Below, piece by piece: positions 1 to 64,000 of a DNA stretch of 64,000 nt. The position numbers and the translations under genes are program-made. Position 1 is the stretch's first letter. Each line of letters starts with the position of its first letter. This DNA comes from Iphione sp. A-MEVVRFRX5 (Eukaryota): NCBI GenBank assembly GCA_976226885.1, contig OZ320321.1:25606001-25670000 (forward strand), given 5' to 3'. The notes under the pieces are model-generated. The model was not told the DNA's origin and did no database searches. It saw only the letters and a list, made by a program, of their open reading frames with translations.

Positions 1-1319
1 CATATTTTTACTCATTCAACATATATAACACATACATACATTTATTCATTAGACAATCATGTATTCAATTATATATCTCTTGTGAAGTTGTTTAGCTTTG
101 GTACGTATCAATTTTGGTTATCGATAAAGTGACTGTTTTAACACGACCTTCACAAAACCCACGTTTTGGTTATGAAATGTGTTAAAGCTCGTCCCATAAT
201 AATGCCATTATTACTAGAAAAAAGAGCTGGTTGATTTGTCTACTCTCCAGCGTATAGATTGGCTCTTTACAATATAAATATGTTAGATTATTCTTCATGT
301 AAATCACCATGTCCGCTTGCGACATTGTTTCCTTTTCCATAGCAGTAGACACACATGTTTCCATAATGTTAAGAGGGAATCACAATCGCAAAATTCACTC
401 TACAGTTTCTGTCACACCACGTATTCTGCGATTTCTTTCTGTGTATGATACCTTCTCGTTATGTAGTACCAAGGAGAATTTAGTTGACAGCACTATCTAG
501 ATAGAAAAAGGGTTCCTAGAAGCACATTATCTGCACAATGTATGATGCCCTTTTTCATGAAGCAGTGTCCTACGAAGTGTTTCCTGTGGTCTTCATACTA
601 AATCATTGTTTTCGTAGTAAACTCCAGATACTTCAAATGTAGATAATATTGAAAATCATACAATGACATTCCATTCACAAACCACAGTACTGTATCTACA
701 TTGTTTTGTCAAACCTGCACATAACCCAAACCAAGGGTCAGACTGAAATTGGCCAGTCCACCACTTGGACCTCATTTGATGTTTTCTACTTTTCTCCTAT
801 ATAGTTTTGGAGATATTTTGACTTAAATTGTGTACATGGACTTAACATGTATAGATTTACATGTATATATAACTGCATACGTTCCATGATACGTGTCTAT
901 AGTGAACCCCTGTATTCAGTCCATCTTGTTACCCAGTTGTCATGGAGGTCTTGCCTACAAAAGTAAACTAGTCTTGGAGGCAAGATCTCCATCCTGATAG
1001 TGATGGCAGTGCTCAGCCAAAAGCCTTTCATGTGTTTGGTTGTTGTTGTCTTTTTTAGGGGGAGGGGGGTCTGTTTTCTGTTTTATCATTTTCATCTCTC
1101 AAGATTTTATTCCCACTGCCAGAAGTATTATAGGAAAAGGAAAAATACACTGATAGGTTGGATCACACCAAGTCAACAGGCATATGGTCCTGAGAGCATT
1201 CTCCCGTCACCCACCCACCTGCCTGCTGATGCCAGACAGCTATGAGGGAGAGAGTCCATGTCCAGAGCATGCTGAAGCTGCTGACCCAGCTCCCTGCGGG
1301 GCAAAGAATGAATGTGTGC

Positions 1320-1640
1320 ACCTGACTCTGAGTCTGAGTGAGAGTGTGAATATGAGCCGGAATTTGAGTGTTAATATGAGTCTGGGTGTAATAGTGAGTT
1401 GGAGCTTGAGTCAGAGTGTGAATGCAAGTGCTAGTTTGAGTCTGGAGTGTGTTAGTGAGCATTTGAGTGTGACTGTGAGTCTGAGTGTGAGTCTGTGTGT
1501 GAATGTGAGTCTGAGTGTGAGTCTGTGTGTGAATGTGAGTCTCGCTCTGAGTTTGAGTCTGAGTCTGAGTCCCGAGTCTGAGTCTGGAGTGTGTGAGTGT
1601 GAGTAAGTAGTGTGTGAATCGGAGTCTGAGTGTCTTCACA
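1320..1640. repeat. Hexamer-based GAGTCT/GAGTGT/GAATGT satellite with a perfect 30-bp unit at 1475-1534
   Basis: Visible periodicity; explains the Thr/His/Gln and Ser/Val/Leu ORFs on both strands. Confidence 0.9.
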
Positions 1641-3392
1641 AGACTCCATTTTGTGGTGACCCACTGCATAGTTATGACTAGTCCACTAGGGATCCATTCA
1701 TACCACATTCAAATAAGGTCTCAGCGGATCTTTGAAGGATTGTGCGCGGTGATCCTGTTTAGCAATAGACCCGATATACTAATACAAACAAGTGATGTAG
1801 ATACTTCTGTTCTGTGTGACCTTATATATCTGTATAGTCATTAGTTGTTACTGCTGGCTTCTGTGCAAGTAAGTGCCATCATCCATGTCTGCATTGTTCA
1901 TGCCCATGCCCTATTTCTCCGGTATATTCAGTCATTCATTTTGGAATACTACTCTAGCATTCTGTTCCATGATACCTACGTCGCTCTACATAGGGCATAT
2001 TATGACAAAGATGGACACACGGGTGATGAACACTGACTGCAGCAAGCATTAGAGTTATTAGCAGGTCAAACGCATTATACGTTTATGTCATTGATGTATG
2101 CATTGATAACGGACATTGATGACAACACATGAATATCATACATGCAATGGTCAACGACGTGCATGCATTAGAGAATGTGTCCGTTGAAGCAGACGTGGAC
2201 AATAAACACTAAAGTCAATACACACACACACCAATCCAAGCCGTCGGCATTGGTTCACTTCCATGTCATGCGAATAGTCTACAGCTATAAGGTACTTCCA
2301 ATGAGTGTGTTCATTACTGCTTATGGAGATGTCGACTATGTCAATAACAATTTATCCACATTTTCCACATTATGTAGACAAATTCTGTTCTAGCTGATCA
2401 TAATCCCCAACATGTTTAACATAATACAAATGTAGTAGATAGGTGGACAGTTGCAGTGAGGAATACGCATACAACACTAAACGATTTAGTCCACATCGAA
2501 ACAAATGCGACTAAGTACAAAGACAGCTCTCCCATAGCTATTTATAGCTAGGTTTAATCATCATTCATTTCAAATTCTTATTGATTTCGTTTTTTTTTAT
2601 GGAAAGTGTGTCCATACTTTTGAGAGTCCCATTATTGTTTACAGCCTCACTGAAAAATCCCTTACCTCAGTAAACATCCACTTCCCCATGAGCTTCCCTA
2701 GCCAGGCACTCCACACTCCATAGAATCACATTCGCTCCTAAACACTCAGTATTTATATGTAATCACGTGATTTCCCCCTCGTCGTACTATATCCTCCAGA
2801 GCCCTCTAATCGTGGCCCTTTTAGACCACATCTAGAACAAAAAGAAAGAGAAAATGTCGATCACTTTGAATGGTTGTCCTTGTGTGTACGAGGCTTTCTC
2901 TATTCCTAATAGTAGCCGTCATCAAACATGGAGGATTTTATCGTTGTGGTGTGATAAAACTGTTGTTCGATCCTAGATTGCAATGCCAATATCATTACGG
3001 AACCAGCCGGGATGTTTCGTTTCTTTTTTTTTTGCTGGATTGATTCTGCCATTATTGTATGTTGTTGTCGTCCCTCTCGGTGCATTATCCCTGAAAACTG
3101 TAATAATGTAATAATGAAATATCAATCGAGGGATCGTAAATTATCTAACGCTTTGACCAAATTATCCAAATATTAACGTTATGGTTATTGTCGCTTCCAC
3201 AGTAATAAAACACCAAGTCAACAGAACAAATATCGTTTCTTGTACTAAAGCCTACCCTAACGCTATCTGTCATCATAACCACTAACTCAAAATAACGGAT
3301 TCTTGTGCTTATTTGTTTGTGTTTAAATCTATTCATATCCATGATGATAGGGCTTGCCTTCTCTAATATACTCCTTTTTTTGTCTTTTTCAG

Positions 3393-3489
3393 GCAAAAAG
3401 TAGAATCATGCGAATATTGGTCTCAAAGTACCACACAACAAGTAGATTTAGCATTCAACATATTTTTCATGATATACTTCTTCATTCGG
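3393..3489 (+). CDS. KCNMA1: Slo1 exon, S1-S2 loop and S2 (QKVESCEYWSQSTTQQVDLAFNIFFMIYFFIR)
   Basis: tttttcag acceptor, CGG|GTAAGT donor, 97 nt; matches Slo S2 DxAFNxFF. Confidence 0.95.
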
Positions 3490-3947
3490 GTAAGTGACAT
3501 TACTCGCTTGACTATATTTCTTCAATTTTTCATTTCCCAACAAAGTATTTTGAGGTTACCCTTTTTCTGGTAAAGCAAGTGCCATGTTTTCAGGGTGACA
3601 TGCCATATTTTACAGACTTGGCATCTAAATCAAACTGTTCAGAATACTGGGTGTGCCCCGCTGTTCATATCGATTTATAGGCACTGTATTGATAACCTAA
3701 GATCTAGTTATGTCATTTTCGAAAACTCTGTCACAGAAGAGAGCAAACCAAAATATGTCCATGTTTTATAGTATCTCTACTTTTAGACACCACAGATGGC
3801 ACTTCACAGTATATGAACACATGTTTGTATGTATGTTCCCATTATTAAGTCCATAATGATTCTGAAGGAACCGAAGTCACACCATGTTCAAATACCGCCT
3901 TCCTCATTGCAACTCAACACCGAAGCTTTCCACCTTTTTCTTTGTAG

Positions 3948-4059
3948 CTCGTCGCAGCACCAGACAAATTATGGTTTCTGGTAGAATTATATTCATTCGT
4001 CGATTACTTCACTATACCGCCCTCGTTTGTAGCAATTTACCTCAACAGAAACTGGTTAG
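3948..4059 (+). CDS. KCNMA1: Slo1 exon, S3 ([37 protein letters not shown])
   Basis: tttgtag acceptor, TAG|GTAAGG donor, 112 nt. Confidence 0.97.
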
Positions 4060-4564
4060 GTAAGGAACATTCTTTCTCGTTTCTTCCTGATAATAATGCA
4101 TGGGGGAGAACTCCCAATGTCTAGGCTACTTTTTGTCTGCCTGAAACATCCATTCAGAGAACTGCATGTACCTCTGAAAGTACGCCCCCCTCCCCTCTCG
4201 TCTCTTTCCGCTGCGTTCTTTTTCTTTTTTTTTCAAATATCCACGGAATGGTTCGTGTTTATTTCATGAGAAATGTTTTTGGTGTACACTCTGGCCTTTT
4301 CATAATATCTTTATTGATTGACCTTTCGTTTTCCCTTCTTCTCTTCTTCAATAATATTTACCCAGCCTTAGTACAATACCGTGTACGACCGCTAATCTGG
4401 TCCAAGTTAACTCCCATTTTCTGGCCTGACGCGTCCCCCCGAGCCATATACCACCCAGCATTAAATACGTCCATCAACCAATGAAGCCAAATGAAATGAA
4501 ACATGTATTTTTAAAGTGAGACTCATGGACTTTTGCGATAATACACCCCCCTCTTGCTTTGCAG

Positions 4565-4716
4565 GTTTGCGATTTACTCGAGTGTTACGCTTGATGACGA
4601 TTCCTGACGTACTTCAGTACCTCAACGTACTGAAAACAAGCAACAGTATTCGTCTTTGTCAGCTCGTCTCAACTCTCATCAGTATATGGTTCACAGCCGC
4701 CGGATTTGTGCACCTG
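4565..4716 (+). CDS. KCNMA1: Slo1 exon, S4-S5 ([51 protein letters not shown])
   Basis: ttgcag acceptor, CTG|GTAACT donor, 152 nt; three S4 arginines. Confidence 0.97.
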
Positions 4717-5125
4717 GTAACTAAATCCACCACAATGTTTTCAAGTTATTTTTTTCGTACATGTTTTTTTATGATGGCACACGTTTCCTACAATCAATAC
4801 AAGGGATTTTAGATAAATGTAATTTTCGCGTTACTCACTTCGTAACCAACTTGCACCGCAATTAATTTACACCAGAAGAACTATCACATACCAATCCGAA
4901 AACGCCTCATCGTTAAAGGCTAGTTATTACAACAATGCTTCGTGGATTCATTGAAAGTATACTGAACATTATTTTGTTCTGATATCAGGTCAACATTTGG
5001 GGTAAAAGGAAAAAATTGATTATTTCTATATTCAATTCGATATACCGAATACACGATGGAACTAGTTATACTTATAAACGTTCATGCGTTAATAGCTACC
5101 GTTGACGAATTTCTTTATTCATCAG

Positions 5126-5296
5126 CTTGAGAACTCTGGAGACCCTTTCATGGACTTCAACAATTCGCATCCGCTTACATACTGGGAATGTGTCTACTTC
5201 ATGCTCGTTACCATGTCAACCGTCGGCTACGGCGACTTATACTGCAAGACCGTCCTGGGCAAACTCTTCATGGTCTTCTTCATTCTGGTAGCCTTG
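5126..5296 (+). CDS. KCNMA1: Slo1 exon, pore loop and S6 start (LENSGDP...[29 protein letters not shown])
   Basis: K+ selectivity filter TVGYGD; atcag acceptor, TTG|GTGAGT donor, 171 nt. Confidence 0.98.
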
Positions 5297-6008
5297 GTGA
5301 GTCTCACACTGTGTTAAGATAGGAAAGTGTAATGCTTTGAGCTGCTCTGCCATACGTCTATGTTAACTCTCGGTTCTGTGAGTCTGGATTGGCTTGATGG
5401 TTCAGGTATGATTTCGTGGACACAACTCTCATGAGTGAGTAACTCTCTTCGATATATAGAGGGTTTTAGGGACTATTATTGGGAACCTCTGATCGACACG
5501 TTTGGCTGGAACCCATGTAATGGTCGGGCCAAATGAGGAGACCAAATGTGTCAATTTTGTTTCCGGGAGAACCAATTAAATGATCCCGTGCTCTACAACT
5601 CTTGGTTTTAAGTCAATGCTTTACCCAAGTGGTATTATTGTGTCTATTCAAATAAGCTGTAGACTTTACAAAAGTCAGTATTCGATATCAACATTCCAAG
5701 TTTTTTTTCATTAAGGTGGTCAACTCGTTGAAAATTTACGTCCAAACCCTGGGTTAACCTTATACATGTATAAAGCACGATGTACATGTATATTGATGTA
5801 ATCGGCATTGGGACCCAGGTCACCAATCCAGATCAGTGGTATCATTGAGACCTGGTGCTAAATTCGCTATATTGATTAGTTACCAACGTTAACCGAAATT
5901 CAGTATAATTGTTAGATTGTTTTTTCCTGTACCACATATATAGAATGCTGATTTAGCAGTTTCTTATCCATTTACGTTGATGGTTGGTCTTTTTGTCTTC
6001 ATCTGTAG

Positions 6009-6100
6009 GCGATGTTCGCCAGTTTTGTCCCGGAAATTGTTGACATTCTTGGTACACGCCGAAAATACGGCGGTTCTTACAAGAAAGAACACGGTAAAAG
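6009..6100 (+). CDS. KCNMA1: Slo1 exon, S6 end and C-linker ([31 protein letters not shown])
   Basis: ctgtag acceptor, AAG|GTGAGT donor, 92 nt. Confidence 0.97.
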
Positions 6101-6440
6101 GTGAGTGATTATTATTATTATTATCAACATTTTACTAAGAACTATCATTAAACTGAAGGATATCTCGGTGTGATGTTCCTGGCTTATAGAATATTCAAAC
6201 CGAGAGTCTCTATAGTTATGGCAAGTAGACCTTTTGGTCAGGTAGTCTCCTAGACTTAATCTTAGAGGAAAAAAACAGTCAGTCTTATTAACGCATTAAA
6301 CTGCATGAATAAATGAATGTTGACAGATGATAGGTGGTAATATCGTCTGGGAAAGGCTTGTAGTAGGCCAGATATTGATCAATTACGTTGTACTTACAAT
6401 ACGCGAGTGGATTTACAATTCAAACACACCTAACCGTTGG

Positions 6441-6772
6441 AGGCAAAAAAATCGTTGTTTCTGCTAAAGGGCTGGAAACAGTATAAGGTGGGTAGGTAGC
6501 TTTAGCAGTATTAAATCCACAAACATCAGTAAAAGCTGGAGAGTACCTTTAAAGCCCACAACCACCACTTCTGCTGCTTGGATTTTCATAGCGTATGAAA
6601 AGCTAGGACCATAAGGAAGAAAATGATATATTATTGTTTAAGTCTCTAGCTTTGCAAGATATTAATAAATCCCCCCCCAAAAAAGATTAATAATTATAAT
6701 AATATGTTGCATCGACAGAAAAATTAGGGTCGGTCAGGGTTTCAGAAGCACATATATATTTTATCTAGGCCT
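6441..6772. mobile_element. MITE-like element with AGGC...GCCT ends, same family as 51695-52018 in opposite orientation
   Basis: Shared subterminal blocks aaaaattagggtcggtcagg and gctggaaac...ggtgggtaggtag match the reverse complement of the 51.7-52.0 kb copy. Confidence 0.55.
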
Positions 6773-9275
6773 GATGCCGTATCACATTTGTAATGAGCAA
6801 GGGCAAAGGGGCAGCACTAAGCCACTTCTCTTGGTCGGATGCTCATTAGCAGACACAGACCTGTGATCAGTATTCAGGGTTCTGACTGTTTCACGTATGC
6901 GTCGACTTCATTGTATGTGGCATTAACCGATTGCATAATCAGCCCACACAATGCCGTGAGCTCTCAGGCTTTGGCATCCTCCAATGCAAGAAAGTTCCAT
7001 TGATCACAGTTGAGCTGTTTACGCAAGGTCAGCTCTTGTATGCTTGATTGAGGCAAAGGCAAAGGAAACGGTACCGGTACCTGATATATGTAGATAAAGT
7101 AGACCAGGTTCTCCGTGAATTAGTTGGGATCATTCCAACAGCATCTTTTCAGATCCTAGGCTGACAGGTGTTGGAGAGTTGAAGTGGTTAGCATCTGTGC
7201 TTGGTTGAAGCGATTAAGCGCGTGTTTAGCATTTAGTCCTGAGGATCATGCCTGCAAGTCGAGGGCCAATAGGACCAAGGTTGAGGGGGTGATCCTGAGG
7301 ACTGAACACTTAAAAGACACTTAACTGCCGTTCTGATGAGAATAATAATTTCAATTAAACTGAGTGTTTTTACTGAAGTCAAATGAATATAATTTAAAAA
7401 AAAAGAAAACATCTCTGAGCAGGAGTCTCCAGACCCAAGCCCCACTGGACTCCACTGTGCTGTGTATAGGGAACGTGAGTGTTAGAACGTTATTCTCAGG
7501 CATTTATTCCTAGATACATGCACAGTATATTCTTCATGAATGAATCTTATATATTTTGGTGTTCCACAAGGTTCGGTGATGTCTTCCTTGACTTATAGAT
7601 AATGAAATGAACGAGAGTGTAATCTTATGTTGAAAGCTGAAGAGACGTGCCTTGACATCTTAGGTCGTTTTCGAGTATATACCTTCTTAAAACGGTAATG
7701 ATTTCAGTTCCAGTCAGTGTTTCACCGTAACTTGGTTTACCTTTAATTGCTTTGATGACACCTTCTTCATGTTAGATTATGATGAGTTTTCAATGGGGAT
7801 TTAACATCAATTGATTGTGGTTCCGTGATTAAGTGAGCGTTGCCTGCTCATTCCAAACCACCACACACAATCAGGTAAAATATGTAGGCCTTATTGCTGA
7901 TATTGAGTCAGCGTTTCGGCGGCAGAAGGTTTTCTTCAAGGGGTCATTATGTAATTCCATTAATGCAATTTTCTCCATAAAACCCGGCACGTACAGACAT
8001 ATCATGAAAAAAATCTGATTGGTAGTCCCTCTTCCCTTCGTACTAACGCCTTTCATGGAGAGAACTATACGGATGGTACAATGACAGATAACTAAATGTC
8101 TGTTTCTACCGCTTTTCTGTTTGAAGTTGGCCTATTTGATTTGCTGATTAAAAATCAAAAAGAAGGTCTCGACTTGGAACTTTAACGTAAGCCATGCAAA
8201 ATTAGGAATGATAGATATATATAATTGAATAATTCAGAGCAGTGCTTATTTTGCTTTATATCCTACCAAATTACAAACAATTGCTAGACAGTGAGGTACA
8301 TTAATCACCAAGACTTCTTAGGAGGCCGGCAGCTATTCAGAGGGATAAGATAAATCAAGAGATCATATTGGAATGGACGTTCTCTACATTCTGGAGAACT
8401 GACGTTTGTGCACTTAAAGGGCAAATACATTGTCAACGAGCCACGGAGTACTTCTCTCCCACACTCGAGATTATAGTTCTATATTTGTTGAGTCTAAAGG
8501 TTAATAATCAAGCCGGAGAAGGGAGTTCTTGTCTTGTAAGGACCCCCGGTAAGGACCCTTGTCTACTTTGGCCCGTCTTCGAATCCTACGCAATTACCCA
8601 GCCTCTTGGCTTCGAGCCGGCTCCTCCGAACGCTTTCATAGGTATCACGACCACAACTATCACTGGCATAACGCTGTCGAGTGTACGACAGTGGTTTGTT
8701 TTACAATGCTGGTTGTGGTCTTTGTCGTTCGAGGCCTCAGTCACGAAATATCAACCGATCAGGGATACATTCTCGGTGTCCTTTATAAAGGCACTGATAA
8801 TTTTTTCGCACTCAGACAGGTATCTATATGACAGACCCCTTCACGTAACGGATACAATAGGTACATCTTAAGAAGCAAGTAAATCATACTTTGATTGGGG
8901 GTCCCTTGTACTGCAGCAGTTTATTTACACAGGGATAAGATGCCAATACATTTGTGTTTATATCGCTCTCTGATGCTGGGTAATCGCTACGAAGTTAGAA
9001 CTTTTGCATTCCTTGTATTTTTGATGCTGTGAATATCATATTGCATTACTCTAGTAAATTTTAGTTTATTAAATATTGAATGAGCGTATACGTAGATGTG
9101 TGGCCGGTCATCCACATTAAATATACGAAACAAATACTTTTTACTGAAGGGCTACGGCAAGATCGAACACACACTTCCATTCAAAATAGAATGATGGAAC
9201 AATACCACCAGTTTGAACTCTGCCGATGAATGGAACATAATTTTAATCCATTACCTAATTGTGTTATCCTTGCAG

Positions 9276-9386
9276 ACACATAGTATTATGCGGTCACATA
9301 ACGTACGAGTCCGTGTCCAACTTCATGTCGGACTTCCTGCACAAAGATCGAGAAGACGTGGACGTCGAGCTTGTCATTATGAACAG
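9276..9386 (+). CDS. KCNMA1: Slo1 exon, RCK1 start ([36 protein letters not shown])
   Basis: ttgcag acceptor, CAG|GTGTGA donor, 111 nt; D362/D367/E374 equivalents present. Confidence 0.97.
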
Positions 9387-9689
9387 GTGTGAATTTGTGT
9401 AAAATACCAAGTAGGACAATGCAAGAGATCTGCTGGTCTGCTCTCTGTTGAGTATATGGGATATATACATAAATATGTCCATAGCAATAAAACACCATAA
9501 TATATGGTGCGTAAAACAGACGGAATCTTCATATTTCTTTTTAGCCTTCACGACATTCTTTCTCTCTTGCATGTCAATTGATAATGCAAAACACAATAAC
9601 CAGAAAATATACACTTAATTCGCCCTGTGTTCTGGGGGAAGCATCAGTGGGGGTGTGATATTTTCTGGATGTTTTTTTATTACTTACAG

Positions 9690-9795
9690 AAAGGAGCCCG
9701 ACCTGGAGCTGGAAGGTCTTTTCAAACGCCACTTCACGCAGGTGGAGTTCTTCCAAGGCACAGTCATGGATGCCAATGACCTAGACAGAGTAAAT
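9690..9795 (+). CDS. KCNMA1: Slo1 exon, RCK1 ([35 protein letters not shown])
   Basis: ttacag acceptor, AAT|GTGAGT donor, 106 nt; E399 equivalent present. Confidence 0.97.
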
Positions 9796-9876
9796 GTGAG
9801 TTGGGAGTATCGTGCCTTTACCGGTCCTGTCAATATTTATACATACGCACACGCATACATAGATACGTTTATACAT

Positions 9877-10041
9877 CAGTCCCGTAGCCAGGAAGTTTTC
9901 TGGGGGGGGGGGGTATCAGACGATACCAGCAATACCTCAGAGGAGGAACATGCTTGTGACCATCTCTACAAGTGTATATGTAGAAATCCTGGAAGAGGGG
10001 TATCGGACGATTCCCCCGATACCCCCTTGGCTACGGGCCTG
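9877..10041. mobile_element. MITE with TIR CAG(T/G)CCCGTAGCCA(G/A)G
   Basis: cagtcccgtagccagg ... ccttggctacgggcctg. Confidence 0.75.
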
Positions 10042-11014
10042 TACATGTACATACACAGATATAGGTATGCGCACTTTCAGAATCAAATGTACAGACACAC
10101 ATGGATACAGCTATCCAAGGTTGTATTCGGTATAGAAGATATACATATATGGAAAAAAATCATCATATAACACCCATCAGGACACATTTTACATCCATGT
10201 ACATGTAAAAAAGTTAGTTGTCAACTATGTTTTTAAAACGTATTTGCATGCATATATATTCACAGGAGGGAATATCTGCAATTTACGGTATTTTAGGAAA
10301 CCGGGATTAGGTAGAGCTGAAACCATAAGCAGTAACTGCAGGCCATGGCGCTAAAAAGTTCAAAGGTGAAGGATAGAGTGAAGGGCTGTAAGTGACACCA
10401 GATGTCTCTCGAGCACACTGCTTGGGCGCCTGTCGACGTAGTTCCTTCCGTCGCCACTAGAGACGATGATAAGGAGACCATTAGCCCCGCCGTATCTATG
10501 GAAACCTTGGCCCCTGGTGGATTGATACTGAACGACTGATAGCTCGAGAGAATTGGCTGCCAGGACAACCATCTGTAGACAAGACCATTACAAACGAGCC
10601 AGTCGTAAACAGCATTAAATAAACCGACGGAGACGTGTTTCGCCAAACACGAGTAGCCGTAACCTTATTTTTGATCGGACGAGAGAACTGCTCTTTCAAC
10701 GCGTATAGTGAAATCCACTCCTTTGAGGAAAATATTTTATCAAGAAAGCTTTCGCTGTTCCCTGGTTAAGGTGATGGCCCTAATACATCATGTATATGTC
10801 ACTTTTCTATCACTGTAATGTCACAATTATGCAATGGAAAAAGCCATGAATCATTTTATGTGGTGGCACTGTGGCACCACATTGGACTTTCCACATATAC
10901 AACATTCAATGCGATATATTACATCAGAAAGGCGGGTTTGCCCTTATACACATGGTCTTTATTTGGATCAACCTCCTAGAATGAAGATTCACACATATTT
11001 CCTGCTATACAGGT

Positions 11015-11210
11015 CAGTCCTGTAGCTAGGGATATCATGGAGGGTATCTGAAATTAGAGAGGTGGAACTCGTAGTGAGCAATCAACATATTTCCTCACAT
11101 TTCCTCACTTCTCCTGAAGCATTTTGTTTTCTCTGGGTCGAACTTCTGGCCTATGTGGGTGGGTGGGGGGTTCAGAGGATACCCCCGATACCCCCTTGGC
11201 TATGTGCCTG
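11015..11210. mobile_element. Second, more diverged copy of the 9877 MITE family
   Basis: cagtcctgtagctagg ... cccccgatacccccttggctatgtgcctg shared with the 9877 copy. Confidence 0.7.
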
Positions 11211-11607
11211 CAGGTGTACCTCCATTAACGAATCCTCTGACTATGAATTAAGCTGCTTTATAAAGAGGCAGGCTTGATTCTACAGATTCCATGGCGAAAG
11301 GCCACTAAATGTGCCCATCTGGTTTTTACAATGACAGAAAAAGAAAAAGCATCAACACAGATTTATTACCTGATAGAGACACATAATAATAAACAAATAC
11401 TATGCTTTAACTTAGAACTTGTATCATATCCATGCTCAAGATGTGCAGTGTAAAGCTTTCAGTGAATCTGAGGAGTGGAGAATGCAACAAATTATATTGT
11501 AATGCAGGACCTTGAAGGGTTTCTACAAACAGAAGGCACCAGATGTGTCGCAATGACAGCAACCTAAGTTAGTTGTAATGATAACCAATGAAACACATTA
11601 TTTTCAG

Positions 11608-11760
11608 ATAAAAGAGGCAGATGCCTGCCTTGTGTTGGCTAACAAATACTGTGAGGACCCGGATGCTGAAGATGCAGCAGACATTATGCGAGTTATCTCT
11701 ATCAAAAACTACCATGCCGACATCAAGGTCATAATCCAGCTACTTCAATACCACAACAAG
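11608..11760 (+). CDS. KCNMA1: Slo1 exon, RCK1 ([51 protein letters not shown])
   Basis: ttttcag acceptor, AAG|GTCAGT donor, 153 nt. Confidence 0.97.
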
Positions 11761-11845
11761 GTCAGTAAGAAGGTCACCAGGTAGAAATACTTATAATCAG
11801 AGCGCGCTTATTGAACGAGGCAGATTTGTTGTAAAAGCAGTTCCC

Positions 11846-12134
11846 CCCGGTCCCCGCACTTCAATCATTACTGGGTACGCACGCTCATTCTCAAAATCAA
11901 GAAGAAAGGGATGTGTTTTCCTGACTTTATATGTCCTTGATCCTTGAAAAAAGGGTTAGTTTTCTCAGTTCTTAGACTCTTCACAGAGAAAGGGGTGTTT
12001 TTCCCTTAGCCCTTGCTGTTTTTCAAGGAGAAAGGGGTGTTTTTTTGCAGCTAGATGTCAGTGAAAAGGGGTTAGTTTGGATACTGTAGAACGAGCCTAT
12101 GTCCTCCCCTTCATAGAGAAGTGCAGGGACCGGG
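11846..12134. mobile_element. Non-autonomous DNA transposon with 17-bp TIR and 8-bp TSD CAGTTCCC
   Basis: cccggtccccgcacttc / gaagtgcagggaccggg; CAGTTCCC at 11838-11845 and 12135-12142. Confidence 0.85.
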
Positions 12135-12614
12135 CAGTTCCCGCAGAGTGCACTCGGGAACAAGGACATTTTCTTTAGTAGCTTCGTCGATACGCCAGGG
12201 GATCAATGTATATATTTGGTAACAATGTCAAGATCGAAACCCCAACGTAATTTAGACGATAAATGAACGACCAGAAAAGCAACTAGAACATGCTAGAGTC
12301 AATATACGATAGCACAACCACAAGGTTGGTAGGGACAACATAATTAAGCGCGGGTAGTGGAGGTCAGATTAAGGTCATTATGAAAGGCATCACTATGTCA
12401 TGTCAATTCTGTCGTTGTCCAACGTCTTGAGTTGAATAAACCAATTTTTACATATTTACATTGGACCTCTATCATTTAGTGGCTTATCTATCCACACGTC
12501 CCTCCTTGGATAATTCAATAGCTGTTTCTTTGTGAGAGTTTAGTACTCACGGATACCATTTATTAAGACATTTTCTGGCGTACCAACACCAACTGTGTAT
12601 ACACCATACTGCAG

Positions 12615-12770
12615 GCGTATCTCCTCAACATCCCCAGCTGGGACTGGAAACGCGGAGACGATGCTGTCTGTTTGGCGGAACTGAAACTAGGCTTTGTTGC
12701 GCAGAGCTGCCTCGCCCCGGGTTTCTCCACCCTGATGGCTAACCTCTTCACCATGCGCTCTTACAAAACG
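12615..12770 (+). CDS. KCNMA1: Slo1 exon, RCK1 ([52 protein letters not shown])
   Basis: ctgcag acceptor, ACG|GTGAGT donor, 156 nt; M513/R514 equivalents. Confidence 0.97.
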
Positions 12771-14032
12771 GTGAGTACACATTAAGAGACACAGCCCCAG
12801 TTTTTTTATATTCTGAGTACTTCCTCAGAACAACAGACTTCAGAAGAGTCGGTAGATGTTTACATATTATGCCACCGTGAAAACGTTTCCTATAATGAAT
12901 GTATCAAGGATCAGGATCTGCAAGTTCTATTCACGAGTATTGAACACAGAAGCTTAGGAAAAGTATTTGAATAATATTGTTTCACATTTATGGCTATGTC
13001 ATGAAAAGAATATGTAGCAATTCCTAATTAGTATGCTACAGTGTGCATAATGATGTATACGTAAGGGGTAAACCATGTTGATTGGGTGGACATATAGAAA
13101 CACATAGGTACAAAGACTATGTTAGTCATAATGTCGATCTTTTATACAATTTATATCCCATGGATGACTTTGATTATATTCCATGGATTACATGGATTTA
13201 ATTAAACAATTCTTGTTTTTGTAGGAATTTACGAGAAATACTTAATTTTAGCAAAATTGGACTAAACATCGAAAATATTAGACTGAAATTACTAAGTTTT
13301 ATGCTACAAAGGATTGATATCTCATTTATCCTCGACCGAATGAGAAAAATTATGATAGGGGAGGGTAATTTTACTTGAAGCTGATACATAGCAGGATGTA
13401 TCTTGAAATTATATAGAAACATAGTCAAGTCCTCTATTACCCAGATCTGGTATCAATTCGGACTGTCCGAGTCCTGCTGTGAGTTCTGTTTGTTTCACAC
13501 TTAAACATCATGTACACCAATGATGCCCCTTCGTTCTCATGGTGCTGATATCAACCCATTTCACACCAACATGACCATCAGCCATCTCAAAATAAGAGAC
13601 AATATGAATTCGGTCACATTTTACATTGCAAGTTCGGTGAGAGATTAACAGGATGTTTTTGTCCCACACCTTCTAAAGTGGGTCACTCATACAATAATTG
13701 CCGTCAAAACATGAAAGCGATACTTATAGTATCTTTACTTTCATAACCATTTTGCACAAGTATACCAAGCTATTTATATGCATGAGGAAACTCAAACAGA
13801 AAGACTTTCAGTCTGATCAAACAAAACTTAACTACCCCACCTCCAAAAAGGTGTCGGCCATTTGGCTCAGCCTTCCAGAAGGTGATGAGCTAGGATGTGG
13901 AGTATCAACTCTCTATCCAGTGCTTTAAGGGAGCTTTGATGGAGACGTTTTGGTTGGAAAAAAGTCTTTACAATATGCACCATGTTCCTGTGGAGTGATT
14001 TTTAACAACTACCTTTCTCCTATTCTACATAG

Positions 14033-14047
14033 AGGAGCTTTAAGCAG
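14033..14047 (+). CDS. Candidate 15-nt cassette micro-exon (RSFKQ)
   Basis: Long pyrimidine tract ending ctacatag, CAG|GTTTGT donor, phase 0-0 like the host intron; no RNA evidence. Confidence 0.3.
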
Positions 14048-14093
14048 GTTTGTCAAATCCTAATCTAAATGAAGTCTTGGCTATTGCCTGCAG

Positions 14094-14147
14094 GCAACCC
14101 GTGCAGAAATTATCTGGAACGCTATTCTCTCAGTGCCTTCCTACCAG
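14094..14147 (+). CDS. Candidate 54-nt cassette exon (ATRAEIIWNAILSVPSYQ)
   Basis: gcctgcag acceptor, CAG|GTATAC donor, phase 0-0, open frame. Confidence 0.3.
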
Positions 14148-15074
14148 GTATACCGTTGGATGCTCTTGTAATATTGCATTGATAACAGCCACAAAAATAA
14201 TGCATATTTACAGTTTAGAATTCTAACAATCAAACAAGGTGAAAAGTGGACATCATCATTTCACTTCATTATAACACAACATACAATTATATCAGACTTG
14301 GTGAAAAATCAACATACCTTCGGATTTCTCTCACAAAAATTGGATGCCCGGACAAGCATCCGTATGCATTGCCTAGAATTTGTCCTACATGGTGTGGAAC
14401 AACAAAATTGTTTTCACCAACACTGATATAGCATACACGTACATTTACTCAGCCAAATATTTTCCTTTCTGATGCTTGGTACTTCCTCGGTACTATTTTG
14501 AATATTAGTTGTTTTAATTTCGTAATGTGGGTTAGTACGGTTTCTTCACATATATTTTGTTTAAGTTTATTCCGACATTAATACTAGGCCTCATCATTTA
14601 TCTGTATGTGAATAATAGGTGGAAGAGGTAAGTCTTTAAGTCTAATACAAGATGTAAGACTATCTTTTCCTTTTGCATTCCTGCTCTTAGCAGGTTTCCA
14701 TGGCAAGAGTTTTTTTCCTTTAGATAATAAACTAAAGTACTTATATTTTGTTACGTATAAATAAGAATAATGGAAATTTTCCAAAACGTAAAATTAATGT
14801 TTTTTGTTGAATTATAAACTAATTCCTTTATATTTATTTCGACACTAAACCAGTTTTATACCAGTTTTATACATTGGATGCATCATATTTTTTTTGGTTC
14901 TGTATTCATTGTAGTCAGGTTTTTACAAAGCCCTACATGCTATCCAGCATTTAAAGGTACTATATGAGGCCTCTAAGATGAGTTAAGATGTATTAGACTG
15001 AAGGACAAAATGATGCACGCATAGGAAATAACAAGTTGATAAGAAAGTAGATCAAGAGGAGCAAGACTACTCTC

Positions 15075-15310
15075 AATCATGCAGTTGCCCTATCGCTGGT
15101 AGGCTTGGACATTGTCCAAATTTATGACGCATTCAATCACTGGAGCCACTAGAAACCTTTCTTAGTTACAGACCCTTGCTGAATAGAGAAACCTTGTTAA
15201 TAGCTAGGAGATTTGGGAAGGCATAACTAGGGCTAACAGGCTTCCGCATGCAATGAAATGTGAAGGGTAGACATTGTCCAAGCCTAACAGCGTTGTGACA
15301 ATTGCTGATT
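15075..15310. mobile_element. Degenerate MITE or hairpin with imperfect inverted arms of about 40 bp
   Basis: cgctggtaggcttggacattgtc versus gacattgtccaagcctaacagcg. Confidence 0.6.
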
Positions 15311-16755
15311 CACGCGATAAAGCACAATGCAGCTTAACCTGCGACAGGGCTCTTCTTACCACACCTGTCGTGCTACGTTCGTGCCTTATAACGTAAGTCG
15401 GCAATTGGCAAACTCTTACCTGTAGCATTCTAGTTTTCCACTGAATAACTACAGCTCAAGGTACTCCCTTATTTTCCTTTTTCTCTTTAAACTAAAGGTG
15501 CCTTCTCTGTTTTTCTATCCTGAGGTATGATCCTTTCCGAATGAGATGGGTATCTAATATATAACACAGACAAACAAATCTTGATTCACTATAAACGTGA
15601 CTTCATTAATACAGTTTTTTGTTGGTACATATTTATAAACTGTTTGAAAATTGGAACCGTAAAGGAGGAAATGTATAGATATATGTATATAATGTACACA
15701 AGGGAAATGCTACTTGGCACACTAACCCACTTTGTCGTGAATTACATGCACACACGTACAAAAATTGTATATACAAATCAAGCAATCAGTTGTGTGAACA
15801 ATGATAAGACGGAATAATCCCATATCTGGTGGTGTGATGTTGATTGAATCCGGAAGGAGAGAAGATAATTAATCCTAGTTGCAATTGGCAGTTGTCTGCT
15901 TTACTGCATATATCCTATATTGAATCATGAGCATTATATCTCAGGCTAAACTGCGTACGATCTTTCAGCAATGATATATATAGTTATATGTATGTATATA
16001 TAAACACTAAAACAGTTCTGTCACACATGTACGGCGCTACTTGAAGTCACTCTTCAATTATGTACTCGGCCAAATTGTGGACCATTCTCCTCATAACTGT
16101 GCATTCGTAAATTGATAAAAGGATTATAACTTCCCTATGACCCTGAGTCTTGTGGCACCTTGTAAGTGCATACATAAGCCGAATAAAAGTGACATGATTG
16201 TGCACTATGGCTAAGTGAATGAGTATTCTAATTTATGGTGCTTACAGTTTTATCAAGCTAAACTGTTGGAAGAATAATCGAACGGAATGCTATACTCATA
16301 TGTATTTCATTTAAGGCGTAATGGTATAGTCTTGCTTGTCAAGAGGGACCATCATTTATAGATAACAGTATTTGTAGTCTCTGAAGACACATGTACATTG
16401 CATAGTTTTATAACAGTACTGAACAGCATGGCATAAGCTGATATTTATCTCATATGCAACTTCGACGATTAAATACAGTACTTACTGTTGTACGGAATAA
16501 GGTGATATTTAGCACAAATCTTAATGATTTTAATGTAGAGTGTTAAATCCACATGGCAACCTCAATGATTTGATATACTTTTTAACCATATTGTGGGATT
16601 AGCTGGTGTCTAAACCATTTGTAACTTTATGTTACTTTTTACTTACAGTGATTAATAAGTAACCGATACGTGTGTTTTCCTTGGTTTTGTTTTCATACAT
16701 GACATTTATATAATGAAATGTGGCGATCTAAGATGCTTGCCTATGCTTTTACCAG

Positions 16756-16788
16756 TTCTTGAAGAAGAAGATGAGGAAATTTAAGAGG
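16756..16788 (+). CDS. Candidate 33-nt polybasic cassette exon (FLKKKMRKFKR)
   Basis: ttgcctatgcttttaccag acceptor, AGG|GTAACT donor, phase 0-0, GAAGAAGAAG enhancer-like core. Confidence 0.45.
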
Positions 16789-18039
16789 GTAACTGCAGCC
16801 TTTCCCCAAAAGGCCCTGAATGATGTTCTACTTCATATATATTCCCTTGATTGACTCCTGCCCTCCCTCTTTCACTCACTACAAAAGCATTTGAATAATG
16901 ATGTGTGAAACGCAAAGCAAACTCTGCACTAGGCTTTTTGATCCTTCCACAAATATTACGCAAGAGACCCTCCAAATATTCACTTAAGTACACGATGCCT
17001 GCCACATGCTTGTATAGTACTGATTTTTCTGATTTTGCACCTATGGTACAAACCGTTTTCTCAAGGAATTAGAATTTTCCGAAAAGAAAGTGTCCAGTTC
17101 TCTTTGGAAAGCATTTGTTAAATTCTAAAGTGTCCAATCCATTTTTTCCAGAAAATACTTCAGGTCAGGTTTTCCCCTAATTGTTTTCTGACAACACTTA
17201 TCAGGTGGTGACTGTGAAGTAGACTCACTTGTCCTCCTTCCCTCTATGCATCAGTGAAGACGGAATCTCATTGTTAAAGCCCTTTTCAACAAGATCTTTA
17301 TGATCAAAAAAAAGATAACATCTATATATATATAAGCTCCTGTACTCTCTTAGCTTGCATAGATAGTATCCATTTCGTTGCTATTTGCTATTCCATGACT
17401 GAACTTTCCAACTTGGGAAGAGCCTTGTGAGAACAGAGAGCCGATTCGGTCTGTCCGAGTCTTGCTGTTAGTCCTGTCTGTTATATTTGTATATCGTTGG
17501 ATGCTTCCATAATATCCTTCTCAACCAGGGCATGCTTTATGGACGAAGTAGCCAACTTAGAGTTTTATTTTTATGTTAATCTTTCTTTTGAATTAGACGT
17601 TTTCATCCCTGGCATGGCTTACTTGTCACTTGATAATTTCACGAGCATTACCAGTTTTTCTTTCAATTCATTTACAAAAAAAAAATCACATCACGATAGC
17701 GTGAGTTTTTAAGGTTTCCCTTGCCCTAAGTAGCCTCACTAACTTCAGATACTAGTATTTAGTATTATAGTACAAGCATCACCATTGTGCCAACTTAGTT
17801 CACAATTTTGCTGTACATTATTTTTTTATCACCGCATCCCTATAAACACTAACATGCAAGATTTAATTAATACTACAATCATTTCTATTCCTTTGACCCG
17901 TGGGATGCTCTCCCCTTACCCATCCCTGAACCAAAGCCGTTAGCTTACGTCTCTGTTAAGGGTTGAGCAGTGTGGAGCGATTTGAGTCGTTATGAGCAGA
18001 TTGGAGTTGCTTATGGTTCTGTGTTCGGTGTTCCTTCAG

Positions 18040-18152
18040 TCGCCAGACATGCCTCAATGGCAGAACGACTACATGCGTGGGACGGGCATGGAGATGTACA
18101 CAGAGTACCTATCACCTGCCTTCGTAGGAATGACGTTCCCAGAGGCGGCTGA
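18040..18152 (+). CDS. KCNMA1: Slo1 exon, RCK1 ([38 protein letters not shown])
   Basis: ccttcag acceptor, TGA|GTAAGT donor, 113 nt; E535 equivalent. Confidence 0.97.
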
Positions 18153-19093
18153 GTAAGTACATAATGATAAAAAAAAATATCATGTAATTTATTTCATAGC
18201 TTTTGCTCTATAGTGTTCCGAGTGCATTCTGCTAGGTTTGTGATATTCCATGATATTCTGCTCAATGTTTACCATACCACAATGATATCTGTAATAACTG
18301 TCCAAATTATAGTGTCAGTTTATACTTAATCTTATTCTCACATTTCTCGCCGATTTGTATTCCGGCTGGTACTTCAGGTTACTATTCATTCAAAGTTGTG
18401 TAGATGAGGCACTGATTGCATAATCCATTTTATGTAAAGGTCCATCTTTGACACATCAATGGTGCATATTATATGTGTTCGTGTCAATGTGTGTATCCGT
18501 GGTCGAAATAAAGTTTTTTTTCCTCATCATTTGAGAGATGTAATTGACAGATTGGGGCAGGGATGTGAGATTCATAGTCTGATCACTTCACAATCGTGAC
18601 AAAATTGCTGTATGACCAACTCATAGCACGACCAGCTCAGATTTTCCCATCTTACCACATGCCATCTACAAATGCTTATTTCTAGGGTTTTTCGTACGTT
18701 TTAACCACTTGAGAAGACTTACATTATTTGTACATTACTATGAGGGTAAATAAAGAACTAAACAAATGCCTATTATTCTATACATTTGTAAAATTTCGTG
18801 CAGGACCTCAGGGGTTATATAGGTCATGTAAGATTGATAGGGCTAGTAAGCAATGGTGCAAGTTGACAGTGGTATGAGTCCTTAATGGTGCAAGTTGGTG
18901 GTGGTATGACCAATAGCGTGCTCAGGTTCACTTTATAAAAGCACAAGACGGTTATGTGGGATATCATTATGCTCTTGGAGAGAGAAATATTTTCGAGTAG
19001 TAGTGGTATAGAGCAGATATTATGTCTAAGCTAAACATGTACAGGGTAAGTTTTACAAGGAATCCAGAAAACAGCTTAGAAAAAGATAGAAAT

Positions 19094-19316
19094 GGTCAAT
19101 ACCACCAAAAAGTGTACCACCTGTATTCTCCGGGAATGCTAAAAGCTACAGGAAGGAATTATGTTATAACAATCAAAATATTAGTACAGACTCCTGATGT
19201 CCCCCAGACCTAGCAACACCAAAGAAGATTTAAGATATGACGTTCAACCCTAAATTTCACTCAAAAAAGGCCATCCCGGAGAATGCATTCTGGTACACTT
19301 TTTGGTGGAGTTGACC
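19094..19316. mobile_element. MITE with TIRs of about 45 bp
   Basis: ggtcaataccaccaaaaagtgtacca...tattctccggga versus tcccggagaatg...tggtacactttttggtggagttgacc. Confidence 0.8.
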
Positions 19317-19417
19317 AAATTCACGTTGAAATAGGATCAGAAAGAGGTGGTGCAGGCAGAATATGACCCGTGTTGTGCAGTTACACCAACCCTGATCTAG
19401 TTGACACTTTCCTTCAG

Positions 19418-19576
19418 AATGTGCTTCCTCAAATTAAAACTTCTGCTGATCGCTATTGAGGCCCGAAGTGAGGACGGAAGTGAGAGTTGTATTGCTATCA
19501 ATCCGGGTCCGAACATCAAGATTGACTCTAACACACAAGGCTTCTTCATTGCCCAGTCAGCAGATGAGGTCAAAAG
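19418..19576 (+). CDS. KCNMA1: Slo1 exon, RCK1 end ([53 protein letters not shown])
   Basis: ccttcag acceptor, AAG|GTTAGT donor, 159 nt. Confidence 0.97.
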
Positions 19577-19862
19577 GTTAGTAAAAACTGAGGGGAAAAT
19601 CTGTCCCGCTGCAAAAAGACAGAACATCGATTGATCTAGCATGTCTGCAATACTGCTTGTTAGTAATATATTGAAACTACATTACTACAGCTGAAACATC
19701 AAGTAAATCTGAATTATTGAAACTACATTATTAGGGGCTGAAATATGAAGCAAATCTGATGGATACTGACACAGCGATAGCATAGGATTTGATTTGTAGT
19801 GTGAGTCTTCCACATAACTCCATTTTGTCTTTTTTTACTGACTTTTTTTTATCAACTTGCAG

Positions 19863-19939
19863 AGCGTGTTATTACTGCAAACAATGTCACGGCGACATTG
19901 TCGACGTCAGAGCTATAAAGAAATGTCGATGTAAAACAT
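19863..19939 (+). CDS. KCNMA1: Slo1 exon with heme-binding motif (ACYYCKQCHGDIVDVRAIKKCRCKT)
   Basis: ttgcag acceptor, CAT|GTGAGT donor, 77 nt; CxxCH. Confidence 0.96.
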
Positions 19940-20521
19940 GTGAGTATGAAACATTCGGCCTACTGCGCAAAATCATTATAGATCTGCTTTATATAGCTGT
20001 AAAATAAAACCAAAACGGCATGACTATGGACGGGGGCTTAATGCAACAGCACCATATTATCACATTGTTTTCCAGCATGTATTTTCACTGCAACTTTTGA
20101 TAAATAGTCTTGTGCTACCCACGCATTATCTGGACTTACTTCTAGTAGGATTTGATTTTTATCATAGTCTCCTGGAGGAACAATTTTGGTCTAATTTTAG
20201 TCTTTGAGTATAGTCGAATTTCAAAGGTGGACAGATGTTTGATACAACAAATAAATGTATTTTTAAAAAAGATACTGAAAGATATAAAAGAAATTATTCA
20301 AGTTTTCTGCGTTCCTCTGGAAGCTTTCTTTTCCTGTACATTTTGCTAAATGATTTGTCAAAGACTTTTCTTTCAATTCTTCTGTGTCATCACCGTTTTC
20401 CCTCTTTGTCTCCCAACACTTTCTTACAAGTTTCTATTTATTCATAAACCTGCACTATTCTTTTCTGTTTCTCTCTATGTCTCTTTCAGTATCCACTGAA
20501 CTATCACTACCTGACCTCGCG

Positions 20522-20529
<8 letters not shown>

Positions 20530-20588
<59 letters not shown>

Positions 20589-20606
20589 CCTCTCTCTCTC
20601 TCTCCC
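20530..20606. repeat. (CT)n microsatellite
   Basis: About 28 perfect CT units plus a degenerate tail. Confidence 0.97.
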
Positions 20607-23600
20607 TCCCCCCAAATCTATCGACCTAACTTTCGTTACCTGAAACCATTTCTAAACATTTTTGCTCTCTGTTAGACTATTGTTTCAGTTCCAAGCTTAT
20701 ACACTCCGTGTTCGTTATCAACTGTGCTAAATTTCCGTTCTATATTCAATGATTGACACAGGCTTAGGAATCATTTTATGCATAGCCTGCTCATTCAGAG
20801 ATATGTTTGATGACTATATTTTCGATGTTTTCACAAATACAATTTGCTTCTGTCTCCGTGTGACGAAATGCTTTTCTCATTTGTGAAATGAGTGCTTTGT
20901 TGTATACTTAAAGTTCACTTCACTATTTCGATTTAAGTTTACGGAAATGGCAAAGGTACTTTAGATTCATTTTAGTTCAATGTTATCTTTGTTTATGGTC
21001 CTTGTTTGTAGATCGTCCCACATATGATTTTCTGTTCCATGCTTATCAGTCGTAGCAAAATATGGTGGCTATTTTATCATCATCGGTGTCCATATTGTGG
21101 ATTCTTATGTGTACGTTTGTGTTTTGTCATATATTATGTAACACGTCTGTGTCAATAACCATATTTTTATGCATATTGCAATTCAGAAAGTTCTGACACC
21201 ATCATCACTGGATATTCACCAGGGATTATCAGTGTTCAGTAACCTAGTATAAGTAGCAAATGCTAACATTGCAAAGGTTTAAATAGTGCAACGTACCAGT
21301 CCACGCTGCATATAAAAGGGCATGGATATTGTAGTTAGAGATTATATCAAAGTCCTTTCTTCAGTATTTAAGATTTGCTGTCCTGCAGACTAGTAAAAAG
21401 GAGGGCGGTGTATCCTGCAGACTTTAGATTACATGAATGTCATTAACTAGACTGGGCCCATGGAAAAACTATTAACATATTCGGCTTACTGAACTGGATG
21501 CAAATGTCTTTCGTAAGTATCGGTCAGTAATTGCAGTCCATAAAGCTTAAGGTAACTGCAGCATAACCGAAAAATGAATCAAATTTACAATTTATAATCT
21601 GACTCAAAGTACAGTAGTACGCTACGTGCACATACCTCATTTATATATTCGACTCCTCTTCTGTTTGCAAGGTGGAAACATAAGTGCTTAGAAATGTATA
21701 CAGATATAGATAAACTATTTGTATTCTTCAGAAATCAACAGTATATACACAGTCTATCACCCAAGCCAGTTACGCATTTAGTGAAATGTCCACTTTGGAA
21801 AGCATCACCGCATCGAACAAAATCAATATTATCAAGGAGATGATTTCCTGGAAGGACGTCGTTCCTTGCAATGGATACAAATTTATACCTAATAATTAAT
21901 GGTCTGCCCAAGAAATCACTCGTTCCAGGGAATAAAACATCCCTACGGTTGTCGTCAAGTAAATAGATGCTCATTGGCCTTAGATGAAAATTACTACTCT
22001 GCAGTATACGCCAACCTTCAGTTGTTGTCCTATGGACACTAAACAAATTGAACAATGACCCTTCAAACCTTTTAGTTCTCAAATAACAAGGTTCGGTGTT
22101 TTCACTTTGTCAGGTGTCACTGATAAATGCAACAAGAAACTTTCGAATTCCTATTCTCCTGGTTTGTTATGGATAAAGTTTCAATTATGAACAGAAGATA
22201 AATGATTTGTATCTGTAGAATAGTAAACTAATATGGGTAATCACTAGATGTGAAAGCACTTAAGGCATAAAACACATTTGGCATAGATATTATGACATTG
22301 GTGCAGTACCTTTTATTTAAAGAAAACTTTTAATGTAAGCTTGGTAATAGTGCTTAGGCATGTGTTTAATTAATAACAGTTAATTGTTTACCACAGGATT
22401 TAGTTCCCCAAATTCCTAAGATAAATATGCTAGCAATGTAGTAGACATGGTTATCTTTTGTTTGAAAATTACCCTAGATAATCTTTTGATTTTCTAGTGT
22501 AGGGAGTAGATATGTGTAACGTATTGTCTAGAAATGCACTCTGAATTAAAATAATCTTTACGTTACACAGCACAGTGCCCCATAGGATTATTTCATCTGT
22601 CGCCAAGTGTGTTTTATATATGTCATTATGGAACAAGTTTGGATCCTAAGGCTGTGCATGCGTGCAATTTACATGGTTACTAATGCGATATCTTACATAC
22701 AGTGACCGTCAGCACAACTGTCTTTGTAGTAAAGCCTTGTTGCTTTGAAGGTCAAAATGATCTTTTGACTGGCTGCATTGCCATTTCCAATCTAGTGCTA
22801 GGTGATCTAATCTGGCAGAACCAAAATTTTAAGGCCCGGATTCCTGGCCTTGCTGAACGAACCGGGGTACATGGTGCTCCACGCCAGAAACAATTCACAC
22901 CTTTGAAACGCACACCATACCCAACATGCAACCTAACCAACTTGTACTACTGTTAATTCGAAGACACAAAACCCTTAACCACTATATTGGCATGATGTGT
23001 AACAGCTTTGAAACAAATCCATCAGGAACTACAGGAACTAAAGGAGTGAAAAGATAACTTGGAGTGAGTTGTCAGTAGTATGAGTTGGTAATAGTACGAA
23101 TTATCCCAAATCCCTAGTAGGATTATCAAGGAAGATTCAACTGAACGTGTAAGCTGATCTGTTATTCCTCTTCAAATATTCTCCAGATTATCTCCGATTG
23201 CAGGGGTGTTCATCTAATTGCCCAATTAATGTCTTGCAAACGGTCATTTATGATTCATGTCAACTGAGGAACAGTATTGCATCATTTGCCTTCCAGGTGT
23301 TTTTTTTTCGTATGAGGCTGCACAAAAGTTTGTTCTGCATCAAATCAGTTGCAATCATTACAAATCCCTTGAATGTTCCCCGTGTGGAAACTTATTCCTT
23401 ACTTCAAAAATGAGCGTCTGCTTCCCCAAACTCTCTGTGTTGCGACCATGACTTAGTTATGCAAACTCTGTTATTTCGTTTCCGTTGGTTTGGTAAGTTT
23501 ATAATTATGGACTGTTCAATATGAAAACATTCATTCGTTACACGATAAATGTTACTCTCCAAAAATTGATCGGCTCTAGGGGTCCAATATGATTGGGTGC

Positions 23601-26600
23601 TTGTGTCTGCCCTAACTGCTTCGATAATGAACGTTGTCATGTCAGTGACATTGTGCTATGTTTAACAGTATTTACGTGCTAGGTATAACAGTGGTACTGT
23701 GCTATGTTTAACATAGGGCATGTCTTTCTAATTTAAACAGAGTCTTTAATCACTGTAACTACGAAATATTAATCCTATTGGGGCACAAACCATTGTTGAG
23801 TTACCACGGTTCCTTCAGTATTGATTTGATAAATATAAGCTGTCTTTCCTTTAGGGATATTTATATTCCAAATTATTTGCAGATTAAGCAGTTTTATGGG
23901 TGATATATATGAAAAAAAGCTCCTCTTGAACCAAAATAAAAATTTTACAGAATCTGAGGCTGTTTAGTGTACTCGGCTTTGGTCTGAAGGCCTCATTTGG
24001 TAATGACGGTGGTGCCTTGAGGCACCATTCGCCCCAGTAGCGTTAATATACAACAGGTGTCATTTTAGCAAGTGTAGGGACAATCGTGGAGTTCTATACA
24101 GTCCTATGGACTTGTGTGACTTGTTTGCGATGTAAATGATGGTGCCATTCCTTTTTAAAGGAATTTAACCACTGTTTAACATCAGACTTTGTCATTGGAC
24201 TGATATATGCATATATACAGACTTTCATCCCGAGTTATGCAGTACAATTGGAGACGATGTGGAAATCAGGTTTTTCCGAAACCCTATCCGCCACACCAAA
24301 AAAACACTAAAAGCAAATGAAATCTTGATTATTTTGATTAACGCAGTATCAATTAAGACCAACCAACTCTGTACTCCAATATTTTATTTGAACCAACAAC
24401 TTATATCTACCACATAATGCATTTGTCCTTTTCATAATTTCCAATAAATGTATGACAGTTGAGTAACTCTGAATAGAACAATGCAATCTTGGAAATTGGG
24501 TCACTCTGTACTTTGTTTGAAATCTGAACTAAACCACATCACCCCTGTACAGTATGTGTCCACCCTACATGTATCTATTGTAGTCTCATGCCTGGTTGCA
24601 CCTACATAACGTGCTCGGTGGTGGTTCCTGCCCTCTGAGTGTTTTATGGTCACAGTCCTTACTCTTTTTTGCACAACGGGGCGAATGGGGTAGATGTATA
24701 GATATTCTGTCTTTGTCATATATAGCCCCAGGTCCTACAGTCCCAAAGCAAATTGAAAAGCGGTAAAAAAAGAAGAAACATTCTGATTGAAATTCTCAGC
24801 TTACCGACGGGGAGCATCTATTCAAAATTTGTTGATTCGAGCTGTTATTTCAGGAGGAAGGGAAAACAAGTTCTAACATTTTGGCAGTGAAAACATTCCC
24901 AGGGCCCCTCACCACCGGCATCACTAATGTGGGATGGACATTAAGGACAGGCAAGATTTACTCAAAACTGCAGTTTTGCCTCTGGCAAACAGCAACCTCA
25001 CTTCTGCGGTTGACCAGAAAATAACGCTCAACTGGATATCCACAAGAGAATTGGAGGACAAACTGGTTTCCACGTCACGTCTGAATATTGCATGCTGTAC
25101 CAAAGATGCCAACTGTTGTTATGCCACTAACACTAACCGTTTTGTTTGAACAGTGAAAATGTTCAAAAAAGGAGCGAACGCCCTGATAGGTACTGTGCCT
25201 TCTATTCCTCTCCTATGTATGCTGTATCTACCTCATTGTTAATGATAAGCCTTCCTCATGGCAAAACAAATACCTCTTCTTCAAGTGTGCAGTGTGTCCT
25301 GTGCAATGATAATTTTCGTTGAGATAACGACCTGCAGAGCTACGACCGATATTATCTAGATTAAGTGTGCTTCTGCAGAGTAACACTAAATGTGTTCTAC
25401 TAGAGAGCTTTCAGTGACTTGACTAGATCTAGCGCCAATTCTACGTACTTCACATATACATATATGGCGAAGTTCTAGTGTTTAGCCTGTTTCAGTACAA
25501 CTTCTGCCTAAGCAAAAACTTCAAAGGCTTCTGAGGCGATATCAAGTTTAGCTGTACTGCTTCGAGTAAGAGGGTGCTCTATTTAAGCTCTTTTAGTCTA
25601 CACCCACATAATGTACGAACGATGTAAACTCAATGTGAGATGTCGAGTTGTATTAGAGTCTAGATGAAGTTCTGCCCTGAATTCCCGCTCCTATTCATAG
25701 TTCTACACTCTGCACTCTGAGTGCGATTGTTGTTGTGACCAGTTCACGCGTGTCACGATGCAAGACGTTTTTTGTAACCTTTTTTTTGTCTATCCCAGTC
25801 CCCTTCCCCCTTAACCCATATTTGCAGATCCGTACATACAGCAACATATACATACGTATTACTTTCACAACCTATTCCTCCTCTCCACGCACTTCTTCTT
25901 ACCCTTTTTGGGAGGGACATAATGTCATTTCCTCTCTAAACAAATAACACAGGTGCATTCTCATTGCTGGTGAAGCTTTGCATGATAAAATAAAGCAATT
26001 TTGACAAATAAATCGAAGAATGTTTTTCAGACTGTTCCTAATTCGATGCCAATAATTTACACTTTGGCCCTACAAAAATAGTGTTCCCCTGGTATTTCTT
26101 TTTAAATAGAAGTCTATATAAATGGGTGAATAGAAGGAAACAATACGCAACTACACATTTTTTAAAGAAAAAATAATGGAAATGACTCTTTCCATCGTAA
26201 GAGTAATTGCCCAGGGACCATACATTTTGTAAAGGCAATTTGTACTAGGAGATTTTTTACGAACCCACAGCAAACAGCAAACCTAGATCAAAAAAGAGGT
26301 TGAAATGAAATTTCACTGGAAACCAAATTTGAAGTCATCCTGGCTGGTGTATCTATACTGTCGTTTACCAGTGTTTTCATAAAGTAGCAAAAGGGGGCAC
26401 TGAATCAAGAATGCATTTTGAGATTTTTGGGTTTTTCAAAGTCGGCAGTCGAAAAGTACCTGTCCCGGTCCAGGCCATAGATGAAGTACGTTTGTATGTA
26501 TGTATGCATGCGTGCGTGAATTGTATCTCAACCCTACAGGTAGGACTGCCATGTACGCTTGTATGTGTGTACGCGTGCGTGCGTGCGTGAGTTCAATCTC

Positions 26601-26663
26601 AATCCCTGGCAGGACACTGCCGTATGGTAACATAAGTCACATGTGCGCTTGTTTCTGTTGCAG

Positions 26664-26699
26664 ACAGACATTCTTTCTCAGACCTCTTTGCTCTAGCTG
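26664..26699 (+). CDS. KCNMA1: Candidate 36-nt cassette exon at the STREX-equivalent site (YRHSFSDLFALA)
   Basis: cttgtttctgttgcag acceptor, CTG|GTGAGT donor, phase 1-1. Confidence 0.7.
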
Positions 26700-29212
26700 G
26701 TGAGTTTTGTCCTATCTCTAGGAACGATAGCATGAAGTAGTAAAAAACCAAAGGCATTGATTTGCCTGCAGTTGAAATACATCATCCATCATAGTAAAAA
26801 AAACTATGCAACCACAAAATGAAAAAAGGATTCGTTCCACGAGTAATCATATAATAAACTTGTCGAATTACCTACTCCTATCAGAAATAAAGATAATGTA
26901 AATTTGTCTAAATTTGCTATCGCCATATTGGCAACATTAAACGCATGCTCAATTCAGTCCCTGTTATTTTAGAGGAAGCTCATTTGCAAGGAATGTTCTA
27001 GATTAATAGTTTTTAAACTACCCGCTAAACGTTCCAGTAGGTTAAATTTAATCTAGTTGCAACAATTTGCTGAGCAGAAAGCTCTTGCTGTTTAGTTCCC
27101 GCATGAGACCAATAATTTATTAGATTGATGCGGTTGGATTTTTTTGTGCATGACTGAATACATGTATATATAGCTTTTTTGCTTTTAATATATGACAGAA
27201 ATGAAAGAAATTTACCAATACCAAATTCAAAAAAAGAAGAGACGACGAATAAGTAAAAGCAATAGAATTCCTCCCAATACATGTATCTATTTATCTACCC
27301 ATACAATTATAAAAAGATGGTTCCTATTTAATTATATACCTTGATCTGAAGCTGATCAGGTCTTTCCTTGTTTCAGAGACTAGGAATTCATGTAAATGGA
27401 GTTTTGTATTCTCTCGTCACCAGCCGTTCTCCCTGTTGTGACTGCCGCAGTTTTATTTAAGTTTAGATCCAGTGGATGTCGTAAAAGGCTTTAAGTTTTT
27501 GAGAGCGGAGAAAAGATATATTTCTCCCTTGATACCCATCCTCTGGTTGCATGTGGCTCATGGGAACTTCACCATAGGCACTCGATAGGAGCTAAAAATG
27601 TCAATCCTAAAATCACAAGGACAATTTAAGAGAAAAAATAATATGTCACGAGAAAAAAAAACGTTAGAAAAGCTTTAATTACTTTCACATGCATAGCTTA
27701 AATTAGTTCCACCGAATTACGTTCGTTATTTCTAAATAATTTAGGACTCTAAGCTCTCCGCCCCTGTCTATCAGCCCCTCAGTTTTAACTCTTCACGCCC
27801 TGCGTGTCTCTCTCTCGATTCGTCTCTACATTTGCATGGCGCTATGCTCTTGCCATTACTTCGACTTTAGTAGAGAGTTTGATGTTGTATTTTGTATTGT
27901 GCTGGGAGATAAAACCGTAATACAAGTACATGTGTTAAGAGAACAACTATATGAGCTACCTAGCAAGAATGGAAACTTTAGCAATCTGTTAGTAAGACTT
28001 GTGGTATACAATTCATAACAGAGAAAGTGACCAGAGAAAGATAAAGATAAAGGCTTGTACCTACTGTAGTAGGTAGTGATATTTCTAAAACATCGAACTT
28101 GTCTTGGACATAGAACTGAATTCAGTGCCTGTATCAATGCAGTTATAGGTACAACATGTAGTCCAATCATAAAGTCTGGGGAGGAGTAAGAAGAGAATGT
28201 ATATCCATGCATAGACTACCCACGGATATGCTTCAAGATATTATCTTATATAATCATATTAATTGTTATGAAAGAAACACTGACATTATAATGATAATGA
28301 TAATTAATCTATTATGGTTTGTCTATGTGCCTCTTCCTATTAAGAAATGACATATATTGCTTGTGACATGTGACCTCTTCACCTCTGGCACCCCACAGCC
28401 TTTACTGCCACACCCTTCTCCTCTGACACCCATCTTTATATACAGTATATATATTTATATATGTATGTACATGGCCCCAGGCTTTGTCACCTTCAGAGCC
28501 TGGTGTTCAATCCTGCATTTTTTGCTCCTGCTTTTGATCCACTGTTCACTGCCCTCAATGTATGTACTGCTGGTATATTCTATGTGTAAGCATAATCATG
28601 GTAATACCATATGGACCTATACATTTCAGATTTTAAAGAAAGACAATAGACAATGACATTGAATATCTAATCTCTGTTTTGATTAACATTCTTACTTGAA
28701 AAAATTTTGTTGACTTGAACATACTTTGTTATAATAATATAGATTATATGTAGCAATTAATCTACTATGAGTACTGTGGAAATGATCATTTCTTGTTGTA
28801 TTTGATGTTTTATTAAAATAATAACTAGTAACAGCGGCATGCAAATGACTTACCAAAAATACTTTGTTCTAATTGGTAACAGTTAACCGAAGATATTCAA
28901 TTCTTTAATACAGACATGTTATATTCATTAATAATTCGCTCTGTGCGAGAATTGGCCGCTCTATTTCCATACTGTCGTCGATGATTCTGTACTAAACATG
29001 ATAAAAGCATGCAGTACAATACAATAATATGCTGAAGATGTGATGTATATACAAAAACGTATATACATGTGATATTGGACCCAAAGAGAAAAGACGAACA
29101 ACATTGAAACATGCTTTTGGTCAGAACGAAATGTGAAAAGAAAGGAGAATGTTCAAATTAGTGAAGATCGTTTCAAGCACGGATATTGTGTTATGTGTCT
29201 TTGTTTCTATAG

Positions 29213-29281
29213 CAACGGCGAAATTTAGTGCGGTTTCACCATCCCCATTGGAAACGCCTGACGGAAAGCATCGGGAAATGT
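29213..29281 (+). CDS. KCNMA1: Candidate 69-nt cassette exon (xTAKFSAVSPSPLETPDGKHREM)
   Basis: tgtctttgtttctatag acceptor, TGT|GTAATT donor, phase 1-1, S/T-P rich like the linker. Confidence 0.5.
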
Positions 29282-31481
29282 GTAATTACAAAACGAAATT
29301 TTCTAATCTTGAAAGCAAACTAACGATACTGAGTCATTCTGTCGGACTTCCCTACCGTTCGGATTTGGTTCTATTCAAAGGAATACAATTAACCCTTACT
29401 GTTTCTTTTTGCTTTGGGGTTAGCGTAATAATTGTACATAGTGCCTATTTGCTTTTACTAACTCCAACCAGAAAAAAAACTAACATATCTATTGTTGTTG
29501 TTATTGACTAGTTAGCATTATTCCCATAATTTGGTGATCATATTCTTTGAACGAAATTCACCTAAATCTCTCTTTTTTCGAGTTTACAATTGAAGTTGTA
29601 TTTGTAGTTTGGTTGTTTACTTTCCGAAAGGAGCTGTAACTGTCTGAAAAGAAGAAACAGAATACGCAACTCGGTCTCGTTTGAACATTAGTCTATAGGC
29701 AATGATTCCTGTAGTTTCTTTGGCGTTTCATTAAGCGACTCTAGTCAGGCAAACTATATTCAAGTACGGTAGTTTATTCCTGTGGCAATTTCGGGGGAAA
29801 GTACAGTGGAAATAAAGGAAACACATGTGACCCATGGCAGAAATACTTCATCCCTTGCAACGGTTATTCTATGCCTGCACGTAGAAAAAAAAGAGAAACT
29901 TACACAGGAATTTATACAAAACGCTCAACCTTTTATAATTTCTTTTCAACAGAGCCAGTACAGTGCATCTTCGAATTCTGTATCCCTTTCCATAAGGTGT
30001 AACATTTTTAGCTTATAGGTTGCCATGTGTTGACAGCAGTAACTGCTTTCAGGAATGAAATATTTGTGCTGTCATCCATGGGTTTCCTCTGGTGTACGCA
30101 CACCTCTACTTCCACTGTGCTTATAAGAAGGTGAAACGTGTTAGACATGTAAGAAAAGTAGTGTAAGATCTATGTGTGTATATTGTTTGTCTTGATGTGA
30201 ACATTAGTGTTGACTGTATTGTACAAAACCTGTGGGACGCTTACGCATTTATTTCTGAGACGATTGTTTAGGTTTGCACAAGTATGACTAACACCTGCTA
30301 TGTCTTCATAGCAAAACTTTATCACTATGTGCAGAGGAGTTAGTGATCATACAGCGAGAATTGGCTTGCTATTGATGGCTGGTAATTGTACCATTGCAAC
30401 TGGTGCAACAATTTAGTATGTATATAAGTACATGTAACTTGCCTTTTTGTTGACAAGCATGGTGGCATGGCTAGAGAATCTCAATGGCCATAACAGCAGA
30501 AGGATATGGGTCAGTGCCCTTATTAACTACAGGAGGTAATGACGTTTGCACTAGTGCGGCATTGTCTAAGCTGGACATCTACTAATTAAGTAATTTTATT
30601 CATTCCAGGATTCTCTCTCGATATGCACACATTAAAAATACAGTAGAAATTCTGCCTGAACCAGACAACCCAAAATTCGAAATGAAATCTGAGAAAAGAA
30701 AATCTTCTAATTTCATGTGCAGTAAAAACCCCCCAATGGGACCAGGCATGGGACTGGCCAACTTTGGTCTATCCCTTGAGTGGGTCTCTTTAGAGGGCTG
30801 GTATGCAAAATAAGAATATACATGCTTGTTTTTTTTGAAAATCATAGTCTTTATAAAGGTAGTTCAGCCACACGGGTGGGTCTCTAAGTAGTTTCTACCG
30901 TTAACACGTTGGCTATGGTTGACAAGTGACACTCCAGACTACCAGCTTCAGCTAGGGACTCTGGTGTAGCAAGTGTCTCCATATACATGTATACACGTGT
31001 GTGCATATATATATATATATGTAAACATATAGGTGGTATAAGTCATCATCTTTCCTCCGCAGGTTCACCTTCTCTCTATCAGTATATGCTTCTGTGTGTT
31101 GGTCACCTGTGCCTTTAAGCCTTTTCCTCACTCTAGGTTAAGCCCGGGACATCACCTTGATAGCCAAGTTATAGCTGTGCGACAAACTGTTGTCCCAGAC
31201 AGTGGACATTATTTGCAATAAGATATTTCTGTAAGCATAAGTAGCAACCACATACCCACCCACCCACCCACCTCCGTTGACTTCTTGATGTAGTCAATAT
31301 TGTAATGGTCATTTCCCACTTCTTTATATCCATCAAGATGAAGGGTTAACGGGTCTACTGTCAAGTAAGCAGAATTTTCATACTCTTTTTTTTAAATCAC
31401 TGAGAATTAAACCCCGCGGGCCAGATTTTGGATTGTGCCCCCTCGCCCCCTTAACATCCGCCTTGCCCGTGATGAATGGCC

Positions 31482-31650
31482 ATGATGCTGCTGATGATGA
31501 TGATGCCTATGATGCTGATGTTGATGATGATGCCTATGATGCTGATGATGATGATGATGCCTATGATGACCATGTCCTCTGGCTTGAAGGCAATGATGAT
31601 GATGTTGATGATGATGACAATGATGACAATGTTGATGATGACGATGCTTT
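31482..31650. repeat. Degenerate (GAT)n/(CAT)n trinucleotide repeat
   Basis: Produces the poly-Asp, poly-His and poly-Ile ORFs in the track. Confidence 0.92.
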
Positions 31651-32824
31651 GATGAATATGACAACTGTGATGATTTTGGCCGTGTTGATGAACTTTTTGC
31701 CATGTTTGAAACACCGTCTCGAAGAAGATCTCTCTCCTTCTAGGGACAATTTCATCCGAAATCAGTTTAAATTGTGTAGAGATCACCCACCCTTTGAAAC
31801 ATTAAAGAGAAATATGACTCCGAAATCAATGTAAATATCACCTAAATTGGACAATTTTATGGGGTTTCAATACTCCGCCGGTATATTTCAAAGAAGCTCA
31901 TATTGTTCATGCATGTTTCTGGTTTAGAATAAATCTGATATCTACTAGAAATGTTTCGGATGAGGTATTCCAATTAGAGATCATTGAAAGTTCAACCTTT
32001 CTCTATACCGACCAATGGCCATAATTTGCATAGTATTAAGGCATGTAAATTACAGTGAATCACTTAACCTCAACACTGAACGCTGTAAGATGGAGAAGAA
32101 ACGTAAGGATTTTAGAAAAGTAAAATATAATAGAAAAAAGCTTTGCATTGATGTGATGTGTTGGCACAGTCACTGGTAATGCATAACTTCCTTTCACCAT
32201 TTACCTGCACATGTCCTGTAATATTAATTCTAGAATCCTAGAATCCCACCTGAAAATAGTAAACAGTAGTGTGCTAACAAATTTTCCTATATATATATAT
32301 ATTGTTCTATAATAACCTAACATACGTATTACACTAAAAGTGTAGACTTAAATTGTGTGTTCTTCCATCTTTCACGTTTTCGTACAGATTACCCGCAGTA
32401 TGTGTTATTTTAAAGTTAGTCTTCAAATGAACAATGCATTTTGTGACGTGTTGCCTGAGTGGGTGTTATTTTTTTGCATTTTTGTGTGATTAATGACTAC
32501 TGTTTTTATCGTAAAATACATCATTTTCTTGTTTTACCTTTTGTTAGTTTCTTTACCTATCGTTGAGAGTTAAGTTAACTGTCCACCAGTCACTATCCGC
32601 TTTCCCAAAGCTAATTTGAACATTTAACGGTCTGTATGCCTATATTTAGAACAACTGACACAAAATAATATCAGAAAACCACCAAACGTGGAAGGAGACA
32701 ATTATGGGGGTTTTTTTAATATCCTTCTATAGCAAGATGTGTTGTGCACGACCCCTGATATGACCTTGACTGGGATTGTAATTGACCTTCTATGTGTGGT
32801 GTTTGTCTTTTTTTTTACCTGCAG

Positions 32825-32893
32825 CACTTAACAAAAAGAGCGTGACTGCTGCTGGAACTGAACTGACGTCCCAGTCTTACCCTGCAGACTCCG
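32825..32893 (+). CDS. KCNMA1: Candidate 69-nt cassette exon (xLNKKSVTAAGTELTSQSYPADS)
   Basis: Very strong acceptor tttgtctttttttttacctgcag, CCG|GTACTG donor, phase 1-1. Confidence 0.55.
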
Positions 32894-34077
32894 GTACTGA
32901 TCCCATCCCATTACTTTTCTTGTGTGTCCGCTGTTCAAGTGTGGTTCGTTTGTTCTGTTTTTTTTTTCTAGCAGATACCTACAGAAACCTGTATAAAAAA
33001 TACTCTAAGGTAGAAGTACGTTGTAGATGGTATAACCTCTTCTGGTCACTGTTGTTGACTTCTGGTTAAAGACAATTGGTGGTCATATTACTAGATTTGA
33101 GACACAACGCTACCATTCGGTTGTAAGCTTATTGTTGGCATGAAAGGCACGTATACATTTTAGAATCGAATTACAATCGTTATACATTCTAAGTTCAGCA
33201 CTCACTTACGGCTGCTCTCAATACCCCTGTCCGTTGCTTCAAGTTTTTTTCTTGGAGCAAAAATTTCACCTAGGTCATCAATGCATTATCATGATGTTAC
33301 ATGTAATTGGTATCTTTGTGTCTCCAGCCTTTAGTAGTGACCATAGTAGTTACAGTATTCTGTAGCCAGATGGTGTCAGGTTTAATATGGAAAGTCTACA
33401 CCCGCGAGACTGTCAAACATGTAAACAGTATGTACTTTTATAATTAGGCTGTTTTTTTTCATAATTTGTGTATTTTCATGATCAGGATGTAAATGGCTAA
33501 GATTAGGTGGGATAGGACCTGGCACACATCTTGCTACTTTACTTTGGACAACTGGTTAAGGCAAGCTGTTGAAGAAATACTAGATGCTGGCAGTCTAGCT
33601 CTGAAATTAACCTTTTCCAATCTAGATAATTAGTTTACCAGAAAAAGCCCATGATTTTTCAAGTGTTCATCTCATTAATTAATTCTCAGTTGTTTTGAAC
33701 CGAACACCTGATCCAGAATGTAGTCGATGACTATCGTAGTTCATCGCAAAAATCAATGGTAACGAAAGGCACGTTTGGAATGATTAATCCCAAACACATT
33801 ATCGCAGAATTGAGGTCTAAAAATAGTCGTGCCATCAGAGAGGAGAAGCACTTTACCGTATCACGCAGCGATATTCCCTCGTGTTCCCTGAAACCTCCAC
33901 TGAACTCGGGTCAATAACCAAGAATTCCAAATGTGCAGTAACCAATCACCGAGATATAAAGGCTTAATATCGATAATGAATCACCAAGAAATTAAGGATC
34001 TAAAATTATTATTAAATTACCAAGAAATGATTCAGTCATCAAGAAACTTCGGTGCTGCATTGCAGAGGCAAAGAGCA

Positions 34078-34130
34078 TTTGGCGCTGAAGTAAAATACCT
34101 TTTTGGCGCCGAAGTAAAATGCCTTTTTGC
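34078..34130. repeat. 24-bp tandem repeat, about 2.2 copies
   Basis: tttggcgctgaagtaaaatacctt / tttggcgccgaagtaaaatgcctt. Confidence 0.8.
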
Positions 34131-34559
34131 ACATCACCAAAGTAGTTGTCCCCCCTGTGTTTCAGTGAAAAAAAAATCACAGAGTCAGCTGGGCACACAA
34201 CCAATGCACGTGGCAGTGGTTCAGGTAGATACTCCAAACCTCCGTCCACTTGGTGTGGGGTCTGGTGATTCGGATGTGCTGTGTAGCTGACAGAGAATTC
34301 ACCATCTAAAGGAACATACTAGCTCCAGCCCAGTTCGGTTCTAACCTTTTATTAAAATGAAAGCAACAGTTAGTACAATATATCTTAAACCATTTAAAAC
34401 CAGATGTATACTTTAATTGATTGCTGATGGGTATTCTTGATCCAATAGATAATTACCATGACTACCTAGAATATTTATCAGTCTATAAAGAGAGAGGGAG
34501 AAAAAACAGAGTTAGGCAGAGCAAAGAAGGAAGAAGTGGAGGTAGAAGCTTTGGAGCTG

Positions 34560-34720
34560 CTGTCCACTTCCCCAAAGAGAAAAAAGAAATATCCACATCC
34601 ACAAAAACAGGCCTAGTTATGCGCCTGCAATGATACAACTGTTCGATCGCCCTTGCAACTCCCATTGTCTCCAAAGTTCTTGCCTGGGAGTCACATTTTC
34701 TAATTTCCTTCTATCACCAC
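34560..34720 (-). pseudogene. Possible decayed non-LTR reverse transcriptase fragment
   Basis: Frameshifted minus-strand translation PRQELW/...GVARAIEQLY...V.V.ISFF loosely resembles the RT segment before the GVRQG motif. Confidence 0.25.
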
Positions 34721-34868
34721 AGTAGCTATTGCTTTCTGCTCTTTCATCGACCCTCGGTATATCCTTTCATCTGTAAAGGCAATATACTTTCATGTCAACT
34801 CTCAGATTCGTTTGTCACGAATGAATATATACTTACGTCATAATTCTGTATCTTCCTAACCATTCTAG

Positions 34869-34886
34869 TGGAAGATTTACAATCCG
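34869..34886 (+). CDS. KCNMA1: 18-nt micro-exon (L/V)EDLQS, likely homologue of vertebrate post-STREX LEDEQP
   Basis: cttcctaaccattctag acceptor with CTAAC branch-like motif, perfect CCG|GTAAGT donor, phase 1-1. Confidence 0.75.
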
Positions 34887-35848
34887 GTAAGTCCGACTAC
34901 AAGAAGACACGGTAGAACCACATTGACAAAGTCACAGCCCACTATTAAATATTTTTGTACAAGGTCAATCATGTAAATTCTTCACCGTAAATGGTTTCGT
35001 TATCGTAAAACACAAAATTAATGTCGCGTTCGAAATTGTGAAACCGTCATAATACTAAAGCTGGTTTCACTTACACAGTGCAAAAAAAAAACCCTAGGCC
35101 GTTGTTACACTGCTACGACCACTGAGTTGTATTTGCATTATGTGACCCGTCACCATGAGATAGTCCCACTTGATGTCCCACGTTATGTTCAGGTTAGGTC
35201 CCACGACAACATCAAGTGTAATGCGTTGTCTGCCTGAAATATGGGCCTGGCTCACTGTTGTCTCCAGTAGCATAGATCCAGTTTCGTCAATTTATGTGCA
35301 GTTAAACATGATCCAGAGAAATCTACCGGCTCATTTGAGAGCATTGTTGAGTGTGGTGGAGTTTACAATGCAAGCAAACCATAGTAAAAGATATAAAATG
35401 TGTAATCATTGAAGGTTATCACTTAGCTTTGTTAACGAAAAACATTTCTGACCGCCAGGGACAACTCTGTAAACAAACAATCTGTAAAGTAGCTCTCTGT
35501 GATTAGATAGTCTTTCAAGAAGACATCTACAGTTTGAAGCTGCTCTTCACTTGCAATTGCTCTTCAGGATTAGTGGTATACAGATTATGGTAAACAAATT
35601 AGTTTGCCTTTTGAACCTGTTTATCATAAACCACCGTCATTTTGGCATTGACTCTCTGTTTATAAGTGGCGTTAACACGATTTTATTTCCATTCTAGACA
35701 CCGGTTACATGCCGCCTTTTTCTGAGGACCTTCAACCCTTTCAAATTTGTGTTCCAAAAATCATTCAACAGATTTCATTTTCGGATTCCTTTTCTGAAGA
35801 ATTCAGGACCCCTACGGAACAATTTCTTTACCCTGAATGTTTTTTCAG

Positions 35849-35884
35849 GCAAGACGCGTGACATTCCACGTCAGAAAGTACAAG
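35849..35884 (+). CDS. KCNMA1: 36-nt linker exon (GKTRDIPRQKVQ)
   Basis: gaatgttttttcag acceptor, AAG|GTATTT donor, phase 1-1. Confidence 0.65.
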
Positions 35885-37004
35885 GTATTTCCATGGGCAA
35901 GGTTGACAATTTTCCCAAGATCCTGAAAATTATGTTACTCAGTTGGTTATGCATCGCAAGATGCCATTCTGATGGAAACGGCAGTGTTTGCTTCTGTGTC
36001 ACTGAATGTGATGTGCCGTACCAATAACTCACTGGTAAACGTGCAGTCCTTAATACAGGACCTTTCGAAATCTCAGCGCTTTACATGGGCTGGTGCTACG
36101 TTTATGGCAGATGAAAGTTCGACCAGAGGCAAAGACAATTGTAGGTCAATTGCAGGTTTGACCATAAAAAAAGTGTTGCTTACAGTCATGTCACATTCGG
36201 TGAGAACGGGCCTGCGTGATTGTATTGGCTGCACAACACTCCACTGCAATGGGTCGATGCATGTCTAAAAGAAGTTCTCCATCCTTCGGGACTTTGTACC
36301 TTCATCAAGAGAAAAAACAAATCCAATCTGATGCCAAGTGTTGTATTTTTATTGATTCGGTATAGATGTGTACACTGGTCTATTGCTTATTCTGATCCTT
36401 GCAATATCGTGTCGTACCATTGTCTCTCGAGACAGAGAAACGTCTATTAGGAAGACGATGTAATAAGGGAGAACAGTTCACTTAAAGGAGGTGAAACCCC
36501 CCCCCCGCCCCCCACACCTCCAAAAGGCAAACGGGTTGACGCGATATTAGCAAGGTGATTCGAGTAGGGAGACTTGAAAGGTGTCTTTGGAGGGTCAGGC
36601 TACCAATTCTAACAGTGTGATTTTGTATTCTTCGTCATTCTTCAACCCAGGAAAGGCATCAGGCCTAATCTATTTACTTTCATTTACATACTCTAGTTTT
36701 CGGTACTGTTTAACAGATAATCTAAATAGACAAATCTCTAGTCTCAAGTAGCAGTTGCAGTAAACTTAATGGTGTACGTATTGTGCTCAACCAAATTGTT
36801 AAAAAATATCTCAGTCACTCAGCAAGTAATATAACTCTTCTTCTCGTGATAATTATCATTTCATATATGCCCATTAATGTAACATTGATAAAGATCAACC
36901 TATTATTTGCCTCAGATTTCAATGGGTCTTTTCCGTATGCCATACAGAGTGTCAGAGTATAGAGAATATAATTATACGGTTCTGTTTACCGGATCTTCTT
37001 CCAG

Positions 37005-37095
37005 TGAATATGCCTTTCTCCAAGATGCCGAAGGAGAAAACACCACCAATCAGCCCGCGACGAAGCGGTGGCAGAATTGGTTCTTCTGTATCAAG
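37005..37095 (+). CDS. KCNMA1: Linker exon (xNMPFSKMPKEKTPPISPRRSGGRIGSSVS), phase 1 to 2
   Basis: tcttcttccag acceptor, perfect AAG|GTGAGT donor, 91 nt; supplies the phase change needed to join 19939 to 42743. Confidence 0.85.
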
Positions 37096-40000
37096 GTGAG
37101 TCACCCGTTGACTAGAAGCGGCTATGATATATAAATATATGTATAGAAGATTAGTTACGTAAGTATACACTTTCCAGGTTCAGCTTCTCACCAACCTGGC
37201 AAATGCTCTCCGTCCTCCGCTGATGATGATAATGTCCTTACCGCTCGATATAAAACAGCAAATGGTAGGCAAAATCATGCTGCTAACAGTGAAGAAATTC
37301 CTCACTCTGTTGTACATATGACTTGAGCTCAGAGAAAATTGGAATAGAAAGTCTTTGTGTTTTTGAGAGGTTTGTGCCAATTCTCTTTCAGAATGTTCTT
37401 CATCGTAATGCTTTTATTGTTCCTGTTGTCATTTATTTCCAAGTTTAAATGTTAATAATTCTGATGTTACAGTATCTTTGCGACACCTAGGCTAAACTTT
37501 ACACTGACAGTATTTGTGCACATGTAACCTGTTGTATATTCTTTTACTGTGAATTTGCCTCCGTCATATTTCAGCCATTCTCCATAACAGTAAACTTGTC
37601 TGTGCGGTGGATATTGATATACTGCGTACTGTTTTCCACTCTTTCAGTTTTGGTAAACTCACATTGGCCTTTGCGTTGGGCCCATGGTAAATGTTCGAAG
37701 CTTTGTGACCTTCAGGTCTTTGACCTTGTATAACCTTGGATGCCCTTGATATGTCTGATCTTCTAGCCCTGACCCAATGCCCTTGGTATGACCTTGGATG
37801 TGGCTCTTCATGGGGAACACTTACCATATGTGACTGATATTTGCTCTTTAGAAACAGTCGCTTCCCGTTTTTGGGTATTTTCTCTTACACCAAAGTCACC
37901 ATTTTCGTTCACGTGAGGTACCCTTGAAAGACGCGAACTCTCAAACCCTACACCCGTTTCAGAACAAAAAACCATTCCCTATGTGAAGCCTCCTTACTTT
38001 TCGGACATTTCGCTTAATGGCTGTCTGGCTGTGGGTTATCATGGTAGTTGACCAATTCTATTACAGTTATAGAAAAAAAAAACTATAACAAAATGGGTAA
38101 CGGTTCCATACATATGCATCGTGTTTGGGAAACGTGTAATCGAAAATTATCTTTCAAAAAGGTCTGTATCCTAAAACAGTACACCTCGTTTCCAAGGTAA
38201 CCTAGTCTCAACCTTCCAAGTATTTTAAATTATTTTAATTTTGCATAATTAAGTAAAGGTGCATATTTATTTCCTCCATCTTTTCTTTAGCTTTTTCCCG
38301 ATGAACCAAACAAAACCTAGTCTGGACTCGTTCTGTGTATAGTTCAGAATAAGTTAAATGTCATGGGGTGTTCTTATTTTGATTAAGGGAAATCATTATA
38401 GAATGTCCCAAGGGTGTCATACGATTATCTGATTCTTCTGTACTATAAACAGGACGAACCAGATAAACTGGGAATCTCCTTAAGGGAAGGGAACTTCAAT
38501 AGTACAGATGACAACTTTGGACCACCCCTCTTTTGCTGTAAGAGTAAGCCTCCCTGGAAACTTACTAACAGTGCATGCAAAACATACTAGACATTACATA
38601 CGTGCAATCAGATAATGTAACTAGACATGCATGGTGATGCTGAGAGATTTGACAATGAGAATAAAAAATAGAAATGCAGGCTTTTCATATATTAAACACA
38701 GTACAGAAATTGTCATTGCTAATTGCAGGTCTAGCATCATTCCTTTTAGAATGTCGGCTAGAATCTAGCAGACACAATAATGTCAAACTTTGCAGTCAAA
38801 TATCATTCAATAAATTTTATGCATTATGCGATGAAGCCTTAATAGCCCAGGAACAGCCGGGATTGAGGTGCAAGAAGTACTTATATTGATGACATTATGA
38901 CTAGATATGGGATAAATCCATTCATCTGTGGAGCTCATCTAGAAGCTATGGTTCTGTGTTCGAATACCTCGTGTGTCCAAATGAGGCAGAAGTGAAAGGC
39001 TCGTTCTATGTGTCTGCATATGTGTGTGTTAATTTTGGCCTGCTGTATGTGTATATACTGGTAGACAAACTTGGTCTATAATGTCTTTGTCTGAATGGCT
39101 TAGATGTAATGGGGTGTGGCAGTCTATGGCCATGTTGGTGTACATACATAACAGTTGGCGTGTTCAAGGTGTGGTCGTGTCGCGATATGCTGAATGTAAT
39201 TGTGGCGGTGTAGACGATGGTGGATATCGGTAGCCTTTCAGAATATACCGTAAAACAGACAGTATACAAAAAAGTCGCTATTTAAAAATGTTTGCAATGT
39301 TCATATGTAAGCATAGTAAATCTATATTATCTGGATAGATATAGGTGAATAGAAATGCCAAGTTTGGACAGGTCAATTTTCGTCCCTCTTCTGTGGTAGT
39401 ATCCTTACAGCCTAGGGCTTCTACAGAAGGTCAAGCTACCGTTTGGTTCTGGACAAGCCTAGTTTTATCATGTGGGTTGGTATTTAAGTGGGTTTCCACC
39501 GTAAATAAGATTGCTGTTTTGGTATACAAGTACAAGTGCATAATAATCAAATGTGTACTATTCATCGGTCTTCAGGACCTGCTCTTTGTCAAAGTGTTTG
39601 TTTGCATGTTGGCTGTCACTCTGCCAGTTTAGATGTGTGTCTTGTGCAGGTTGGCAAGCTTGCAGGATATGAATATGGCATTTTGCAACATAGTAGAGTA
39701 TAAATACAGTATTTTGTAGGCGGTTTTTTTACATGTACATGGCATTTTGCAGCTTCTCTGTAGAATAAGATAAAAGTGTGTATGAGAGTTGAAAAATGTA
39801 TTGCAGATGATTTGCCAGTGCGCTTTCCAATACTCATGCATACGTGTCACAATATGACAAACATGCACATCCGTGATTGTTGAATGAATGTCTGCATATT
39901 GAATTTAGGATGTACGTAAGCTGTAAGTGCGAATGAGAAACCTGGATTCTTTAGATCGCAGGCCTGTTTTTCATGTCAAGTAGTGTTATTGTACTGTCGC

Positions 40001-40105
40001 CATTACTCTGTCAAGGGCATCATTTGTCTCTTAAAGCAGCTCCTGTCTTCATCATTTATCGACTTGAGCTCCACATTTGCATACTCATTGGTGTTTGCAT
40101 TTCAG

Positions 40106-40168
40106 CTCCATGGCCATTTCCGAGATGACTAAACCTCGCGAGGACCCGTCTAAAAACATCGAAATGAA
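40106..40168 (+). CDS. KCNMA1: Linker exon (SSMAISEMTKPREDPSKNIEMK)
   Basis: tttgcatttcag acceptor, GAA|GTATGA donor, 63 nt, phase 2-2. Confidence 0.7.
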
Positions 40169-41164
40169 GTATGAACCCACTATTTTTGGTTTGCAGAACT
40201 CTGACATGCTACTCTCCCGAAGTTTTCTGTAATGAATCTATGTCTCTCGTATTCTCTCTCTTATATTTAAGTTGTCTGTATCTCTGTCATCTCAGTCTGT
40301 GGTATTTTATTGTTTCACCAGAAAATGTGGACCATTTAGATGAACCAATGTAATATATAAACGCGACCCAGCCCATCTCATGTCAAACCATTTCTAACAT
40401 CTCTGTAAGTGTCGATCGTTCTGTAACGTTTACTATTGTATGTATCGACGAGGAACAAGTACAAAAAGGGTTATTGCACGTAATTCTTTTTCTTTTAGAC
40501 ATCCCATGTTTAAAAGATGTTTTCCTTGCTCGACAGGCTCACAGAAACAAGTCATTTCTTGTTGTTAGCACCAAGCAATATTGCTTGATTATTCTCCAGA
40601 GACAGGCAAAACCAAACCTAACATAAATAACCTGGTGTGTTACTTTCTACTAGTCATCCATATTACTCTTCCTTTTGATGTATCTCTCAACCCTCTAAAA
40701 ATTCTGAATCCTTTTGGTTATCTAGATGGTCCACCTGCATGGGTGTTCATGGAGCATTGAGCCCTGACAATCTCCTATACATCTCTAATGATTTCCTCTA
40801 ACTCTTAGAGAAAACGAACCATTCATTTTAGCACACTTCCCAGCCATTAGGCAAATTCCATCGCTTCCAACCTAACACATAACAGCAAGCAAAATTAACG
40901 TAGTCCGGTTATTCGTATAACGATATCTAATTAACGAGACATACGCTTCTACTTGAATTCTGGAGATGGGAGGACAACCTGAAAGATATTAGAATTTCAC
41001 ATGCTTCTCAACTACATTGGTGGAAATATTTGGATATGTACTGGTTGTCATTTGGTTTGGCTAATACCGCGAGAAAAAAAGTGAAGTGCAATGAGGACTG
41101 CATACCAGGGAGAGCAACGAGTTTGATCTTTTCTCTATTCCATATTGTTTCTTGATAATTTTAG

Positions 41165-41284
41165 AAATGCTTATGCTGATCCAAGAAAGAAAAATATTGG
41201 TATTAGTCTACAATCTGCATTACACATCGAAACACCAAATGGCCGTTACAGAGCGAAGCACACACCTGCGAACTGCAGTGTTGG
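41165..41284 (+). CDS. KCNMA1: Candidate 120-nt cassette exon (NAYADPRKKNIGISLQSALHIETPNGRYRAKHTPANCSVG)
   Basis: Pyrimidine-rich acceptor ending aattttag, TGG|GTATGG donor, phase 2-2, open frame. Confidence 0.45.
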
Positions 41285-42009
41285 GTATGGACAATATACG
41301 TTTTTCCTTGGAGAGACAGTCAAATGATAATCTGTACATGTCTGAACATAATCTTCCTGTAAGGAGGCACAAATCCACCGGCCACTATCTTTCTACATCT
41401 CTATTTTATGTCCGAAGGAAAATCGCCACAAGGCAGGGAAGCTCAGGGAATTTCAGAAGAAATTTATTTCTTATTTCGCTTTTTTCCAATCTTTCACATA
41501 GAGATACAGGTGGTACTTTTGGGTGAAGGCTTCTGTTATTTTTGCAGTATCAGGGAATCGCCTATTTTGTCGATTAGACATCTCTTCAAAGTAATCAATA
41601 CAGTTGGTAAATATTTATATTTACCAATGTTATTGATAAATTACTGTGGATGTTAACACTCCATTGTCATACAGTAGAATATTAACTGCTGACTAGCATG
41701 AAAACGCTACATTTTTTGCCCTGGTTATTCCATGTGAGAATGAGATAACAATTTGTCAACATAGGGAAAATGTATTAGCAGTGTATATAATATATGTATA
41801 CTCAGGATTTATTAACTCAAGACATGTAATAACCTTACAATCTAACAGTTTACCCAATTACTAAAAGTCTACCACAATTTATTTGCAGAGAAAATATTAT
41901 GTAGGAACGCTATTGGCGATAGAATGAGTGTCATAAAGATTTCCTTGTTTTACAAATTCTAAGTCTAAAATTAATAGAAAGACTGATCTCTGCAAGTTGA
42001 TTTATTGTC

Positions 42010-42075
42010 CTACTTTCTGCGTTTGACCTGAGACCTGAGTTTTCTACTTTCTGCGTTTGACCTGAGACCTGAGTT
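42010..42075. repeat. Perfect 33-bp tandem duplication
   Basis: ctactttctgcgtttgacctgagacctgagttt twice. Confidence 0.95.
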
Positions 42076-42203
42076 TTCTCATTACTAATGACGCTCATCC
42101 GTATTCGCCGCCCCCCCCCTTGCTCAAGCAGCTTTCATTGACACGTTCATTTTCCTATACAGCATGAAGCGCGGCCATATTGGACGTCTCGTTTAGCATC
42201 CCG

Positions 42204-42219
42204 CCGCCAGAGGGTGGCA
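42204..42219 (+). promoter_or_regulatory. CTCF-like motif in a CpG-rich patch with GCCAT (YY1-like) words
   Basis: CCGCCAGAGGGTGGCA, close to the CTCF core consensus. Confidence 0.25.
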
Positions 42220-42742
42220 ACGTCCCATGCGGGAAAGGCCCGGTGCGCCACCTGCATGACGAGCATGGAACTAACATCATCATAGCTCAACACAAAGAAT
42301 TTAAAGCAAAAGAAAGACAAAGGAACAAAAAAGAAAAAAGAATTGTGTATGGATTGAACTTCTGTCCACTATCCCTCACGTCCGTTATAGGGCCTTGAAA
42401 GCAAGACGTCGGCGCCATCTTTTGTTTAAACAGTTGCTAAAAGCAGCGGGTAAAGGTTTATCCCAGGTCCACTTCCTAAAATGAGCTGAGCATGTATTTT
42501 GTGGTTCATCGCGATAGACCTATCAGAAATAAATCATATACCAACGGACCAACCCAAGAAAACCTTTGACCTACTATTAAACTGTTTATTCATGGATTAC
42601 TATGCACAGTCTGGAGAGATGGCGCTCTTCGTTCTCCTTTGTGGCCTGTACCTGACGTCGAAATGTCTCTTCTAGAAAAAAAAAGATTCTCTTTCGTTTG
42701 ACTACAGAGCGATTCGTCGCATTCCTGCTTTTCTTGCTACAG

Positions 42743-42884
42743 GCCGTCCAGCCCGACAGGGGGACCGGAAGCGAACGTTGAAGGCCCCGATGGACTTCCG
42801 GATCCGGGTAATGACCCGCGGAAGTTCGACTCCACTGGCATGTTCCACTGGTGCCCTGAGCAACCCTTATCGACGTGCCTCGTG
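42743..42884 (+). CDS. KCNMA1: Slo1 exon, linker end (PSSPTGG...[27 protein letters not shown])
   Basis: cttgctacag acceptor, GTG|GTGAGT donor, 142 nt; conserved DSTGMFHWC. Confidence 0.96.
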
Positions 42885-45800
42885 GTGAGTATAGTTCGCT
42901 ATTATGACGTCATTGACAGAGACTGTCCTCTATATCCAAGTGGCCTAAAAGGCTGATACCGCGATTCGCTGATTAATGTCAGCCACAAATAGGTTAGCCT
43001 AAAATGATTCAAGTTACCTGTGGTTGTGTCTGACCTCTGATTTATAGATATGTCGAAAATATATGTGCGATGTGTACATAAACTCGTAATTGACCTCGTG
43101 ATAACCTTTACTTCAAATAATACACTTAATTGACCATAGGTGTAGTTACAAATGGAGCAGTTATCTAAGAAAACCCGACTATTGTTTCCCCGCCTTACCG
43201 CTTAGCATTTCATACCGAAAACTCGTTTGATTTTTTTGTGTTACTGCTAATCTTCCTCTCCGAAATATACTGTAAAACAAAGATGCTCACATCAGCCTGA
43301 AGCCTGAAAAATGCAGGAAGGGGAAAATCTTACTATTAGATCGTTACAGCATTGCATAATACGTACTAAAGATGAACTATTCAAAGAGAACGTGTTATAC
43401 GTCATGTAGACAAGAGAATTCTCTCCTTTAATCTGCACACTGTAGTCATGGAGTTGATAAGTAAGCTATGGCAAAATTACCGGATTGAAAAAGTAATTTT
43501 ATTTCTATAAACAATTTGTGTTTAATTTGTGTTTGTATGATTTCAAAACTAAATATATATGAGACGAAAATGACAGTAATTTAGAAGCACCAATGCAAAA
43601 AAGCTAGAAAGAAAAAAACTGCGGGGTAAAATCAGTTTTAAGTGAACTAATTTTTCATTCAAGAACGGTTTCAGTATGATGGGTAAGTGTAAGCTAAGCT
43701 ATTTGATTACAGAGAAATGATCCATGGCACCTAAATTCAATTCTATCTATCACATTAATGCGACCACAGTAGAAACCATATTTACTTATCTCCTGCAATC
43801 CAAATATGAACCGTGCATGGCATCCTGAGAGAATTGTTGAAGAGCAGGTGTAACGGCAAGTATTGTGTTGTTGTTTTAAGCCTGGTAGGGGAGAGGGAAC
43901 CCTCCATCCCAAGGTTAGTATATGTATGTGGATTCCATCGGCACTGCGTAGACCTTACATATACTCTGTATATATATATTATATACATTCCATTGCATCC
44001 ACTACCAGATTTTTACTGGCCTACCCCCCCCCCCTTTTTCATCTTCAGCCAGTGCAACATGGGCATGTTTTATTTCTTTTAAGTGTGAGAGCGAGGTGGT
44101 GCCTGCTGGTGCAGCTCTAACACTGGCAGTTAGTCATCTCCTGCAGAAATAACACCTGCCTTTCTTTTACCACTGCCACTCCCCAATGCTAGTTCAAAAA
44201 ATGGGATAATACCTTCATAAAAGGATATCGAAGAAGTAAAAGAACTTCCAACCTGGTGCACAATTCCAGTAAATGCACTGCTTTTCAAACCATCGCTGAA
44301 AGAAGCCGTATCGCTAACACATGTAAAGTTTATTCGATCAGATTCACATTTCTAATGCATATTTCCAGTCTTGTAAAGCTCATATCCATAATTTGTCGCA
44401 ATATTCATAGCGTAAATATAGACCAAACATTGCCTCCTATGCAGTCTCCTTTGCAAGCCACTGGGAGACTACAATAGCCAAGGCAATCAGAACACTTCAG
44501 TAAGCTTTCAGCATGCAATGCTCTGACCAGAACACTCGGGGAATGGACCTAGTATCTGAGCTGAAGATAATTGTTTCCTTCTTCTAACTCATAACCTGAG
44601 GTGTGTCTGCATCATGATTCCATGGAATAAAGGGGCTTTTTCCTTGCATCCAGCGTTTGTGATGAAAAAACACAATGCATCCGTCCCGTGTCACCGGAAT
44701 CTTTATCGTGGGATCAGCTTCAGAACTCACCAAGCTCGTTATTTGTGCATAGACCTTTGCATATCACGATGATTTGTATCAACTGCGCTTAAAAGAACCC
44801 CAAGTGGATGGGATGTTTTGTTGTGATGATTTTGTTACACCAATATTTTCTTTTGCATTATAGACGGCAGTCAATGTGACCATTTTGTCAACGCAATTTA
44901 CCGAATTTGATGCAAGCATCCACCTACAATAAAGGCAGCCACAGATAATTGTTTATTCAATATTCATTAGATGGGATTTCTTTTTCTTTAGCCAGTAAGG
45001 TTAAAGAATAATGGAAGTAGAAAATGATAGAAAACGAGTGAAACTTCTACCCCTGCCATTATTAGTAATTGTTGCATTTTGATGGGACAAAAGCCAGTAG
45101 AAACCTTATAGTCAGGCTTTTGGACCGTTTTACTCAGATTGTCTTAAACATATCCAGAGTCTCATTTATTTAAATTTACATATCATTCGACTCCTCTAGG
45201 GTAGCAACTTTTATATTTTGTCCTCTTGTATGAAAGTTTTTTTTATCTCTGGCCGTCTATATTGCCTTACATATAAATCTCTTCAAATCGTATTTTTAAA
45301 TATGACGTTGTTTTCTCTTCTAAATTTACAGAGGATATCCTTTACTAAATACTTCAGGTGGGGGTAAACCGAAGGAAATATTTTTTTTGTCTTTCGCGAG
45401 AAGGTATGTTATTCAGAAGGCAATGTGGTCCAGTTGAACTGCCAGTACGTTAGAATTTAACAGTCGTTTCATGATTGCCTGTGAAGTGTTTTCAGTTACC
45501 ACATACTAAATTCTAATTCTTATTTCGTCATGCTAGGAGCATTTTGAAACAGGAGAAATATATTATTTTCATGAGGATAGGCCATTGTGTCAAATGCTCA
45601 TGGATACGAGTAAATTCTTTAAATTAGAATTAAAACATTAGAGAAAATTATTTAATTCTATACATCAATTATTTTTCATTACCAGAGTTCTTTTTATAAT
45701 TTACTGTGCGATCATCATTTTACAGCCAGTGGAACCATTATGGATCACTTAACCACCTTAGATGCACACTGTTAGTCTTTCATCATCACTCATCCTTTGC

Positions 45801-48800
45801 ATCCAAGTTTGGGTAGGCTTTGCTGGTGAAGTTCAAATTCGTCTCCATGACTTGAGTATTCAGGGAAGACGTCCCGGGTACAGCTATAGTCTCTTCCTGC
45901 CTCGATCATCTACGGTCAGGAACTGTGCATTTGTTTATGTCCGTGTTCTCAAATCAATGGGCACCTCAGTTGAAACTGCAGATGGACGTTTAACCATCCG
46001 ATCAAGGCGAAGAACATTGAGGCCCATTTTCTTTGTTTCTCGTAATCTGTCGATTACATAACACCAAAGGCTCATAAAATACAGGAATGTCCTCTGTTTG
46101 ACCTCTGACAAACTCAGTATCTGTTCTCTTTTTCGAAAATTAAACATCCACTCAAGTACAGCACACAAGCACTGATAAAGGTTCTCCATATGCCTCACAT
46201 CCTGTGACTTAAAAACGACTAGACACTTTATGAAGATGTTGTTGCCAGTCTACCTCTGATTGAAATATCCCGAATGAAGTTCATGGCCAATTCGCACCAT
46301 TGCCTATTTGCTTCATAACTAATTCCCCATTGCCTATTTACTCCATAAACAATTCATTCCACTGACTCATTCTTTCCCTCCAGAAAAAGTTGAATTTAAT
46401 TGACGCCTTCTACATTTATCTAATGGACTTGCTTAAAAATGTAGTGTTTACATAGAAAGATGAGTAAGCGTAATTGAGCGCAAAAACTAAACCATGCCAT
46501 GACAGACAAGTGCAGCTGTGATAATTTCAACTGGTGCACATAAGCTATGGTGCGAATCGTCCGGAAACTGGTGTCCCCTCTGTGGTATCAAGGGTGTCAG
46601 ATTTGTTTACAATGTTAGTCAATCATCATTCGCGATGCTGGAAATATCGAGGCCTCACTGTGCTATATGTCATTACATATTAGGCGTCAGACGAATTGGT
46701 TGATGCCAAGAATGCGGTTTGCAGAATGAGACATGACTGTCGTAGAACACATTCAGAAAACAAATGCGTGACATGAGAGGTACCCATACATTTGACTTCT
46801 TCAATGTTACCATGTTTGCTGCAGCATGGAGATGAGGTTCCCGTGGAGGTACTTGTAATTTAGCAATTGCACCATCTAGCGATTCGAAATCAATAGTTTC
46901 CTTGGTTAACGTTTTGTCACTCGAATTTCAGGTCAAATCTTTCGATTCTTTACATTCCGAAAACTTGCATTACATTAGATTCTATTGCGTTACATAAAGT
47001 CAATTTCTTCGATGAGAAATTTACTCAATGCATGTTTAATGCACTCCCAATGGTTAACTGTGGTCATATTATTGCCTTCCGGCCCCGCATCTGTCAGGAA
47101 AGGATATACACGGTTATCCTACTTGCTTACTGTAAATTCCGGAAGATGAATACTCTCAAAGATAAAGGAGGTTTTTTTTCAAAAAAAATATTTTTGGAAA
47201 CATTTTCTTACGCTTCAATCATGAGCAGCCCGTGGACAATAGCTTGCAATTTAGGATAAGTTATCTTTTCCAAGATAAACATAATGGAAATGTGAGGTAC
47301 ATAGGGATAAACTATCTTCCGCAATTTGCGCCTTCTTTACGCAGGTATAAGCAGCGGTATTATTAGAAAACAAGATACACTTCATGTCCACACCTTTATG
47401 TCAACTATGAACACCGAATTAGGGAAATGCATTTGCCTATGTATAAAATCTAGCGATAAAGCTAAAGCTAGTACACTGCACACCTAGTAGGTAACTTGAG
47501 TTTTAGTATGCGAAAATCATCAAGAGAAAAGAGAAGAAAAGATTCTGCATAAATGACTGAGTTGATTGTCCTTGTTCTGTTGTATTGGTTGGTTTGATTC
47601 TTGTGTTACGTAACAGCCTAGCAGTCCAATACCCAGCTGCCAGTAGGCAAGCATGAACTTGATGTACTAAAAGACAACAGTGAGGCTGGCAATAGTTGAT
47701 ATACACTTCATTTCTACACTATCCTGTCAATTAAAGATTATTGCCTAACGGGTTTTAAGAGAGTGCCACGTTAGTACAAATTCATAGGAGACATAGAGGA
47801 CAAAGTCTAGGCTGTCTTACAAATGTGAAGGAAAGTTCACTGGGGAAACAAGCATGTATCCACAAGCGAGGTTTTACTAGATATATTCATGTATACAAGT
47901 GGCATGTTTGTCAATGTATGTCATTCCTCGGGAAATACCGTCGTTTCTCACCAGAGTGCATCGAAGCTTTCTGGTTAGGTTGCTGAGAAAAGGAGTCTGG
48001 AAAGCAAATTAGCCTTGACTTCCTTCTGGTAATTGGCATTCTACTAAGATTGCACACAATGCAGTATTATTAGGCCTACTATATATCTGTGGGTACAGAA
48101 TATGGTAATTTATGAAAACCCCTCACCATTCAGATTCCCTGTTACAGTTACGCTTTACTCTTCTGGCTCCGTCACCAGCTGGCACACGGCCACAAATTTT
48201 ACTTGAGCACCTACCCGTTCTCAATAATTTTCTACAACTTTCGCCGTAGGCGTCGCTAGTATCGCACGCCACTGCTTCCTGTCTTCTGCTTACGTCTGTC
48301 TGCTTCTTCATTTACGTCTATACGCGCTGTTAGTGTGTCTTTTTCTAGTCTTTGTCTCCATCCTTTTACACTTTTACATATATATTTACAGATTTCCTCT
48401 TTGTCTAGATACATCTTTGATAAATCTTTACAAAACGCAAAAAAAAAATCTCTATTTCCCTCTAATCTCGAGAAGGGTCCTTTGGTTATTGTACAGTATT
48501 TCCGACTTGATCATCGAAATGACATTCCTTTTTCCCTGATGATATGATTAAGCGCATGGTTATCTCTTGAGATTTGTCGAAGAGGATTAAATAACACACC
48601 TCAAATTTGTGCCCGAGTCTCCGGTCGCGGACTCAACTTCGGAACCACTCGAGCCATTCTTATTACACCTACTCCTACGTACAGCACTGTCGATTGTATT
48701 CTGAGAGCGCAACAGCTTATCCTGTAATTCGACCTGCATACGTGAAGAACGCAACAATCGACAAGATGTGTATTTGCCTAACTGTCCTTGGTTGACCTTG

Positions 48801-48803
48801 CAG

Positions 48804-49028
48804 GACCGAGAACAGGCCGCCATCACTGTCTTCAGCAATCACGTGGTAGTGTGCCTCTTCGCCGATGCGGGCTCTCCTCTGATTGGTCTACGCAACCTGG
48901 TCATGCCTCTACGGGCCAGCAACTTCCACTACAACGAGTTGAAACATGTGGTCATTGTGTGCGACAAAGAGCATATCAAAAAAGAGTGGAAGAGCCTCTG
49001 CAACTTTCCCAAAATCACCATTTTGGAT
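48804..49028 (+). CDS. KCNMA1: Slo1 exon, RCK2 start ([19 protein letters not shown]...[18 protein letters not shown]...NFPKITILD)
   Basis: ccttgcag acceptor, GAT|GTAAGT donor, 225 nt. Confidence 0.97.
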
Positions 49029-49821
49029 GTAAGTCAACCATTGCGGAGTCTCTGGGCCTCTACTCAGCTGGCAGCCACTAATACTCTTACAATCCCTATT
49101 TATTTCTGCAGATCTTGTTTCCTTCTCCTCCTCTAATAAGGGAACAGAATGAAAGAAGTCTACAGTTCATCATGGGTTTGTTGAAATTGTCATTATTGGT
49201 CTGTAATCGTCTTTTAATTTGGGCGGGCGGGTGTTCTACAGACATGCTTGCCTACTTCACAGTTGAAAACAATTTCTATCATATACATGTATTCAGATAC
49301 GTATTTTTGTCGGTCATGTGATGCACTGAAGAACTTTCTAAGTTCACTCCATTCTGCCCTAATTAAAAAAAAATAAGTAAACTCCCTCCACACCAGACAG
49401 CAGAAGGACTAGAGCAAGGCTGTAAATGGAGGAAAGTTGCCCTGAATAGCATCCGTATCTAAACATAGCTATGTTGGACATACCTTGGACTGTTACTTTC
49501 CTGTCCACAGTGTGAGTTGTCCGGAGTGAAGGGTTGTCCGTAATCCGCATTTTTACTGTACGTCAGTGTTGAAAACAGCTGCCCAAATTAACATACACTA
49601 CCAACTGCTAGCGTCCCGCAGCATTGGTTTGCCTTTTTGCTAACTTTTGTCAGCCCCTTTCCACTTTCCATCTTTTTTTTCTTTTCACCTCAAGACCTGT
49701 CTGGAGTCCTCATTCTCTGAGGTCCTCCTAACCAACCATCTCCCTGGCTTTATACTTACATGGTAGGGTAATGTGACACTGAGGTCAGACAAGTCTAGTT
49801 TGGCTCCGCTGTGCAGACTAA

Positions 49822-49979
49822 GGACCATCACCCATTCATCTGCTGCTTCTCTCTGCATGAACTGGCCAGGTAGCAACAATGGCCCCAAACTCTAGGTGCC
49901 AGTTCTCACATGCTGCATGCATGTGATGCTACATAGTCCATGAATGCAGGGGAACACGTGGAGGAATGGGTAATGGTCC
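49822..49979. mobile_element. PIF/Harbinger (Tourist)-like MITE, GG..CC termini, TAA TSD
   Basis: taa|ggaccatcacccattc ... gaatgggtaatggtcc|taa. Confidence 0.8.
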
Positions 49980-51147
49980 TAATCCTCTCTGGCTACTTTG
50001 GGTGTTGGTGTAGATGATCTTCCCTCAACCCAGACATCTTATGTTGTATATATGTCAAACATATTCATTCAACATAACCGGATCCTGTAGCTACCACAGG
50101 AGGCATAGTAATTATAATTAACACTGCAAGTCCAATGTGTAGCAGTACTTCATCTAATTCCTACTTCTAATTTTTAGGCATGTAAATATCCCTCTCAACA
50201 GAGCTTTTGGGATAAGATGGAACTCTGTAATAACAAAAATGTTTCATCTAGAAGGGGTCTATTAGTATAATTTGATTATCAGTTCTCATACTGCTGTTGG
50301 CTTGGACGTACGAAACATGAACACTTTCCTATTTGTTTTTACCGTCACGTCATTGGCATTTGACTCGGCAGGGGAGCTCATATGAACCCCCAAAACGCCT
50401 GTTGTTATATGCTTGATGTTTATAGAAAAATACCCTTGAATAATAATGAAAGTTTCATATGATAATAGGGGTAGCTGGGTCATATCTATATGACCTTTTT
50501 ACCCAGGATTTTCAATTACACTTCATAATTTGCCACACATACACACCATAAATAAAACAAGAAAACACGTCGTCAAAATTTCAACCTTTACCAAAACAAT
50601 GGGACATTTGTGCCATATATACAACACATAATATCTTTACATAAGGTACATGCCTTCTGAAACTATCATGATAGGACAACAAAATGTGGACCTCCACTCA
50701 AAAGCATTGAAAAACGGTCACTGCGTTAGTTTGAGGTTTGAACCCTACCGCGGTGTTAGTATCAAATATCATGCAAACAGGTATATGTAGGAAATGTCCT
50801 TGAACAAGCATGATACTCAAGTATAGGTTAGCTTCCAGCAGCCATTGCTTGCATGTTACCTGGGACATAATTCAACCATTGTGGGATGAGAGAGACGAAC
50901 GCTATCTAAAACGGGAAAGTCTACTTTTTGAAAGAAGTTCATCGGGAAAGGAATTCGGGAGCAGTGGGGTCTGATTTCAGATAAGGCGACCGGGATGGAA
51001 AGAACAGAATGATCAAAAAGGGGAGAAAATGAAACAACAGAAGTAGGAACGACATCTGGTTTTCCAAGGGCGCTCAGGGGGCGTTCTTGCCACAGACCAA
51101 AGCTGTGGTCTTCCCCGATCACTGTAGTTATGGTTACTTCACACTAG

Positions 51148-51349
51148 GGGTCACCATTGAACCGTGCTAACCTTCGGGCGGTCAACATCAACCTCTGTGA
51201 TATGTGCGTGATACTGTCGGCGCGTAAAACCAACGTCGACGACGGCAATCTGGTCGACAAGGAGGCTATCCTCTGCTCGCTCAACATCAAGGCCATGAAC
51301 TTCGACGATAGTACTGGCCTCCTGGAGGCCTCGGCGCAAGGCAATGCGG
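51148..51349 (+). CDS. KCNMA1: Slo1 exon, RCK2 ([24 protein letters not shown]...[16 protein letters not shown])
   Basis: acactag acceptor; CGG|GTAAGG donor at 51350, possible GC donor at 51341. Confidence 0.96.
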
Positions 51350-51694
51350 GTAAGGACTGGACAGGAGTGTTCTTAAGCCTTAGGCAAGTTTCACATGCAG
51401 CCTGACGAAAAATCCAACCCCGTGTGTGGATGCGGCAGTACTCCCTGCTGTTTCCTGATATTGATTGCCTCCATATGGTCTGTACATGTCTCTTCAGCAT
51501 TGCATTCTATGGGAATCCCCATCCGTGTCCATTCGAAACCCATCTCCCACAGTTAGACATCCACACCCACATGCGGACACAGATATTTAAGGATGTTTGT
51601 GAATGAGTAAAATGGTGAGGCAAGGCTGGGTATAAATCCATCCACGTGTGTGGATGTGGAATGGAAAAATCAGGATGCATGTGAAAATGGCCTT

Positions 51695-52018
51695 AGGCAC
51701 AGTAAAAAATGTTTGTTTCCGGTAATCCAACCAGCCCTGATTTTTGCCCTTATGGAGTTTCTTTATAGTCTTTTTACTGTTTTGTGAGTATCTTTGGGAT
51801 GAATAATGTTAGAGACTTGCGCAGTAGACCATTTTGCTCCTTACATCACTAGCTTTCACATGATACCAGTTTCATTAAAGTGAATTACCAAATGATTTGT
51901 TGCTTCCAGTACCAATTTAACATTCAAAAGGGAGAAAAATCGAATTTAAAAATCCCACCTACCTACTGACCCTAGCATTTTCCAGCATGTTACCTGAATC
52001 AGAGATATTTTTAGGCCT
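51695..52018. mobile_element. MITE-like element, family of 6441-6772
   Basis: aggcacagtaaaaaatgtttgtttcc ... agagatatttttaggcct. Confidence 0.6.
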
Positions 52019-52481
52019 TTGTCTTTATTTCCCATTATGTAGTAGCATGTAGCATGTTTTCATGGCTGTGAAGTGCTGTGAAAAATTAATGCCATCTTCA
52101 CAGTAAAAGTAATATAAATGGTAAGGGAATCATTGTGCAGGCTTGTATCAACTTGGTAGAATAGATAAAAATCCATTGCACACATGCATTGATGACCATC
52201 AAAACTGGGCATTTTCCGAATCTCAAAACAAACTACATGCAGACATGCTTCAGGGGTACACACTCAATGAGTACTATGGAAGCAGTCTCACAGATGACCG
52301 TAGTTCCCAATGCCCACAGTGAAAATATGCTGTTACATCGATGAAAACATGCATGCATAGATATTAGACCTTAGTCTCTCGATGATCTGTTTTTAAACTG
52401 TGTATATGGGAGACAACACAATTTCCAAACACTCATGGTGCAAAAAATATGCGATTTCTGAATGAATTCTTCTTGACACAA

Positions 52482-53536
52482 AGAACAAAACTTAAATAAA
52501 ACAGAGAACACTAGTATATGGGATGCAGACTAAAAGGAAAATAGGATAAAAGCAAGGTTTTCTATATTTCCGGTGACTCAGTATCCAAAATAACTTCTTT
52601 TTTTAATGAAGTCCTATGTAAAGATCATTCGGTTAACGAGTTTGGAATGTATGTAGATTACATGTACATGAATAAAGAGCCACAAAATCGGTGATCTGTC
52701 AGTGTTAGGGCCCAACTTTCACAGCGTAGTATGGCTCTCCATGTGTCTGTGTCTCCATGCAGCATGTTTGAGTGTTTTCATGGTGGGAATAGGGGATTAT
52801 GGTTATAACCAGGATTGTCTCCATATGAGGCATGTAGCATTTTCTGTGTCTCTGTGTAGCATGTTTTTGTACCGTGCTCTGTGCTCCATGTCTCCATATT
52901 TGGAAATAGGTATAGAACTGTGAGGATGCAAGAATCCATGCTAGTTCCAATACTTTTTCTGGTGAACATAATGTGAACTCTTCATGGACCCTCACATTTG
53001 AGAAAACATGCTTCATGGTACACTGACATTTGGAGACCCAGGCTTAGTGGTGTTACATAGTCTGGTATATACGCTAGAAAATTCGATGGACAATGGGCTC
53101 AGGACCCATTACCCAGTCCTGCATATTTCCCTGCTTTTATCGACTATGATGCCGACCAGACCACACAATGAGAATAAATGACCGTGCTAGTTCTGGTGAT
53201 TCTGATGAGGTAGTATTGTCCATATACACAGAGAAAAGCAGATGAATGGGTAATGGGTGTAAGAATGAGTGGTGGTTTTTCCCGCCCCCGTCTCCCCTTT
53301 GAGTCTGGGCAGGAAAGAGTTTGTAATGGGCAAATGGAGAATGTAACCGTCCTCGTTCTTGTCCGGCTACCTGGTGAGTAGTATCTTGTGGGCATAGAAA
53401 AGGGACCTGTTTTATTTTTCATGTACCTAAAGTGGGTGAGAGCTACCGGAAATATAGAAAACCTTGCTTTTATCCTATTTTCCTTTTAGTCTGCATCCCG
53501 TATACTAGTGTTCTCTGTTTTATTTAAGTTTGGTTC
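52482..53536. mobile_element. Element or inverted pair with 93/92-bp near-perfect inverted repeats enclosing about 870 bp
   Basis: Arms 52482-52574 and 53445-53536 differ by 2 substitutions and a 1-nt indel. Confidence 0.9.
53102..53259. mobile_element. Harbinger-like MITE related to 49822, nested between the long inverted repeats
   Basis: ggacccattaccca ... gcagatgaatgggtaatgggtg|taa. Confidence 0.6.
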
Positions 53537-53638
53537 TGCCCTTCAAAGAAACCACCAATTCCATGAAGTAAGAGTCATGAATTCTCTCATGCATAATCTC
53601 CATACTGAGTGGTTATAATTTTCATTTTTCATTCCTAG

Positions 53639-53737
53639 GCTTCCTACCTCCGGGGTTCTCTCCCATGGGAAGTTCTCCCAAACAAGTTCCAGTCGGTCAT
53701 ACAAGTGGAGCAAACATACCTATGATAACAGAACTTG
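53639..53737 (+). CDS. KCNMA1: Slo1 exon, RCK2 loop (GFLPPGFSPMGSSPKQVPVGHTSGANIPMITEL)
   Basis: ttcattcctag acceptor, TTG|GTAAGT donor, 99 nt. Confidence 0.95.
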
Positions 53738-54359
53738 GTAAGTAAAATATGTTCATATAGCTTCTACCATTTTGGATATTCCTGTGCATGTCTTTAATTC
53801 TACTACAATATGTATTTCGTTTATTTCCTCACAAATATATGTTTTACCACAGAACGTTTGTGACATATTTCCAACCGTAGTTCCTTAACTTTATCCAGGA
53901 GACTCCAGTACATTGGATTTAATTTTTAAGGCATTTGAGGAATTCTTGATTAGTTAGGCAATCTTAGCAAATATTAGGCCGTGAGCACTCAGTTGTTTCG
54001 TGATATTCTTCACACAGAAGTCGTAGTTTGCCTTTTGTGTAAACCGTTATAGATGTTGGTTCGCAAGCTACGCAAGTTCAAATTACCGTTCGCGTGTGTT
54101 TTCATAGCGGTAAATTCGTCTTCGAAATTACGTGAAAGGGTGCGAGAGCAGACACTGTTAGAAGAGACACTGTTAGAAGAGCTCCTTTAAGAAAATAGGG
54201 AATATATCTAAGAATAGAACAGATCTAGCCAAGTAGCTATCGACAGTAAATGATAAATCCCTCCTAGATGCTGTCCCCGTGTTGGGATTGAAGGCAAAGG
54301 CCCAGAGTCGATGGACCTAATTCTATCGACTGATTACTATGGCGTACTTAGCGCTGTTT

Positions 54360-54375
54360 GGCCGCCTCCTGGTGG
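54360..54375 (-). promoter_or_regulatory. CTCF-like motif
   Basis: Minus strand CCACCAGGAGGCGGCC. Confidence 0.3.
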
Positions 54376-55427
54376 TTCACATAAGGGAATAACCTTCACT
54401 AAATTAACCCTTCGCACCATAGACCGTTACCAGAAAAAGAAAATCCTCTTCCTACCATCAGCTTTCTCCTTTCAGCAAATAGGAGGGTGGTATTTATAAA
54501 TCTGTCGTCTATTTTATAGACAAGTAATTCCATTTCTTCAGAAGGATGGATGTCATTCGTTAAATATATGTTCGTTTTAATAAAGATTTATCGTTAATAT
54601 ATACAGTGGACGCTGTGTTAATGACACTTCTGTTAACTACTTCGCCTCTTCCTTTTGGATGGCTTAGGATTGGAATAAACGTATTTTTTAAAATGCGGTT
54701 CGTGGAAATGAGCTAGGTGCTCTTTCAAGTTTGATATTGGATGCCTCAGACTATGATCGCAGACATATGGGTGTACCAAATGTGCGATATACAAAGATTT
54801 ATTCCCTCAGTCGTTTTATTCCATGCACCCGCAGTGACAACCCCGGAAACACATCCGTTATACCTGAAACATATGCCGTTCTGTAATATATGCTGCACAC
54901 CATGCTCTGAACAGCTTTGGCTGTTGTTTGAAATCGATTACATTCATGCATCCATATTAGTAGTGTGTGATAAATTATTCATATTATTGTGCCTTTTGGA
55001 AATGTTCAGGTTATAGGCATGCCACCTATGGGGTCAGTAGCTTGATAGTGCATTACACATGGAGGACTCAAGTTATAATGTATGAAAGATACTTGATGTG
55101 AGATACCTTCTTCGCAGAAAGGCTTTCCTTTGTAATATGTGACAATGAAAGGTATCTCCTAAGGCGACATCCTGTATTCCTGTTCACTTTGATAAAAGTA
55201 GTGTTACGTTAAATTTACGATAAGTCTGGTTTCACTTCCTGATCTTTCAACAGCATTCATACAGCTACAAACACACACACACATGTCTACCCACAGCCAT
55301 AGGTTTAACCCTAATATTCTCCTCGGTGGTCACTTCCAAAAATCGGCGTCTGATGGTTGGAGCTTTTACTGGTCGTAGCTTCAACTGTACAATTTTTTTC
55401 TGCTTGCTACTAGTCTTACACCTTTAA

Positions 55428-55706
<279 letters not shown>

Positions 55707-56965
55707 TAACGTTGTGTTGCACCTTTCCAATTGTTGTAGCGCACACATCAAGCAGGTGACTTCAATGAGAATCTCTGAAGACATTGGAGATAGAATGACA
55801 TGATTTAGCACGTATATATAGGGTGTATTTAAGCAATCATTTATGGTACGGTTAGCTACATCCTGTTAGGTGTTCTGCAAGCTATAAAGATAAATGTATG
55901 ACGCCTACACAGCTAGACGTTTAATTCCACCCGCTAACCACGTCTCTTGCATCAGCAGCGGGCGAGGGCTCAGCTAGTTCAAACATCGGTCCGTCTGTGA
56001 TACGTTATCTAACTCTTCTGGGGGGGGACGTCAATTTGTATGTAAAGACTAATGTAAGAAACGGTATGTAGGAAGCCTGCTGAAGAAGAAAAGGAGTCCA
56101 CTCTGCTGTTAGTAGACATGGTGACGCCCGACCTCCATTGGCTGGGAATGAGATTAATGTTGACAATAATCTATGCGAGTTCATACTTAAAAATCACTAT
56201 GACAGCTGGACATCAGATCGCAGCAGTTCTTTATAAAATCGTCGAGGCTATACATTAAAACCATGCTCCGAGAAGGGAGAGTCTCCTTACGCAAACAGCT
56301 CTATCTTTAACTGCATTTATCATCAGAATCAGTGTCTCATGTGTGCTAGTTCGAAGATAAAGTCCCAGTATTGCTTTGATAATTGTTGTTCGTGGAAGAT
56401 TTCGCCTTACGTAAAACAAGTTTACTTCAAACTAGTTTCCTTTACAACGAATTGCCTTAATTAATGATCTTAGATTTTTTTCTGGTCTGTCTTCATATGT
56501 ATATAGATATATGTACTAGTGGAATCGGCTGAATTCGGTTACTTAAATTGGGTAACTGTAAAGACATTCATTTGATTTACGTCATATTTTCATATGTTGC
56601 CGATATGTGGTAGAGTAGACGGTATACACGTATGTTGAGCATGAGTATATAATTTTACATATCAACATCAAGTTCAGAGCTTTCCTATTCAAAAGCTAAA
56701 TTTCCGGTGATGCGGAGTCAAACTTGCAGTCCCAGTGTAGGCCGACCTATTTTAAATCTATCTTCATTGCCTGAGTTGTGGCATTTTAAGGTAATTACGA
56801 TCAAGTATGTCTACAATCATAAGAGACGATTCCTGAGATGTAAGACGATATTATGTGAGTTACAGAGTGAACGAATGGTACTTACAGGAGCGTGAAGTTG
56901 TATTATAGTCCACTAGCTAAGGTAAGTCCCTGCTTGTTTCTCGTTGCATGCTGACATACACACAG

Positions 56966-57160
56966 ACCTACTTCAACGACAACGCATTGACGTTAATTCG
57001 GACGCTGATCACAGGGGGCGCCACACCGGAACTGGAACAGATCCTGGCCGAGGGTGTGGGCATGCGCGGTGGCTACAGCACTCCCGAGACGCTGGCCAAC
57101 AGGGACCGCTGCCGTGTCGCCCAGATCTCTCTCTACGAGGGACCTTTTGCTCAATTTGGG
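56966..57160 (+). CDS. KCNMA1: Slo1 exon, RCK2 ([25 protein letters not shown]...[20 protein letters not shown])
   Basis: cacacag acceptor, GGG|GTGAGC donor, 195 nt. Confidence 0.97.
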
Positions 57161-58136
57161 GTGAGCAGAAACGCAATTTATCGCAATAAGTTTAACAGCA
57201 GAAACGTCTTTGCCTCCTACTTTATGAATCCATCCAATTCCATTCATAATATGTTACCCCTTCACCTTCAAGGAGTTCATAGCTATAGAGATATTTATCA
57301 AAGTGGTACAGTTCCCTAGTTGAAATCCGCTGAAAATTTCACTACTGTATTCAAACTAAACATGTTGACGTATTCTCAGTCTGTTACCTCTAAAACCATT
57401 TATTCCTCATCTACCAAAGTTCTCTGCGTAATGCTAAAGTAACCATTCTATTTCTGCTTACCCTATCTCCGTCATTTGAACTATGTTATTTATGCACATA
57501 ACAATACGTGTATTACCATGTGAAAACGATACCAGGGATTCACCTTACACATTCGAATACATAAAATACTTTACACTCCTTCTTCCACACTTATATACGT
57601 AAATATGGATATTTCGTGAAGAGGTGTCCACAGAAGCAAGCGGCCATATCGATACCTTTTCTGTTCATGTTTGATATCACATTATTAAACACATACTTTT
57701 CATCAGTTCCCACACATATACACACGCACACACACACGCAGACTCACCTGGAGCGAATTTTCACGTTAAGCACCTACCCTGGAGGGGCATGTTCATTCTG
57801 AACGCATGTCGAGAAGTCCACAGCCTAACCTTCATATATATACACTTTTCTTTGGTAGAACTACCACTTCGATGCCCTAAACCAGTCGTGGGTACGAGCC
57901 ACCTTCCTTGAAATAATACAGCCAGGAGGAGCTTCTGTTGCTTTCTGTTACATTGAACGTTTCTTCTAGAAGATTATATAATATTCCAGTCATCTCTCTT
58001 CCACCATGGTGCAGGCACCCTTCGGTACCCGTCCCCTCCCCCGTAGCCACAGAAACATTCCCCCAGTTTGAAATCTTCACTAAAACCCTGGGATACACCC
58101 AACAACTTTGTCTTCGGTAAAATGTTGTGGTAATTT

Positions 58137-58330
58137 AAATTCAAATTCAAATATTTTTATTCGACATCTCTGTATAAAAGTTACAGAGGTTTTCATGGTG
58201 GAGTAGCAATGGTAATTCTGGAAGTAAAATATGTTCAGCAGAAATCAGCATTTGCATACAATAACATCCACCATGGAGCACATCAGCCGGTTAGCTGTAG
58301 GAACTAGTAGAAGGTTACTACATCGGAGTA
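58137..58330 (-). mobile_element. Probable 3' end of a non-LTR retroelement or SINE (AATAAA followed by a TTTGAA-repeat tail)
   Basis: Minus strand gaataaaaatatttgaatttgaattt. Confidence 0.35.
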
Positions 58331-61300
58331 AATTCATTCAAAGGCTGACTCAGAATCACACGTGCAAAAATATGGGTTAAAAGAGCTGCTGTGCTATGAG
58401 TACCAATCCCAGAAGTGAGCTGCTGAGATATCATGGCTTGTTACATATCAGGAAGGCCTGTATTGACAATACTCCTAGTGAGAATACTACCACAACTACT
58501 AACTTCCTCCTAGTTATAGAGAAACAAGGACTGGTCATGTTACCTAGCCACTAGGCCAACATCTTGTATGCTCATGAAGCACCCAGTCAGTACTAGGCTG
58601 TTTGTTTTTAGGGGGGGGCTCCTCAACTAGTCAATATTCAAATCACATATGTATGTGATTTTTTCCCCTACAACTGCAGCAAATAGCTGGAACATTGTTG
58701 ATTATTGTACATTTAGTGTCCGTCCCCGTAACTCAAAATGTTCAATTAGATGTATTCCAGGGTCTGGTGAAACACTCACGGACGGTTCAGTGGGTCACTT
58801 GGGTGTCTGCATGTCAGGTGACGGCCACCCCCTTCCTTTTTTTAGTCTCTAAACCACACACAGCGCTGCAACATGTCATGCAAGCACCTCTCTTTTCTCC
58901 CTTGTTCTCCAACCATAATCTATCTCTCTCTCTCCCTCGCAGTTAATCAAGTTAATCTCTTCCTCATTGCTCATCAAACCCTCCCACATATACCAGAGGA
59001 CACCTCCTTTCTACTTTTTGACTTTGCCCGTTTGTTCAATGTGAAAGGCCGGTGCGCTGTTTCATTCTAGTGGCTGCAAGTTTTGCTTCAAGAAAAAAAC
59101 ACTCCATGTCTGTCGGTCTTTCTGCTTAGGAATGATTTGACCCAAAATAAGCTATTTGTGTCGCATTTTCCTTGTAATTTCTCTTAGAGAACTTTCGAAG
59201 TACCAAGAGCTTTATTATGTTTTGTTAGTTACTTTGCCAGTGAGGGGTTGACTTTCAGGATCTTTTGCAGTTTTGGCGGTCAGTCAGTCTAATTTTCTTA
59301 CATTATTATATCTTTGTTCTTGCTCAGAGGCTCTTCTAGGCATCTAGGCATTAAAAGTCCCTATATAAAAAAAGGCTTTAAGTAATTGCTAAGAGTAGGA
59401 TTTTGTCAGATTCTGCATCTCATACATGCCCAGACTATGGCCCCCTACCATTAATTTGTCTTATGCCTGAAGTGAGGGCCTGAAGAATGCTGCTGCCATA
59501 TATTTTTTCCATGTTTCTGTTCATGGATCTAGATGTTAGGCTCATATAATCTCAAAATCGCAAAAACTAGACTTTTAAACTTTGCACAAGGTATTTCTTG
59601 CTAGGAACTCGTGATTCAGATTGATTTCAAGGGTAATAACTAAGCAACAAAGTAAATACAAAATATATGCTTACCTGACTTGTGGTTCTGTTAACTCCAC
59701 CACTAGTTAACCCAGAGCCAGAAATTAACCAGGAAATACCACCCCACAAACCATGCAGCGCAAGAACGCAATAAGACACAAGAACAATAGACCTTAAAAG
59801 TCTTTTGAAATCAATACTTACATAACAAGGTCGAGATATGTCCACAGGATAATGGCCACATACTAACTGTCATATAGGCGATTCTAACATGGGCCAATAA
59901 CATTTCTTATAGAACTATTAAACCCTTTGGCGTTCAATCTACGAAATCTTTTATCTGAAGGCGTATGGGTGTATCCTCTTTGTGTGCGTATGCGCGTGTG
60001 TATGAGCTTTTATGTGATGGTTCTATTTGGTTGTTCAGGTTCAGTCATATCGCAGGCAGTCCTGTATTTTGCATTCAATCCCGGTAAAATTACTTCATGA
60101 AGTCGCTTATAGGGGCTTCAATCCCCCCGCCCCCCTCCCACACACACACCATAGACATGATGAGTGTCACTTTTCAATCTTTTTTCTTATAGTTAAGGAC
60201 ATTGATCTTGTAAAATATACAACCACAATGTACAGGATCATGACTTGTGATATGCTTTATACAAACTAAGTCAGATACAATATTATGCCTTAAATGGTCT
60301 AATATGTCCTGAATGTTTTAAAGCCCACTACACCATTATCACTATGTGAATAAAGCCCATTCAAGCCTCAGAGCACCTGCTTGCAAGGTGTTTAAAAACA
60401 CGCTACCTGCATCCAATATATCCAATATAAAATTCTAATGTTATGAAAAGTAATTGTAAAAACAAATACATGTATTATAAATATATGCCAATATTTTCAA
60501 ATCTAACTAAAGAATGTTATTAAGGTTTAGCTATGGGGCAAGGTTTAACCTCTGCGAAACCCATGGATGAAGTATACATGTGTTTGTATATCTTTCGAGC
60601 AGAACTGATTGTGAATTGCCACATTTAATGGACATCAATCATCAATGCTTATGATGCTTCAGTTAAAATGAGGCATGCTATAAAAAATAAAGGTGACTCT
60701 ACGCTCTACGGAGAGGTATTAACAAATATCCTTACCAGATAGAATTTAGACTACTGCTCTGTGATTGAGATCAGAGATGACAGAATCAGTTCAAAGAGTA
60801 GTAATGCGTAAACTCTGAATACACATGTATATGCAATTGACATCACATGCATCTGCTTATGTGGGTACAGCTGCAACCTTTAATACTTCACATGCAAAGC
60901 TACAAACAAAACTACTTCTTTGGATAGTCTACATGTCATATGATAGGGTGTTCTGGAGGTCTTATCTGCTGTAGGGGAGTATATGACCAAGCCATCCGCG
61001 AAGTTGTCAGTACACTTTGCAGAAAAAAAATTGCCATCGCTTAAGATGAATCTACTTGACCGTAGAACTCGTTCGTCACACCTGGTCATGTTACCTCACC
61101 TGTCGAAAATTGGCATCCATCCACTAGAAATTGACGTCTGTCCTTCGGGTACTGCGCACTGCGCTCGTAACCTCTGGCGTCACGGGCGATAATGACGTAA
61201 TTAGATGAACGCAAAGAATTTAGGTAATACGAGGGAAATTGCAGCAGGGCTCTTGCATCTTAAGAAGACGTCCGAACAACAGCCTGAAGTAGCAGTGAAT

Positions 61301-64000
61301 TATAAATCCTCTCCGAGGGCTACGAGTAGAACTTGAACCCCGTTGTATGCATGCCCAGGACATTACATCATACTTTTGCCATATTGGGAAAGAAACCAAT
61401 TTTTTTTATCCCCGTATATTAATTATCAATGGAAAGCTCTAACCATCCATGATCTTGCTGGACTCTTTGCAGCGATGAGAATTTCTTGGTGTCTGGTTTT
61501 AAGAAGTTGGGTTGTTAGTAACCATTGACTCCTTGGCAGCTGTAATTACTCTTTACATGTACCCCCCAAGACAGGAGGGTACATCCTCTGACTGGAGACA
61601 CGTATTGCTGGAACAGCATCATCTTTTGGCCGTACAGTGTACCATCCAAGACTGGGGACACTCCAAGAATGCCCTCAGTTGTCAGGTTCTACTGCATTTA
61701 CAAGGGGTGGGGATCGGGGTCGGGGTGGGGGGGAGGAGTGTCCTTTCACACTCAGGCAGAAGCAAGGTTTTGTGGCGTTTTGAATGAGCATTAAAGCCTG
61801 CTAGAGTGCCAGGTATTATGCCAGAAATATATTTTCATGACTTTGTCTCGACCGTATCCGTTCTAATTGGTAATATGCAGGTCATGATTTCACACGTGAC
61901 TAGGATACATAATATTGGTGGGAAATTTGTTATCATTCAGCATTATGTCAATTTCTGTTGGAGAGAAGCCCAAAATGCAGGCGTCACCTACAAGGTACCG
62001 GTGAGTGAGGGGACATTGCCCATACTGATGGCGAGATAAGCAAGCTAACCCCCACGAAAACGAATCAATAGGTCAGTTTAGTTCATCGCCCTGACAATAA
62101 CCCCCGTTCCCAAAGCCAGCGTCATGGAAACCTTGAGTGGGAGATTCGGTGGAAAACAAATCGATAACAATCTGCGCAGTCTCTGAGGGTTAAAAGTGGC
62201 CATTTGTAAAGAAAATCTTTGAATTTCTGGAGATAGGCAACAATATCCCCCATCAGAATTGCGCTGAATGAATCATGAGGTGTCTTTAAATCAATTTATG
62301 AGTATTGTCTTACAAGAAAAACTATACTTTCCACACTCACTCGTAGCATTTTGACGAAATGCTTGCCGTGAAAAGGAGTACAGTTTATTGGCACATTTAG
62401 CTCTTCCGATCCAGGAATGGCGGCATCTGTATTCTTTGTCCGGTTCGGAGAAATGCGCATGTGCGCATGTAAGTGGGCCTGTTTCCGGTGCATTGGACTC
62501 GTTGGAACGTGGTGCACTGCCGAACTCTTGTTCCTTTTTACAGCTCTACTCAAATTCCAAACTCAAAAAGGTATGATGCACCTATATGTATGTCATGTCT
62601 GAGAGGCATGGTGAAATAGAGGAACGGCGTGTTTTCCTAACAACAATATCTTCATTCTGGAGATAATTCTTTGCATTTCTTTGGCCAAAACCTAATTTAT
62701 CGTATGCACTGCTAACATTACCGAAAAATGGCTTCCATAACAAAAAAAAACCACTGACCAAGAAAGAAACCATTCGAGTGTTCCGTGCGTACTAAAGATT
62801 ACCTGCAAACTAACGAATTAATTTTCATTCTTATTTACATTCAGTATACAAAGTAGTGCTTCTCGGTTCTTCATAGATGAATGCAACCTATTTTAGGGAA
62901 AGAATGGTTCATTTTCCCGAATCGATTGTATCATGAATTAAGTCTCTTTGAGGAAAAACTGACGTCAAAGCATAGATTCGGCTACATCCTTGGATGAGAG
63001 TTAAAAGCGTCGATATTTGCTTTATCGATGTCACATTTCAGACACATAGTGAATTTTGTGAGGCATTTTCAATTCAAAAGAATGCTTTTGTAGAGAGCAG
63101 TATTTTTGGTGAAAGGGGCAGTCTTTTTCTTCTATTTTACAGTAAATACTCGGATGTTCCTCTTTATGAATTTCGATAGACAATTTTACTCGTAAATCAT
63201 TTCTCAAGATGAAAGTTGCGCACACAGCGTCATTTTTAATTTTCACTGAGTACATCGGCCTTTTTAACCATTTCCTCTAATCATTAAGATAAATGCTAGG
63301 ATACTGGCATACTCCTTTTTCGTGCATACTCTCCTCTTGTCTGTCTCGTAAACAACACGTTTGGCCATTCCTACTAAGTACTATGTTTCCCCTTTCGAAA
63401 TAGATCTAGGTTCTGAATTGCCACATCTGGACATTATCTGTCGACTTTACCTATAAAATGCACGGCAATGACTAATCAGTTTTACCGATGTGCACGGTCA
63501 GGTACCCACATTAATCAACCTAAGCACCGTACACACCTGCACTACATTTATCAGCACCACACTAACACATTGTAGGCACTACCAAAGCACATCTCATACC
63601 CAGTTTAAATTCTAACACTGGTACTGATGTTCTTATTAGGCTTATCATTGGGCTTTTTAATTTCTCGAATACTAACCCCTTTTATTAAATACCCTTCCCA
63701 AATGAGTGTGAGCGTTAGTGATTGCAGTATATGAATGAAATTAGAGGAAGCCTGAGAAAGGAAATTAACGTAAATTCACCGCATCCTTTGAGAGAAACAT
63801 TAGCAGCTTTTCTCTATATATATGTGGATTGTTGTGTGCTATTCTCTTTGGCATCATTGTTTGGCATAAAATTAATAGTAGAAGTTTGTCATTCGCAATG
63901 CAAGCACTAAACGCGAACACTGTTCCACTTCAATGCTTTGTTGCCAACTGTCTTATCTGTGTCCTTGGAGATGTCCTTCTGACCTTGGCTTGGTCTCCAA

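What the first reader, a model, noticed from the sequence alone, without database searches (positions are those of the whole stretch)
19940..42742. Combinatorial small/micro-exon cassette array in the RCK1-RCK2 linker (STREX-equivalent locus) with no STREX
The heme exon (ends phase 1) and the DSTGMFHW exon (starts phase 2) are 22.8 kb apart. Between them I find an ordered, phase-compatible set of exons: 36, 69, 69, 18 and 36 nt (all phase 1-1), one 91-nt phase switch, then 63 and 120 nt (phase 2-2). Treating the seven symmetric exons as independent would allow up to 128 linker variants. None resembles the Cys-rich vertebrate STREX. The peptides are S/T-P and basic-rich (SPSP, TPPISPRRS, PRKK), so they look like a phospho-regulatory module. 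This would be an independently elaborated splicing hub at the site used by vertebrates and insects.
Basis: partly seen in the sequence, partly recalled or inferred. Interest (0 to 1): 0.72.

Follow-up and report, generated by a model that had tools for sequence, protein, structure and literature searches.

The report
Conserved mini-exon array in BK linker
The stretch of an annelid BK potassium-channel gene that encodes the flexible link between its two calcium-sensing domains holds about ten tiny exons that a second worm species has kept.

Summary
The window carries an intact BK (Slo1) gene on the + strand. The heme-motif exon (19863-19939, ends phase 1) and the DSTGMFHW exon (42743-42884, starts phase 2) are as described.

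There are 134, 13 and 43 of them, with similar counts on the antisense strand and in shuffles.

The decisive test was a 20-kb collinear contig from a related worm whose introns are otherwise unalignable. The 120-nt exon (source of PRKK) and any 18- or 36-nt exon between 32.9 and 37.0 kb are at background.

Five conserved exons were missed: a second 36-nt exon, then 15, 27, 39 and a tentative 18 nt. A 33-nt exon lies in the next intron.

All ten small exons are multiples of three in both species and are open in the phase their position requires. Four show only synonymous changes. The 91-nt exon is the obligatory linker exon, not a cassette.

Alternative use is inferred, not shown. Wasp gene models have a comparable cassette array at the same site, so this is a new member of a known kind.

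The parts
19863..19939 (+). Heme-motif (CxxCH) exon, 77 nt. Ends in phase 1 with a carried T. Constitutive.
   Evidence: Sequence read. 83% nt identity to the related contig, with 11 differences in synonymous and 2 in nonsynonymous codon pairs. Also present in L012 and L014.
20938..20955 (+). e18: tentative 18-nt exon, phase 1-1, carried base G. The acceptor is a weak AAG.
   Evidence: Collinear match, E 0.014 within its interval. AG and GT are kept, the length is 18 nt in both species, and there are 2 synonymous and 1 nonsynonymous differences.
25154..25189 (+). e36a: 36-nt exon, phase 1-1, carried base G. The most widely conserved cassette candidate.
   Evidence: 90% identical 90-nt block. 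The peptide is identical, with 2 synonymous changes. It sits collinearly between the heme exon and e91 in three further contigs, with both splice sites invariant and variation only at third codon positions. Single copy in the genome.
   Evidence: 92% identical 72-nt block. The peptide is identical, with 2 synonymous changes. TGC directly before the acceptor AG in both species. Single copy.
27377..27391 (+). e15: 15-nt micro-exon, phase 1-1, carried base T. It starts with AG, so joining it directly to the heme exon (carried T) makes a TAG stop. After e18, e36a or e36b (carried G) it reads through.
   Evidence: Exon and both splice sites are 100% identical between species over about 28 nt. Heads and tails are listed. 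Single copy.
29213..29281 (+). e69a: 69-nt exon, 60 nt in the relative, phase 1-1.
   Evidence: Weak collinear nt match. Protein score 44 against a shuffle maximum of 34. The first nine residues are identical despite several synonymous changes, including a switch between the two serine codon families. The 3' half diverges. AG, GT and the carried T are kept.
31338..31364 (+). e27: 27-nt micro-exon, phase 1-1, carried base A. The acceptor is AAG.
   Evidence: Conserved block. The peptide is identical, and all 5 nt differences are synonymous. My own reading of the sequence printed finds stops in the other two frames.
   Evidence: Acceptor region and first 20 nt are 86% identical. The donor is kept, and the length difference is a multiple of three. 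Protein score 42 against a shuffle maximum of 35.
37005..37095 (+). e91: 91-nt phase-switching exon (1 to 2), 94 nt in the relative. Obligatory linker exon, counterpart of the vertebrate constitutive linker segment.
   Evidence: Conserved in the related contig and in L014. It is the only conserved exon that converts phase 1 to phase 2. Spliced to the heme exon, the junction codon reads Leu, as in the vertebrate protein P0137.
37648..37686 (+). e39: 39-nt exon, phase 2-2, encoding a hydrophobic peptide.
   Evidence: 85% identical block with AG and GT kept. One Leu codon differs at two bases yet stays Leu, and the replacements are conservative. My own reading of the exon sequences printed finds only phase 2 open in both species. 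Single copy.
40106..40168 (+). e63: 63-nt exon, phase 2-2. Probable.
   Evidence: Collinear match, E 9e-8 within its interval. 63 nt in both species, with acceptor and donor kept, but only 59% nt identity in the exon. Protein score 50 against a shuffle maximum of 33.
42743..42884 (+). DSTGMFHW exon, 142 nt, 151 nt in the relative. Starts in phase 2 and ends in phase 0. Constitutive.
43881..43913 (+). e33: 33-nt exon, phase 0-0, in the next intron and so outside the finding's range.
   Evidence: 86% identical block. The peptide is identical, and all 4 differences are synonymous. AG and GT are kept.
41165..41284 (+). Not supported.
   Evidence: Nucleotide and protein similarity to the collinear interval of the related contig are at shuffle level. 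No block there. Unique sequence, not a repeat.
32900..36999 (+). Not supported.
   Evidence: No collinear match better than E 0.67. The tested candidates score at shuffle level. Unique sequence.

Best explanation
This is the part of an annelid BK (Slo1) gene that encodes the disordered RCK1-RCK2 linker. The obligatory path runs from the heme-motif exon to the 91-nt exon to the DSTGMFHW exon.

The two introns between them hold nine further small coding exons. Seven are in phase 1-1: 18, 36, 36, 15, 69, 27 and 69 nt. Two are in phase 2-2: 39 and 63 nt. A tenth, of 33 nt in phase 0-0, lies in the next intron.

Because every one is a multiple of three, each can be included or skipped without breaking the frame. 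Most likely several are alternatively spliced cassettes that vary the length, charge and candidate phosphorylation sites of the linker, as STREX does in vertebrates and linker cassettes do in insects.

Shown: the exons exist, are under coding constraint, keep their splice sites and keep frame symmetry. Inferred: alternative inclusion and any effect on gating.
For: Gene identity comes from Pfam Slo-like_RCK, Slowpoke_C and Ion_trans_2 on single exons, and from PDB Slo/BK chains at E 7e-29.

The related contig ERR14368249_35174 is collinear from 18.0 to 43.9 kb of the window. Its introns are unalignable apart from a few short blocks. Every block with E below 1e-5 in the 22.8 kb is bounded by AG and GT in both species.

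Each block is open in the phase its position requires: 1 before e91, 2 after it, 0 after the DSTGMFHW exon.

e36a, e36b, e27 and e33 have 13 nt differences, all in synonymous codon pairs.

Lengths are multiples of three in both species for 10 of 10 small exons, including the two that differ in length (69/60 and 69/63). Only 1 of 5 constitutive exons measured is a multiple of three. My Fisher exact calculation from those counts gives p about 0.004.

e36a recurs with invariant splice sites in three more assemblies. The four blocks tested are single copy.

Two observations are only suggestive. Upstream flanks are more conserved than those of constitutive exons, with my means from the table being 0.65 against 0.54. 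UGCAUG is more frequent on the sense than the antisense strand, 14 vs 10 in the window and 16 vs 4 in the relative, and one copy upstream of e36a aligns between species.

Precedent: predicted wasp isoforms differ by at least five cassettes directly after the heme motif.
Against: There is no transcript evidence of any kind. No RNA run was listed, and no transcript-derived protein was found.

The reading with every exon included is also open, so symmetry does not prove skipping.

e15 gives a stop if joined directly to the heme exon. That fits constant inclusion of an upstream exon as well as it fits regulated splicing.

Only one relative covers the whole region. In the more distant L014 contig only e36a and e91 are detectable.

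e18 and e63 are weakly supported. The flank-conservation difference is small.
Confidence: 0.6

Rival explanations
1. All the conserved small exons are constitutive. The annelid linker is simply encoded in many tiny pieces, and there is one linker isoform.
For: Reading through all exons in order gives an open frame, by my reading of the heads and tails. e15 needs an upstream exon that ends in G to avoid a TAG, which constant inclusion would guarantee. The fully included linker would be about 180 residues by my count, similar to the wasp linker. No RNA data contradict it.
Against: 10 of 10 small exons are multiples of three in both species, against 1 of 5 constitutive exons. Two of them have weak AAG acceptors. 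Seven of the ten, all of them exons that are clear in the close relative, are undetectable in the more distant L014 contig, which keeps e36a and e91. BK genes of insects use this site for cassettes.
Confidence: 0.25
2. Apart from the 91-nt exon, the candidates are chance AG..GT open frames in a long intron.
For: This is the best reading for the 120-nt frame and for any 18- or 36-nt frame between 32.9 and 37.0 kb.
Against: For the ten exons listed, chance does not explain conservation in unalignable introns, kept splice sites, the correct phase and the excess of synonymous changes.
Confidence: 0.04
3. The conserved blocks are non-coding elements, such as intronic splicing or transcriptional regulators or small RNAs, rather than exons.
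For: Some short conserved blocks lack exon features: 25475-25504, 32605-32627 and 40721-40741. e15 is invariant at the nucleotide level, so its conservation cannot be assigned to coding constraint.
Against: For most blocks the differences fall at third codon positions of the required frame. Indels are multiples of three. Conservation ends at AG and GT.
Confidence: 0.06

Closest known systems
Vertebrate KCNMA1 splice site C2, the STREX insertion site
   Same: Same junction. The insertion point is directly after the heme-motif exon, at a split codon, and upstream of the constitutive linker segment. The annelid 91-nt exon matches that segment in position, length (31 vs 32 residues) and junction Leu (compare, P0137). 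Inserts there are symmetric exons. The position of the vertebrate intron is from my own knowledge, not tested here.
   Different: STREX is one cysteine-rich exon of about 58 residues. Here there are seven small exons of 5 to 23 residues with no cysteine at all, and two more after the 91-nt exon. No similarity to the vertebrate linker was found. P0137 lacks STREX, so STREX itself was not aligned.
Insect slowpoke linker cassettes (RefSeq models of Polistes fuscatus, up to isoform X50; Drosophila slo alternative exons, from my own knowledge)
   Same: The largest variable block among 30 wasp isoforms lies at residues 622-701, directly after the heme motif. It breaks into at least five independently present or absent segments of roughly 7 to 23 residues, including one of 12 and one of 23 residues. 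Those are the sizes of the annelid 36- and 69-nt exons.
   Different: Similarity is marginal and limited to two exons: e36a to wasp 659-666 and e63 to wasp 702-711. These hits are collinear, with shuffle fractions of about 0.01 each among 20 tests. The wasp isoforms are gene-model predictions.
Convergent alternative splicing at BK domain boundaries (Fodor and Aldrich 2009, Annu Rev Physiol 71:19; listed in the references of PMC8567177)
   Same: The general idea is that distant animal lineages place alternative exons at the same inter-domain loops of the channel. My own knowledge of that review, which I did not read here, is that these loops include the RCK1-RCK2 linker.
   Different: To my knowledge annelids were not part of that comparison. 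A full-text search for slowpoke, alternative splicing and annelid found no paper.
Neural micro-exon programme of bilaterians (exons of about 3-51 nt, SRRM4/eMIC-dependent; from my own knowledge)
   Same: The sizes (15, 18, 27, 33, 36, 39 nt), frame preservation, location in a disordered loop of a neuronal protein, and strong conservation all fit.
   Different: The TGC motif next to the acceptor is conserved in both species only for e36b and e63. Tissue specificity is unknown.

Membership tests
BK / Slo1 channel gene | Pore domain and two RCK-type domains with the Slowpoke C-terminal domain | tested here: met
   Pfam Ion_trans_2 (7.6e-15), Slo-like_RCK (2.6e-16 and 2.2e-10) and Slowpoke_C (7.5e-19) on single exons. 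PDB Slo/BK chains at 7e-29. 17 collinear exon matches to a full-length slowpoke.
BK / Slo1 channel gene | CxxCH heme motif at the end of RCK1, and an acidic calcium bowl | tested here: met
   The motif is read in the exon at 19863-19939. The run of aspartates lies in the exon near 55521-55649.
Vertebrate STREX exon | Inserted at the junction directly after the heme-motif exon | tested here: met
   Seven conserved exons lie in that intron. Equivalence of the junction is inferred from the alignment with P0137 and from my knowledge of the human gene.
Vertebrate STREX exon | Cysteine-rich insert of about 58 residues | tested here: not met
   No cysteine in any conserved exon. The largest is 23 residues.
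Alternatively spliced cassette exon | Functional splice sites, and a length that preserves the frame when the exon is skipped | tested here: met
   AG and GT are kept in both species. 10 of 10 lengths are multiples of three in both species.
Alternatively spliced cassette exon | Transcripts both with and without the exon | not testable with these tools
   No RNA run was listed for this DNA, so no reads could be laid. No transcript-derived protein was found.
Alternatively spliced cassette exon | Flanking intron more conserved than around constitutive exons | tested here: inconclusive
   Mean upstream identity is 0.65 against 0.54, my means from the table, and there is no difference downstream. 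The samples are small: 10 and 5 exons.
Neural micro-exons (SRRM4/eMIC type) | TGC motif close to the acceptor, kept across species | tested here: inconclusive
   Kept in both species for e36b (-5) and e63 (-10) only.
Insect slowpoke linker cassettes | Sequence homology of individual cassettes | tested here: inconclusive
   Two marginal, collinear local matches with shuffle fractions 0.013 and 0.010. The other eight exons are at background.

The most novel reading that the evidence does not exclude
The annelid BK linker is built from a combinatorial array of at least nine conserved frame-preserving mini-exons. By my count this allows 512 combinations on paper, or 480 once those that create the stop are removed. 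The array includes an invariant 15-nt exon that creates a stop codon unless one of three upstream cassettes is also included. That exon would be either a built-in splice-coupling rule or a conserved poison exon. Part of the array (e36a, e63) would be older than the annelid-insect split rather than independently evolved.
Probability: 0.2. Interest if true: 0.6.

Novelty: new member of a known kind. Interest (0 to 1): 0.42.

Why it matters
BK channels tune excitability, and in vertebrates and insects much of that tuning comes from alternative exons in the RCK1-RCK2 linker. A conserved mini-exon array at the same junction in an annelid adds a third major animal lineage to that pattern. It also gives exact exon coordinates for RT-PCR or long-read tests. 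Finally, it offers short, defined peptides, including a hydrophobic 13-residue one and several basic or serine-rich ones, that can be tested for effects on gating. On method, it shows that phase-compatible AG..GT frames alone are worthless in a 23-kb intron: three of the eight proposed exons failed and five real ones were overlooked.

Tried and rejected
- RNA evidence: the look-up of sequencing runs listed no RNA run, so read laying could not be used.
- Full-length relatives: a representative search with one exon gave mostly exon-sized fragments. The word search with the full-length hit P0069 listed only wasp and bee isoforms, so no annotated annelid isoform was reached.
- An alignment of P0069 with single window exons, meant as a biased profile, was misaligned by MAFFT and dropped.
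- A word search with the open stretch around the 91-nt exon found nothing.
- PDB searches with the 91-nt and 69-nt exon peptides found nothing.
- An exact-pattern scan for the 15-nt exon block in metagenome contigs found nothing.
- The short contigs L009 and L010 hold only the DSTGMFHW exon. P0273 could not be traced to a contig. L001-L005 cover other exons only.
- No paralogue exists in the genome for an internal comparison.
- The idea that conserved or unsupported candidates are repeats was rejected, because all tested stretches are single copy.
- UGCAUG motifs near e15 occur at similar distances in both species but do not lie in alignable sequence, so I do not count them as conserved.
Exons were searched one by one by reference.
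Full report
WHAT THE WINDOW HOLDS

The + strand carries a BK (Slo1/slowpoke) channel gene. Single exons hit Pfam Ion_trans_2, Slo-like_RCK and Slowpoke_C. They also hit solved Slo/BK structures at E 7e-29. A full-length slowpoke protein (P0069) matches 17 collinear exons between 3.4 and 57.2 kb. I did not test that label. The genome holds a single copy of the gene.

CHECKING THE OBSERVATION

The heme-motif exon is 19863-19939 and ends with one carried base, T. The DSTGMFHW exon is 42743-42884. It begins with one base that completes a codon and ends in phase 0.

The three peptides it quoted fix three of them at 29213-29281, 37005-37095 and 41165-41284.

By itself this observation is not above chance. 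The 22.8 kb contain 134 phase-1 AG..GT open frames of 18/36/69 nt, 13 of 91 nt, and 43 phase-2 frames of 63/120 nt. There are about a thousand symmetric frames of 15-120 nt per phase. The antisense strand gives 113/20/31 and shuffles give 109/11/26.

THE DECISIVE TEST: A RELATED GENOME

A word search with the open stretch around the DSTGMFHW exon found a 58-residue fragment on a 20.1-kb contig of a public run, ERR14368249_35174. Two overlapping fetches of that record (L006 and L008) were identical in their overlap and were merged.

The contig is collinear with the window from the exon at 18.0 kb to 43.9 kb. Constitutive exons are 77-83% identical in nucleotides, and the heme exon alone has 11 differences in synonymous codon pairs. 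Intron sequence is otherwise unalignable. A conserved block inside an intron is therefore informative.

WHAT IS CONSERVED

Inside the two linker introns, every block with E below 1e-5 is bounded by AG and GT in both species. Each is open in the phase its position requires.

Phase 1-1, between the heme exon and the 91-nt exon:
- e18, 20938-20955 (tentative)
- e36a, 25154-25189
- e36b, 26664-26699
- e15, 27377-27391
- e69a, 29213-29281 (60 nt in the relative)
- e27, 31338-31364
- e69b, 32825-32893 (63 nt in the relative)

Phase switch:
- e91, 37005-37095 (94 nt in the relative)

Phase 2-2:
- e39, 37648-37686
- e63, 40106-40168

In the next intron, phase 0-0:
- e33, 43881-43913

Evidence for coding constraint:
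- e36a, e36b, e27 and e33 encode identical peptides in the two species. All 13 of their nucleotide differences are synonymous.
- e69a keeps its first nine residues through several synonymous changes, including a switch between the two serine codon families.
- e39 has one leucine codon that changed at two bases and still reads leucine.
- Where exon lengths differ between species (69/60, 69/63, 91/94, 142/151), the difference is a multiple of three.
- e63 is the weakest. Its length and splice sites are the same, but the exon is only 59% identical in nucleotides. Even so, its protein score of 50 lies far above the shuffle maximum of 33.
- The four blocks I tested are single copy in the genome, so they are not repeats.

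WHAT IS NOT CONSERVED

The 120-nt frame at 41165-41284, source of the quoted PRKK, scores at shuffle level in both nucleotide and protein comparison.

The best-looking candidates score at background.

These stretches are unique sequence. A lineage-specific exon cannot be excluded, but nothing supports one.

The tally is five of eight supported, three unsupported, and five conserved exons missed within the range (one of the two 36-nt exons, e15, e27, e39 and the tentative e18), plus e33 just outside it.

A WIDER LOOK

A degenerate pattern for the e36a peptide hit three metagenome-derived contigs. In L014 the match lies collinearly between the heme exon and an e91 homologue, and five more BK exons lie further along the locus. 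In L012 it follows the heme exon.

The peptide match was imposed by the pattern. The splice sites on both sides were not, and they are invariant in all five sequences.

In these more distant relatives only e36a and e91 are detectable. The other small exons are therefore either younger or too short and diverged to find.

ARE THEY CASSETTES?

This is inferred, not shown.

For alternative use:
- All ten small exons are multiples of three in both species. Only one of the five constitutive exons measured (113, 159, 77, 91 and 142 nt) is. My Fisher exact calculation from these counts gives p about 0.004.
- Two of them have weak AAG acceptors.
- Upstream flanks are somewhat better conserved than those of constitutive exons (0.65 against 0.54, my means).
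- UGCAUG is more frequent on the sense than the antisense strand of the introns, 14 vs 10 in the window and 16 vs 4 in the relative. One copy about 65 nt upstream of e36a aligns between species.
- In 30 predicted isoforms of a wasp slowpoke gene, the largest variable block sits directly after the heme motif. It resolves into at least five independently present or absent segments.

Against alternative use:
- There is no transcript evidence.
- The reading with every exon included is open.

A CURIOSITY: THE 15-NT EXON

e15 and its splice sites are 100% identical between the two species. It begins with AG, so joining it to the heme exon (carried T) gives a TAG. After e18, e36a or e36b (carried G) it reads through. 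This fits constant inclusion of an upstream exon, a splice-coupling rule, or a conserved poison exon. I cannot tell which.

'STREX-equivalent locus' is reasonable. Spliced to the heme exon, e91 gives a junction Leu followed by a 31-residue serine-, proline- and basic-rich segment. The vertebrate protein P0137 has Leu and a 32-residue segment of the same character at the same place. So e91 is the obligatory linker exon, not a cassette, and its composition is an old property of the linker.

'No STREX' holds, since no conserved exon contains a cysteine.

The count of 128 variants has no basis. With the conserved set the paper number would be 512, or 480 without the combinations that create the e15 stop. 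Nothing shows that the exons are used independently.

'Independently elaborated' is open. e36a and e63 show marginal, collinear local similarity to the wasp linker, with shuffle fractions of about 0.01 each among 20 tests. The other exons show none, and none resembles the vertebrate linker.

LIMITS
- One relative covers the whole region.
- No RNA data were available.
- The organism names of the related contigs are unknown to me.
All searches used single exons by reference.
- The literature held no paper on slowpoke splicing in annelids. The general principle that BK splice sites recur at domain boundaries is that of Fodor and Aldrich 2009, which I know from its citation and from memory.

VERDICT

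There is a real, conserved array of frame-preserving mini-exons at the BK linker of an annelid. It is a new member of a known kind, of moderate interest, and its alternative use can be tested directly with the coordinates given.

Noticed in passing
window 43881-43913: A conserved 33-nt, phase 0-0 exon lies in the intron after the DSTGMFHW exon. The peptide is identical in the related contig, and all four differences are synonymous. This would be a further possible splice site at the start of RCK2, outside the finding's range.
   Followed up: partly
window 27377-27391: The 15-nt exon is invariant between species. It makes a TAG if spliced directly to the heme exon but reads through after any of the three upstream exons that end in G. 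It may be a splice-coupling rule or a poison exon.
   Followed up: partly
window 25475-25504, 32605-32627, 40721-40741: Short collinear conserved blocks without exon features (no shared AG/GT boundaries). They may be intronic regulatory elements. The second lies about 200 nt upstream of e69b.
   Followed up: no
window 31470-31691: A low-complexity stretch that reads as runs of Asp codons in one frame. It has dozens of 72-86% identical copies on many chromosomes of the genome, so it is a dispersed or tandem repeat inside the linker intron.
   Followed up: no
window 20500-20610: A CT-dinucleotide microsatellite, seen as Ser-Leu repeats in two reading frames. L014 matched it repeatedly.
   Followed up: no
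L005:1-1932: A metagenome contig (JGI 3300034152) from a relative with very small introns. It holds six BK exons, from the start of RCK2 to near the C-terminus, within 1.9 kb. In the window the same stretch spans more than 8 kb for the first five of those exons alone.
   Followed up: no
P0069 residues 622-701 (wasp slowpoke): Predicted Polistes fuscatus isoforms differ by at least five cassettes directly after the heme motif. Two of them, of 12 and 23 residues, match the sizes of the annelid 36- and 69-nt exons.
   Followed up: partly
P0003: A 2,359-residue protein made of a repeated unit of about 50 residues scored E 1.6e-35 against the RCK2 exon through eight short stretches. This looks like a compositional or repeat artefact, not a BK relative.
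   Followed up: no
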